Part shown: positions 1-32,000 of the stretch, piece after piece
How the letters are laid out: every line of letters begins with the position of its first letter
How positions within the stretch are numbered: position 1 is the stretch's first letter
Source: Candidatus Methanoperedens sp.
Lineage (GTDB): Archaea > Halobacteriota > Methanosarcinia > Methanosarcinales > Methanoperedenaceae
Length of the DNA stretch: 32,000 nucleotides
Reading direction: 5' to 3'
Assembly: GCA_041494705.1 (NCBI GenBank)
Contig: JBGQBI010000002.1
Coordinates: 90,001-122,000, forward strand
Notes under the pieces: generated by a model
The model's database searches: none
What the model was told of the DNA's origin: nothing
The model's input: only the letters and a program-made list of their open reading frames with translations
Made by a program: the position numbers and the translations under genes

Positions 1-879
1 CGAAAAGAGACGGTCCATGCCCGCAATTCCAATCGCAGGCAATAGCGCTGCAATTGTTGTCGGCGCTAAACAAACAAAAAGTGCTATAAGCACGGTGAGC
101 GAAACCGGCATACCCTGTCCGGCAGATTTTACGCTGTATATGGATAATGAGCTGAAATTGATAACCACAAGCAGAAAGACCGCTGTTAACGATATCAGCA
201 GTACTTCCAGTGCAATCTCGTTCGGGGTTTTACGGCGCTTTGCACCTTCCACCATGGCAATCATCCTGTCCAGGAATGCCTCCCCCGGATTCGCTGTTAT
301 GCGCACGATTATTTGATTGGAAATGACTTTTGTCCCGCCTGTTACAGCACTTCTGTCTCCGCCGGATTCCCGGACAACCGGGGCTGACTCACCAGTGACA
401 GATGATTCGTTCACGAGGGCGGCGCCTTCAACCACTTCACCATCGCCGGGAATCATCTCCCCTGCTTCCACGAGAACGTAATCCCCTTTATGGAGATTTG
501 CAGAAGAGATAAGCTCGTATTTTTCCTTTAACTCAGGATTTACAAGCCTTTTTGCCATTACTTCTGTGCGCGTTTTGCGAAGCGACTCTGCGCGTGCCTT
601 TCCCCGCCCTTCTGCAAGCGACTCTGCAAAGGTTGAAAATATCACCGTCAGCCAGAGCCACAAGGATATAGCTCCTGTAAACCAGGAAGGTTCGCCTGAT
701 TTAAAAAATAAGCCTGCGAGGAAACTGATAGTTGTAATAATGCTTCCGATTTCCACAAGGAACATGACAGGGTTTCGCCAGATACTGAGAGGGTTAAGCT
801 TTTTTAACGAGTCCAGTAAAGCCTGGCGTAAGAGTTCAGGTTCAAAGATCGTTGTATCTTTTGTTTTAATATCGCCCAT
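1..879 (-). CDS. kdpB: K+-transporting P-type ATPase subunit KdpB, N-terminal 293 codons (3' end runs off the window)
   Basis: Not on the ORF track because it is open at the window edge. My minus-strand translation from ATG 879-877 gives [46 protein letters not shown]... Further on it gives ...[13 protein letters not shown]... (TGES actuator motif, about nt 361-420) and ...[20 protein letters not shown] at nt 60-1. It starts 2 nt after the kdpA stop. Confidence 0.9.
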
Positions 880-880
880 G

Positions 881-2614
881 TTATTGACCTGCACGCATTA
901 TCATATGCTCCACAATCGGTCCAAGTGACAGGGCAGGAAAGAACGTCAGGGCTCCGACTATCAGAATAACAAAGGCAAGCCATAAAACGAATAAAATCTG
1001 ATGTGTCGGAAGCGTACCGATGCCTGGCGGGATATATTTTTTCTTTGCAAGAGACCCTGCCAGGGCAAGCGCAGCCACTGCCGGAACAAACCTGCCGATA
1101 AGCATTGCAATGGCCGTCACCAGATTATAAAAAAGAGTATTGGCATTAAGTCCTGCAAATGCGCTGCCGTTATTATTGGATACAGAGGCAAAAGCATAGA
1201 GAATTTCGCTTAAACCGTGCGGGCCGGGGTTTAAAATAGAGGAAATTCCCGCATAGGTTACCAGTGCAACAGAAACAAAAATGAGCACCAGGATGCCAGA
1301 GGTGAGGACAATTAACACTGACATCCACATCTCAAAGACCTCTATTTTTTTGCCAAGATATTCCGGCGTCCTGCCTATCATAAGACCTGCGATGAAAACC
1401 GCTATAATCGCAAAGGCAAGAATAGTGTAAAGTCCTGACCCTACACCGCCGGGAATTACTTCACCTAACAGTATTAGCAGCATCGTGACCATTCCACCAA
1501 TTGGCGTTAATGAGTCATGCATTGTGTTTACAGCGCCGGTGGAGGTAGCTGTCGTGCTGACGGCAAAGAGAACCGAGCTACCGATACCAAACCTGACCTC
1601 CTTGCCCTCCATATAAGAACCGTTGACACCAGGCTGCACAAGAGGGTTGCCGTTATACTCAGACCAGTACATCACTCCGAGGAATACTATGAACAGCATC
1701 ATCATAGTTGTAAATAAAGCCCACCCCTGCCTGGTATTTCCTGCGAAGCGCCCGAATGTGTAAGTAAGAGAAAAAGGGATAAGAAGGATAAGAAGTATTT
1801 CCAGAAAATTGGTTAACGGAGTAGGGTTTTCAAAAGGATGAGCTGAGTTTGCATTAAAAAAACCACCACCATTTGTCCCAAACTCTTTTATTGCTTCCTG
1901 GGATGCAACAGGTCCCATGGGGAGCATCTGATTGCTGACGCTTTGTCCATCCGGTGTTTGAATGGGCTGGAGTAACGAACTATTCGTATAAGGATCAAAA
2001 TTCTGAATAACGCCCTGGGAGACCAGTAGCAGGGCTGCTATGATAGAAATTGGCAGGAGAATGTATAATACACTTTTAGTCATATCCTGCCAGAAGTTTC
2101 CAATGGTCTGGGAAGTATGCCTGGTAAAGCCGCGAATTAAGGCGAGCGCTATACACAAACCTGTAGCGGCAGAAAAAAAGTTCTGTACTGCGAGGCCCGA
2201 CATCTGGGTGAGGTAGCTCGCTGCCGATTCACCGCTATATGCCTGCCAGTTGGTATTTGTAACAAAACTTATTGCTGTATTGAATGCAAGATCAAGCGAA
2301 AATCCCGGGAACCCCTGGGGATTGAGAGGAAGGATGCCCTGGAGCAGCAGTATCAGGAACAGAACGATTATTCCCAGACCGTTAAATAAGAGCATTGCCT
2401 TTGCATAATCTTTCCAGTCCATCTCTTCATCGTGCTTTATACCTGCCACTTTGTAAACCAGATTCTCAAGAGGCGCCAGGACGGGACTTAAAAAAGTACG
2501 CTTGCCCTGATATACGTTCGTTATATACGTCCCAAAAGGCTTAACAAGCAGGGTCAAAACTATCAGGAAAAATAACATCCCACCGATATCAAATAAGATT
2601 TCCATGATTGGCAT
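881..2614 (-). CDS. kdpA: K+-transporting ATPase subunit KdpA
   Basis: 577-aa polytopic membrane ORF. Size and segments such as [11 protein letters not shown] and [20 protein letters not shown] are typical of KdpA. kdpB follows immediately downstream on the same strand. I could not find a kdpF-like micro-ORF upstream. Confidence 0.92.
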
Positions 2615-2738
2615 AACGTACTCTGCTTATGACTGATTTTAATAACTTCCACTAGCTATACTATCTGGACTATTAAAGTTTTGGGACTGAGCTTTGTGAT
2701 TACAGGAAAGAGATTAATAAATTACCAAATCGAGATAC

Positions 2739-3401
2739 CTAATTCAGCTCCATCCTCTCTCCTGTCACCATGAAAACCACGTTTTCGCAGAGATTCGTTA
2801 TGTGGTCCCCTATCCTCTCAAGATACCTTGCTACGAAAGTTAAATGCTGTGCGCCTGTTATCTTTTTTGGATCCTCGATCATATAGGAAATCAATTCCCT
2901 TCTTACCTGGTCAAAGAGCATATCAACTTCATCATCCCGTTTCGCAATTGCCTTTGCAAGCTCCACATCTTTATTTTCAAATGCGCTCATTGTGTTTGCC
3001 AGCATTTGCTGACATATCTCTGACATTCTCGGTATGTCTATGAGAGGCTTTACCTGGGGTACATTAGCTGATATCTTTGTAATAACCGCTATTTCCAGGG
3101 CAAGGTCTCCCATCCTTTCAAGATCAATGCTCATCTTTAATGCCGAGATTATAAGCCTCAAATCCCTCGCCATAGGCTGCTGAAGCGCAAGAAGGCGCAT
3201 GCAGTCTTCCTCAATGGTGTGATCGATGGCATCAATCTCGTCATCCATATCAATAACCTTCTGGGCAAGTTCAACATCGCGATTCTTAAGAGACAGCACA
3301 GAATCTCCTATCGCCTTGCCTACAAGGCTTCCCATGTCAAGTACTTCCTCTCTTAATTTATGCAGGTCTTTGTGATACGCTTCCCGGGTCATGTTATCCA
3401 A
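2739..3401 (-). CDS. phoU: Phosphate transport system regulator PhoU
   Basis: 220 aa with two PhoU repeats (DDEIDAID...[12 protein letters not shown] and DDEVDMLF...[13 protein letters not shown]). Its start overlaps the end of pstB by 8 nt. Confidence 0.9.
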
Positions 3402-4152
3402 ACCTCCCGACTATGTAGTCTTCGGTGCTTTTCTCCTTTGGCTTCTTAAATATCTGGTTTGTTTCTCCAAACTCTATAAGCTTTCCGTAAAGAAAGAAAG
3501 CCGTATAATCGCTTACTCTTGCTGCCTGCTGCATATTATGTGTTACTATAACAAGGGTATATTTTTCCTTAAGCTCTGTCATTAAGTCTTCTATTTTGCT
3601 GGTGGATATGGGATCCAGCGCTGAACAGGGCTCGTCAAACAGGATGACTTCCGGCTCAACCGCTAAAGCTCTTGCTATGCAGAGGCGCTGCTGCTGACCT
3701 CCTGATAAACTCACGCCGGATTTATTGAGGTCGTTCTTCACTTCATCCCAGAGTGCAGCTTTTTTGAGACTTTCCTCAACGGTCATATCAAGGATCTTTT
3801 TATCTTTCACTCCGCCAAGCTTTAACCCTGCCACAACATTATCCCGTATAGACATCGTAGGAAAAGGGTTAGGCTTCTGGAATACCATACCTATGCGCCT
3901 TCTTATGTCCACCGGGTCGATATCGCTCTGATATATATTCTTGCCATCAACCAGTACTTTTCCTGAAACTTTTGCCCCGTGTACAACTTCATGCATTCTG
4001 TTGATACATCGGATGAATGTGGATTTTCCACACCCTGAAGGGCCTATGATAGCAGTTATCCTGTTTTCCTGTATGTCCAGATTAATGTTATGCAGTACCT
4101 CTTTCTTTCCAAACACTGCATTAAGATTTTCTACTGTGATTTTATTCTGCAC
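3394..4152 (-). CDS. pstB: Phosphate ABC transporter ATP-binding protein PstB
   Basis: 252 aa. Walker [13 protein letters not shown] signature LSGGQQQRL, Walker [12 protein letters not shown]. Position in a pstSCAB-phoU gene order. Confidence 0.95.
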
Positions 4153-4165
4153 GTTTATACTCCTA

Positions 4166-4999
4166 TTAACTATATTTTCTCCGGGTTACGAACCTCACAC
4201 TAATATTTAAAATAAGAATCAGGATAATCAGGATAAGTGCTCCTCCCCACGCTTTAGCATTCCAGTCGGGAAAGGGTGTTATTGCATATGTATAAATCTG
4301 CACCGGAAGGGTGGATATTGGTTTGTCTATCCCGTTAGCCCAGAACATATTGCCAAAGGAAGTGAAAAGGAGAGGGGCAGTCTCACCTGATATCCTTGCA
4401 ATTGCAAGCAAAGCACCTGTGACTATCCCGCTCCTGCCCGTGCTTAAAACAATATGCAATGTTGTTTTCCACTTCGGTATCCCAAGGGCAAGGGAAGCTT
4501 CTTTAATCGATCCCGGCACAAGCCTGAGGGATTCCTCGGTGGTTCTTGTGACAATCGGGATCATCAATACAGATAGCGCCGCTCCTCCTGCAATTGCAGA
4601 GAAGCTTCCGAAATACAGGACTATGAAGGTATAACCGAACATCCCTGCCACTATCGATGGGGTACCCGTCAGGACATCAGCCACGAAACTTACAAAACGT
4701 CCAAACCTGTTTTCCCCGTATTCTGAAAGATATACCCCTGAAAGAATGCCTATAGGAAGCCCGATTAAGCAGGCAATCCCCACGACTGTAAATGTTCCCT
4801 GGATAGCATTCCCAAGCCCGCCGCCTGCTTCTCCAACAGGTTTGGGGAGCTGGGTAAGAAAATCCATGTTTATGGCAGATATCCCATTGATTGTTACCGT
4901 GTAGAGAATACTCAGCAGTGGGATTATGGCAATTACAACGCAGGCAGCGGTCAGGAAAGACATAACCCTGTCAATTAATTTTCTTTTATTCCATTTCAT
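4166..4999 (-). CDS. pstA: Phosphate ABC transporter permease PstA
   Basis: 277-aa polytopic permease with an EAA-type loop ([13 protein letters not shown]). 4-nt overlap with pstC. Confidence 0.9.
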
Positions 5000-5952
5000 G
5001 CCACACCGCCACCTTCTACTTTAAGGAGTTTCCATACAAGAATCCTGGCTGCAATATTGACTATAACTGATATAACCAGGAGCAAAAACCCGATCTCAAT
5101 AAGAGATGAGATGTAAAGCCTGGAAGTTGCCTCCACAAACTCATTTGCAATAACCGAAGCCATAGTGTATGATGGCGAGAAAAGCGATTCCGAAATCCTG
5201 GGACTGTTCCCGATGACCATAGTTACTGCCATCGTTTCGCCGATAGCACGTCCAAATCCAAGAATCACAGCCCCGAATATTCCTGACCTTGCGTATGGCA
5301 GCACCGCAATCCGTGTGGTCTCCCAGCCTGTAGCGCCGAGAGCGAGAGCGCCTTCTCTCTGGTGTGTGGGAACTGTCATGATGACTTCCCTGGATATCGA
5401 TGAGGTTATCGGGATTATCATGATTGCAAGTATCACGCCGCCTGTGAGCATGGACAGACCATACATCGGTCCCTGGAAAAGCGGCAGAAACCCAAGGTAA
5501 GTTGAAAGAGGCGGCGCAAGATAGTCGCGGATGAACGGGGCGAGAATGAATATACCCCAGAGCCCGATAATGACGCTCGGGACGGCGGCGAGCAGTTCGA
5601 TGATGAAAGATAATGGCGTCCTCAGCTTTTCCGGGGCGAGTTCTGAGAGAAATATCGCTATCCCAAGGCTGAAGGGGACAGCTATGAGCAGGGCAAGGAA
5701 TGATGAAACCAGAGTCCCGAAGATAAAAGGCAGGGCGCCGAATACCTCATTCACAGGGTCCCAGGTTGATGCGGTCAGGAAACCAAGACCAAAAGAGTCT
5801 ATTGACAGTCCTGCCCCGATAAAAAGCTCCATGAACAATAAAAATGCAAGGACTATTATGCCAAGAGCAAAGAAGCCAACAACTGCTTTAAAAATAAAAT
5901 CGCCGGAGAGTTTACTCCGGCTACGGAAAGAAGACAATCTCGATCTATCCAT
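4996..5952 (-). CDS. pstC: Phosphate ABC transporter permease PstC
   Basis: 318-aa polytopic permease with an EAA-type loop (EGALALGATGWET). It abuts the pstS stop codon. Confidence 0.9.
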   Translation of the reverse strand: MDRSRLSSFRSRSKLSGDFIFKAVVGFFALGIIVLAFLLFMELFIGAGLSIDSFGLGFLTASTWDPVNEVFGALPFIFGTLVSSFLALLIAVPFSLGIAIFLSELAPEKLRTPLSFIIELLAAVPSVIIGLWGIFILAPFIRDYLAPPLSTYLGFLPLFQGPMYGLSMLTGGVILAIMIIPITSSISREVIMTVPTHQREGALALGATGWETTRIAVLPYARSGIFGAVILGFGRAIGETMAVTMVIGNSPRISESLFSPSYTMASVIANEFVEATSRLYISSLIEIGFLLLVISVIVNIAARILVWKLLKVEGGGVA

Positions 5953-7068
5953 CTAGATTAGCGGTTGTCCATTGTAGTTCATAAGCTTTATGGTTTTTTC
6001 ATTCAGACTTACGACTTCTTTTGGCAGCGGTACATACTGGAGACCTGAGGAATAACTCTGTCCATCATGTACTGCCCACCAGAGGAATTCAGCCAGTGCC
6101 TTACCTTTGGTCAGATCTGTCTGGTTTTTGTAGACAAGAAGATAGGTAAAGCTGCTAATGGGGTATGAATTGTCTCCCGGGGCATTCACAATACTTACGG
6201 ATGACCAGCTTGCGTCGCCTGAAGGCAGCGTTGTCACGGCTCCGGCAACGGCGTTTGCAGTTGTTTCAAGCGTGGGTTCGATGAATTTCCCTGCCTTGTT
6301 CTTGATGTACGCATAGGAGATGTTGTTCTGAAGCTTGGCGTAGATAAGTTCGACATACCCTATTGCATAGGTGTTCTGGTTTATGATACCTGCAACGCCC
6401 TCGTTGCCTTTCCCGCCAAGACCGACCGGCCAGTTGACTGATGTACCCTTTCCAACTTTTGATTTCCAGTCGGGGCTGACTGAGGAAAGATAATCTGTGA
6501 AGACGAAGGTTGTTCCGCTTCCATCGCTCCTGTGCGCCACGATAATATCCTTTGCCGGGAACTGGATGCCGGGATTAAGTGAAACTATCCGAGGGTCATT
6601 CCATTTTGTGATTTTCCCAAGGAAAATATCAGCAATTACATCGCCGCTCAAATTCATTCCCTTCGGTATGCCGGGAAGGTTATACGCTACAACCACTGCG
6701 CCTATGGTTTCGGGTATTTGCAGGATTCCTGTGAGATTTTTATATACCTGCTCTGAGAGAGGCGCATCACTTGCGCCAAAATTCACTGTTTTTGCTGTAA
6801 TTTGCTGTATTCCAGCACCGCTTCCTACGCTCTGATAATTAATCTGGATATTTGGATTTATTTTGCTATATTCCGAACTCCATTTTGATATCAGGGGATA
6901 TGGAAATGTTGCACCTGCGCCGTTTAAGGTTAAGGTTTCCGGGGCTTTTGTGGGCTGCACGGTTGCAGTCGGTTGCACTGTAGTCTGTACGGGAGGCTGC
7001 TGGCTTACACATCCAGCTACCAGCACGCCTGCCAGCATCAAAATTAGTATCGTCTTTAATCGATTCAT
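5953..7068 (-). CDS. pstS: Phosphate-binding protein PstS (lipobox-type anchor)
   Basis: 371 aa. Signal peptide ending in the lipobox-like LVAGC, then a Q/P/T-rich linker. PstS signatures GAGATFPYP, VGSGAGI, FGASDAPL, HRSDGSGTT. Confidence 0.9.
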   Translation of the reverse strand: MNRLKTILILMLAGVLVAGCVSQQPPVQTTVQPTATVQPTKAPETLTLNGAGATFPYPLISKWSSEYSKINPNIQINYQSVGSGAGIQQITAKTVNFGASDAPLSEQVYKNLTGILQIPETIGAVVVAYNLPGIPKGMNLSGDVIADIFLGKITKWNDPRIVSLNPGIQFPAKDIIVAHRSDGSGTTFVFTDYLSSVSPDWKSKVGKGTSVNWPVGLGGKGNEGVAGIINQNTYAIGYVELIYAKLQNNISYAYIKNKAGKFIEPTLETTANAVAGAVTTLPSGDASWSSVSIVNAPGDNSYPISSFTYLLVYKNQTDLTKGKALAEFLWWAVHDGQSYSSGLQYVPLPKEVVSLNEKTIKLMNYNGQPLI

Positions 7069-7114
7069 TTTGTTTAATCACCAGCACGAATTTTAGCATC
7101 AAATAATATATAGC

Positions 7115-7155
7115 TTCTCCCAAGAATCTATATAGACTATATAAAATCAGTAAAT
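7115..7155. promoter_or_regulatory. Copy a of a recurrent 38-41 nt intergenic motif, upstream of pstS
   Basis: ttctcccaagaatctatatagactatataaaatcagtaaat. It is 38/41 identical to 19576-19616. It lies 47 nt upstream of the pstS ATG, with a second A/T box (7101-7114) between it and the start. Confidence 0.6.
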
Positions 7156-7205
7156 TATGTTCAAGAGATGTTTAGAGAATATGTAAAACTTAAACCTTAT
7201 TGAAC

Positions 7206-8087
7206 TCATGCGATAGCCGGTTCAATAGAATACGTTATTGCAGGAGGCATTAAACCTGACCTTAAACTGCAAAATTCTCTGATTTGTGCAAGGCTTTTAA
7301 GGGTATGGTCTCTTGTTGAGTTTTTAACTTCCAGGATCAAATTTCTTGTGTTTGTCTTTGATATGTTTTTAAATACTTCCCTGAAGTTTATTTTTCCAAG
7401 CCCCAGGGGAAGGTGGCGGTCTCCAAAAAGTGCTTCTTCAGACTCCAGAATTCCGAAGTTATCATGAAGATGCATCTGATGTATGTAGCCACCTAACTCA
7501 AAATAATCTTCCAGGGATAACCCGTATGCATTGGAGGCGATAAACGCATGACCTATATCCAGATTGATTTTTAAATTTTCAGAATCTACCATTTCAATTA
7601 TATGGTATATTTCCCCGGGGAACACACCAATTTTATTTCCCCCCTCCCTATCAAACAGGTTCTCTAAAAGAAGGGTGACGCCATATTCTTCGGCGAGGGT
7701 ACAGAGATGAATTAAATTACGTAAATTCGAATTAAGACACTTTTTTGAGCCGCTTTGCGAACCAGGATGAACAACTATGTATTCCGCTCCTATTTTTGCA
7801 GCAATCTCGATTACTTTTCCCATAACAATAAAATTTTTTTCATTATTAGTTGAAAAATCGATCTTTAGTCCTTCAATCCTGGAATCAATGTGCGGGGCAT
7901 GGATAGTAAATTCTGTGCCAAAAGATGAGGCAAGATATGCAGCCTTTGACAATAGTTCTTTTTCCTTTTGTTTGTCTAAAAAATCCACCCTGTCAAGACC
8001 AAGTTCAATAATTTCCACTTCACATGGATCTATGGCTCCTCCAAAATCTTTTATCTGAGGAGAGTTTATGCCTGTTTTTGTATTCAT
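7206..8087 (-). CDS. Sugar phosphate isomerase/epimerase-like protein (xylose isomerase-like TIM barrel family)
   Basis: 293 aa. By-eye metal-ligand pattern of the AP-endonuclease-2/xylose-isomerase-like TIM barrel family (IHAPH, VVHPG, LLLENL, DIGHA, HLHDN). Confidence 0.7.
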   Translation of the reverse strand: MNTKTGINSPQIKDFGGAIDPCEVEIIELGLDRVDFLDKQKEKELLSKAAYLASSFGTEFTIHAPHIDSRIEGLKIDFSTNNEKNFIVMGKVIEIAAKIGAEYIVVHPGSQSGSKKCLNSNLRNLIHLCTLAEEYGVTLLLENLFDREGGNKIGVFPGEIYHIIEMVDSENLKINLDIGHAFIASNAYGLSLEDYFELGGYIHQMHLHDNFGILESEEALFGDRHLPLGLGKINFREVFKNISKTNTRNLILEVKNSTRDHTLKSLAQIREFCSLRSGLMPPAITYSIEPAIA

Positions 8088-8122
8088 ATAGTATAGTTTT
8101 ACCCTAAATATTATATATTTTA

Positions 8123-8162
8123 TCTCAATAATCCATATATACTAAATAAAATCAGTATAAAT
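8123..8162. promoter_or_regulatory. Copy b of the recurrent intergenic motif, upstream of the isomerase-like gene
   Basis: tctcaataatccatatatactaaataaaatcagtataaat. It shares CAAnAATC(T/C)ATATA...ATAAAATCAGTA with copies a, c and d. It lies 36 nt upstream of ATG 8087. Confidence 0.55.
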
Positions 8163-8189
8163 ATGTCATCAAAAGAATTGTAACCACCT

Positions 8190-8597
8190 TCAAACCTTCT
8201 CCGGCGAGTACCTGACAGCCAGCACCCTTATCACTCCAAGCACAAACAACAGAGCTGAGAGGGCGAAAATAGTTTCGAATCCCAACGATTTGGAATAAAG
8301 CCCGACAGTGACCTCACGCATAGCTATTAAAATCGTGACGTCGGTTATGTCGGTGAGCTTGATTCTTTCATGTTTGGAATAGTCTGCAAAGGTCTTGAAG
8401 AACTCAATCACAATAAAAAGCGTGAGAACGTTAGTAACTATTTTGTTAAAACCGCCATCAAGTGAGTCTATCGCCACAGTGCGAATATCAAGTAATATCC
8501 GCAGCATTCCTGCAATGAGAGCCAACAACAGTACATACAGGACGATGGTAATAATGGAATCAGTAATTTTTTTGAAAAATTTTGGATGGTCAATCAT
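8190..8597 (-). CDS. PsiE-like (phosphate-starvation-inducible E family) small membrane protein
   Basis: 135 aa with 4 predicted TM helices. Length and layout resemble E. coli PsiE (136 aa), including a central LFIVIEFFKTF segment versus YFLYFEFIALIVKYF. This is a by-eye comparison only. Confidence 0.5.
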   Translation of the reverse strand: MIDHPKFFKKITDSIITIVLYVLLLALIAGMLRILLDIRTVAIDSLDGGFNKIVTNVLTLFIVIEFFKTFADYSKHERIKLTDITDVTILIAMREVTVGLYSKSLGFETIFALSALLFVLGVIRVLAVRYSPEKV

Positions 8598-8677
8598 TTA
8601 AATACCATCATCAGAGCGAGTAAGATAAGAAGCGCCATCAGAAAATATTCAATTTTATTGAAGCTGTTCATTTTCAT
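8594..8677 (-). CDS. 27-aa hydrophobic micro-ORF, translationally coupled on both sides
   Basis: My translation is MKMNSFNKIEYFLMALLILLALMMVFK. Its ATG overlaps the TGA of the 63-aa ORF (ATGA), and its TGA overlaps the ATG of the psiE-like gene (ATGA). It is below the ORF-track size cutoff. Confidence 0.3.
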   Translation of the reverse strand: MKMNSFNKIEYFLMALLILLALMMVFK

Positions 8678-8865
8678 TCAGGTTCGAGAGTTAATGCACA
8701 TTCGACATGTACTTTTCCTGGAGTTTTATACAGCCGCTTGATGCTCATCTCAGTTACCGTACCTATTACACCTCCGTCTTTTGCCACTACAATGCTTGCT
8801 GATAATCCTCTCCCGACCATGATCCCTGCTCTGATTGGCATGGGAACTTTAACCTCGTCACCCAT
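8674..8865 (-). CDS. Hypothetical 63-aa protein
   Basis: ORF-track entry. Tightly packed between two micro-ORFs in the same orientation. No family recognised. Confidence 0.35.
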   Translation of the reverse strand: MGDEVKVPMPIRAGIMVGRGLSASIVVAKDGGVIGTVTEMSIKRLYKTPGKVHVECALTLEPE

Positions 8866-8871
8866 AATGCC

Positions 8872-9006
8872 TCATTTGGCAGCGAATCCGCCGCGCATAA
8901 ATAAGTACAACTCCCTGTCTTCCTGCCTCATATTCAAAAGCTCCTCTTCGACCGGGTTGTATGTAATTGAGAGCGTTTTTCTCATAATTTGCTTATTTTC
9001 ATTCAT
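8872..9006 (-). CDS. Hypothetical 44-aa protein (first ORF of the psiE-like operon)
   Basis: My translation is MNENKQIMRKTLSITYNPVEEELLNMRQEDRELYLFMRGGFAAK. It ends 6 nt before the next ATG. Motif copy c lies 45 nt upstream. Possibly ribbon-helix-helix-like, but that is a guess. Confidence 0.25.
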   Translation of the reverse strand: MNENKQIMRKTLSITYNPVEEELLNMRQEDRELYLFMRGGFAAK

Positions 9007-9050
9007 TTCTATCACCAGATTGATAAATTCATTCAAAAGATATATAATTT

Positions 9051-9090
9051 ATCACAATAATCTATATATGCTACATAAAATCAGTAGAAA
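9051..9090. promoter_or_regulatory. Copy c of the recurrent intergenic motif
   Basis: atcacaataatctatatatgctacataaaatcagtagaaa. It lies upstream of the micro-ORF/psiE-like operon. Confidence 0.55.
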
Positions 9091-9127
9091 ATGCCTTTCT
9101 TTCAACTGATGTTGGCGTCGATAGCTA

Positions 9128-10231
9128 TCATATATACTGCGCAAGCACTTCTTCGTACAGTCTGTTCGCATTGTCCTTTGTTTTTGGCATAACAGGAAAT
9201 CCCTTATATTCCATTGCCCTCTCAACATCTTTAAGAAGATCTAATTCATACTGACTTTTTGAAGGAAACCATCTCTGCTTCTCGTAATACTCTGACAGGT
9301 ACTCCTGTTCGGTTTGACCGGGTGTTGGAGTAAAAAACCCGCGTTTCTTATCAAGCTCTGCCATCTCCATCATTGTCGTATAACCCGACCTGCTTATTAC
9401 GAACTTCGCGCGGTTCATTAGCACGTTCTTTTCTTCATGCGATACATACGATTTCACAGTAGTATCCCTGTCAAGCTTTTTTTCAAAATTGTCCTGGGGG
9501 CGTCCGAGAAGCACTACTTTCTTACCCGGGAGCTTCTGCACCTGCCGCAGCAATATTTCCTCAAGCTTACTTCTCTGAGGTTCAGGACCTGAAATACTGA
9601 CCAGGAAATCAAGGTCTTCGGGTACATCCATTTTATGAGAAGGACATAGAATTCCAGCATAGTATGCTTTCGCATTCGTTGTCCTTCGCGTCGACTGACA
9701 CAACTTCCCGCTAAGACAAACAGTATCAGGGTTATTATCTGGAATGATTATACGCTCGAATCTTTTATGAAAATATTCATTAATATACAGGGAAAACGTT
9801 TCAACAGGTTTAATGTAATAAGGAAGGCTGAAGCGCAACTGATGTGATATAAAAAAAGAAGGAATTTTATCTGAATACACACCAAGACGGCTATCACTTA
9901 TAACCATGTCGTACTTATTGTTTGATAGCAGGCTATCAGCAATTTTCTTTTCATCCGCGAGTGCCTTTGATAAATTCGGAATGCTTAAAGCAAATTTAGG
10001 CAAAAAAAATCTTGTTGAACTATATGGAGCCGGATAGTCCTGGAAGAAGATAAAGTGACAATCGGGGAACTCTTTTTTCAACATTTCAAGAGGACCGCCA
10101 CTGGTTGCAATGGTTACCTCATACCCATACTTCAGCAGTTCTCTGATAATCGGGGTAACCCGGCCAGCATGACCCAGTCCCCAGCTAAGCGGACTTATAA
10201 ACACGTGCGCCAATCTGAACCAACCTCTCAA
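9128..10231 (-). CDS. GT-B fold glycosyltransferase (GT1/GT28, MurG/MGT-like)
   Basis: 367 aa. N-terminal glycine-rich loop SWGLGHAGR and C-terminal SRSGYTTMMEMA helix resemble GT28/GT1 donor-binding motifs. By eye. Confidence 0.6.
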   Translation of the reverse strand: MRGWFRLAHVFISPLSWGLGHAGRVTPIIRELLKYGYEVTIATSGGPLEMLKKEFPDCHFIFFQDYPAPYSSTRFFLPKFALSIPNLSKALADEKKIADSLLSNNKYDMVISDSRLGVYSDKIPSFFISHQLRFSLPYYIKPVETFSLYINEYFHKRFERIIIPDNNPDTVCLSGKLCQSTRRTTNAKAYYAGILCPSHKMDVPEDLDFLVSISGPEPQRSKLEEILLRQVQKLPGKKVVLLGRPQDNFEKKLDRDTTVKSYVSHEEKNVLMNRAKFVISRSGYTTMMEMAELDKKRGFFTPTPGQTEQEYLSEYYEKQRWFPSKSQYELDLLKDVERAMEYKGFPVMPKTKDNANRLYEEVLAQYI

Positions 10232-10265
10232 TGAATAATGTTGGGTGAAATCAAAATCGTAGCTC

Positions 10266-11186
10266 TCACATTAAACCCGCATACCCCTTATTCTCATTCC
10301 ATTTCCTTTTACCTTTAACATTCAGTATAATGTCTCCCGATACTCCGAAAAAATACGATAACGGCAGCCCGATATACAGCACAGCACCGATCAATCCAAG
10401 GGCTTTTGTCTTTTTTGTAGTTTTATCTATTTCCGAGTACAATATGTCCTGGCTTTTTTCTCCTGCAAGGGATTTGCAAATCATTTTAATGCTTTCCACA
10501 GCTATTTCCGTGCTCCATGAAATGCATTCTGATAGGGGAGTTTTGCTTCCGCCGAAGGAAGTTTTTCTTTTCATGATGGATTTCCTTAGTTCCTCTGAGG
10601 TTTTCCCCTCAAAAATCGTGTATCCGTTGCCTATCATATCTATTGAATGGGCATCGCTGCTCCCCAGCTTTGCCAGTTTTCCGGGAGAGAAGGTCTGTGC
10701 CATTAAATTGGAGTAGGCATCACGATGGTATGCATTGAATACTTCCACACCGTCCAGTTTTAAATCGTGTATCCTTGTTTCGAGAGAGTGGCAATGTGGA
10801 CTAAAAGGATGAGCAGCCACAGCAATGCCTCCCTGTTCATGGATAAGGTCGATGGTCTCAGGCGCGCTGAGCATGGGTTTGATTTCCTCCTGGATAAACA
10901 ATGCCAGGATTTCACCATCTGCGCTTGATATTTCTTCACCGATTACAACGTCGATATCTCCTGAGCATTTATTAGCGATGGTAGCGCCCTGGATTGTATT
11001 ATGGTCTGTTATGCACAGGACATCAAGTTTTTTCCTGCGGGCAGCCTCAACGGCTTTTACAGGCTCGGTGACGGATTCAGGGAAATGGAGAAAAGAATAG
11101 CTTCCAAACCCTGAATACCTTGTATGCACATGAGTGTCTGCCCTACCCTGCAGTTTTTCTTGATTTATGATTCCCATGCAATACAA
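10266..11186 (-). CDS. PHP-domain metal-dependent phosphoesterase with C-terminal membrane anchor
   Basis: 306 aa. PHP motifs DTHVHTRYS, ITDHNT, AAHPF, SSDAHS. C-terminal hydrophobic helix ALGLIGAVLYIGLPLSYFFGV. An alternative start is M4 (11177). Confidence 0.8.
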   Translation of the reverse strand: MYCMGIINQEKLQGRADTHVHTRYSGFGSYSFLHFPESVTEPVKAVEAARRKKLDVLCITDHNTIQGATIANKCSGDIDVVIGEEISSADGEILALFIQEEIKPMLSAPETIDLIHEQGGIAVAAHPFSPHCHSLETRIHDLKLDGVEVFNAYHRDAYSNLMAQTFSPGKLAKLGSSDAHSIDMIGNGYTIFEGKTSEELRKSIMKRKTSFGGSKTPLSECISWSTEIAVESIKMICKSLAGEKSQDILYSEIDKTTKKTKALGLIGAVLYIGLPLSYFFGVSGDIILNVKGKRKWNENKGYAGLM

Positions 11187-11231
11187 TTATCACATTAACA
11201 AAATAAAGGTAATCGCAATAAAATATATAAT

Positions 11232-11654
11232 CTATATAGATTTGGCGCAGAATTCTTCCTGTATCCTTGACTTTATCTCATCCCTGACCTTCCTGAATGC
11301 GGAAAGTATCTCGTTTTCAGACCCTTCCGTCTTTGCCGGGTCATTAAAACTCCAGTGTAAACGACGGGCAATGCCTGGGAAAACAGGGCAGGTTTCTCTT
11401 GCAGCATCGCATGTGGTTATAATGAAATCAAAACTCGTCCCTTGGAACTCCTCTACCGATTTTGACCAGTGCCCTGAAATATCAATGCCAATTTCTGCCA
11501 TGACCTTTATAGCCATAGGATTTACAACTGAAGGCCTGGTTCCCGCGCTGAATACATCAAACTCATCGCCCCTCAGATGCCACAAAATCCCTTCTGCCAT
11601 CTGGGAACGGCAGGAATTTCCTGTGCAGAGGAATAACACTTTTTTCTTTTTCAT
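11232..11654 (-). CDS. arsC: Arsenate reductase, LMW-PTPase family (thioredoxin-coupled type)
   Basis: 140 aa. P-loop CTGNSCRS near the N-terminus and a second cysteine pair in TTCDAARETCP, as in ArsC of the LMW-PTP class. Confidence 0.8.
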   Translation of the reverse strand: MKKKKVLFLCTGNSCRSQMAEGILWHLRGDEFDVFSAGTRPSVVNPMAIKVMAEIGIDISGHWSKSVEEFQGTSFDFIITTCDAARETCPVFPGIARRLHWSFNDPAKTEGSENEILSAFRKVRDEIKSRIQEEFCAKSI

Positions 11655-11709
11655 TTCTTGAATTACACCTTCAACCTGAATTAAGCTTCTTCTTATAATC
11701 TATATACCA

Positions 11710-12468
11710 CTATATACCCAGTATAGAATAGATAAAATCGCCATAGAATGCAGCCGCGAAAAACCCTACTGTTATGGAAATCATAAACGGCAAGCCGGGG
11801 GTCACCCAGACCTCATCTTTAATTATACCCAGTTCTTCCAGATTCTTAAGCTCTTTGATTGTTTTCTCGTTAATTTCCACGCCGCCCGGCTTGAAACGGA
11901 ATTGATTCTTACCATCTGCCACTTCAAAATCCTGGATTAACCTGATATGTTTATTTGCAAGCTCTGAAATTTTAGTTTTATAACCTATGAAAATATATAC
12001 GGGATTATCAATATGCCAGCCCATTTTCGTTATATTAAATACTGCTAACCCGATGGGGACAATAATCGTCAACAGGGCTGCGTTGCCAAATACGCTGAGT
12101 GTGAAAATATCATACAGAGGTTTATTCAATGGAAGGGCATAGCCGAATGCCTGGAACGCCGGATAGGCAGGAAGGATTATCGACAGGACGATAAGAGATT
12201 TAGCGTCAGCCCCGCCGAATAAACCTAATTGAAAAGTGACATACACAAGCATGAACATGAATCCTGCCGAGATGAATAAGGTAAGGAGATATGATATGCC
12301 GTACTTTGAGGTATCATAAAGGATAAAAAAAATGCTGCCAGCAAGCATTACCAGCCACACTTTGTTGGTTACGCTGCGCTTTTTAATATCCGAATAACAT
12401 GCGTAAAGCAGAAACGGCGTGCAGAATAAAATCTTTAAAATATCGAGCATGCTCTTTTCCAGGGTCAA
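11710..12468 (-). CDS. Archaeal prepilin/preflagellin peptidase (peptidase family A24, FlaK/PibD/EppA-like)
   Basis: 252-aa polytopic protein with the two A24 aspartate motifs (CYSDIKKR and FGGADAKS) and a soluble insertion before the last TM helices. Confidence 0.85.
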   Translation of the reverse strand: MTLEKSMLDILKILFCTPFLLYACYSDIKKRSVTNKVWLVMLAGSIFFILYDTSKYGISYLLTLFISAGFMFMLVYVTFQLGLFGGADAKSLIVLSIILPAYPAFQAFGYALPLNKPLYDIFTLSVFGNAALLTIIVPIGLAVFNITKMGWHIDNPVYIFIGYKTKISELANKHIRLIQDFEVADGKNQFRFKPGGVEINEKTIKELKNLEELGIIKDEVWVTPGLPFMISITVGFFAAAFYGDFIYSILGI

Positions 12469-12475
12469 ATAAATT

Positions 12476-12658
12476 TTATTGTTTACAGACAGGAACCTTC
12501 GCTATAATCCTGGTTTCAGGAACCCTGTCCCACCTGTTGAAACTGCTGATATAAAGTATATCCTCATTGCGGCTCCTTTCGATAAACTGGACATCTCCTT
12601 CCTGGATTTCACCAGTTTCGAGTTTGAATTTTACTATGTCTCCTGTAGAATATTCCAT
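12476..12658 (-). CDS. Hypothetical 60-aa protein
   Basis: ORF-track entry 7 nt upstream of the peptidase gene on the same strand. No family recognised. Confidence 0.3.
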   Translation of the reverse strand: MEYSTGDIVKFKLETGEIQEGDVQFIERSRNEDILYISSFNRWDRVPETRIIAKVPVCKQ

Positions 12659-12696
12659 AAATCACCGTCATTCGTTTTTATCTGATGGCTGAATTG

Positions 12697-12732
12697 AAAA
12701 AAAAAAAGTATTATGAGGATTGCTCCTCATAA
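12697..12732 (-). terminator. Hairpin plus T11 terminator downstream of the pilin-PstS1 gene
   Basis: On the minus strand, TTATGAGGA-GCAA-TCCTCATAA (9-bp perfect stem, 12711-12732) is followed after 3 nt by eleven T (12697-12707). It begins 15 nt after the stop at 12747. Confidence 0.7.
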
Positions 12733-12746
12733 TTGAGTTTGTTTAT

Positions 12747-13862
12747 TTAAGGTCTGAAGAATCCTGTCTGCTCTACGATGGTCTGCCCGTCGTTGCTCAG
12801 TACATAGTCAAAGAATGCCTTCTCTGCGCCTGTCGGGACTCCCTGGCTGTAGTAGTAGAGGTCGCGTGCAAGTCCTTTGCCACTTACAGTGGTTACAGTC
12901 CTGCTTGCTGCATCGTAGGTATTAGCGCCTATACCCTTGGTGGTCTTGCTTGCCACAGTGCCATTCATCGAGGCTGCAATGTCAGCGGCGTTTCCATTAA
13001 CTCCGCCTGCTGCAAAGCCAACATCAACGAAGCCGATCGAATTTTTATTTGCTGCAATGTAGTCTCTTACTCCCTGGTTGCCCTGTGCCCCGGTTGCAGA
13101 TGAACCTGTTAGCTGTTTGGATGTAGTATCTTGCATACCAATCCATGCTGCAAAGGTATCTTCTGTTCCTGAGTCATCTGAGCGCTGGACTGTCGTTATA
13201 TTTTTTGCAAAAGTTCCAAGTTTAGTTCCATCTATTGCACCACTTACATACCCAGCTTTCAAATCAACGAAACTTATGTTAAGGATATAATTGGTTGGAT
13301 CATAGGCGGAAGTATTGCCGGGGATAATGTTTATTGCTTTAACATTATTAGTTCCATCGTTCAAATACCCTGCAAGTACAATCATGCCTGTTCCGATTTT
13401 TGTCTCATAGAGGAACGCATTGGCTCCTGCTGCCTGTATAACTGCACTCCCTCTGCCGTCGTACGATAAGCCTGTGGTTGTGTCTGTTGATGTACTATCC
13501 GGCCAGATGTCGGAGCTTGCTCCTACATCAACCTGTTTGTTGAAGACAAGCGCCCTGCCTGTTCCTGAGCCGCCGCCGCCGAGATGGATTGTTACTGATG
13601 GATACAGCTTTTCGAACGCTGCGATTTCAGCCTGTGTTATGGGTAATACTGTAGTACTGCCTTTGATTGCGAAATCTCCTGATACGTCAAGATGCTGACT
13701 TCCCACCTGACCTTCTGTATTCTTCTGCGCATTCTGGACAATCATGCCAATGCCCGCTGCTGCCACTGCTGCAATCACGATTAAAATCAGTGTTGCAATA
13801 GCAGGGGAAATGGCTTTAGAGTCCTGAAGGAATGCTTTTATTCCTTTAGTATTTATTCTCAT
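12747..13862 (-). CDS. PstS-family (PBP_like_2) phosphate-binding protein with archaeal class III (pilin-type) signal peptide
   Basis: I prefer ATG 13862 (GGAGG 7 nt upstream) over the ORF-track start 13931. N-terminus: MRINTKGIKAFLQDSKA|ISPAIATLILIVIAAVAAAG. The body carries PstS-type signatures GSTTVLP, GGGGSGTG, VGASSD, VQRSDDSGTED. Confidence 0.8.
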   Translation of the reverse strand: MRINTKGIKAFLQDSKAISPAIATLILIVIAAVAAAGIGMIVQNAQKNTEGQVGSQHLDVSGDFAIKGSTTVLPITQAEIAAFEKLYPSVTIHLGGGGSGTGRALVFNKQVDVGASSDIWPDSTSTDTTTGLSYDGRGSAVIQAAGANAFLYETKIGTGMIVLAGYLNDGTNNVKAINIIPGNTSAYDPTNYILNISFVDLKAGYVSGAIDGTKLGTFAKNITTVQRSDDSGTEDTFAAWIGMQDTTSKQLTGSSATGAQGNQGVRDYIAANKNSIGFVDVGFAAGGVNGNAADIAASMNGTVASKTTKGIGANTYDAASRTVTTVSGKGLARDLYYYSQGVPTGAEKAFFDYVLSNDGQTIVEQTGFFRP

Positions 13863-13965
13863 TTCTATCCTCCAATTTTTGGTTCGGTGACGCCCACCGG
13901 TATTGCCCAATGTATTATCATCTATCTTCAAATCGAAGTTTGGCGGACACGGATTTATAGCATCA

Positions 13966-14516
13966 CCAGATTACCTTAATTTCATAAACTATTTCAGGAT
14001 AAGCCTCATAAACTATAGAGAGTAATATAGTCTATTTTTATTCTTCAAAACAATGAAACCGGTGCCCTCCGGTTGGGGTCTCGAAGGGGCTGGGGGCACC
14101 GATTCATGGTTAATGAAGCCCTGCACCAGGGTAAAAAAAGTGAGATATGTTAAGGGCTTCATGTTTCTCCTACGGGTTGTGATTTAGCGGCGTGTGTATA
14201 GGCCGCCAGATTACTCTAATATCAGAAACTATTTCAGGATAATCCTCATAAACTATATAGAGCCATATAGTCTATTTTTTATTCTACGGGAGATGAAACC
14301 GGTGCCCATGATAGGTTCTTGAAGGCGGTTGTTGGGGCACCGTTTCATGGTTAATGAAGCCCTGCACTGAGGAAAAAAAGTACGAGATATTATGGGCTTC
14401 ATATTTCTCCTCTGTTTTTGGGCTCATCTGCTGTTTGAGCCACGGCCTATCCTAATATCAGGAACTATTTCAGGATAATCCTCATAAACTATATAGAGCC
14501 ATGTAGTCTATTTTTG
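13966..14516. repeat. Tandem repeat, period 240 bp, 2.3 copies (A 13966-14205, B 14206-14445, partial C 14446-14516)
   Basis: Each unit starts with a promoter-like A/T segment of about 64 nt (ctaatatcagRaactatttcaggataatcctcataaactatatagagccatRtagtctattttt). Copies B and C differ at 2 positions there. Copies A and B then carry two conserved inverted repeats: atgaaaccggtgccc...gggcaccgWttcat and atgaagccc...gggcttcat. Confidence 0.85.
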
Positions 14517-14565
14517 AAACTTTTTAATTTTTTCTGGGTAAATGAATCCAGATAAGGATAATCGA

Positions 14566-14635
14566 CCACAGAGCACACAGAGAGCACAGAGAATTGCCTC
14601 TTTTCTCTGTGTCCTCTGTGCTCTCTGTGGTTTTT
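14566..14635 (+). terminator. 28-bp imperfect hairpin built from CACAGAG-type units, followed by T5 (terminator-like on the plus strand)
   Basis: The left arm is ccacagagcacacagagagcacagagaa (14566-14593) and the right arm is ttctctgtgtcctctgtgctctctgtgg (14603-14630). They pair at 24 Watson-Crick positions plus 1 G-T out of 28. tttttc follows at 14631. Confidence 0.4.
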
Positions 14636-14683
14636 CAAACCAGAAGATAATAAAAAGTCTCCTATTTTTATCATGGGGAATAA

Positions 14684-14857
14684 TCAAACAGCACTCTTTT
14701 TGTGTGCAAGAAAAATCACGCCAAGCGCGCCCATTACGGGAAAAACTGCAAAAACCGCAGCCGGAAGATAATTTGATGGGGAATACCATGATACTGAAAC
14801 GGCGCTGTACAGTGCAAGAACCAAAAGCACAAGTGCACCCGCAAATTCGTTTCGCAT
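14684..14857 (-). CDS. Hypothetical 57-aa two-TM membrane peptide
   Basis: My translation is MRNEFAGALVLLVLALYSAVSVSWYSPSNYLPAAVFAVFPVMGALGVIFLAHKKSAV. It is below the ORF-track cutoff and has two clear hydrophobic helices. Confidence 0.3.
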   Translation of the reverse strand: MRNEFAGALVLLVLALYSAVSVSWYSPSNYLPAAVFAVFPVMGALGVIFLAHKKSAV

Positions 14858-15215
14858 AACATGATTTGGTTAAATCGCAAGATAAAGCCTTTCACTATAG
14901 AAACAATAGAGGTATAGAGAACATTATCCTTCTTTCAGCACCATATTCACGCAGAAAACGGTCAAATTGTGAGTTCTATCAAGTCTGCGTCAGTTCTGTA
15001 AGTCTGTAATAAATCGTCTGATATTAAAAAGGGGTTTTTAGTTTATTAAACTCACTGTGATAGATTCTTAAACCAAAGATACCAGGCATACACTACAACT
15101 AATATCGCAGCTATTATGAATACATAAACCCAAAAAATGATATTTTCAATCATTGAACCCTGTTACGATAACCTGAGGATAAATAAGGACTGAGTTTCTT
15201 CTTGATAAATAAAAA

Positions 15216-15467
15216 TCACTGAGCACCAACATTTTTCTTGTGCTCTGTTTGGCTGGCATTCTGAATTAAGGTAATCCACTTATTCTCACCTGCTTTGATT
15301 CTGCCAGCTTCGGCAGGGGTCTCATAATCAAATAATGACCGTTGATATTTGGGGATGGATTTTTTATGAGATTCGTATAAAATTCTGTGCCAGATAAGAT
15401 ATGTTTTTATTTCGTTCATTATGTCAAATAATTTACTAATACGTTTTTTTAACATATTTTCACCCAA
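15216..15467 (-). CDS. Hypothetical 83-aa protein
   Basis: ORF-track entry only. No family recognised. Confidence 0.25.
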   Translation of the reverse strand: MGENMLKKRISKLFDIMNEIKTYLIWHRILYESHKKSIPKYQRSLFDYETPAEAGRIKAGENKWITLIQNASQTEHKKNVGAQ

Positions 15468-15557
15468 CCATTTAAATCATAAAATGATATATAAAAGTAA
15501 TCTGTAGTGAGTATTGTTTCTATTGAGAATGTGATACATGAACAAAACGCCAAAGAG

Positions 15558-15992
15558 CTAACATTTTTTCTGCAAAATCGCCCATCCTGATAAAAATATA
15601 GCCATCATAATCGTTATTGCTGAAATTGCAAGGATAGCATTGGAGTAGGCTGCGTTCTTGAAATACCATGAAAAACCGCCAAAAGTATGTGCCAGTGAGA
15701 GCAGGATAAGTATGGCTGATGCAGGATAAAAGAGCTTTTCATCCCGGGAGAGCATTTTCAGGACAAAGTATGAAGCGGCAAAGGAGAAAATCACAGTAAA
15801 CACAAAGTAAGGTATCAATAAGTCGTGCCTGACTGCATATACCAGCAGCGGGCTGAATTCGTTCTGCACCAGGTTCTCCTTCGTGCCTGAAAGCCAGATG
15901 GTAAAAGAGTAGTCTATAATTGCCGACATTGCAAAAAAGAAAGGTACGGCTATCAGCAGCTTCCCTGGAATATCATTCTTTAACACCATCAA
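15558..15992 (-). CDS. Hypothetical 4-TM membrane protein
   Basis: 144 aa with four hydrophobic segments. It lies directly downstream of the pilin-PstS2 gene on the same strand. Confidence 0.5.
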   Translation of the reverse strand: MMVLKNDIPGKLLIAVPFFFAMSAIIDYSFTIWLSGTKENLVQNEFSPLLVYAVRHDLLIPYFVFTVIFSFAASYFVLKMLSRDEKLFYPASAILILLSLAHTFGGFSWYFKNAAYSNAILAISAITIMMAIFLSGWAILQKKC

Positions 15993-16040
15993 TAAGTATT
16001 ATAGATTCACAAGTATATAAAATTAGTTAAACAAGTATAT

Positions 16041-16994
16041 CTAATTAAATTCCCTCGTATAGCTTATGTATCCATTCTTCTCTATAATATCCTGTCCTTC
16101 AAATGACCTCGCCCACTTTATGAAGGAATCCACAAGTGAGGGATTACCTCTGGTTACAAAGTAGAGCGGATGGGCAAGCTCTAAGGGATAATAGGAATTG
16201 TTCACGTCACTGCTGGCGGCTGCCACCGTAAAATTGGAGTGGCTCATGTTTGTATATGTTACCCCGCTGTCTTCATTATAGAGATTTGCTATATTCACGC
16301 TCTGTCCACGTTTATCCTGGGAATCAACATAACCGTATTCTATAAATCCTATAGAACCGGGCATATTTTTCACAGCATCAAGCATCCCGGCGCTGCCTGT
16401 AACCGCAGTAATGCTTGAGTTGATTGAAGTATTTCCGATATACTGCAAAAATGCTCTCTCTGTGCCTGGAGAACCTGTCATTTGATATGCTGTGCATGTC
16501 TTATTTGTGTCATCGTAGCATCCTCGTAGTGTACTTTTACTAAAGTTGCCGACCGGGCCATTGACTATAATCACAATTCCCGAAGTGCCAAGCTTTTGAG
16601 CAACGAGGTCCGGGTATTTTCCCATCTCATCCGGAGAAGGCAATCTATCTGTGACTCCTATATCTGCTATGCCGGTACCCACCTCACCAATGGAAACATT
16701 CGAAGTCATATTCAATGCCGCACTCGCTTGTAACTGGAGCATCACGCCGAGACTTTTATCATTATAAGCATTCACCAGAGGTAAAATGGCAGGGTAGGCA
16801 AGGTCTGAACTTATGATATTTATCTTTATAGATGTACGATCTGCACTGTTACTCTTGCCTGCTACCTTATCGGTCTGGGAGTTCATATTCTGCATCATGC
16901 CAGAGAGAAATGTCACGCTTCCAGCCACCACCATGATAAGCATCAGAGAGGCGACCACCGGGGATACTGCATTTGTGTCTTTAATAATCTTCAT
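16041..16994 (-). CDS. Divergent PstS/PBP_like_2-fold protein with class III (pilin-type) signal peptide
   Basis: 317 aa. N-terminus: MKIIKDTNA|VSPVVASLMLIMVVAG. The body aligns by eye to the PBP_like_2 layout (IADIGVTDRLPSPDEM, GIVIIVNG, TGSPGTERAFLQYIG, IGFIEYGYV). The canonical GST/GSGxG anion-binding motifs are replaced (ISSDLAYP, QASAAL). Confidence 0.7.
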   Translation of the reverse strand: MKIIKDTNAVSPVVASLMLIMVVAGSVTFLSGMMQNMNSQTDKVAGKSNSADRTSIKINIISSDLAYPAILPLVNAYNDKSLGVMLQLQASAALNMTSNVSIGEVGTGIADIGVTDRLPSPDEMGKYPDLVAQKLGTSGIVIIVNGPVGNFSKSTLRGCYDDTNKTCTAYQMTGSPGTERAFLQYIGNTSINSSITAVTGSAGMLDAVKNMPGSIGFIEYGYVDSQDKRGQSVNIANLYNEDSGVTYTNMSHSNFTVAAASSDVNNSYYPLELAHPLYFVTRGNPSLVDSFIKWARSFEGQDIIEKNGYISYTREFN

Positions 16995-17103
16995 ATGCTT
17001 TTCTGTGTATTTTTTTCTCTGATATAACTTATCTATATAGATTATAGGGTATTCTATACCAGGACGCAGCCAGCAGCGCTAAGAGATAAAACATGGAAGC
17101 TGC

Positions 17104-18474
17104 TCAGTCACCTCCCGAATAGGCGGGCATGTTGCCGGTAGCCGTTTGTCCTGACGTCTTCCCTGAGAGCCCCAATATTTTCAGGAGTTTCGTTGGAAGG
17201 TTTTTCAGTTCTGCCATTAGCGATTCGTAGAACGCTGGCGTGTCAGAAGTATTTTTGGATTTTTCGATTGGGGGAGCGGGAGAAGTCTCAGCAGGGGCGA
17301 TATGAACTTCCGTGGGAACAGCCTTTGCAAATGTTATCTGTACAGGATTTGATATGCCTGAACCTGTAATAGCTTGCGTTTTTCCTTCGGGGTCGTAGCA
17401 TGACCTGTACTCATCAAATGTGAAGTTAGCCGGAGGCAGTGAGATATTACCAGATAGATTATTTATTTTTAATACATAACTCTGATTATAAGACGTCTCT
17501 GGTTGCAGGACAATGCTGAAATTCCGATCACCGCGAAGCATCTCCATACCAGGAACAAAAGAATCCCATACTTTTACCGAAGCTGCCCTGCTCCCGTTGT
17601 TTTTTACGCTCAAGTTTATCGTAACATTGCCTTCCTTCTCCATATCAACGGTTTTTGATAAAATAATATCAGAAGAGCGTAAAATGAAACTTAGATTGCC
17701 GGTGGATAAATTATATGTTTTATTATACCTGCCTATGTAAAGCATTGCAGGTGGCAGGCTGTATTCCGCTCCCGCGACTGGCTTAAGAGGCTTGATTTTA
17801 TAGGCGGTCTGCCACATCTCACCGCTGTGCAGGGATATGCTCCACTTCAAATCATGTGGTTCTGATACAAAACCGTCTCCAACACTGTCTCCCACCCCGA
17901 TATTCGAAAAATTTAAATTTCCAATGCTTTCAACAGTTATTGTAATAGGGATGAACTGGTTGCAAGGATTTATATTAGCCTCTGCGGGCACGGTCTTGGT
18001 GATCGTCAGGTTTTTTGCAATATCAAAATCACTTTCATTCATTTTTATCAGTATTTTAAGCTCTGCATAAGGCGTGGGTATGTGATAACCTGTGACAACA
18101 TCCTGCGCAATTATCCTGAGTGAGCTTTCATCATCTTCATATGAGGTTTCATTAAAAAAATCGGCGCCGTCGATGGTAATGTTTTTCTCTGCTAACACAG
18201 CGTCCAGTATATGATTACTATCCTTGTATATCTTTAAAAATACCCAGTCATCACACCCAAAAATTCGCCTATTAACGCCATCGGTTTCAGTTTTACATTT
18301 TTCTGGATTTTCTTCTACGGTTCCGGGCCTGAAATCCACCGCTGTTATATTATAATTGTAAAAACTGACGCTTTCACCCCAATTGAGACGTACATCATGT
18401 TCTTCCCAGTCAGATGCCGCTCCTGCCACTGCCAATATATTCAGCCCGATAATAAGCAACAGAATAGCCCTCAT
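17104..18474 (-). CDS. Secreted, sequon-rich cell-surface protein (beta-sandwich/CARDB- or DUF11-like segment)
   Basis: I prefer ATG 18474 (MRAILLLIIGLNILAVAGAAS..., Sec-type signal peptide). The ORF-track start 18552 would overlap the upstream gene. About 18 N-x-S/T sequons by eye. The segment ILSKTVDMEKEGNVTINLSVKNNGSRAASVKVWDSFVPG looks CARDB/DUF11-like. Confidence 0.65.
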   Translation of the reverse strand: MRAILLLIIGLNILAVAGAASDWEEHDVRLNWGESVSFYNYNITAVDFRPGTVEENPEKCKTETDGVNRRIFGCDDWVFLKIYKDSNHILDAVLAEKNITIDGADFFNETSYEDDESSLRIIAQDVVTGYHIPTPYAELKILIKMNESDFDIAKNLTITKTVPAEANINPCNQFIPITITVESIGNLNFSNIGVGDSVGDGFVSEPHDLKWSISLHSGEMWQTAYKIKPLKPVAGAEYSLPPAMLYIGRYNKTYNLSTGNLSFILRSSDIILSKTVDMEKEGNVTINLSVKNNGSRAASVKVWDSFVPGMEMLRGDRNFSIVLQPETSYNQSYVLKINNLSGNISLPPANFTFDEYRSCYDPEGKTQAITGSGISNPVQITFAKAVPTEVHIAPAETSPAPPIEKSKNTSDTPAFYESLMAELKNLPTKLLKILGLSGKTSGQTATGNMPAYSGGD

Positions 18475-18529
18475 TGTCTGAAAATAGAATAAAGCCCTAT
18501 TAGGTTTTTTTGTATATAGTGTATATAAT

Positions 18530-19540
18530 CTATATACTTTTAGAGAAGTCAATGGCTAACTCAGCGATGTTTGCAGCATAATCCCCGATTCTTTTCACGC
18601 TGTCTGCTATGAGCCCTAAGGACATGACAGCGTCAGGACTTAAAGTGGTTGCCTGGTTTCTGACTATATGCAAATCCTCGCCTATTTTTTTATGTTCTTC
18701 AATAACCCTGTTTGCAAGCTCTACATTGCATTTTGTAAAAGAAACAACCGAATCATTGACGAGTTTATGTGATATGGTACAAATCTTAACGATCTCATCG
18801 AGCATGCCTTGAGGAATTTTTTCACCTGATTCCAGTATTATACCGGCGATCTTACCCGCATGGTCTGACATACGCTCTAAATGGTCGCTTGCCAGCCTGT
18901 AGTAGAAGGCTCCTATCAACCCCAGTTCACTCTTTTCTGATATCCTTGAATGGAGTAAAATATCCATGAACTGTTTTGATATCAATAGATGGAGGCGGTC
19001 AATCTCATCATCCTGCCTTACGACTTCAGAGGCAATGGAAACTTCCTTCGTTTTCATTGCCTTGATGGTGTTGTCAAGCATCCACTGCACTTTTATATGC
19101 ATGCGCCGAAAGCTCATATCGATAGGCATATCTCCCGGATTCAAGATATCCTGAATAACTATTCTCTCGTGCGTTTCATCGATGATTTCAATGCCTATCA
19201 ATTTTTTGACGATAGCTGTTATATCTTTTTTCTGCTCATGTGTGATATTTTTGGCTTTAAGTTCAATCACACGATACCCGGCAACGTAGGTGGCTATTAT
19301 ATCTCTTATCAGCGGCTCGCCCACCCTTCCATCTATGGTTAAGGTCTTTGGACCCTGAGGCGCAAAACTGCCGTTTGAAGTTAAAAGAAGAGTACCATCC
19401 TCCTGCGGATGCATGTGAACAAGGGAACCGGCGGTTATCCCGGTACTGACAGCCCATTTCTTGGGAAGAGAGACGACATATGTCGATTTCCCTGTTATCT
19501 GGACTTTTCTTATTTCTGCGTTTGTCTTTTTAATTTTCAT
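18530..19540 (-). CDS. AbrB/SpoVT-domain plus PhoU-domain transcriptional regulator (paralog 1)
   Basis: 336 aa. The N-terminal looped-hinge-helix-type segment is RKVQITGKSTYVVSLPKKWAVSTGITAGSLVHMH. The C-terminal part has two PhoU repeats (DDEIDRLH...LERMSDHAGKIA and IGEDLH...VKRIGDYAANIAE). Confidence 0.85.
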   Translation of the reverse strand: MKIKKTNAEIRKVQITGKSTYVVSLPKKWAVSTGITAGSLVHMHPQEDGTLLLTSNGSFAPQGPKTLTIDGRVGEPLIRDIIATYVAGYRVIELKAKNITHEQKKDITAIVKKLIGIEIIDETHERIVIQDILNPGDMPIDMSFRRMHIKVQWMLDNTIKAMKTKEVSIASEVVRQDDEIDRLHLLISKQFMDILLHSRISEKSELGLIGAFYYRLASDHLERMSDHAGKIAGIILESGEKIPQGMLDEIVKICTISHKLVNDSVVSFTKCNVELANRVIEEHKKIGEDLHIVRNQATTLSPDAVMSLGLIADSVKRIGDYAANIAELAIDFSKSI

Positions 19541-19575
19541 ATCTCTACATAGTTTTTCCGATGAGGATATATATG

Positions 19576-19616
19576 TTCTCCCAAGAATCTATATAATATA
19601 TATAAAATCAGTAAAT
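19576..19616. promoter_or_regulatory. Copy d of the recurrent intergenic motif, upstream of AbrB-PhoU paralog 1
   Basis: ttctcccaagaatctatataatatatataaaatcagtaaat. It is 38/41 identical to the pstS copy and lies 36 nt upstream of ATG 19540. Confidence 0.6.
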
Positions 19617-19648
19617 CCTGTTTTAATTTTATTATTTTGAAAAAAATA

Positions 19649-19669
19649 GTCTATATTTTCTATATAGAC
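19649..19669. promoter_or_regulatory. Inverted repeat GTCTATAT-N5-ATATAGAC in the promoter region of the secretion ATPase operon
   Basis: gtctatat tttct atatagac, about 40-60 nt upstream of ATG 19708. It contains a TATA-like CTATATAG and shares ATATAGAC with the pstS motif copy. Confidence 0.45.
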
Positions 19670-19707
19670 AAATTATTAATTTAATTCACACATTTCACAC
19701 ACTTAGA

Positions 19708-21519
19708 ATGAAAACATTGATTGAAGGCTTTAATCTTGGCAGTTTATCTCATTATCCAAAACGCATTGGCGGGTATCTTTCTCCAAGCCGCATAAAAGGT
19801 TATCCAAAACTCATTGGTGGGTATCTTTTTCCAGGCCGCATCATAGATGGAAATGGCAACGGGAATAAACAGAATGGGAATGATGGGCTTGAAGTGCATC
19901 TTAAGCAACTTGAGGAACAAATACTGGGCAGGCGGGAGGAGAGTAAACAAAATATCATGGACATACTTCACTCCTTCAAAGAAAAACCCATCCGTGAATT
20001 AAACATAACCTATCCGATCAACCCGCCTTACCAGTTTGTCCAAATCGCGTTTGATAGTGATACCGAAGAACTCCTGTACATGCCGCTTGAGCCTGTTCTT
20101 GACAAAGCAGAGAAGGAACTCTTCCAGAGAATAAAAGGTATCTTTGAGAAAGAGTTGAATAGGGAGAGCTTGCAGGCTAACCAACAGATATACATCGAAA
20201 AGAGGGCAGCAGAAATTATTGACACATACAGCATAAACGCAGGCAAGACTGCCCTGGATAAAGCGCTTTATTTTCTCAAGAGGGATTTCATCGGTTATGG
20301 TGAGATAGACCTGCTGATGAACGACCCCATGATAGAAGATATAAGCTGCAATGGCCCCGGCAGACCTATTTACTTGTATCACCGCGTCTTTGAATCCCTG
20401 CGGACAAAGATGAAGTTTGAAAGCGAATACAGGTTAAATTCTTTTATATTAAAGATGGCGCAAATTTCAGGGAGGCATATATCGGTGCTTGACCCCATAA
20501 CAGACGCCACCTTACCTGACGGCAGCAGGGTTAACCTCACCTACAGCAACGAAGTGACCAGGAAAGGCTCATCCTTCACTATCCGGCGGTTCAAGAGCGA
20601 GCCTATCTCCTTTATAGATATAATGAAATACGGTACCTTAAATGCTAAGCAGCTTGCCTACCTGTGGTTGCTGGTGGAGTACGGCAAGTCAATACTGGTC
20701 TCGGGCGGCACCGCCTCAGGGAAAACAACACTATTAAACGGCATCTGCCTTTTCATAAAACCCGAGGCAAAGATTGTGAGCCTCGAAGATACAGCAGAGA
20801 TAAATATACCCCACGATAACTGGATACAATCCATAACAAGGAGCGGTTTTGGAAGGGGGGAGGGGTCTTCCAAACGCGGGGATATCGGTCTATATGAACT
20901 GTTAACCGCAGCACTGCGGCAGCGTCCAGAGTACATAATAGTTGGAGAAGTCAGGGGGGCAGAGGCAAGCACACTCTTTCAGGCAATCTCAGTCGGTCAT
21001 GCCGCTATGGGTACAATACATGCAAGCTCCGTGGAAGAACTCATTAATCGCATTGAATCACCGCCTATGAACGTTCCTCGCAGCCAGCTTGCAAGTCTTG
21101 ATCTTGCGATATTTATAAACAGAATCCGTATTAACAACAGCTATGCCAGGCGGATTGTGAACATGGTGGAGATACATGGGATTGATTCCGGGACAAAGAA
21201 TCTCGTCACGAATAATGTTTTCCATTGGGATCCTTTTAGCGACTCTTTCAACTACAAAGGCAAAAGCTCTCTCCTGGAAGATATAGCCAGTGAACACGGA
21301 ATCAAACTTGAATACTTAGAGAAGGAGATGGAACTGAGGGAGAAGGTGATTGAGTGGATGTCCAGACAGGGAATTATCCATTACAGGGATGTGGCAAAAA
21401 CCCTCAAGGCATATTACAATTCTCCTGATGAACTCATGAAAAAAATAATAATTCTAAAAGAAGTAATGCCAAAAAAAGCACGCAAGCCGAGGGCCTTAAA
21501 GTCTGGTAAAAAACGCTAA
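19708..21519 (+). CDS. FlaI/PilB/GspE-family type IV pilus-like secretion ATPase
   Basis: 603 aa. Walker A GGTASGKTTLLNG, Asp box/Walker B RQRPEYIIVGEVRGAEA, His box TIHASS. It also has the archaeal N-terminal domain pattern YPINPPYQFVQI...YMPLEPVL. An alternative internal start is ATG 19957. Confidence 0.9.
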   Translation: MKTLIEGFNLGSLSHYPKRIGGYLSPSRIKGYPKLIGGYLFPGRIIDGNGNGNKQNGNDGLEVHLKQLEEQILGRREESKQNIMDILHSFKEKPIRELNITYPINPPYQFVQIAFDSDTEELLYMPLEPVLDKAEKELFQRIKGIFEKELNRESLQANQQIYIEKRAAEIIDTYSINAGKTALDKALYFLKRDFIGYGEIDLLMNDPMIEDISCNGPGRPIYLYHRVFESLRTKMKFESEYRLNSFILKMAQISGRHISVLDPITDATLPDGSRVNLTYSNEVTRKGSSFTIRRFKSEPISFIDIMKYGTLNAKQLAYLWLLVEYGKSILVSGGTASGKTTLLNGICLFIKPEAKIVSLEDTAEINIPHDNWIQSITRSGFGRGEGSSKRGDIGLYELLTAALRQRPEYIIVGEVRGAEASTLFQAISVGHAAMGTIHASSVEELINRIESPPMNVPRSQLASLDLAIFINRIRINNSYARRIVNMVEIHGIDSGTKNLVTNNVFHWDPFSDSFNYKGKSSLLEDIASEHGIKLEYLEKEMELREKVIEWMSRQGIIHYRDVAKTLKAYYNSPDELMKKIIILKEVMPKKARKPRALKSGKKR

Positions 21520-21522
21520 ACT

Positions 21523-22383
21523 ATGAATACATTATACAAGAAGTTATGCTACCGCATGGTGGGGAGATACATAGAAGGAAGCAGCCTGGAAACTGAATTC
21601 TCAACGCTCCTTTACCAGGCAGAAATTAAAATGAGCGGAAACATGTTTCTCTCAGTCTTGTTAACAAGTTCTCTCATACTATCCCTCGCCGTCGGAGGTG
21701 TTTTTTACATTCTTTCCATCGAACTGGTTCCTCCTCTTTTTGCTGCTCTACTGGCTTTTGCCGCCCCCGCAGGGGTTATTTATTTCCAGCTCACCTCAAA
21801 AATCCAGAACAGGCGTCTTGCCATTGACAGCAATCTACCTTTTGCTATCAGCCATATGTCTATACTGGCATCGATAGGGACAACACCCCTGAATCTCTTG
21901 CGTATGGTTGCTTCTGCCGACCACGGCGAAGTTTCAGCCGAGCTAAAAAAAATTCTCTATTCTGTGGATACGCTGGGCAAGGATGTTATAGCTGCTGTCC
22001 TGGAAGTTGCAAGAACTACCCCTTCTCCGCACATGCGCTCCCTGCTCATAGAAATTACAAGGATGATACACACTGGCGGCGGCATGGAAGCATACCTGCA
22101 CAACAGGCTTGACCAGCTCCTGGAAATAAAACGGCAGGTGCAAAAAGAACTCAACCAGTCCCTTGCCCTCTTCAGCGAGATGTATATTACATTCATAAGC
22201 ACGGGTGTTATTATGGCCGTGCTTGGTGTAACTGTGGGGAGCATTCTCATGGGAGGGAAGATAGGACCGTTCCAGGCAAGCGATCTCTTTAGCATATTCG
22301 TATATTTTATTATGCCTGTAACAAATGTTCTATTCTTTGTACTTCTGATGATGGTATATTCGCCTCACGGGGAGCAGAAATGA
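21523..22383 (+). CDS. T2SS-F domain membrane platform protein (FlaJ/TadB-like), first half-size gene
   Basis: 286 aa. It has N-terminal TM helices, then a cytoplasmic helical domain, then C-terminal TM helices. It starts 3 nt after the ATPase stop. Confidence 0.75.
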   Translation: MNTLYKKLCYRMVGRYIEGSSLETEFSTLLYQAEIKMSGNMFLSVLLTSSLILSLAVGGVFYILSIELVPPLFAALLAFAAPAGVIYFQLTSKIQNRRLAIDSNLPFAISHMSILASIGTTPLNLLRMVASADHGEVSAELKKILYSVDTLGKDVIAAVLEVARTTPSPHMRSLLIEITRMIHTGGGMEAYLHNRLDQLLEIKRQVQKELNQSLALFSEMYITFISTGVIMAVLGVTVGSILMGGKIGPFQASDLFSIFVYFIMPVTNVLFFVLLMMVYSPHGEQK

Positions 22384-23363
22384 GAGATTTAAAAAAAATA
22401 TATAACAAATATAACTTAAAAAGAGAACACATTATCCTGCTGCTTCCGGCATTGATAGCAGTAATCTTAATCGTGATTAGCATACTCCCTGCTGTACTCC
22501 CTGCAGGACAGGAAAAACAAGAATATATTTACACACCAGTAGAAGGCAACACAACAGATGTAGTACCAATCACAAATGATCATGGGGTGCCCAAAAATCT
22601 TGACCAGATTATAGTATTTGCTGTCTTGATAGCGATAACGCCTTACAGCATAGAGGTTTATCTTATCAAGAAAAGGACAACGAGATACGAGGAGGAGTAT
22701 ATCGGCTTTCTATACGAGTTCTCTGAACTCCTGCGCGGCGGTCTTGACCCTCTGGGCGCTATAAAGGAGATTGCTTCTCCCGCTTTAGAGACAGAACGCA
22801 GTCTGCAAGCCCTCAGTCCTCACTTAAAAAAAGCTGCAGCACAGATAGAGTGGGGCGTTTCTTTTGAAACGGTTATTGCCAGCATGGCAGAGTCCCTGAA
22901 AAGCCCGCTGCTTAGCAAATATAGCAAACTCATCGTCCAGGCATCGAGACTTGGTGCAATGAGCCCGGCTATCATTCTAAAATGTGCAGATGATCTTGAA
23001 AAAACCCTCCAACTGGAGCATGAAAAGGAAGCTGCCCTAAAGGAATACCTTTTCATAATCTATGCAGCACAATTCATCCTTATCGGCTTGATATTTCTCC
23101 TTAACACCACTCTTCTTCCTTCAGTCCTCAGCATGTTTGGGACGGGAGTGGGGGGGAAAGGTTCACCTCTTGGCATCGCGGCTCCTTCAATAAGTCTTGC
23201 CGGCTTTAAGACCGGTTTTTTCCATGTGATAATGATTAACGCCTTCGCAAGTGGCATCATCGCAGGACAGCTCACTGCGGGTAAGGCGAGGCATGGATTA
23301 AGCCATTCGGTTATATTGATTTTAATAAGCTATACCGCCAGCCTTACATTTCTGCTGAAGTAA
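22380..23363 (+). CDS. T2SS-F domain membrane platform protein (FlaJ/TadC-like), second half-size gene
   Basis: 327 aa with the same TM-soluble-TM layout. ATGA overlap with the previous gene. Confidence 0.7.
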   Translation: MRDLKKIYNKYNLKREHIILLLPALIAVILIVISILPAVLPAGQEKQEYIYTPVEGNTTDVVPITNDHGVPKNLDQIIVFAVLIAITPYSIEVYLIKKRTTRYEEEYIGFLYEFSELLRGGLDPLGAIKEIASPALETERSLQALSPHLKKAAAQIEWGVSFETVIASMAESLKSPLLSKYSKLIVQASRLGAMSPAIILKCADDLEKTLQLEHEKEAALKEYLFIIYAAQFILIGLIFLLNTTLLPSVLSMFGTGVGGKGSPLGIAAPSISLAGFKTGFFHVIMINAFASGIIAGQLTAGKARHGLSHSVILILISYTASLTFLLK

Positions 23364-23370
23364 TAAAAAA

Positions 23371-24231
23371 TTATTTACAACTTTTCGCAATTATAGGCAT
23401 ACCGGCATTGCATGCCTTGGATAAGGCATCATCCATGTTTTTAAGCAGCGCCCTTGGATTCCCGTGGACTTTTGAATTTAAGCTGTATACAAACTCTCTG
23501 GTGAAAGGAAAAAGGAAGTCCATATTCTGAACAGACCTGCTTACTGCGAGCCTCTTTGCGACCAGAAGCTCGGCTTCTTTATCCTCAAGTCCATCCAGCA
23601 TATAAAGCTTGTTTATCCGCTCTATGAAAGAAGGATTTGTTTCCCGGATGCCTTTGAAAATTTCTTTATTGCAGGTAAAACAGAGCAAGCTTCCAGCCTT
23701 CAGGTTGTTCACAAGGGCGGTGAGGAATTCCATGAAATTATTATCCCCGCAATCAATGTTGTCCAGCAAAATATAGGATGGTTTCTGCTCTTTTAGCATC
23801 ATTGATGCCAGTATCCCAAGCTCGACTGGCTCTTTTTTCTGTTTTAATGATTTTTTTATTTCTTTAACATATTGAGGAGGCCGAAGCCTCCCCATAAAAC
23901 CCATCTTACCATATATCTGTTTCAGCCCGCTATCGAATAAACTCTTTATATTCAATGCGTAGTTGCGCTCAACACCTAAAAAAATATGGAAAATACCGCT
24001 TTTAACTGCTACCTCCTCAAGCCATCGCAGCCTCTGGGTTTTTCCAATACCCAGTTCTCCTACAAAAGCCACCACAGCCCTTCCTCCCTCCGATAACTCC
24101 CCAACTATACCTGCCAATTCACTGTCCATCTTCTGGTTCACATGCAATAAGTAGATACCCCCTATCGCCTCAGCCGATACCTCCCGAAAAGGATTCGAAT
24201 TCAAACCATATAGCTTATATTCATTCGTCAT
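23371..24231 (-). CDS. ExeA/GspA-like AAA (AAA_22-type) P-loop ATPase
   Basis: 286 aa. The N-terminal YGLNSNPF is followed by Walker A GELGIGKTQ, Walker B YILLDNID and a C-terminal GNPRALL. This arrangement is reminiscent of ExeA/ORC-type ATPases. By eye. Confidence 0.55.
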   Translation of the reverse strand: MTNEYKLYGLNSNPFREVSAEAIGGIYLLHVNQKMDSELAGIVGELSEGGRAVVAFVGELGIGKTQRLRWLEEVAVKSGIFHIFLGVERNYALNIKSLFDSGLKQIYGKMGFMGRLRPPQYVKEIKKSLKQKKEPVELGILASMMLKEQKPSYILLDNIDCGDNNFMEFLTALVNNLKAGSLLCFTCNKEIFKGIRETNPSFIERINKLYMLDGLEDKEAELLVAKRLAVSRSVQNMDFLFPFTREFVYSLNSKVHGNPRALLKNMDDALSKACNAGMPIIAKSCK

Positions 24232-24387
24232 CTTCGTATCTCTGCCATATTTATACCGTTCTTCTCTACTGAAATGCTATCATGCAGGAGCTTTTAGAAC
24301 GGTTAATTAATTAACCCCTATAGTCTAAATACATCTATATACTCTATAATAGGATGCTTTATTGGGTCGAAGGGAAAAAAGTAACGT

Positions 24388-25146
24388 GTGAAGCTGCTTG
24401 AAGATGAGTCCGGGCTATCTGTAATAGTTGGAACACTGCTGTTGATACTTATCGTGGTAGCTTCGGCATCTGCCCTTGCTCTCATGGTGAACGAAGCACA
24501 GAAAAAAGAGATGGAGCAGAGGAGCCTTCGCGCTGCTGTGGAAAGTGAGAACTTAAAGATTCTTTCGTTGGCTCTCAATGATTCGGATGGCGACGGATAC
24601 TGGAATACCATGATGATAACTGTTGTGAATCTGAATACCGAGGAATCACGGATTGTTAGCGTCAATATTAATGACATGAATGCAGCAAACTACACAGATG
24701 AAGTAAAATTATACAATTTCCAGAACCAATTCCCTGTACCATCCGCAAGAAGCAGGCAGATATTCTTGAACCTTACCTCCAACTTTACCTCCCGTCTTAA
24801 CATTTCCAAGAATGATCCCATCCGGGTAATCCTGTTTACCAGCCTGACAAACAATTTTGAGCGTGTCTTTCTACCACCTGTGCCCATCATAAAAGTGAAT
24901 GTTGGATCTGAACAAATTGGAGCGTTCTATGATGTGCTCACCCTGGACGGTTCGGATTCTTTTGACCGTGAAGGCACGATTATCAAATACCAGTGGTTGG
25001 TCAGCAATGGCACAATTCTGGGCACTCCAAGCGGACAGAAAGCGAGGATGAATTTCAACCTGAGCAACACAGGTAAGTTCCAGGTCAACCTTAACGTGAC
25101 AGACAGCAACGGGATGTTGGGTTCTACCGGTTGGGAATCTCCATAA
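24388..25146 (+). CDS. Pilin-like protein (class III signal peptide) with C-terminal PKD domain
   Basis: GTG start. N-terminus: MKLLEDESG|LSVIVGTLLLILIVVASASALA. The C-terminal LTLDGSDSFDREGTIIKYQW...GKFQVNLNVTDSNG matches the PKD-domain pattern. Confidence 0.7.
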   Translation: MKLLEDESGLSVIVGTLLLILIVVASASALALMVNEAQKKEMEQRSLRAAVESENLKILSLALNDSDGDGYWNTMMITVVNLNTEESRIVSVNINDMNAANYTDEVKLYNFQNQFPVPSARSRQIFLNLTSNFTSRLNISKNDPIRVILFTSLTNNFERVFLPPVPIIKVNVGSEQIGAFYDVLTLDGSDSFDREGTIIKYQWLVSNGTILGTPSGQKARMNFNLSNTGKFQVNLNVTDSNGMLGSTGWESP

Positions 25147-25206
25147 AATCAGACCTGCAAATCTCCTTTATTTTCGATGATTCTAATTATAAAAGGTATA
25201 CATTTC

Positions 25207-25246
25207 ATTCCAAATAATCTATATATACTATAAAATATCAGTAGAT
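25207..25246. promoter_or_regulatory. Copy e of the recurrent intergenic motif, abutting the start of AbrB-PhoU paralog 2
   Basis: attccaaataatctatatatactataaaatatcagtagat. It has the same plus-strand orientation as copies a-d, but here the adjacent gene is on the plus strand. It has a 2-nt insertion in the AAAATCAGTA arm. Confidence 0.55.
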
Positions 25247-26280
25247 TGAAGATAAATATGGAAGCGCGGAAAGTTTACGTAAGCGGCGGTTCGACCTATG
25301 TAATGTCACTGCCCAAAAAATGGGTTAAGAAGACTAACCTGAAGCCGGGAGACTCACTGGTGGTTACGGAACATGGCAGTTCATTGCTGATTGAGACCAG
25401 TGTTATTGAAAAAGAGTCGCAGGTAAAGGAGATTAAAATCTCACAAATAACATCAAGCGAAGCACTTGAACGTATATTAATTGCTTTTTATCTGGTGGGT
25501 TATGATACAATCAAGATAAAGCTTGACAGGAAGGATCATCTTGCATACCGGGAGAGCATACGGAAGATTCTGGACTATTTGATAGGCGTGGAACTAGTCG
25601 AGGATACCAACGAAGCAATGACGCTTGAGATAATGCTGGATTACAAACGTATGAACACCATACAGATACTCCAGAGAATGTTTTCCATAGACAGGTCGAT
25701 GCTTCTTGATTTAGGCAAAGCTTTGAAAACTACTGATATCGGGCTGGCAAAGGATGTAATCGTGAGGGAGCGGGAAATTGACAGGCTTTATTTTTTGGTG
25801 GTGAGGCAGCTCAAAAGCGCTGTTGAGTACCAGCAGGTAGCTGAAAAGCTCGGGATAGAAAACCAGAGGGATTGTCTTGGATACAGGATTACTGTAAAGG
25901 CTCTCGAGCGGATTGCAGACCATATTGAAAACATAGCAAAGAGCTATATTCAATTATCAGACATCCAGAAAGATATGCCATTGAATGATTTTATAAAACT
26001 CAATAACAGTATAATTGTAATTTTCGAAAAATCGGTAGATGCATTATTTACAAGAAATCATGTATTGGCCGAGAAAATTTTTCAGGAACTAAAGGAAATT
26101 AATGAATTTCATTCTGCTATTTCAAATGAATTACTCCAATCAAAAGATAAAAATATAGAATCCGCTATCCTGCAAAAAACGATGCTTGACAGTTTTGGGA
26201 GAATAGGAAGTTACAGCGGGGATATTGCTGAGATAGCTATTAATATGTCTGCCGGCACCCTGACGTTTGATAAACCATAA
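25246..26280 (+). CDS. AbrB/SpoVT-domain plus PhoU-domain transcriptional regulator (paralog 2)
   Basis: 344 aa from TTG 25246 (MKIN..., compare MKIK... in paralog 1). The alternative start is ATG 25258. RKVYVSGGSTYVMSLPKKWV is the AbrB-like segment. The PhoU repeats are REREIDRLY...LERIADHIENIAK and ...FGRIGSYSGDIAEIA. Confidence 0.85.
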   Translation: MKINMEARKVYVSGGSTYVMSLPKKWVKKTNLKPGDSLVVTEHGSSLLIETSVIEKESQVKEIKISQITSSEALERILIAFYLVGYDTIKIKLDRKDHLAYRESIRKILDYLIGVELVEDTNEAMTLEIMLDYKRMNTIQILQRMFSIDRSMLLDLGKALKTTDIGLAKDVIVREREIDRLYFLVVRQLKSAVEYQQVAEKLGIENQRDCLGYRITVKALERIADHIENIAKSYIQLSDIQKDMPLNDFIKLNNSIIVIFEKSVDALFTRNHVLAEKIFQELKEINEFHSAISNELLQSKDKNIESAILQKTMLDSFGRIGSYSGDIAEIAINMSAGTLTFDKP

Positions 26281-26305
26281 ACGCTATATCGATTGAATAT
26301 TATTT

Positions 26306-26333
26306 AACAAACAAACATGCGGCTGTGGTCCAG
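26306..26333 (+). repeat. Duplicate of the tRNA-Gly upstream region plus its first 15 nt
   Basis: aacaaacaaacatGCGGCTGTGGTCCAG here matches aacaagacaaaccatGCGGCTGTGGTCCAG at 26525-26554. There is no matching 3' acceptor strand (CAGCCGC) before 26540, so this copy is not a tRNA. Confidence 0.8.
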
Positions 26334-26510
26334 AACGGCGAAACCTAACGGTTCTCCAGACCGAAACCCTGCGGGTTCTCGACTCCGCGCCCACGTATTG
26401 CGAAGCAATACGTGTACACGCCCTCCCGATGCGTGACTCGGGGTTCCACGACTCCCATACAACACGCATGGCTGCGCCATGCGTGGATAAGCTTATGGCT
26501 CAATCGGACT
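26334..26510. ncRNA. GC-rich, hairpin-dense segment of unknown function (candidate structured RNA or integration scar)
   Basis: It is markedly more GC-rich than its flanks. It has perfect hairpins cacgtattgc-gaa-gcaatacgtg (26392-26414) and acgcatggc-tgc-gccatgcgt (26464-26484), plus several shorter stems. I did not recognise any RNA family. Confidence 0.25.
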
Positions 26511-26539
26511 AAATACAAAAAATCAACAAGACAAACCAT

Positions 26540-26640
26540 GCGGCTGTGGTCCAGCGGTTATGACAGGGGCTTCCCAACAACCTTTTATTATGAAAGGTGG
26601 GAAATAGCCTCTAACCCGGGTTCGAATCCCGGCAGCCGCA
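26540..26640 (+). tRNA. tRNA-Gly (anticodon CCC) with a 29-nt intron at the canonical 37/38 position
   Basis: Hand-folded. The acceptor stem is GCGGCTG/CAGCCGC with discriminator A. The D arm is GTC(C)...(T)GAC. The anticodon stem is GGGGC/GCCTC with loop TTCCCAA. The T arm is CCGGG-TTCGAAT-CCCGG. The intron acaacc...gggaaat can pair TTCCCA with TGGGAA (bulge-helix-bulge-like). No CCA is encoded. Confidence 0.8.
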
Positions 26641-26785
26641 TAAATGTTAACAGATGCCCCTAATTTAGTAAGAATTGAACTTGTAGCATCTGCATCGAAA
26701 TTTTTTTATAGACAAATTATAGTATATGGAACAATATGGCATATAATCGGCGTTCCTTCAAAAATTATGGAATAAAAGAGGTTGA

Positions 26786-27685
26786 AAAAATCTGATAAAT
26801 GAAATAACGAATAAAAATATTAGAATTTATGAATTTGACATATTAAGAGTTTTAGCTATTCTTTTTATCCTTCTCTTTCATATCCAAAGTGTTGCAAAAA
26901 TTGAATATATTGATCATTCAACATTCGGACCATTTGGAGTTTGGGGGGTACTAATATTTTTCTTTTTATTTGGTTTTTTCTTGTACAAATATCCATGTAA
27001 TAATTTTTCATTATTTAAAACATTCTTAAAGAGTAAATTTATTCGGCTAATTCCTCTGTATTGGTTTGCACTTGTTGTCAATTATATCATTTTCATAATT
27101 CTACGATGGGATATTTCGTATCCTGATGTAAGTGTTCCTAAGACAAGAGTTAAAATTATTTTTCAAATTTTCACTATGCAATCTCTGACCAGCATTGAAA
27201 CCTTTTATGCAATGTGGTTTGTGGCAGCTCTCGTCCTTTTTATTTTACTTTATGGAATTATTGCATATTTAACAAAAGACAGATTAATATTAATTATATT
27301 ATCATTATTATTGTATATTCCATTAGATATTCTAACAACACGAAACGTTTTAATACCAAGTATTTTGTTCTATTATCCTATATTTATTGCTGGAATTTTT
27401 GCTGGACGTTTTTACTTGAGTAGTAAAGAAATAAAACCTATAATAAAAGGGCTTCCTAGGTGGGTCAAATATTGTTCTTATTCTTCATACGCTGTCTATC
27501 TTTTTCATTTTTCAGTATATGTTGTCTTAAATGTGTTTTTTACTTATTTTGGCGTATCAAATGATATTTTGCTTATCTTATTGGGGATTCCGTTAAGTTT
27601 TACTATCGGATATTTAGCTCAAAAGGTATACGACAATAGTGTGGGAAAATGGTTAAATCTGTATCTAAGCCGTGGGGCTAATTAA
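26786..27685 (+). CDS. Acyltransferase family 3-like integral membrane protein, with no canonical in-frame start (possible pseudogene or unusual start)
   Basis: The ORF track starts at TTG 26981. The same frame is open back to 26786 and encodes KNLINEITNKNIRIYEFDILRVLAILFILLFHIQS..., a typical acyltransferase_3 N-terminus. There is no ATG/GTG/TTG in frame between 26786 and 26980. The region is very AT-rich. Confidence 0.55.
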   Translation, partial: KNLINEITNKNIRIYEFDILRVLAILFILLFHIQSVAKIEYIDHSTFGPFGVWGVLIFFFLFGFFLYKYPCNNFSLFKTFLKSKFIRLIPLYWFALVVNYIIFIILRWDISYPDVSVPKTRVKIIFQIFTMQSLTSIETFYAMWFVAALVLFILLYGIIAYLTKDRLILIILSLLLYIPLDILTTRNVLIPSILFYYPIFIAGIFAGRFYLSSKEIKPIIKGLPRWVKYCSYSSYAVYLFHFSVYVVLNVFFTYFGVSNDILLILLGIPLSFTIGYLAQKVYDNSVGKWLNLYLSRGAN

Positions 27686-27921
27686 TGAGAGGAATGGTTT
27701 TCCTCTTTGCATATTCTTAGCTCCTCGTTCTCGCCATATTCCAGCACAACTGCTCTACCGAAAATTAAATGTTTCAAACAATATTTATAAAAATGAATTG
27801 GCCTTATTAAACTATGAATGAGTTCAATGAAAAAAAATATTACAAGGAAAGAAAAGGATATTAATTTATTCTCCGCATAAATGTTAATAAAACCAACAGA
27901 TTTAATAACTATCTCGGGCAT
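27682..27921 (-). CDS. Hypothetical 79-aa protein
   Basis: ORF-track entry in AT-rich DNA, where long chance ORFs are less likely. No family recognised. Confidence 0.2.
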   Translation of the reverse strand: MPEIVIKSVGFINIYAENKLISFSFLVIFFFIELIHSLIRPIHFYKYCLKHLIFGRAVVLEYGENEELRICKEENHSSH

Positions 27922-27960
27922 TTTACATCAATTTTGATGGTTTGAATTAAAGGGATTATA

Positions 27961-29217
27961 ATGAAAGATTACATAATAAAAGACATAAACCTTGCTGACG
28001 AGGGAAAGCAGAGAATCGAATGGGCGCGAAGGCATATGCCCGTGCTCCAAAAGATAAAAGAGCAGTTCGAAAAGGAAAAACCGCTAAAAGGCGTAAATGT
28101 GGTAGCATGTCTTCATGTGACCGTTGAAACCGCCAATCTCATATATACGATGAAAGCAGGAGGCGCAAATATCGCGCTTGCAGCTTCAAATCCATTGAGC
28201 ACGCAGGATGACGTCGCGGCTGCGCTTGCTTCGGAAGGGATAAAAACCTTTGCGATAAAAGGAGAAAATGAGAAGCAGTATTACGAATGCCTTGAAGAGG
28301 CGCTCAAGATAAAGCCGCATGTCACCCTTGACGACGGCGCAGACACAATAGCGCTTGTCCATTCAAAACATAAGGAACTTATTAAAAACATAAAAGGCGG
28401 ATGCGAGGAGACAACGACGGGGGTAATCAGGCTGAGGGCGATGGCGGCAGAAGGTGCGCTGAAATATCCGGTTATTGCAGTAAACGATGCCGAGACCAAG
28501 ATGATGTTCGATAACCGCTATGGCACAGGGCAGAGCACCATACACGGGATAATGAATGCAACAAACATCCTTTTCGCAGGAAAAACAGTAGTGGTAGCTG
28601 GCTACGGCTGGTGCGGCAGGGGAGTGGCTTCGCGGACGCGGGGGCTTGGCGGCAATGTCGTCGTTGTGGAAGTTGAGCCGAGAAAAGCCCTCGAAGCAGT
28701 CATGGACGGTTTCAGGGTCATGCCCATGAAGGAAGCTGCAAAGGTTGGGGACCTTTTCATAACAGTTACTGGAGACATCTCAGCCATAAGGAAAGAGCAT
28801 TTCCAGGTCATGAAAGACCAGGCTATAGTGTGCAATTCAGGTCACTTCAACGTGGAAATAGATATACCGGCACTGACAAAGATGTCAAAGAAAGTCAACC
28901 AGATAAAGAATGACGTGCAGGAGTATCTGTTAAAAGACGGCAGAAGAATATACCTGCTTGCCGAAGGGAGGCTTGTGAATCTTGCAAGCGCATTCGGTCA
29001 TCCGCCCGAGGTCATGGACATGAGCTTTGCAAACCAGGCGCTTGCCGTAAAATACATTGCTGAAAAAGGTAAGACCCTTGAAGACCAGGTTTACAGGGTT
29101 CCTGCCGAAATCGATAACAGAGTAGCCAGACTCAAGCTTGAGGCTATGGGCATCGAGATAGAAACCCTGACCAAAGAGCAGGATAAATACCTCCATTCAT
29201 GGACAATGGGTACATAA
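27961..29217 (+). CDS. ahcY: Adenosylhomocysteinase (archaeal short type; S-adenosyl/S-inosyl-L-homocysteine hydrolase)
   Basis: 418 aa. [15 protein letters not shown] at the N-terminus, [17 protein letters not shown] and the NAD-binding [10 protein letters not shown]. Classic AhcY pattern. Confidence 0.93.
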
Positions 29218-29218
29218 G

Positions 29219-30310
29219 ATGCAGTTGCGAATAAAAGCTGTTGAAAATTATCTTAAAGGATTATTTGGCAGCGCCAGGGTTACAGCCATCAGCGAGCTTG
29301 GCGGGATTCCGGTCGAGGTCGAGGAAGGTATAAAAGGATTCGGTTACGGGAAGCCTTATCTTATAGAGTTTGAATCAAACGGGAAAATGCAATCCGTCGT
29401 GCTTTCCTCAATGCGGGTGCAGAAGGGTTTCGGGCATGACCATTTTTCTGACAGGGCGGGGATTCTCATCTGGCAGAACTCGGTTTTCAATAACCTTCCA
29501 AAACACGTAAAATCCCTGGATGTTGGCTTTTTCACGCACGAGGGAGAGCTTTCCTCGGCTGGGAAGGCAGAAGAATATTTCATTTTGATGGAAAAAATCG
29601 AAGGAAAAGAATATTTTCTTGACCTTGAGAGGATAAAAAAGGAAGGGAAACTCATACCGCTTGATAAGGAAAGAACAAAAGCCTTATCCACATATCTTTC
29701 GCAAATCCATGCAAGTAAATACGATGACCGTGAACTTTACATCCGCAAAATCAGGGATAATGTAGGGCACGGTGAATGCATCATGGGATTGCTGGACAGC
29801 TATCCCGATAACCTGGATTTTGTGAGCCAGAACGACCTTTGCGACATCGAGAAGAAATGCGTAAAATGGCGCTATAAAATAAAAGGAAAGACGCACCGCC
29901 TTTGCATGACGCATGGCGATTTTCACCCATGGAATATCATGTTCCGTGAAGGTAGCGATTTCACGGTGCTTGACCGAAGCCGCGGAGAATGGGGAGAAGC
30001 GGCAGACGATGTCTCATCTATAACGATGAACTATCTATTCTATTCCCTCCAGAAATACGGGAAACTTGCAGGACCGTTCCAGGAGTTATATGAACTTTTT
30101 TTCAGTAACTACCTTGAAAAAACGCAGGATTTTGAATTATTGCGGGTTATCCAGCCGTTCTATGTATTCCGAAGCGTTGTAGTGGCAAGCCCGATATGGT
30201 ATCCCAACCTTGACCCGGAAGTCCGAACTAAAATTTTTAACTTCATCCGTAATATACTTGAGAGTGAAGAGTTTGATTACAAAAATGTGAACTCGTATTT
30301 GCAGGAATAA
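29219..30310 (+). CDS. Phosphotransferase of the APH/choline-kinase-like family
   Basis: 363 aa. The catalytic-loop pattern is LCMTHGDFHPWNIMF, followed by VLDRSRGEWGEAADD (H-x-D-x4-N ... D). It starts 1 nt after the ahcY stop. Confidence 0.65.
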   Translation: MQLRIKAVENYLKGLFGSARVTAISELGGIPVEVEEGIKGFGYGKPYLIEFESNGKMQSVVLSSMRVQKGFGHDHFSDRAGILIWQNSVFNNLPKHVKSLDVGFFTHEGELSSAGKAEEYFILMEKIEGKEYFLDLERIKKEGKLIPLDKERTKALSTYLSQIHASKYDDRELYIRKIRDNVGHGECIMGLLDSYPDNLDFVSQNDLCDIEKKCVKWRYKIKGKTHRLCMTHGDFHPWNIMFREGSDFTVLDRSRGEWGEAADDVSSITMNYLFYSLQKYGKLAGPFQELYELFFSNYLEKTQDFELLRVIQPFYVFRSVVVASPIWYPNLDPEVRTKIFNFIRNILESEEFDYKNVNSYLQE

Positions 30311-30315
30311 ATAAA

Positions 30316-30867
30316 ATGGCTTTTGCTGTATGGTTCACCGGTCTTCCCGGAAGCGGGAAAACAGCGATTGCGTCCCGTACTGCTGATATCCTCAAAACAA
30401 AAGGCATTGAAATTAAAATACTCCAGCTTGATGAAATTCGCCGGGTCCTTACCCCTTATCCGAAATATACGGATGAAGAGCGGGATATTGTGTATGCTTC
30501 CCTTGCCTATATGGCAAAACTCCTGACCGAATGCGGAATCAATGTTTTTATAGACGCCACGGCAAACAGGAGTAAATACCGTGATGCAGCCCGCAAAATA
30601 ATCCCCCAATTTGCCGAGGTGTTCATCCGGTGCCCGCTTTCGGTTTGTATGGAACGGGAGGCGCACAGGAAAGCGGTTTACTCACCAACGGGCATCTATA
30701 AAAAATCGGCACAAACTGGCGCCACCGTCCCGGGTGTGAATATCCCTTATGAAGAGCCCATGAACCCTCTTGTCATAATAGACAGCGACAAAATGAAACC
30801 AGATGAGAGCGCAAGAAAAGTGGCGGATGCCATTATCAATTTTTCCGGAGCTGTGCATGGAAATTGA
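30316..30867 (+). CDS. cysC: Adenylylsulfate (APS) kinase-like P-loop kinase
   Basis: 183 aa. VWFTGLPGSGKTAIA P-loop, LQLDEIRR (compare LDGDNxR) and PYEEP near the C-terminus, as in APS kinases. Somewhat divergent. Confidence 0.75.
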   Translation: MAFAVWFTGLPGSGKTAIASRTADILKTKGIEIKILQLDEIRRVLTPYPKYTDEERDIVYASLAYMAKLLTECGINVFIDATANRSKYRDAARKIIPQFAEVFIRCPLSVCMEREAHRKAVYSPTGIYKKSAQTGATVPGVNIPYEEPMNPLVIIDSDKMKPDESARKVADAIINFSGAVHGN

Positions 30868-31657
30868 AACGTTAATTGAAATAGGAATTGAAATCCGGGA
30901 AATAATCGGCTCGTTCGTCAGGGATAACGCGGATTACGGGGATATGGTTGCCCGGCGCCCAAAGGATATCACGCGCAAAATGGACATGGCTGCTGAAAAT
31001 GCGCTTGATAATGCGCTTTTAACGCGCGGGCTTTCGGCAAGAATAATATCAGAGGAGCTTGGAGACCGCATCGTGGGTAAACGACCCGATTTCATGCTGG
31101 TTTTTGACCCCATTGACGGTTCTACCAATGCCACATGCGGCATCCCTTTTTTTTGCACATCGCTTGCTTATTCTGGAAAAACAGATATGGCTACGTTTGA
31201 CGATATCAGCATGGCTGTTATCTGCGATATCAGTGGAAATACATACTGCGCCGAAAGAGGAAAGGGCGCTTTTTTAAACGGCAAGCCGATTGGCGCAAAA
31301 TTGCGCGGCGCCATGCCAAAACCCGTAATATCAGTGTATTCATACGGCGTGCCCGAGGTCCCGAAGGGACTGATAGAACTTGAAAAATCAATAATTGTCA
31401 GGGCGCTTGGCAGTATTGCGCTTGATATGTGTTTTGTGGCTGACGGGACGCTTGACGGGATTATTGATACGCGGGGACTTGTAAGCGGTTATGATATAAT
31501 GGCATCTGCTCTGGTATTGAAAGAGGCGGGGGGGTTCCTGACGGGTCTTCATGGAAAAACCATATCCGGCGATGTCCAGGCTACGGGGTTATCTATAATC
31601 GGGACAAAGGATAAGGAACTTCACGATAAAATCGTAAGAACATTGGGACAAGGATGA
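30857..31657 (+). CDS. Inositol monophosphatase/FBPase/CysQ-family phosphatase
   Basis: I prefer ATG 30857 (11-nt overlap with the upstream gene) over the ORF-track start 30803. Family motifs: ISEE...VFDPIDGSTN, and later GSIALDMC...GYDIMASALVLKEAGG. Confidence 0.8.
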   Translation: MEIETLIEIGIEIREIIGSFVRDNADYGDMVARRPKDITRKMDMAAENALDNALLTRGLSARIISEELGDRIVGKRPDFMLVFDPIDGSTNATCGIPFFCTSLAYSGKTDMATFDDISMAVICDISGNTYCAERGKGAFLNGKPIGAKLRGAMPKPVISVYSYGVPEVPKGLIELEKSIIVRALGSIALDMCFVADGTLDGIIDTRGLVSGYDIMASALVLKEAGGFLTGLHGKTISGDVQATGLSIIGTKDKELHDKIVRTLGQG

Positions 31658-31731
31658 CAGATAGGGAATTCCGGTACATCTATTTTAAAACTTAGCAAAA
31701 AAGGCTTCCGCAAGGGATAATTAATTTTAAT

Positions 31732-31763
31732 AAAAAAAAAGCTGGACAGCTTTGGGCTGTCCA
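31732..31763 (-). terminator. Hairpin plus T9 terminator downstream of the cytochrome gene
   Basis: The minus strand reads TGGACAGC-CCAAA-GCTGTCCA (31763-31743), then GC and nine T (31740-31732). It begins 12 nt after the stop at 31775-31777. Confidence 0.7.
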
Positions 31764-31774
31764 ATATTTGTTAC

Positions 31775-32000
31775 TTATCCGCCTCCAGATGTGTAACTTG
31801 TGTTTGTTTGGTTAGTTACGCCTGTGAAGTTCACAACCCATCCGGCATTGCTTACATTCGCATTCATCGTGTATCCAGTTGCCCTGTTCCATGTGATGTT
31901 AACTACCGCATGGGTATGGCAGCCGATGCATGCCGTGTTGGTACCTTTCAGTTGGACAACAGTCTGGTTGCCGCTTGTTGCATACCACAGTGGTGTCTCC
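31775..32000 (-). CDS. C-terminal 74 codons of a c-type cytochrome-like secreted protein (5' end off the window)
   Basis: My translation is ETPLWYATSGNQTVVQLKGTNTACIGCHTHAVVNITWNRATGYTMNANVSNAGWVVNFTGVTNQTNTSYTSGGG*. It has one CxxCH haem-binding motif (CIGCH) and several N-x-S/T sequons. Confidence 0.55.
   Translation of the reverse strand, partial: ETPLWYATSGNQTVVQLKGTNTACIGCHTHAVVNITWNRATGYTMNANVSNAGWVVNFTGVTNQTNTSYTSGGG

Follow-up and report, generated by a model that had tools for sequence, protein, structure and literature searches.

We identified a 31-nt intergenic element that occurs five times in a 32-kb stretch of Candidatus Methanoperedens DNA (hereafter the window, meaning the whole stretch analyzed). 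It is probably the Pho box of the Methanoperedenaceae: an asymmetric operator of a small phosphate-starvation regulon, bound by AbrB-PhoU proteins, activating from an upstream position and autorepressing AbrB-PhoU2. The core of the element reads AAKAATMYATAKA-NNN-TA-NNNNNN-ATCAGTA. The five copies are equal in length and align without gaps, so the spacer is fixed and the variable spacer of 5-7 nt proposed in an earlier reading of the sequence alone (the sequence-only reading) is not needed. The copies and the genes associated with them are as follows.

7122..7152, plus strand: candidate Pho box copy 1 (L-type), upstream of the pstSCAB-phoU operon; exact pattern match; weight matrix 72.6 bits
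8127..8157, plus strand: candidate Pho box copy 2 (L-type), upstream of the TIM-barrel (AP_endonuc_2) gene; 66.9 bits
9056..9086, plus strand: candidate Pho box copy 3 (L-type), upstream of the small-ORF/psiE operon; 70.2 bits
19583..19613, plus strand: candidate Pho box copy 4 (L-type), upstream of AbrB-PhoU1; 65.1 bits
25213..25243, plus strand: candidate Pho box copy 5 (R-type), overlapping the core promoter of AbrB-PhoU2
7107..7112, minus strand: putative TATA box of the pstS promoter, read from the sequence and invariant in alignment A3; TATA/BRE role assigned from archaeal promoter rules
5953-7068, minus strand: pstS (Pfam match), with copy 1 as its box
2739..7068, minus strand: pstS-pstC-pstA-pstB-phoU operon, predicted to be driven from copy 1; pstS and phoU by Pfam
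7206-8087, minus strand: TIM-barrel phosphoesterase-like gene (AP_endonuc_2), putative target of copy 2
8872..9006, minus strand: conserved small ORF (44 aa), leads the genes downstream of copy 3; a 63-aa ORF and psiE come next
8190-8597, minus strand: psiE (Pfam PF06146)
18530..19540, minus strand: AbrB-PhoU1, candidate regulator, with an L-type box; Pfam PhoU 8.4e-27, weak MazE/AbrB match
25258..26280, plus strand: AbrB-PhoU2, candidate regulator, with an R-type box; Pfam MazE/AbrB 1.4e-8, PhoU 2.1e-25

The sequence-only reading had placed five copies at these sites, all on the plus strand, and both sequence matching and a weight matrix recover them there. The 38/41 identity that it gave for the pstS and AbrB-PhoU1 copies is also correct. 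With a matrix built from 97 unique sites in relatives, the five copies score 27-73 bits, and no further site reaches 8 bits (>=8 bits) anywhere in the 32-kb window. Under a first matrix the copies scored 51-60 bits, while shuffled windows never exceeded about 15 bits, and a stricter sub-pattern matched three times in the window against 0.00 expected (100 dinucleotide shuffles). The box is asymmetric. Two related 8-mers, AATCTATA and AATCAGTA, bracket two CTATAKA repeats at a spacing of 20 bp, which is two helical turns; the 8-mers follow the form AATCWRTA, beside an archaeal BRE/TATA. The box itself also contains a BRE/TATA-like stretch (AAGAAT-CTATATAT).

The position and orientation of the box relative to the core promoter are fixed, as expected for a regulon-specific operator. 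In copies 1-4, exactly 8 nt separate the core from a TATATA box (7107-7112, 8112-8117, 9041-9046, and 19568-19573), and the separate ATATAT-type box that the sequence-only reading saw between element and start codon is borne out; from the longer element of that reading to the four minus-strand start codons there are 35-49 nt. At pstS, the BRE-like GGGAGAAG stands ahead of the TATA box on the gene strand, and a GGTGAT Shine-Dalgarno sequence (7077-7082) follows it. The same arrangement is constant in all site classes: the CAAG/AATC end of the box is always 8 bp from TATATA, a BRE-like GA-N-AAA precedes TATATA, only about 1-2 bp separate box and BRE, and positions -15 to -10 (the TATA region) are high in information content. 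This left-side promoter reads outward into pstS, the small-ORF/psiE operon, the TIM-barrel gene, PhoU_div-Pit, or AbrB-PhoU1. These genes always face the CAAG end, and box and start codon are 36-54 nt apart (about 100-130 nt at PhoU_div). At the pstS, small-ORF, and TIM-barrel sites, information content right of the box is about 0 and nothing is conserved there.

AbrB-PhoU2 is the only gene close by on the ATCAGTA side: at 30 genome sites it starts 13-18 nt past this motif, and one further site has a TTG call at 5 nt. Given this distance, its TATA box and transcription start would fall inside or at the edge of the box. Four leftward genes at the CAAG end and one rightward gene at the ATCAGTA end thus account for all copies lying on the plus strand. 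The start of AbrB-PhoU2 is most likely the conserved ATG at 25258, 14 nt past the box, rather than TTG 25246; in relatives the ATG invariably stands 13-18 nt beyond ATCAGTA, and across sites a Shine-Dalgarno-like GGAG or GAT precedes it. The earlier proposal that the fifth copy overlaps the core promoter stands. Overlap of this kind occurs only at AbrB-PhoU2, and the distinction between upstream and promoter-overlapping placement is conserved across species. On the left side of copy 5, the small ORF that the closest relatives have there is gone, and the TATA box on this side has degenerated (TATACA at 25197-25202, with one inserted nucleotide), yet the box and its AbrB-PhoU2 side are intact.

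Beyond the window, we scanned 185,579 species genomes with the exact pattern AAKAATCYATATA-N3-TA-N6-ATCAGTA, a strict collecting pattern that would miss weak sites ahead of unrelated genes. It gave 107 matches in 46 assemblies, of which 104 fell in 43 Methanoperedenaceae-type assemblies (1-7 per genome); the other three, in clearly bacterial contigs, we read as chance. Genome-wide specificity is drawn from the assemblies of other species, the source genome being represented by the 32-kb window. Six families (pstS, small-ORF/psiE, TIM-barrel, PhoU_div-Pit, AbrB-PhoU1, and AbrB-PhoU2) flank 101 of the 104 archaeal sites and adjoin 93 of 114 metagenome sites, most of the remaining metagenome sites being read as chance matches or contig ends. 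In 621 kb of related DNA there were 20 further near-exact sites, against 0 in a reversed-sequence control, and 18 of them precede box families, alkaline phosphatase, or HTH_45, the other two being unassigned. Restriction to phosphate genes had been set beforehand as the point on which the proposal could fail; the 101 sites lie by phosphate-related genes, and in genomes and metagenomes alike the box is restricted to phosphate-gene promoters, as a regulon-specific operator should be.

The box is also kept at orthologous promoters while the flanking DNA diverges, again as expected of an operator. Loci fetched via the AbrB-PhoU1 protein, not via the motif, carry it at every orthologous position (weight-matrix matches). 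The comparative footprinting suggested by the sequence-only reading shows that the conserved module is longer than that reading had it, comprising box, BRE, and TATA (alignments A3 and A4). Ahead of AbrB-PhoU1 (A4), this block stands alone, the DNA around it being unalignable; ahead of pstS (A3), conservation runs on down to the start codon. No related motif was found alongside the AbrB-PhoU genes of an ANME-2c genome and of Methanococcoides burtonii.

The genes behind the box recur with it. An orthologous box precedes pstS in 26+5 genomes, and also in loci fetched independently of the motif; in the window, pstC, pstA, and pstB were assigned from ORF sizes and annotated syntenic loci. The TIM-barrel gene lies 39 nt from a box in 7+7 other genomes or contigs. 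The small-ORF family (...EDRELYLFxRGGFxAK), with 31 members by all-against-all BLASTP and no Pfam or NCBIfam match, is the commonest left-side neighbour (31 genome sites, 43 metagenome sites). AbrB-PhoU1 is the left-side gene at 12 sites and heads an operon that also encodes a DUF11-like protein and a PstS-like pilin. To the right of copy 4, a T2SSE ATPase gene begins at 94 nt, and in five genomes it begins 78-127 nt right of the box.

AbrB-domain PhoU proteins have been suspected of a part in the archaeal phosphate response. AbrB-PhoU1 and AbrB-PhoU2 are 30% identical over their full length, and orthologues of AbrB-PhoU1 are 72-100% identical (the named ones all Methanoperedens-type), with the next matches at about 46%. 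AbrB-PhoU2 matches the AbrB/MazE family PF04014 at 1.4e-8, above the cutoff. The match of AbrB-PhoU1 is only 4.5e-4, below threshold, and its N-terminus aligns with that of AbrB-PhoU2 (RKVxxxGxSTYVxSLPKKW). The two-repeat, six-helix PhoU fold is represented by PF01895 in two stretches. In an AF2 model of AbrB-PhoU2 (pLDDT 86), the C-terminal 205 residues adopt the PhoU fold (Foldseek TM 0.82 to 1t72), and an additional alpha/beta domain sits in the middle of the protein. In nearly every genome a box accompanies both AbrB-PhoU genes, and no other protein in the regulon families identified has a DNA-binding domain, which makes AbrB-PhoU1 and AbrB-PhoU2 the obvious candidate binders. It is likely that AbrB-PhoU proteins bind the box. 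AbrB-type domains are usually loose in sequence specificity, and so fit poorly with so sharp a motif.

Activator sites in archaeal transcription lie upstream of the BRE, and repressor sites lie over or after the TATA box. Under our preferred reading, an AbrB-PhoU oligomer would bind the box through its N-terminal AbrB-type domain and sense through its C-terminal PhoU domain. Placed just upstream of the BRE (roughly -35 to -70), the bound regulator would aid TFB/TBP loading and, when phosphate is scarce, turn uptake genes on, with AbrB-PhoU1 co-induced with the regulon. Over the AbrB-PhoU2 promoter it would block TBP/TFB, giving negative autoregulation. Where the small ORF and AbrB-PhoU2 are divergent, a single box would serve both roles simultaneously.

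A different transcription factor might bind the same phosphate operator, with the AbrB-PhoU proteins merely regulated members or signal modulators, as bacterial PhoU is. We regard this as unlikely. Bacterial PhoU is known to work via protein contacts rather than DNA, the AbrB match of AbrB-PhoU1 is below threshold, small HTH_45 genes occur in box-gene neighbourhoods of the related loci L007 and L009, and the searchable literature yielded no report of DNA binding by any AbrB-PhoU protein. Nevertheless, a box at both AbrB-PhoU genes in nearly all genomes is the usual mark of an autoregulated factor, no other DNA-binding-domain protein is found in the regulon families, HTH_45 is not consistently beside boxes, and TK2245, the T. 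kodakarensis homologue, is listed among chromosome-associated proteins (PMC7325993). A second possibility, to which we give rather little credence, is that the box is a repressor operator at every promoter: the regulator would sit on it when phosphate is plentiful and block TFB/TBP at the adjacent BRE, with no activation. The tight abutment of box and BRE, the TATA-like repeats within the box that could trap TBP, and the many archaeal regulators that are repressors all suit this idea. However, repressor sites in archaea as a rule lie over or beyond the TATA box, and here only AbrB-PhoU2 has this arrangement; the strictly invariant 8-bp distance to the TATA box suits a recruiting contact that is stereospecific; and haloarchaeal pho-boxes are reportedly needed for induction (PMC6560208).

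It is quite improbable that the box amounts to no more than a conserved core promoter reading rightward (BRE AAGAAT, TATA CTATATAT, ATCAGTA near the start site), back to back with the leftward one, which would yield AbrB-PhoU2 mRNA at one site, antisense or non-coding RNAs elsewhere, and require no dedicated factor. The left half does resemble BRE plus TATA, and at AbrB-PhoU2 the box must hold the promoter, with the ATG 13-18 nt later. Yet the lack of conservation to its right at the pstS, small-ORF, and TIM-barrel sites speaks against this, as does confinement to phosphate genes, which would be unexpected of a generic promoter. A generic BRE/TATA promoter would serve genes of any function, whereas there are 5 matches among ~35 window genes, and no other window promoter resembles the box. 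As a dispersed repeat, MITE, recombination site, or RNA/cruciform hairpin, the element is scarcely credible. It is short, AT-rich, multi-copy, and partly palindromic, with a dyad TCTATAG-N3-CTATAGA at many pstS sites, but the 7-bp dyad is complete in 43% of pstS sites and 0-9% of sites in other classes, and there are no compensatory changes. Viral contigs searched for the box gave no matches beyond chance, and an Rfam search gave none. Its 1-7 copies per genome, always at orthologous promoters of one small set of gene families, set the box apart from generic promoters and dispersed repeats alike, and the MITE reading is effectively refuted by the few copies, their placement in phosphate-gene promoters, and the unconserved dyad.

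To our knowledge, archaea lack a PhoR/PhoB system, and we found no operator defined for AbrB-PhoU proteins in the searchable literature. The archaeal pho-box is already known as a kind from haloarchaea, and the Methanoperedens box is a lineage-specific new one; very probably, an archaeal phosphate-starvation response here has its long-sought on/off site. The question of archaeal phosphate sensing thereby gains a precise handle in an environmentally important methane oxidizer (ANME-2d): a 31-bp target, a regulon of about 6-8 operons, and a position-based prediction of activation versus autorepression. The box can serve as a marker of phosphate-starvation genes in Methanoperedens metagenomes and metatranscriptomes, and box plus promoter form a candidate phosphate-responsive module for archaeal genetics. 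More tentatively, the box and the two AbrB-PhoU paralogues might be a one-component archaeal counterpart of PhoR/PhoB, with the PhoU sensor fused to the DNA-binding domain. With AbrB-PhoU2 shut off and AbrB-PhoU1 switched on by the box, they might form a two-regulator feedback switch that also drives a 'bindosome' for phosphate starvation, in which a dedicated type-IV-pilus machinery encoded beside AbrB-PhoU1 would assemble PstS-like proteins bearing pilin-type signal peptides.

Like the bacterial Pho box of PhoB/PhoP (E. coli-type CTGTCAT-N4-CTGTCAT), the Methanoperedens box consists of direct repeats on one helix face beside the core promoter, and marks a phosphate-starvation regulon to which the gene of the regulator itself belongs, along with pst and phosphatase genes. 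There is no sequence resemblance, however. A PhoB-type box has 7-bp CTGTCAT-like repeats with 11-bp periodicity and overlaps the -35 element of a -35/-10 promoter, whereas here AATCWRTA repeats lie 20 bp apart by a BRE/TATA promoter. The protein presumed to bind here is a one-component fusion, AbrB-PhoU, in place of the PhoR-phosphorylated winged-helix response regulator; among the Pfam matches of the window ORFs scanned there was neither a response regulator nor a histidine kinase. In archaea, the motifs of TrmBL1/Tgr (TGM), SurR, and Ptr2 activate from upstream of BRE/TATA and repress over or after the TATA box. The L-type/R-type split matches this rule, with the outcome here predicted from position only, although the protein families and motifs are unrelated. 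AbrB/SpoVT regulators share with AbrB-PhoU an N-terminal swapped-hairpin AbrB-type domain and a C-terminal sensor/oligomerization domain (AbrB plus GAF in SpoVT). In AbrB-PhoU the sensor is a complete PhoU domain, with an extra middle domain, and the presumed target is a sharply conserved 31-bp box rather than the loosely defined AT-rich DNA of AbrB. Closest in kind are the pho-boxes of the pst1 and pst2 promoters of Halobacterium salinarum, an organism without a PhoR/PhoB system; attributed to PhoU-type regulators, these boxes are reportedly essential for induction under phosphate starvation (Furtwangler et al. 2010, as cited in PMC6560208). Compared by description, both are archaeal cis elements in promoters of phosphate ABC-transporter operons, in different phylum-level lineages and presumably of different sequence. 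The Methanoperedens box additionally stands ahead of both regulator genes, in activating and promoter-overlapping positions, in >40 species.

Five copies of a 31-nt candidate Pho box lie in the window, with a core of AAKAATMYATAKA-NNN-TA-NNNNNN-ATCAGTA when anchored on the invariant ATCAGTA. The surrounding genes, mapped from Pfam and NCBIfam matches, and the copies, numbered from left to right, are as follows.

Genes and box copies in the window, in map order
kdpA, first in the map
2739-7068, minus, phoU-pstB-pstA-pstC-pstS
7122-7152, plus, box copy 1, precedes pstS
7206-8087, TIM-barrel gene, xylose-isomerase-like
8127-8157, plus, box copy 2, precedes the TIM-barrel gene
8190-8597, psiE, preceded by two small ORFs
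8872-9006, minus, first of the two small ORFs before psiE
9056-9086, plus, box copy 3, precedes the small-ORF/psiE operon
after the psiE block, glycosyltransferase-like gene, PHP hydrolase and low-molecular-weight phosphatase
11710-12468, prepilin peptidase
12747-13931, PstS-family protein 1, N-terminus ...DSKAISPAIATLILIVIAAVAAAG, which looks like an archaeal pilin (class III) signal peptide
16041-16994, PstS-family protein 2, N-terminus MKIIKDTNAVSPVVASLMLIMVVAGS, which looks like a signal peptide of the same class
17104-18552, DUF11-like protein
18530-19540, minus, AbrB-PhoU1
19583-19613, plus, box copy 4, precedes AbrB-PhoU1
19708-23363, plus, type-IV-pilus-like (PilB-like) ATPase and two membrane platform (PilC-like) genes
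between the platform genes and AbrB-PhoU2, PKD protein gene
25213-25243, plus, box copy 5, precedes AbrB-PhoU2
25258-26280, plus, AbrB-PhoU2
26540-26640, plus, tRNA gene directly after AbrB-PhoU2 (101 nt against a 71-position Rfam model, and therefore probably containing an intron)

The sequence-only reading had described five copies of one plus-strand sequence at these places, with 38/41 identity between the pstS and AbrB-PhoU1 copies, a distinct TATATA box separating the element from each of the four minus-strand genes, and a fifth copy abutting AbrB-PhoU2, and all of this was borne out. Its variable spacer was not, as the five copies align gap-free on ATCAGTA and the spacer length is fixed. 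The core that it recognized stands, but not the limits that it set, since the conserved module reaches left to the TATATA (alignment A1). All five copies are on the plus strand because the L side of the box (the CAAG/AATC end) serves the four leftward genes, and the R side (the ATCAGTA end) the single rightward one. With a weight matrix built from 97 unique sites of other genomes, the five copies score 27-73 bits and no other site in the window reaches 8 bits; a stricter sub-pattern has three matches there, where dinucleotide shuffles predict 0.00.

Along the regulated gene's strand, the module reads TACTGATTTT-N-TATAG-N-ATMTATAGATTCTT, GGGA-N-AAA, TATATA, 25-40 nt and the start codon. It extends left of the core via TC(C)C and TTT, and the TATATA is phased exactly 8 nt from the core. 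Following archaeal promoter rules, we take this TATATA to be the TATA box and the purine-rich GA-N-AAA that directly precedes it to be the BRE. Transcription in Archaea is expected to start ~26 nt past the TATA centre, which would put the box at about -35 to -70 of L-type promoters. The predicted 5' leaders are absent or very short for the TIM-barrel gene and AbrB-PhoU1, about 8-12 nt for the small ORF if a conserved internal ATG is used, about 14 nt for pstS, beginning at a GGTGAT Shine-Dalgarno, and long for PhoU_div. Within the box, AATCTATA and AATCAGTA form direct repeats 20 bp apart (5-6 of 8 positions in common), between which lie two CTATAKA units 9 bp apart.

To examine specificity across genomes, we searched one genome per species (185,579 species) and a metagenome collection for the pattern AAKAATMYATAKANNNTANNNNNNATCAGTA. 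The source contig was absent from the matches in both scans, so the counts come from other assemblies. The genome scan returned 107 instances on 81 stretches of 46 assemblies, with 1-7 boxes per genome. Three singletons in clearly bacterial contigs are read as chance. In contigs JAHIHE010000163.1 ('Patescibacteria') and NZ_JBAZQQ010000023.1 ('Pedobacter'), pstS or the small ORF comes after a box of the Methanoperedens type; these are evidently archaeal sequences mis-binned into bacterial MAGs. The other instances come from Methanoperedens, Methanoperedenaceae or archaeal MAGs with the same genes. When the ORFs on both sides of each instance were classed by BLASTP, 101 of the 104 archaeal instances adjoined one of a few gene families.

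Gene families adjoining the box in the genome scan
L side, 31 sites, small ORF of 44-50 aa ending EDRELYLFxRGGFxAK, head of the psiE operon
L side, 26 sites, pstS
L side, 5 sites, second PstS type
L side, 12 sites, AbrB-PhoU1
L side, 7 sites, TIM-barrel gene
L side, 7 sites, PhoU_div, then a Pit/PHO4 transporter
R side, 30 sites, AbrB-PhoU2 starting 13-18 nt from the box, plus one site with a TTG call at 5 nt

The metagenomes added 114 instances, 93 of them beside the same families; by eye, the remainder mostly lack an archaeal flank (chance matches) or lie at contig ends. In 621 kb of related DNA, a relaxed matrix scan added only 20 sites and its reversed-sequence control none; 18 of the 20 precede one of these families, alkaline phosphatase or HTH_45, and 2 are without assignment. 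The gene most often found immediately downstream of the box is the small ORF, which heads the psiE operon and is often divergent from AbrB-PhoU2. Its family (44-50 aa, C-terminal EDRELYLF(L/M)RGGFxAK, 31+43 homologues in loci L025-L201) has no match in Pfam or NCBIfam.

The box also recurs at loci collected without the motif. Four related species were taken via the AbrB-PhoU1 protein (loci L003, L005, L007 and L009) and scanned with a matrix of the five window copies. Strong boxes occur at orthologous positions in all four, before AbrB-PhoU1, AbrB-PhoU2, the small-ORF/psiE operon, the TIM-barrel gene and pstS; those of alkaline phosphatase and an HTH_45 gene are weaker. Weaker variants at L007 14992-15032 and L009 11983-12023, which end in ATCAATA or lack ATCAGTA (AATCTATATAATCTATATAAT...), stand ahead of alkaline phosphatase and the HTH_45 gene in species other than that of the window, and point to lower-affinity regulon members missed by the strict pattern. 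In aligned upstream regions of pstS and AbrB-PhoU1, the block TACTGATTTT-TATAG-N-TATAGATTCTTGGGA-AA-TATATA is nearly invariant; farther upstream of it, the DNA at AbrB-PhoU1 is unalignable. AbrB-PhoU1 has a 100% identical match on a 2.07 Mb contig. Its named close relatives (72-97% identity) are all Candidatus Methanoperedens or Methanoperedenaceae, and the next matches, ~46% identical, are from ANME-1, ANME-2c and Methanococcoides, which places the window in an ANME-2d Methanoperedens genome. The distant AbrB-PhoU loci of ANME-2c 'Methanogaster' and Methanococcoides burtonii hold no site of at least 8 bits.

Box orientation is never reversed: left-side genes always lie toward the CAAG end, and AbrB-PhoU2 alone faces the ATCAGTA end. 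Because it does so close to the box, its TATA box and start site must lie inside or at the edge of the box. TATAAAATATCAGTAG is specific to this class of site, and 5-9 nt ahead of the ATG stands a Shine-Dalgarno-like GGAG or GAT. In 16 genomes the small ORF and AbrB-PhoU2 are divergent, with a single box between them. Copy 5 of the window is a natural experiment. Here the left-side small ORF, still present in the closest relatives (L102, L085 and L066), has been lost, and the 3' end of the PKD-domain gene stands in its place (region compared, 25150-25212). The left TATATA has degenerated to TATACA, with 1 nt inserted; compared with the relatives, nothing has changed in the box or on the AbrB-PhoU2 side.

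The sequence-only reading had held that a generic promoter or dispersed repeat would refute a phosphate regulon. The restriction to a few families, the few sites of the relaxed scan and the chance-level matches in IMG/VR, where a looser pattern gave 14 singletons, therefore argue that the box is neither. These singletons look like chance and give no sign of a viral or mobile origin, and copy number and context rule out a MITE or dispersed repeat. An RNA hairpin or cruciform is rejected, as the 7-bp dyad is complete in 43% of pstS sites and in 0-9% of the other classes, and an Rfam search gave no match. A repeat or RNA element is thus effectively excluded, and the box is well supported as a cis element. 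The other rival explanations are a different binder, pure repression and a bare divergent promoter.

As to the binder, AbrB-PhoU1 and AbrB-PhoU2 are paralogues (30% identical over the full length). Both begin with an AbrB/MazE-type motif, RKVxxxGxSTYVxSLPKKW (Pfam PF04014; 1.4e-8 for AbrB-PhoU2, sub-threshold for AbrB-PhoU1), and end in a complete PhoU domain. The AlphaFold model of AbrB-PhoU2 (pLDDT 86) consists of a small beta domain at the N-terminus, a middle domain (residues 56-125, window 25423-25632) of beta-alpha-beta-alpha-beta-beta topology and, at the C-terminus, a six-helix bundle superposable on Aquifex PhoU (TM 0.82). The middle domain, with weak Foldseek matches to DNA-binding proteins of the Alba type (1udv and 8xap; TM about 0.65 on target, E about 0.3-0.5), could be a second nucleic-acid-binding module. 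A sequence search of solved structures found stand-alone PhoU proteins only, and no AbrB-PhoU fusion. These two are the sole proteins with a DNA-binding domain among the box-flanked families identified, and both genes have boxes in nearly every genome, as is typical of a factor that regulates itself. For both reasons, we infer that AbrB-PhoU1/2 are the likely binders of the box. The open literature searched contained no binding study of an AbrB-PhoU protein; a T. kodakarensis homologue is chromosome-associated (PMC7325993).

AbrB-PhoU1 is surrounded by a type-IV-pilus-like cluster (11710-23363), a linkage also found in L007 and eight other contigs, and the cluster resembles a phosphate-specific 'bindosome'. 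Box 4 probably drives an AbrB-PhoU1/DUF11 operon, because the two genes overlap. To its right, conservation among relatives is low. The interval from box 4 to the T2SSE start codon (19708) contains a perfect palindrome, GTCTATA-N9-TATAGAC (19649-19671), which may be a promoter or operator of the pilus-like operon. Within the cluster, a 1.6 kb gap without convincing ORFs, flanked by the genes for a PstS-like pilin and a 144-aa membrane protein, holds three direct repeats of ~240 nt (13966-14680; 81-89% identical over a 74-nt core), each with a CTATATAGAG...ATATAGTCTATTTTT segment. The same gap has a 29-nt inverted repeat (14564-14631; 86% complementary, 9-nt loop) with CACAGAG-type units.

We propose that, when phosphate is scarce, an AbrB-PhoU oligomer would occupy the two repeats on one DNA face. 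At L-type promoters it would sit immediately upstream of the BRE in fixed phase and aid TFB/TBP loading, giving activation, and AbrB-PhoU1 would be induced together with the regulon. At the AbrB-PhoU2 promoter the same complex would cover the TATA box and start site, giving repression and negative autoregulation. Bacterial PhoU acts through the Pst transporter; the PhoU domain here would be the sensor, acting directly or via that transporter. In this scheme the motif, with its specificity, phasing, direction and conservation, is observed, whereas the binder, the sign of regulation and the signal are proposed.

The literature searched contained no archaeal AbrB-PhoU operator and no pho box of Methanoperedens or any methanogen. 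The pst promoters of H. salinarum reportedly depend for induction on pho-boxes, an effect attributed to PhoU-type regulators (PMC6560208). Going by that description, the haloarchaeal pho-box and the Methanoperedens box are of one kind. The Methanoperedens box makes archaeal phosphate sensing directly testable. The box is a Pho box functionally and not of the PhoB type, because repeat, spacing, promoter type and binder (here a candidate) all differ. Its dual positional logic matches that of TrmBL1/Tgr-type archaeal regulators.

Follow-up and report, generated by a model that had tools for sequence, protein, structure and literature searches.

A predicted type IV pilus-like system embedded in the phosphate regulon of Candidatus Methanoperedens

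Gene content of the phosphate island

The window is a 32,000-nt stretch of DNA from Candidatus Methanoperedens sp., an uncultured methane-cycling archaeon, and the features discussed here are summarized in Table 1. The canonical pst operon adjoins a set of pilus-assembly genes (the module), as the original prediction had it, and its PstS carries a lipobox N-terminus (LVAGC) that can be read from the sequence. The island genes between the two include PsiE (8190-8597) and a 367-aa protein for which no Pfam match is on record, and they are syntenic with Methanoperedens loci. Genes for tRNA and metabolism also lie near the module.

Table 1. Features of the phosphate island and pilus module, with positions in the window.
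Feature	Position	Strand	Evidence
Canonical pstS-pstC-pstA-pstB-phoU operon	2739..7068	-	Pfam PBP_like_2 1e-41, BPD_transp_1 x2, ABC_tran, PhoU
38-nt promoter block upstream of pstS, including palindrome TCTATATAGA	7115..7152	-	
AP_endonuc_2 TIM-barrel, PsiE, 367-aa protein, PHP phosphoesterase, LMW phosphatase/ArsC-like	7206..11654	-	
Class III signal (prepilin) peptidase, 5-TM FlaK/PibD type	11710..12468	-	Peptidase_A24 4e-14, Arc_PepC_II 2.5e-25
Pilin-PstS1, class III N-terminus (KA|ISPAIATLILIVIAAVAAAG) then PstS domain	12747..13862	-	PBP_like_2 3e-16
Pilin-PstS1 conserved leader/promoter with 2.3 tandem copies of a 240-nt repeat	13863..14515	-	
Small conserved membrane protein, 4 transmembrane segments	15558..15992	-	By inspection
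Pilin-PstS2, class III N-terminus (NA|VSPVVASLMLIMVVAG) then PstS-like domain, degenerate ligand site	16041..16994	-	
Secreted DUF11-like protein	17104..18552	-	Weak DUF11 match
AbrB/SpoVT-PhoU regulator 1	18530..19540	-	PhoU 8e-27, MazE/AbrB-type N-terminal domain
Divergent promoter region: pstS-like 38-nt block (19576-19613), palindrome (19659-19668)	19541..19707	.	
PilB/FlaI-family assembly ATPase	19708..21519	+	T2SSE 1.8e-37; Walker A (GGTASGKTT) intact
Split PilC/TadC platform, two T2SSF genes	21523..23363	+	T2SSF 3.9e-12 and 5.1e-11
P-loop NTPase-like protein	23371..24231	-	Weak AAA_16 match
Conventional archaeal pilin (PKD pilin), class III N-terminus (SG|LSVIVGTLLLILIVV)	24388..25146	+	PKD_4 7e-7
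AbrB/SpoVT-PhoU regulator 2	25246..26280	+	PhoU 2e-25, MazE_antitoxin 1.4e-8

Two AbrB-PhoU regulators flank the machine as predicted, and the first, next to the ATPase gene, is conserved across clades. The proposed sharing of promoter motifs between pstS and the module is also borne out: the 38-nt block of the pstS promoter recurs with 3 mismatches in the ATPase/AbrB-PhoU intergenic region (chance expectation, 0 matches), and the palindrome TCTATATAG has 10 strand matches against 0.44 expected. Other genomes also keep this palindrome upstream of their pilin-PstS genes. Every copy of the 240-nt repeat contains a CTATATAG-type motif, which is exact in two copies.

Assembly machine, binding proteins and pilin

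The A24 peptidase, the PilB-like ATPase, the split PilC platform and one canonical pilin give the module the full set of core type IV pilus-like (TFF) parts. The profile matches of the peptidase are joined by both catalytic Asp motifs (SDIKKR and GGADAK), in agreement with its original assignment. Its gene adjoins that of pilin-PstS1 in 5 Methanoperedens loci; the enzyme is tied to the module in Methanoperedenaceae only, and perhaps serves the whole cell as a general prepilin peptidase. The ATPase gene and the two T2SS-F genes are tightly coupled, as had been noted, with a 3-nt gap before the first platform gene (21523-22383) and a 4-nt overlap between this and the second (22380-23363). The best NCBIfam model for the ATPase is FlaI, at 455 bits and below the cutoff of 550. 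As claimed from the outset, neither archaellum accessory genes nor small standalone pilin genes are found in the window.

The three class III N-termini (KA|, NA| and SG|) are exactly as earlier quoted, and Pilin_N (PF07790) is the best Pfam match for all three proteins, at sub-threshold E values of 0.008-0.014. A FlaFind-like six-frame scan of the window returned pilin-PstS1, pilin-PstS2 and one false positive (a C-terminal transmembrane segment), and missed the third protein, whose position -2 is Ser. The N-terminus of pilin-PstS1 is almost invariant among ~60 homologs. Its AF2 model (pLDDT 85) has only PstS proteins among the top 40 Foldseek PDB matches, and the phosphate-site motifs GSTT, GGGSG and R-x3-SGT are kept. 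The N-terminal helix of the model is short (~26 residues), of low confidence and followed by a linker, and unlike a classical pilin helix it is not packed on the globular domain, so that it could be a plain membrane anchor. Neither Pfam nor a search of PDB sequences gave a match for pilin-PstS2. The TIGR02136 match spans the whole protein (3e-11, under the cutoff of that model), and a Methanohalophilus pilin-PstS that is a PBP_like_2 protein shares 30% identity with it. Motif comparison shows that pilin-PstS2 has lost the canonical phosphate-binding residues. The original PBP_like_2/PstS assignment is secure for pilin-PstS1 by Pfam, fold and binding motifs, and reaches pilin-PstS2 solely through the sub-cutoff NCBIfam match and the homolog chain.

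Two of the three class III proteins are PstS-like, as predicted, and the third is of ordinary archaeal pilin type, with a 46-residue N-terminal helix along with Ig-like and PKD domains. It scores 19.6 bits against TIGR02537 (cutoff 20), its AF2 model (pLDDT 87) matches Pyrobaculum pilin 8fk7 at a Foldseek TM of 0.75 and both the Aap pilin and an archaellin at 0.59, and its homologs are named 'pilin N-terminal domain' proteins. The presence of this conventional pilin means that the PstS proteins are probably not the sole substrates of the module. The pilin of one relative bears a GH16 domain, showing that the family is able to display varied functional domains.

Among the remaining proteins, the small membrane protein has orthologs that occupy the corresponding place in Methanoperedens loci, in Methanohalophilus and in metagenome loci. 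The DUF11-like protein, which may belong to the envelope or to an adhesin, is kept in the module, and its counterparts in Methanohalophilus and ANME-2c also match DUF11. Loci of types A, C and D hold orthologs of the P-loop NTPase-like protein, which fills the regulator slot held by a KaiC-like ATPase in relatives; no KaiC homolog is found in the window.

Phosphate genes and the ATPase clade

A neighbour-joining tree of 89 related ATPases, rooted at the midpoint, allowed us to compare gene neighbourhoods between clades. Among loci of at least 8 kb, which are related and non-independent, Pst/PhoU genes are present in 33 of 41 in-clade loci and 0 of 10 sister-clade loci (Fisher p = 3e-6, with an out-group of ten loci only). 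The linkage is specific to one ATPase clade, where the gene arrangements number at least five and span Methanoperedenaceae, Methanosarcinaceae, ANME-2c, Methanoregula and Thermoplasmatota. Synteny of the module extends to 4/4 Methanoperedens loci having enough flank. In our window the PstCAB genes lie 5 kb off; in Methanosarcinaceae, ANME-2c, Methanoregula and Thermoplasmatota they belong to the same operon. For Methanohalophilus, Methanolobus and ANME-2c the operon order is pilin-PstS-PstC-PstA-T2SSE-T2SSF-T2SSF, with a 1-nt gap or 8-nt overlap at the pstA/pilB junction, and a purple-acid-phosphatase-domain protein adjoins the ANME-2c module.

Almost all linked PstS genes encode pilin-like N-termini, whereas canonical pstS genes encode lipoproteins with a lipobox. 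The motif (K/R/E/N)(A/G)|(V/I)SP..A..L is found on ~30 linked PstS genes, and orthophosphate-site motifs are kept in pilin-PstS1 and most linked PstS proteins. Orthologous ATPase/platform operons in relatives consistently go with pilin-type PstS, PstC/PstA and PhoU-type regulators, a pattern that spans Methanosarcinales, Methanoregula and Thermoplasmatota. This clade-wide pairing strongly supports the original prediction of a phosphate-linked bindosome or PstS-decorated pilus.

Related systems and interpretation

Much like the bindosome of Sulfolobus/Saccharolobus solfataricus, with its BasEF ATPase/platform, BasABC pilin-like proteins and PibD-processed GlcS, AraS and TreS, the module combines class III signal peptides on ABC-transporter binding proteins with a dedicated PilB/PilC pair and a prepilin peptidase, and the proposed purpose of better substrate scavenging is the same (PMC4371748; 10.64898/2026.04.22.720090). 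The substrates differ, being sugars in Sulfolobus and phosphate here, as do the hosts, which here are Euryarchaeota (Halobacteriota, Thermoplasmatota) and not Sulfolobales. A large Ig/PKD pilin stands in place of small BasABC-type pilins, and dedicated PhoU-type regulators are present. Binding-protein genes lie in or beside the pilus locus here, and in one operon with permease genes in relatives, whereas those of Sulfolobus are found at ABC loci far from it. Bas orthology was rejected, the ATPase scoring 226 bits against the BasE model (cutoff 1000) and the platform 32 bits against BasF (cutoff 1300). The term 'bindosome-like' fits as a way of working but not as membership, given scores far below those for BasE/BasF and the lack of BasABC-like small pilins.

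By description only, the module can be placed in the euryarchaeal clade 2 type IV pili of Makarova, Koonin and Albers (2016), known from Haloferax volcanii PilB3/PilB4-type loci (PMC4858521). Shared traits are a FlaI-like ATPase with two tadC-like genes, KaiC-family or P-loop ATPases in the locus (Methanomicrobia), a FlaFind-positive Ig-like pilin of variable length (250-550 aa, arCOG02911 description) and an S-layer-like accessory protein (PMC4858521). The main text of that census mentions neither phosphate nor PhoU, ABC transporters or permeases, and the present ATPase clade differs in being defined by linkage to pilin-type PstS, PstCA and AbrB-PhoU. For class III binding proteins, Sivabalasarma and Albers (bioRxiv 2026) have put forward a 'functionalised TFF' hypothesis. 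They state that the usual genomic neighbours of these proteins are ABC transporters and not TFF clusters; their main text contains 'phosphate', 'PstS' and 'PhoU' 0 times each and names no phosphate system. Here, by contrast, a dedicated machine, its cargo and its regulators occur together at one locus. To our knowledge, the PstS of Pseudomonas aeruginosa surface appendages has no pilin-type N-terminus, and we know of no genetic link between it and a type IV pilus machine. In multidrug-resistant strains with these PstS-rich appendages, PstS is likewise reported on extracellular appendage-like structures, but the system is bacterial and is described as acting in adhesion and virulence (Zaborina et al. 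2008, PMC2242829).

One possible, though rather unlikely, explanation is a co-regulated adhesion or biofilm pilus built of the PKD pilin only and switched on with the phosphate regulon. The shared peptidase would cut the PstS N-termini, leaving a helix that tethers ordinary PstCA(B) binding proteins to the membrane independently of the ATPase. Such a pilus is consistent with a PKD protein that is a complete canonical pilin of a family found in nearly every related locus, with the short, low-confidence pilin-PstS1 helix and its linker, and with reviews noting that, outside Sulfolobales, the class III sites of binding proteins are unconfirmed predictions (PMC3387779). It leaves unexplained why the pilin-type N-terminus is specific to PstS linked to this ATPase clade when canonical PstS is a lipoprotein, why pstC, pstA and pilB are so closely coupled in one operon, and why a degenerate PstS2 is conserved in the operon divergent from the ATPase.

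That last protein, which is 72-76% identical among Methanoperedens loci although its ligand residues are lost, could instead point to a pilus that scavenges phosphorus in polymeric or mineral form. PstS-like domains, chiefly PstS2, would then be adhesins, at the tip or in the shaft, for surfaces or polymers that bear phosphate (e.g. minerals, extracellular DNA, polyphosphate) and not carriers of free orthophosphate. The phosphoesterase-type genes of the island (PHP, AP_endonuc_2, LMW phosphatase), the ANME-2c purple-acid-phosphatase-domain protein and the GH16-bearing pilin agree with this idea, but we regard it as improbable: most linked PstS proteins, pilin-PstS1 among them, retain orthophosphate-site motifs, PstC/PstA permeases in the same operon argue for free phosphate import, and a nucleic-acid-binding or mineral-binding domain was not detected. 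Least credible, and already disfavoured, is a chance neighbourhood in which a housekeeping pilus locus sits beside phosphate genes without functional link. Nearby tRNA and metabolic genes, with a general peptidase, do show the region to be not exclusively phosphate-related; chance fits poorly with a linkage repeated across several orders and phyla and not seen in the sister ATPase clade, and with the promoter block common to the module and pstS.

We consider it reasonably probable that the locus encodes a phosphate-regulon-embedded TFF system dedicated to phosphate acquisition, and the best reading of the module is that of a euryarchaeal type IV pilus in a phosphate-dedicated variant. Under phosphate limitation, the AbrB-PhoU regulators would de-repress the divergent operons, and the peptidase would cut short leaders at KA|IS, NA|VS and SG|LS. 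The ATPase and platform would then draw the hydrophobic N-terminal helices out of the membrane and polymerise them as a short pilus or pseudopilus, with the PKD pilin, probably together with the degenerate PstS2, as scaffold. Phosphate-binding PstS1 would be displayed on this scaffold at or beyond the S-layer and pass captured phosphate to PstCAB. The original proposal of PstS proteins as substrates is retained in this scheme but not their exclusivity, as the PKD pilin would be assembled too. Of the two PstS-like proteins, one has lost its phosphate-binding residues. We found no paper describing a phosphate-dedicated euryarchaeal type IV pilus, and the recurrent pairing across several archaeal lineages points to an undescribed pilus-based route of phosphate capture.

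Gene content and assembly machinery

A gene map built from the ORF list and Pfam/NCBIfam scans recovered every element listed in the original prediction, each at its predicted position (see table). The window (GC ~43%) is archaeal sequence, identical sequence lies within a metagenome contig of 2.07 Mb (JGI 3300053059) and likewise in GCA_041489935.1, and the nearest relatives are Candidatus Methanoperedens/Methanoperedenaceae MAGs. The pst operon and PsiE are within ~5 kb of the module.

Features of the window and of relatives' loci. Positions refer to the window unless a relative's locus (L-number) is named.
Feature	Position	Strand	Remark
kdpA		-	
phoU-pstB-pstA-pstC-pstS	2739-7068	-	canonical PstS with lipobox
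38-nt block, upstream of pstS	7115-7152		
AP_endonuc_2 protein		-	
PsiE		-	
367-aa protein		-	unannotated
PHP phosphoesterase		-	
LMW phosphatase/ArsC-like protein	11232-11654	-	CTGNSCRS motif
A24 prepilin peptidase	11710-12468	-	
Pilin-PstS1	12747-13862	-	
Pilin-PstS1 leader	13863-13975	-	~110 nt
240-nt repeat copies	13966-14039, 14206-14279, 14442-14515		within 13966-14515
Spacer between pilin-PstS1 and small membrane protein			1.6 kb, rich in repeats
Inverted repeat	14552-14644		long, near-perfect
Small membrane protein	15558-15992	-	
Pilin-PstS2	16041-16994	-	
DUF11-like secreted protein	17104-18552	-	
AbrB-PhoU regulator 1	18530-19540	-	
38-nt block, second occurrence	19576-19613		ATPase/AbrB-PhoU1 intergenic
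PilB/FlaI-type ATPase	19708-21519	+	divergent from minus-strand genes
T2SSF platform genes, two	21523-23363	+	
P-loop protein	23371-24231	-	
Class III PKD protein	24388-25146	+	
AbrB-PhoU regulator 2	25246-26280	+	
tRNA	26540-26640	+	
S-adenosylhomocysteine hydrolase	27961-29217; L016 19607-20863		
Shortened-segment PstS1 homologs	L007 9856-10902; L100 3947-5173; L101 2743-3969		also homologs P0057-P0060
Pilin-PstS-PstC-PstA units without PstB	L012 4044-8818; L013 6930-12190; L016 7104-11914; L017 491-5043		
PKD-pilin ortholog with GH16 domain	L014 6789-8396		
Kelch/purple-acid-phosphatase protein	L016 1-2828		

The predicted FlaI/PilB-family ATPase matches T2SSE (Pfam, 1.8e-37), and its two translationally coupled platform genes match T2SSF (3.9e-12 and 5.1e-11). 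The best NCBIfam model for the ATPase is FlaI, whose score of 455 bits misses the equivalog cutoff of 550, and the BasE model scores only 226 bits (cutoff 1000). These scores set the protein apart from archaellum motors and from Bas orthologs alike; the platform reaches only 31.8 bits with BasF (cutoff 1300). The peptidase matches Peptidase_A24 and Arc_PepC_II, with both Asp motifs readable. The three class III N-termini read as originally described, KA↓ISPAIATLILIVIAAVAAAG (pilin-PstS1), NA↓VSPVVASLMLIMVVAG (pilin-PstS2) and SG↓LSVIVGTLLLILIVV (PKD protein), and Pilin_N is the best Pfam match for all three, yet under threshold. Further class III ORFs and small pilins were found in the window neither among the listed ORFs of at least 30 aa nor by a six-frame FlaFind-like scan, which is heuristic only since its regex overlooked the PKD protein (Ser at -2). 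A KaiC homolog is also absent from the window, its slot being filled by a different P-loop protein. The module holds a complete TFF parts list.

Several neighboring features accompany the module. An LMW phosphatase/ArsC-type gene adjoins it also in Methanoperedens, Methanolobus and a Thermoplasmatota locus, and the product may deal with arsenate imported through the Pst system. An S-adenosylhomocysteine hydrolase gene comes after the module in the window and also in an ANME-2c locus (L016), which suggests old synteny. The sole real match of an Rfam scan of 11000-27500 was a tRNA (49.8 bits over 101 nt); ARAGORN made no call there, and the gene is probably an intron-containing archaeal tRNA. 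Rfam matches to miRNA and bglG at 14527-14653 were dismissed as sub-threshold noise out of a hairpin, the inverted repeat cacagagagcacagagg... being the source of the spurious miRNA matches.

PstS-like proteins and a conventional pilin

The original prediction assigned a PstS fold to two of the class III proteins. For pilin-PstS1 this assignment holds by Pfam, fold and binding motifs: PBP_like_2 scores 60.4 bits, above the Pfam cutoff of 27, while TIGR02136 gives 85 bits, under its cutoff of 206.6. The AlphaFold model (pLDDT 85, residues 60-371 at high confidence) has a type II periplasmic binding protein fold, and the top 40 PDB matches in Foldseek are all phosphate-binding proteins, with E-values down to 5.5e-16. 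The ligand motifs GSTT, GGGSG and R-x3-SGT are retained in pilin-PstS1 and in most linked homologs.

For pilin-PstS2 the assignment holds in weaker form. Neither Pfam nor a PDB sequence search returned a match, and the case is based on a sub-cutoff NCBIfam match (TIGR02136 end to end, 3e-11, 42.9 bits) and a chain of homologs that includes a Methanohalophilus PBP_like_2 protein at 30% identity. Its ligand motifs are degenerate (SSDL, QASAAL, QMTGSPGT). Taken together, the profile and homology matches and the decayed motifs indicate a PstS-derived protein that has probably lost canonical phosphate binding.

Close homologs of pilin-PstS1 number ~70, essentially all from Methanoperedenaceae-like MAGs, with a nearly invariant N-terminal segment, (V/I)SPAIATLILIV(I/V)AAVAAA. 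One subgroup keeps 'KAISPAI' and has the hydrophobic segment shortened to ~14 residues, ending AGAEP. In locus L007 such a homolog adjoins pstSCAB, with no pilus ATPase gene within 10 kb; the shortening could mean that pilin character is lost along with the machine, as far as these short contigs show.

The originally claimed absence of small standalone pilin genes holds. One point of the original prediction is corrected: the PKD protein has archaeal pilin architecture and provides the module with a conventional pilin. Its AF2 model (pLDDT 87) comprises a helix at 8-53 (46 residues) followed by two beta domains, Ig-like and PKD. The closest structures are filament subunits, from archaeal type IV pili and one archaellum; with Foldseek scores normalised to target length, the Pyrobaculum T4P subunit 8fk7 gives TM 0.75, and 8q30 and 9eq7 each give 0.59. 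HMM scores fall just short (TIGR02537 19.6 versus a cutoff of 20; Pilin_N E 0.014), and Methanomicrobiales homologs carry the annotation archaellin/type IV pilin N-terminal domain protein. The PKD pilin stays with the module despite rearranged gene order in two relatives' loci (L006 and L014). At 53% identity, the L014 ortholog is an enzyme-bearing pilin with a GH16 glycoside hydrolase domain at its C-terminus.

Promoter motifs and phosphate linkage across lineages

The claims that the module sits beside pstSCAB-phoU, carries two AbrB-PhoU regulators and shares promoter motifs with pstS were all borne out. A 38-nt block, TACTGATTTTATATAGTCTATATAGATTCTTGGGAGAA, found upstream of pstS recurs with 3 mismatches between the ATPase and AbrB-PhoU1 genes, against a chance expectation of 0 matches. 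The palindrome TCTATATAG (TCTATATAGA) has 10 strand matches versus 0.44 expected, with sites upstream of pstS, the PHP gene, pilin-PstS2 and the ATPase, and also in the repeats upstream of pilin-PstS1. Its core CTATATAG occupies equivalent positions in other Methanoperedens loci and lies ~220 nt upstream of pilin-PstS in ANME-2c loci. The palindrome, either a putative AbrB-PhoU operator or a particular TATA-box variant, is consistent with co-regulation of the module with pstS.

The region upstream of pilin-PstS1 contains ~2.3 tandem copies of a 240-nt unit, each with a promoter-like motif of the CTATATAG type; two of these motifs are exact and the third deviates at one position. Hairpins of the repeat units fold well, one unit reaching -63 kcal/mol (z = -3.1), and in related Methanoperedens loci the motif is reiterated every 190-240 nt (e.g. 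L010 7557/7745/7985/8225). The pilin-PstS1 leader exceeds the coding sequence in nucleotide conservation across 6 loci, and database entries of homologs even include it in wrongly translated form, as 'GDAINPCPPNFELK'. For the aligned leaders RNAalifold gives a closing stem of 9 bp, GGTGATGC...GCATCACC, in which all changes are merely wobble-compatible and compensatory pairs are absent; the leader has no Rfam match.

In Methanoperedens, one gene order is kept in all four genome loci with sufficient flank: platform-platform-ATPase divergent from AbrB-PhoU, DUF11-like, pilin-PstS2, membrane protein, pilin-PstS1 and peptidase. We inspected ATPase orthologs (~50% identity) beyond the family in several lineages. 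Methanohalophilus, Methanolobus psychrophilus R15 (CP003083 359733-381922) and ANME-2c Methanogaster have an operon of pilin-type PstS-PstC-PstA-ATPase-platform-platform, in which the pstA/ATPase junction is a 1-nt gap (Methanohalophilus) or an 8-nt overlap (Methanogaster). AbrB-PhoU genes, a KaiC-like ATPase and a PKD-pilin ortholog flank the operon in Methanohalophilus and Methanolobus, the latter with additional ppk, ppk2, ppx and CHAD genes; at the Methanogaster locus the KaiC-like ATPase and pilin are present and no AbrB-PhoU gene is within reach. A protein of >1300 aa encoded just upstream of the ANME-2c module in L016 combines Kelch with purple-acid-phosphatase/Metallophos domains and could be a secreted phosphatase working alongside the module. 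Methanoregula encodes pilin-PstS-PstC-PstA a few kb upstream of the ATPase. A Thermoplasmatota MAG carries a fused PstCA gene and a PBP_like_2 gene divergent from ATPase-platform-platform, with genes for a KaiC-like protein, PhoU, PstB, a Pilin_N protein and an LMW phosphatase in the vicinity. In a MAG labelled Nitrososphaera the ATPase gene is directly preceded by one for a PhoU-domain protein of 350 aa.

Searched with an alignment of these ATPases, metagenomes yielded 80 loci. By tblastn mapping, one group is unlinked, and the phosphate-linked loci show at least five arrangements that recur. Loci of the 'type C' arrangement are high in GC. The original prediction had proposed a survey of relatives for co-occurrence of pilin-PstS genes with the ATPase/platform operon, and the result supports it. 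In a neighbor-joining tree of 89 ATPases the phosphate-linked loci form a single clade. Counting loci of at least 8 kb, PstS, PstCA, PstB or PhoU-type genes are within reach in 33 of 41 in-clade loci versus 0 of 10 in the Theionarchaea-like sister clade (Fisher p = 3e-6, for loci that are mutually related and so not independent). Arrangements this varied nevertheless speak for a phosphate linkage that has been retained repeatedly. Some 30 PstS genes in these loci all start (K/R/E/N/Q)(A/G)↓(V/I)SP(I/V/A)(I/V)A(T/S)L, unlike canonical pstS genes, which start with a lipobox. PstB is absent within 10 kb of the pilin-PstS-PstC-PstA and pilus ATPase genes in two of the arrangements (type B and E loci), which means that the nucleotide-binding subunit has to come from a gene at another site or be shared.

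Possible function and relation to known systems

PstS-family proteins with pilin-type N-termini thus occur in multiple lineages, in clade-specific linkage to phosphate import genes, and by gene neighborhood their coupling to the PilB/PilC pair appears to be a conserved genomic one. We consider it reasonably likely that the module specifies a phosphate-responsive TFF assembly with PstS1 as the capturing subunit. Under phosphate limitation the regulators would release the divergent operons, and the peptidase would trim all three precursors. ATPase and platform would then polymerise the hydrophobic helices into a short pilus or pseudopilus, scaffolded by the PKD pilin and perhaps also by the degenerate PstS2, from which PstS1 would capture phosphate and hand it over to PstCAB.

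The main competing explanation is that the PKD pilin alone is polymerised and the PstS proteins are simply anchored in the membrane by the trimmed helix. The PstS1 model, with its short, low-confidence helix followed by a linker, would suit such an anchor. This explanation, which we regard as rather unlikely, fails to account for the pstA-pilB operon junctions and for pilin-type N-termini occurring specifically alongside this ATPase clade. A pilus scavenging mineral or polymeric phosphorus is possible but weakly supported, and a coincidental neighborhood is effectively excluded by the clade-specific linkage. A bolder proposal, which we think improbable, makes the type IV machine a mechanical component of the importer, in an archaeal 'phosphate pilus' that is ancient and spans several phyla. 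The PilB-like ATPase would polymerise and depolymerise pilin-PstS, reeling loaded PstS through the S-layer to PstC/PstA, and where a PstB-less pilin-PstS-PstC-PstA unit abuts pilB, the pilus ATPase, platform and ABC permease would form one composite machine. It would be the first type IV filament system coupled to an ABC permease, by operon and function.

To our knowledge, the sugar system of Sulfolobales is the sole bindosome studied, its structure is still unresolved, and binding proteins on the pili of other archaea are a hypothesis drawn only from signal-peptide predictions. In its predicted way of working the module resembles the Sulfolobus bindosome, which reviews describe as binding proteins that hijacked pilus machinery, and shares with the Bas system ABC-transporter binding proteins (here PstS1 and PstS2) with predicted class III signal peptides. 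The label 'bindosome-like' is apt to this extent; membership of the Bas system itself is rejected, since the NCBIfam scores give no BasE/BasF orthology and no counterpart to the small pilin-like BasABC proteins was found in the window. Going by description, the module falls among the euryarchaeal pili that Makarova et al. (2016) call clade 2, and the PKD pilin fits the 250-550 aa, FlaFind-positive Ig-like pilin given for clade 2 in that paper, whose main text leaves phosphate, PhoU, ABC transporters and permeases unmentioned. Sivabalasarma and Albers (2026 preprint) propose, as a general idea, that archaeal TFF systems are functionalised by class III binding proteins, of which they count 4364, and place these proteins usually beside ABC transporters, not TFF clusters; their main text never mentions phosphate, PstS or PhoU. 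The PstS-rich appendages reported for Pseudomonas aeruginosa (PMC2242829) offer a loose bacterial analogy. The author of the original prediction was aware of no characterised phosphate-specific system, and a phosphate bindosome, PstS pilin or PhoU-pilus link is likewise undescribed in the full-text literature searched, which lies outside most subscription journals and supplementary tables and so gives absence of evidence only.

The hedged interpretation of the original prediction, a phosphate bindosome or PstS-decorated pilus, is therefore supported and strengthened by the cross-lineage evidence, with three corrections: the module includes a conventional pilin, its PstS2 is degenerate, and it is no ortholog of the Bas system. 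The module is a phosphate variant of a type IV pilus or bindosome-like system, widespread and unreported in the literature searched. It offers a genomically hard-wired test case, with machine, cargo and regulators together and in many genomes the permease too, for a single nutrient whose limitation is easily imposed, and it is present in the cultivated methanogens Methanolobus, Methanohalophilus and Methanoregula. If this is confirmed, type IV filaments would have phosphate acquisition as a further function, the archaeal PilB ATPases would include a 'phosphate' subclade that is phylogenetically coherent, and the widespread AbrB-PhoU regulators would gain a function. Confirmation would also bear on the competition for phosphorus by methane-cycling archaea, including the methane-oxidising ANME-2, in sediments and peat.

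Follow-up and report, generated by a model that had tools for sequence, protein, structure and literature searches.

A PstS-fold protein with a pilin-type N terminus encoded in a conserved, phosphate-linked type IV filament gene cluster of Methanoperedens-like archaea

The window considered here, a stretch of DNA of 32,000 nucleotides analysed over its whole length, carries a gene whose product, referred to below as PstS-pilin, joins a pilin-like N terminus to a PstS-fold domain. The gene and its immediate signals are laid out as follows, a slash marking a cleavage site here and throughout.

12747-13862, minus strand: PstS-pilin gene, 371 aa (ORF and translation, Pfam/NCBIfam, family alignment, AF2/Foldseek)
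13862-13812, minus: leader, codons 1-17, predicted cleavage KA/IS
13811-13728, minus: hydrophobic helix, codons 18-45
Codons 46-60, minus: flexible linker
13682-12750, minus: PstS-fold domain, codons 61-371
12699-12733, minus: terminator-like hairpin with a 10-bp stem (12733-12710), then a T-run, just 3' of the stop codon
13966-14515, minus: tandem non-coding array, unit of about 236-240 nt, two full copies and a final 74-nt partial copy (repeat search)

The open reading frame was judged to be real, and the start codon at 13862 given in the initial annotation is supported, so that the leader is truly N-terminal: of 58 relatives of full length, 50 start 11-14 residues ahead of a conserved D-x-x-A-[VI]-S-P motif, and the in-frame extension 5' of this start is not conserved as protein. 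A TTG start at 13931, which would yield a product of 394 aa with a 40-residue leader, was rejected on the latter ground and for the length of that leader. The SD sequence and the terminator that had been ascribed to the gene are both present, the former as GGAGG at 13873-13869, 6 nt 5' of the ATG. A scan for σ70 promoters gave counts at background level and is not informative for an archaeon.

The region upstream had been described as unusually rich in repeats, which is accurate as to the repeats themselves, but these form a conserved non-coding array rather than noise, with nucleotide conservation of 71-82% across eight other loci. Each unit opens with a dyad/TATA-like box, ATAGACTATA-N8-TATAGTTTAT, and alignment and folding reveal three hairpins per full copy; the last, partial copy stops about 100 nt ahead of the PstS-pilin ATG. 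Such a box also occurs at 24320-24347, upstream of a further pilin-leader gene described below. Small ORFs running from a conserved AGGAG-N6-ATGAAGCCC within the 240-nt units were considered as coding and rejected, since neither length nor frame is conserved over 15 units. Matches in an Rfam scan of 13800-15600 were confined to sub-threshold, chance-like hairpins, and no known RNA family is therefore recognized there.

Signals of the class III (pilin) type are defined by a FlaFind-type rule as a short charged leader, a [KRDE]-[GA] cleavage motif, and a run of 20 or more hydrophobic residues, all at the very N terminus. All three elements are found in PstS-pilin, the N terminus of which reads MRINTKGIKAFLQDSKA/ISPAIATLILIVIAAVAAAGIGMIV: a 17-residue class III-type leader (..FLQDSKA/ISP..) followed by a hydrophobic helix of 25-28 residues. 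The leader and helix reported in the initial annotation are thus borne out, and they are nearly invariant among 21 aligned relatives. Little or no variation is seen at Phe-11, Leu-12, and Asp-14 or across residues 17-36, Ala-17, Ser-19, and Pro-20 being invariant, and residues 18-45 show a mean pairwise identity of 85% compared with 40-53% in the globular parts of the family. The Pilin_N model (PF07790) matches 18 of the 21 family members below threshold (best E value 6.7e-4); PstS-pilin itself scores 14.0 bits against this model (cutoff 25.2) and 14.6 bits against arch_flag_Nterm (TIGR02537, cutoff 20), below the cutoff in both cases. Within the window, a D-x-x-[AG]/[VIL]-S motif occurs in exactly three proteins, all of them members of the gene cluster to which PstS-pilin belongs.

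The remainder of the protein has the fold of PstS. It passes the Pfam model PBP_like_2 (60.8 bits, cutoff 27) and falls far below the cutoffs of the curated NCBIfam PstS models TIGR02136 (85.8 bits, cutoff 206.6) and TIGR00975 (45.6 bits, cutoff 205). The structure prediction and the alignment to characterized PstS proteins that had been proposed as checks were both carried out. The AF2 model has a mean pLDDT of 85, with values of around 90 in the globular domain, and its best 42 Foldseek matches in the PDB are all phosphate-binding proteins, with E values down to 1.6e-16. Large insertions occupy residues 120-197 and 286-330, approximately. A low-confidence linker joins the helix to the domain, which, unlike the arrangement in classical pilins, is not packed against it. 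The reference for the phosphate ligands was a Clostridium perfringens short-form PstS of known structure, 4Q8R (Ser-11, Thr-12, Ser-13, Ser-41, Ser-59, Arg-125, Ser-129, Gly-130, and Thr-131), and the equivalent codons lie as follows.

13164-13184, minus: Arg-227-Ser-Asp-229-Asp-Ser-231-Gly-232-Thr-233, the Arg/Asp/Ser-Gly-Thr phosphate loop (mapping onto 4Q8R, 70 relatives)
13658-13650, minus: Ser-69-Thr-70-Thr-71 (mapping onto 4Q8R)
13568-13566, minus: Ser-99 (mapping onto 4Q8R)
13517-13512, minus: Ser-116-Ser-117 (mapping onto 4Q8R)

All nine ligands have identical or Ser/Thr-conservative counterparts in PstS-pilin, namely Ser-69, Thr-70, Thr-71, Ser-99, Ser-116/Ser-117, Arg-227, Ser-231, Gly-232, and Thr-233, to which Asp-229 can be added. 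Across about 70 relatives that are otherwise 40-60% identical, these positions are kept in 71-100% of the sequences having a residue there (50-69 of 66-70), Ser-231 being replaced by Gly in 19 of 70. The initial annotation was therefore right that the phosphate-binding residues are retained; its pairing of GASSD with the GASDA motif of the operon PstS does not hold for the Asp. Asp-118 varies among the 70 relatives (Asp in 29, Ser in 24, Ala in 10, Glu in 5), which rules out its equivalence to Asp-56 of the Escherichia coli protein and assigns the site to the Ser type of short-form PstS. The pattern supports the view that PstS-pilin keeps a phosphate-binding site of this kind and would bind the anion.

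A different oxyanion (arsenate, phosphite, or sulfate) might be bound instead, or binding might have been lost in favor of a purely structural role. The low scores against curated PstS models and the large insertions could be read in this way, as could the poor discrimination against arsenate by the Ser-type site of C. perfringens PBP-1 (PMC5381212), the presence of an ArsC-like gene as a conserved neighbor of the cluster, and the clear loss of the site in a sister paralog (16041-16994). We nevertheless regard it as very unlikely: the gene is the fastest-evolving of its cluster, yet the nine ligands and the Arg-Asp pair are strongly constrained, all the close structural matches bind phosphate, and the genomic context is phosphate-specific throughout. 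That context comprises the following features.

2739-7068, minus: pstS (lipobox LVAGC)-pstC-pstA-pstB-phoU operon, a conventional phosphate importer (Pfam/NCBIfam, motifs)
11710-12468, minus: A24 prepilin/preflagellin peptidase (Peptidase_A24 and Arc_PepC_II, Pfam 53.2 and 89.3 bits)
12476-12658, minus: conserved 60-aa cytoplasmic-looking ORF, between the PstS-pilin and peptidase genes
14684-14857, minus: 57-aa protein with two hydrophobic segments, 65-82% identical in five loci
15558-15992, minus: 144-aa multi-pass membrane protein, conserved in the cluster
16041-16994, minus: second pilin-leader PBP paralog, 317 aa, leader ..KDTNA/VSPVVASLMLIMVVAG (hhalign, TIGR02136)
17104-18552, minus: secreted DUF11/CLIPPER-like surface protein with a Sec-type signal
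18530-19540, minus: fusion of an AbrB/MazE-like DNA-binding domain with two PhoU domains, its gene running divergently to that of the ATPase
19708-21519, plus: type IV filament assembly ATPase (T2SSE; FlaI/ArlI-like; Pfam 129 bits)
21523-23363, plus: two T2SSF genes (21523-22383 and 22380-23363), jointly a split FlaJ/TadC-like platform
24388-25146, plus: third pilin-leader protein, 252 aa, ..EDESG/LSVIVGTLLLILIVVAS (arch_flag_Nterm 19.6 bits, cutoff 20)
25246-26280, plus: second AbrB-PhoU regulator

The pst operon lies 5.7 kb downstream of the PstS-pilin gene, on the same strand, and does not include it. Its own PstS (5953-7068) has the lipobox LVAGC and E. coli-type motifs, and is distinct from PstS-pilin, as had been stated from the outset. 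The window also encodes PsiE and a PHP hydrolase in addition to the ArsC-like protein, and sister loci carry an alkaline phosphatase or PPK2.

Two genes downstream of PstS-pilin, the A24 peptidase gene probably starts at ATG 12450, and the candidate catalytic Asp residues of its product lie in YSDIKKR and GGADAK; the protein scores 72 bits against the FlaK model, below the cutoff of 330. The intervening 60-aa ORF, for which a Pfam/NCBIfam search returned no family match, is 56-92% identical and in the same position in seven loci, with extra copies in L001 and L013. The second PBP paralog belongs to the PstS fold family (hhalign probability 99.1%, E value 3.9e-19; 42.9 bits against TIGR02136) and its site is degenerate, with Ser-Thr-Thr replaced by Asp-Leu-Ala, Arg by Met, Asp by Gly, and Ser by Pro. 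The first AbrB-PhoU protein, a candidate phosphate-responsive regulator, is 84-89% identical across loci.

A scan of GTDB genomes with the family alignment gave at least 599 matches, the N-terminal peptide patterns being too common, with six confirmed loci among the matches listed; relatives were gathered by exact look-ups and a metagenome scan in its place. The synteny of the PstS-pilin cluster recurs in Methanoperedens-like genomes. The peptidase, the ATPase, and the two platform genes keep it in loci L001, L003, L005, L012, and L013 and are rearranged in L011, and the peptidase gene adjoins that of PstS-pilin in L001, L002, L003, L005, L012, and L013. More distant pilin-leader PstS proteins, from Methanosarcina acetivorans C2A (AAM06466.1), an Altiarchaeia MAG, and many metagenome contigs, are encoded in a second, independent architecture, in the order pstS-pstC-pstA-T2SSE-T2SSF-T2SSF, with overlapping genes that make up one operon; that of M. 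acetivorans C2A lies at about 3.841-3.849 Mb of AE010299.1. In 39 of 41 such loci pstC lies directly downstream of pstS, and filament genes are present in 12 of the 13 that extend over 15 kb or more. They share homologues of the window's ATPase (about 50% identity), platform, third pilin, AbrB-PhoU protein, and 144-aa membrane protein, the last of which also adjoins AbrB-PhoU in the M. acetivorans-type loci.

This linkage bears on the simplest account of the N terminus, in which the hydrophobic stretch, cleaved or not, serves only to anchor a phosphate binder in the membrane and the nearby filament genes build an unrelated pilus. A terminal hydrophobic segment anchors many archaeal binding proteins (PMC3387779), the pilin scores of PstS-pilin are below threshold, and, because a flexible, low-confidence linker joins domain to helix in the AF2 model, the domain could be merely tethered. 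A plain anchor, however, has no need of an invariant Phe-11, Leu-12, Asp-14, Ala-17, Ser-19, and Pro-20, nor would it account for an association with peptidase, ATPase, and platform genes that is kept in two gene orders, in Methanoperedens-like genomes, Methanosarcina, and Altiarchaeia, and that in the second extends to overlapping genes of a single operon. We consider mere tethering unlikely.

The interpretation we favor, with a probability of roughly two in three, is that the gene encodes a phosphate binder of the short-form type, made as a pilin-like precursor, and belongs to a type IV filament system, Pho-linked and akin to the bindosome, by which such binders are displayed. The A24 peptidase would remove the 17-residue leader, cutting after Lys-16-Ala-17, and the FlaI-like ATPase and split FlaJ/TadC-like platform would then handle the mature protein by its invariant N-terminal helix, together with the degenerate PBP-pilin paralog and the third pilin. 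The PstS domains may in this way be carried clear of the membrane by a filament or a short pseudopilus, a phosphate "bindosome," capturing phosphate through a Ser-type site that would operate without the low-barrier Asp bond and handing it to the lipoprotein PstS and PstCAB importer encoded nearby. Phosphate supply probably governs expression by way of the AbrB-PhoU regulators of the cluster. Since a binder built as a pilin sits amid its own peptidase, motor, and phosphate regulators, phosphate traps are probably presented by the cell on a structure resembling a type IV filament; the word "filament" is a guess, because even the bindosome of Sulfolobus has never been seen as a structure. The suggestion made in the initial annotation, that one genome displays binders for the same ligand in two different ways, gains considerable support from the conserved cluster of dedicated peptidase, ATPase, and platform genes, from the two further pilin-leader proteins and the PhoU-domain regulators, and from the distant loci in which a pilin-leader pstS shares an operon with pstCA and filament genes.

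A displayed PstS domain need not feed an importer. It could act as an adhesin in a pilus subunit, attaching the cell to phosphate-bearing surfaces or partners under phosphate starvation. There is a precedent in Pseudomonas aeruginosa, where adherence is mediated by PstS-rich appendages that appear when phosphate is limiting and require the Pho-regulated Hxc type II secretion system (PMC2242829). The surface of PstS-pilin evolves fast, as in an exposed adhesin or pilin, and its gene is monocistronic with a strong terminator, as are those of major pilins. In solved PstS proteins, however, the two lobes enclose the phosphate completely (PMC5381212), an arrangement suited to the free anion and not to a surface, and the permease genes pstCA that share an operon with the distant relatives point to uptake. 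Adhesion as the principal role is, in our view, improbable. A broader form of the display hypothesis, which we advance only speculatively and think more doubtful than probable, is that several archaeal lineages (Methanoperedens-like, Methanosarcina, and Altiarchaeia) possess a dedicated, phosphate-regulated type IV filament with PstS-domain subunits, an extracellular phosphate-harvesting fiber. The fiber would be in physical connection with a PstCA permease, which would share a transcript with the filament ATPase and platform and for which there is no dedicated pstB in the vicinity.

A preprint of 2026 has argued from signal-peptide screens that binding proteins with class III signals are widespread, usually lying beside transporters and not filament genes, and its main text contains no phosphate case (10.64898/2026.04.22.720090). 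A literature search found no paper in which an archaeal PstS was connected with class III signals or with pili, with the possible exception of an earlier mention among the neighborhoods of Makarova et al. 2016. What the present locus adds is the gathering of a phosphate binder, peptidase, assembly motor, accessory pilins, and phosphate regulators in one conserved cluster. In the relatives, the single operon of binder, permease, and filament genes ties an ABC importer to a type IV filament system more closely, at the genomic level, than any case so far. The system is also a testable one, with a well-understood ligand, a simple expected inducing condition in phosphate starvation, and a tractable host in M. 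acetivorans C2A, where the presence of the related operon makes a genetic test of assembly-dependent uptake feasible. What a bindosome is, and what it does, has long been an open question, and with these at hand it becomes directly testable. The finding bears, in addition, on the competition for phosphate by methane-cycling archaea.

PstS-pilin can be compared with several known systems. With the short-form PstS proteins of the TIGR02136 subfamily (C. perfringens PBP-1, 4Q8R/4GD5, and Streptococcus pneumoniae PstS1, 4EXL) it shares the fold (Foldseek E values of 1e-16 to 1e-15, TM scores of 0.68-0.77 relative to the target) and the nine-residue, Ser-type ligand set that dispenses with the low-barrier Asp bond. 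It differs from them in having a pilin-type leader in place of a Sec or lipoprotein signal, about 100 extra residues in its two insertions, a score well short of the subfamily cutoff, and a gene that lies outside any pst operon. Archaeal pilins of the Pilin_N family resemble it in their short charged leader, [AG]/[VI]-S-P cleavage-site-like motif, and hydrophobic helix of about 25 residues, and in the proximity of peptidase, ATPase, and platform genes; unlike these, it scores below the pilin thresholds, and where they have a small head it has an entire solute-binding protein of two lobes, attached through a linker. The P. aeruginosa appendages likewise place a phosphate binder on extracellular structures under phosphate limitation with the involvement of a member of the type IV filament superfamily. 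They are bacterial, however, and their PstS, which bears an ordinary signal peptide, is secreted cargo rather than a pilin-like subunit; the role shown for them is in adhesion and virulence.

The closest parallel is the sugar bindosome (Bas) of the Sulfolobales; in no other case has the handling of binding proteins by type IV filament machinery been studied. In Saccharolobus (Sulfolobus) solfataricus, the class III-signal sugar binders are GlcS, AraS, and TreS (PMC4858521; bioRxiv 10.64898/2026.04.22.720090). Both systems feature the substrate-binding protein of an ABC importer with a class III leader and hydrophobic helix. In both, its assembly or localization is attributed, as a proposal, to a membrane platform and a type IV filament ATPase, and its processing to an A24 peptidase, in the present case by prediction. 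The ligand in the present case is phosphate and not sugars, and the lineage is euryarchaeotal (Methanosarcinales-like). The binder genes of Sulfolobus sit with their transporters, far from basEF (bioRxiv 10.64898/2026.04.22.720090), whereas PstS-pilin is encoded inside the filament cluster and its distant relatives in one operon with permease and filament genes. The machinery also differs: the ATPase scores higher against the FlaI model (455 bits, cutoff 550) than against that of BasE (226 bits, cutoff 1000), below the cutoff in both cases, and the match to BasF is similarly weak (31.8 bits, cutoff 1300), the FlaJ model scoring higher, such that orthologues of BasE and BasF were not recognized in the cluster. 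Its platform is split into two genes, the place of BasABC-like small pilins is taken by the degenerate PBP-pilin paralog and the 252-aa pilin, and, unlike the Sulfolobus system, it brings with it a peptidase and PhoU-type regulators of its own.

The gene for PstS-pilin, a phosphate-binding-type protein with a pilin-type leader, has the start and flanking signals that the initial annotation had given it, namely its own Shine-Dalgarno sequence and a hairpin with a T run as terminator.

13862 (ATG) to 12747 (stop), minus strand: PstS-pilin ORF, 371 aa
13873-13869, minus strand: GGAGG, 6 nt ahead of the ATG
12733-12710, minus strand: 10-bp hairpin, then T run, directly 3' of the stop

A longer start at TTG 13931 is mechanically possible. 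It was ruled out because 50 of 58 full-length relatives in the family alignment start 11-14 residues ahead of a conserved D-x-x-A-[VI]-S-P motif, and because the extension upstream of ATG 13862 is conserved in relatives as a nucleotide block, not as protein. The start at ATG 13862 therefore stands, and the leader is not internal.

The N terminus reads MRINTKGIKAFLQDSKA up to the predicted cleavage site and ISPAIATLILIVIAAVAAAGIGMIV after it. In an alignment of 21 relatives with a mean column identity of 41%, F11, L12, D14, and almost all of residues 17-36 are invariant, and pairwise identity among 58 full-length members is 85% over residues 18-45 as against 40-53% in the globular segments. The Pfam model of the archaeal pilin N terminus scores PstS-pilin below threshold (14 bits versus 25.2), and a weak sub-threshold match recurs in 18 of the 21 relatives; the near-invariance and this recurrence uphold the class III leader and hydrophobic helix originally described. 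The invariance of the leader also weakens the proposal that PstS-pilin is a plain membrane tether. A six-frame motif scan found pilin-type N termini in exactly three proteins of the window, all in one gene cluster, the other two being as follows.

16994..16041, minus strand: 317-aa pilin-leader protein, leader ending KDTNA and followed by VSPVVASLMLIMVVAG
24388..25146, plus strand: 252-aa pilin, leader ending EDESG and followed by LSVIVGTLLLILIVVAS; 19.6 bits on the archaellin/pilin N-terminal model (cutoff 20)

The remainder of PstS-pilin matches PBP_like_2 with 60.8 bits and falls far under the cutoffs of curated PstS models (85.8 versus 206.6 and 45.6 versus 205). AlphaFold2, run on the family alignment, gave a model with a mean pLDDT of 85 and values of ∼90 or higher across most of the globular part; every one of its 42 top matches in a Foldseek search of the PDB is a phosphate-binding protein. 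The best of these are short-form proteins from C. perfringens (4GD5/4Q8R), S. pneumoniae (4EXL), and V. cholerae (1TWY); two insertions, at ∼120-197 (β-rich) and 286-330, explain the extra length of PstS-pilin. In the C. perfringens PBP-1 crystal structure, there are nine ligands (S11, T12, S13, S41, S59, R125, S129, G130, and T131), of which Ser59 stands where E. coli-type proteins have the Asp of the low-barrier hydrogen bond, and the price is a lower phosphate/arsenate discrimination (PMC5381212). HMMER alignments to 4Q8R, made with the single protein and with the family profile, supply equivalents for all nine: S69, T70, T71, S99, S116 or S117, R227, S231, G232, and T233. At S116/S117, the two alignments are offset by one position, both residues being conserved, and the partner of R227 is D229. 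Among 70 relatives (denominators of 66-70 by position), the counts are S69, 66/66; T70, 61 T and 4 S; T71, 64/66; S99, 68/69; S116 and S117, 67/69 each; R227, 69/70; D229, 69/70; S231, 50 S and 19 G; G232, 68/70; and T233, 59 T and 9 S.

The initial annotation had set GASSD against GASDA in the phosphate signature, which would equate the Asp of GASSD with Asp56 of E. coli. This residue, D118, is variable in the relatives (D 29, S 24, A 10, E 5), which rules out the equivalence; the remainder of the signature is retained. Because D118 varies and the other ligand positions are conserved, the alignments indicate that the binding signature is real and is that of a Ser-type short-form PstS. A change of ligand is made less probable by the constraint at all ligand positions.

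Around PstS-pilin lie genes of probable filament assembly and of phosphate uptake.

12476-12658, minus strand: conserved 60-aa ORF, downstream of PstS-pilin
11710-12468, minus strand: A24 prepilin peptidase with archaeal C-terminal domain, downstream
11232-11654, minus strand: ArsC-like reductase, thioredoxin-type (TIGR02691 151 bits, cutoff 174)
Downstream, minus strand: PHP hydrolase, glycosyltransferase-like gene, PsiE, TIM-barrel phosphodiesterase-like gene, and pstSCAB-phoU
Upstream: conserved 57-aa membrane protein, 144-aa membrane protein, 317-aa pilin-leader protein, secreted DUF11-like protein, and AbrB-PhoU fusion regulator
Upstream, divergent: FlaI-like ATPase and two T2SSF platform genes
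Farther upstream: 252-aa pilin and second AbrB-PhoU gene

The PstS of the pst operon (7068..5953) carries a lipobox (MNRLKTILILMLAGVLVAGC) and E. coli-type motifs and reaches 402 bits with the PstS equivalog model, in keeping with its description as lipobox-anchored. Homology of the 317-aa protein to PstS-pilin extends over the full length and takes in the leader (hhalign 99.1%, E 3.9e-19). Its site is lost, with DLA in place of STT, Met of Arg, Gly of Asp, and Pro of Ser. This degenerate paralog (16041-16994) exceeds the intact binder in conservation across genomes (72-78%) and is possibly a structural or adaptor subunit. The 60-aa ORF has no family match and always lies between the pilin and peptidase genes, sometimes in several copies (extra copies at 13080-13244 in homologous locus L001, and at 14290-14460 and 17587-17757 in L013). 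A 286-aa P-loop protein, also without a family match (23371-24231, minus strand), comes after the second platform gene and on the other strand, at the place that a KaiC-like ATPase takes in M. acetivorans-type loci. The ArsC-like gene is a conserved neighbor of the peptidase and pilin genes and also lies beside a distant operon (L014); we speculate that it fits arsenate leaking in via a poorly discriminating Ser-type phosphate site.

The window sequence was matched in one 2.07-Mb metagenome contig and one MAG. The same gene order is found in L001, L003, L005, L012, and L013, from Candidatus Methanoperedens MAGs and related uncultured archaea, with alkaline phosphatase or PPK2 additionally present in sister loci. 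Identity to the window proteins is 60-92% for the cluster neighbors and only 41-61% for PstS-pilin. Judged from these alignments, a surface that changes fast while helix and ligand site stay fixed would be the pattern expected of an exposed functional subunit. The most divergent allele (41%) is that of L013. There (7723-10001), a PIN/MazE toxin-antitoxin pair and ∼1.6 kb lie between the PstS-pilin allele and the conserved promoter array and 5' leader, both of which are present, as if the pilin gene had been exchanged as a cassette. In L011, an 88-kb contig, the cluster is rearranged: its genes all lie on a single strand, a GH16 domain is fused to the 252-aa pilin, and upstream there are an IS200/605 TnpB-like gene and ∼20 small ORFs that lack annotation. 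The system may be carried here by a mobile or extrachromosomal element. AbrB-PhoU is a single 336-aa ORF in the window and in a JGI contig (L008) and two ORFs (204 and 129 aa) in an NCBI MAG (L007, 4323-5333), likely an assembly or frameshift difference.

The upstream region, initially described as repeat-laden, does contain repeats, which are organized as an array of conserved non-coding units.

13966-14515, minus strand: 236-240-nt unit in tandem, present twice in full and, at the end, as a 74-nt partial copy

Arrays of one to three full units, with 71-82% nucleotide identity, precede the homologous gene in eight other loci (L001-L006, L012, and L013), while the pilin protein downstream is far less conserved. 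Each unit opens with ATAGACTATA-N8-TATAGTTTAT. The array has three copies of this pattern, and a further copy, with three mismatches, lies upstream of the 252-aa pilin gene, against a chance expectation of no matches; the 317-aa gene, too, is preceded by a TCTATATAG box. The pattern might represent a TATA box plus operator. In full units, it is followed by three hairpins, for which 92.5% of cells in 15 units are paired, versus 32-51% with partners slid, and nine pairs show compensatory changes, versus 4.3 in shuffles. No conservation was found for small ORFs inside the units, and an Rfam scan of the upstream region gave no family match. Each unit is possibly a copy of the pilin promoter that drives a short structured RNA. 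Directly 3' of the 57-aa ORF lies a long inverted repeat (14565-14631), whose 29-nt arms are rich in CACAGAG; it is conserved in part in L001 and L003 and is probably a terminator between the transcript of that ORF and the array.

The next tier of database matches (∼100 bits) also has pilin-type N termini, for example NDKA followed by VSPVVATLVLVVVAIIGAAAVG in AAM06466.1 of Methanosarcina acetivorans. In M. acetivorans C2A, pilin-leader pstS, pstC, pstA, T2SSE, T2SSF, and T2SSF overlap as one operon. Upstream of them lie AbrB-PhoU and a gene homologous to that of the 144-aa membrane protein; genes homologous to that of the 252-aa pilin follow downstream.

AE010299.1, 3,831,261-3,852,259: M. 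acetivorans C2A operon locus (L096)

The same order occurs in one Altiarchaeia MAG and one Methanosarcinales-like contig; in all, the operon is seen in L096, L014, L015, and ∼40 metagenome loci. In a survey of 80 metagenome loci with pilin-leader pstS, pstC is directly 3' in 39 of the 41 with enough downstream sequence; among the 13 loci of at least 15 kb, 12 have filament genes and only one has pstB. The window cluster shares homologues with these loci, including an ATPase ∼50% identical to theirs, and so looks like a derivative of the pstCA-type system. It lacks the pstCA pair (a canonical pst operon lies close by), and the binder would have been duplicated and a dedicated peptidase added. 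This twofold conservation of linkage again tells against a plain tether. An adhesive pilus subunit, for which the Hxc-dependent PstS-rich appendages of P. aeruginosa (PMC2242829) are the comparison, is likewise weakened, as the anion is buried in solved PstS proteins and permease genes are co-operonic in the distant relatives.

The best-supported reading of these analyses is that the cluster is a bindosome for phosphate, the bindosome being the Sulfolobales system of class III-signal sugar-binding proteins and type IV filament machinery (BasABCEF). What the analyses demonstrate is the protein's architecture, its fold, the conservation of its site, and the linkage of the genes. In the mechanism that we infer, the A24 peptidase of the cluster would cut PstS-pilin after Ala17, and the FlaI-like ATPase and split platform would assemble or localize the mature protein with its degenerate paralog and the third pilin. 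The displayed PstS domains would catch phosphate through the Ser-type site and pass it on to the lipoprotein PstS/PstCAB importer, with the AbrB-PhoU regulators governing expression.

Class III-signal binding proteins have been proposed to "functionalize" type IV filaments across archaea (2026 preprint, bioRxiv 10.64898/2026.04.22.720090). The literature searched gives no account of a pilin-type PstS or its operon; subscription papers or supplementary material might contain one. The bindosome is the nearest known system, from which that of the window differs in ligand and lineage, in machinery that is FlaI/FlaJ-like and split rather than BasEF, and in its accessory pilins, dedicated peptidase, and PhoU-type regulators. 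The foremost difference, and mainly what would surprise specialists, is the direct genomic coupling, at the level of the operon, of binder, permease, and filament genes, which has the value of being testable in a model methanogen.
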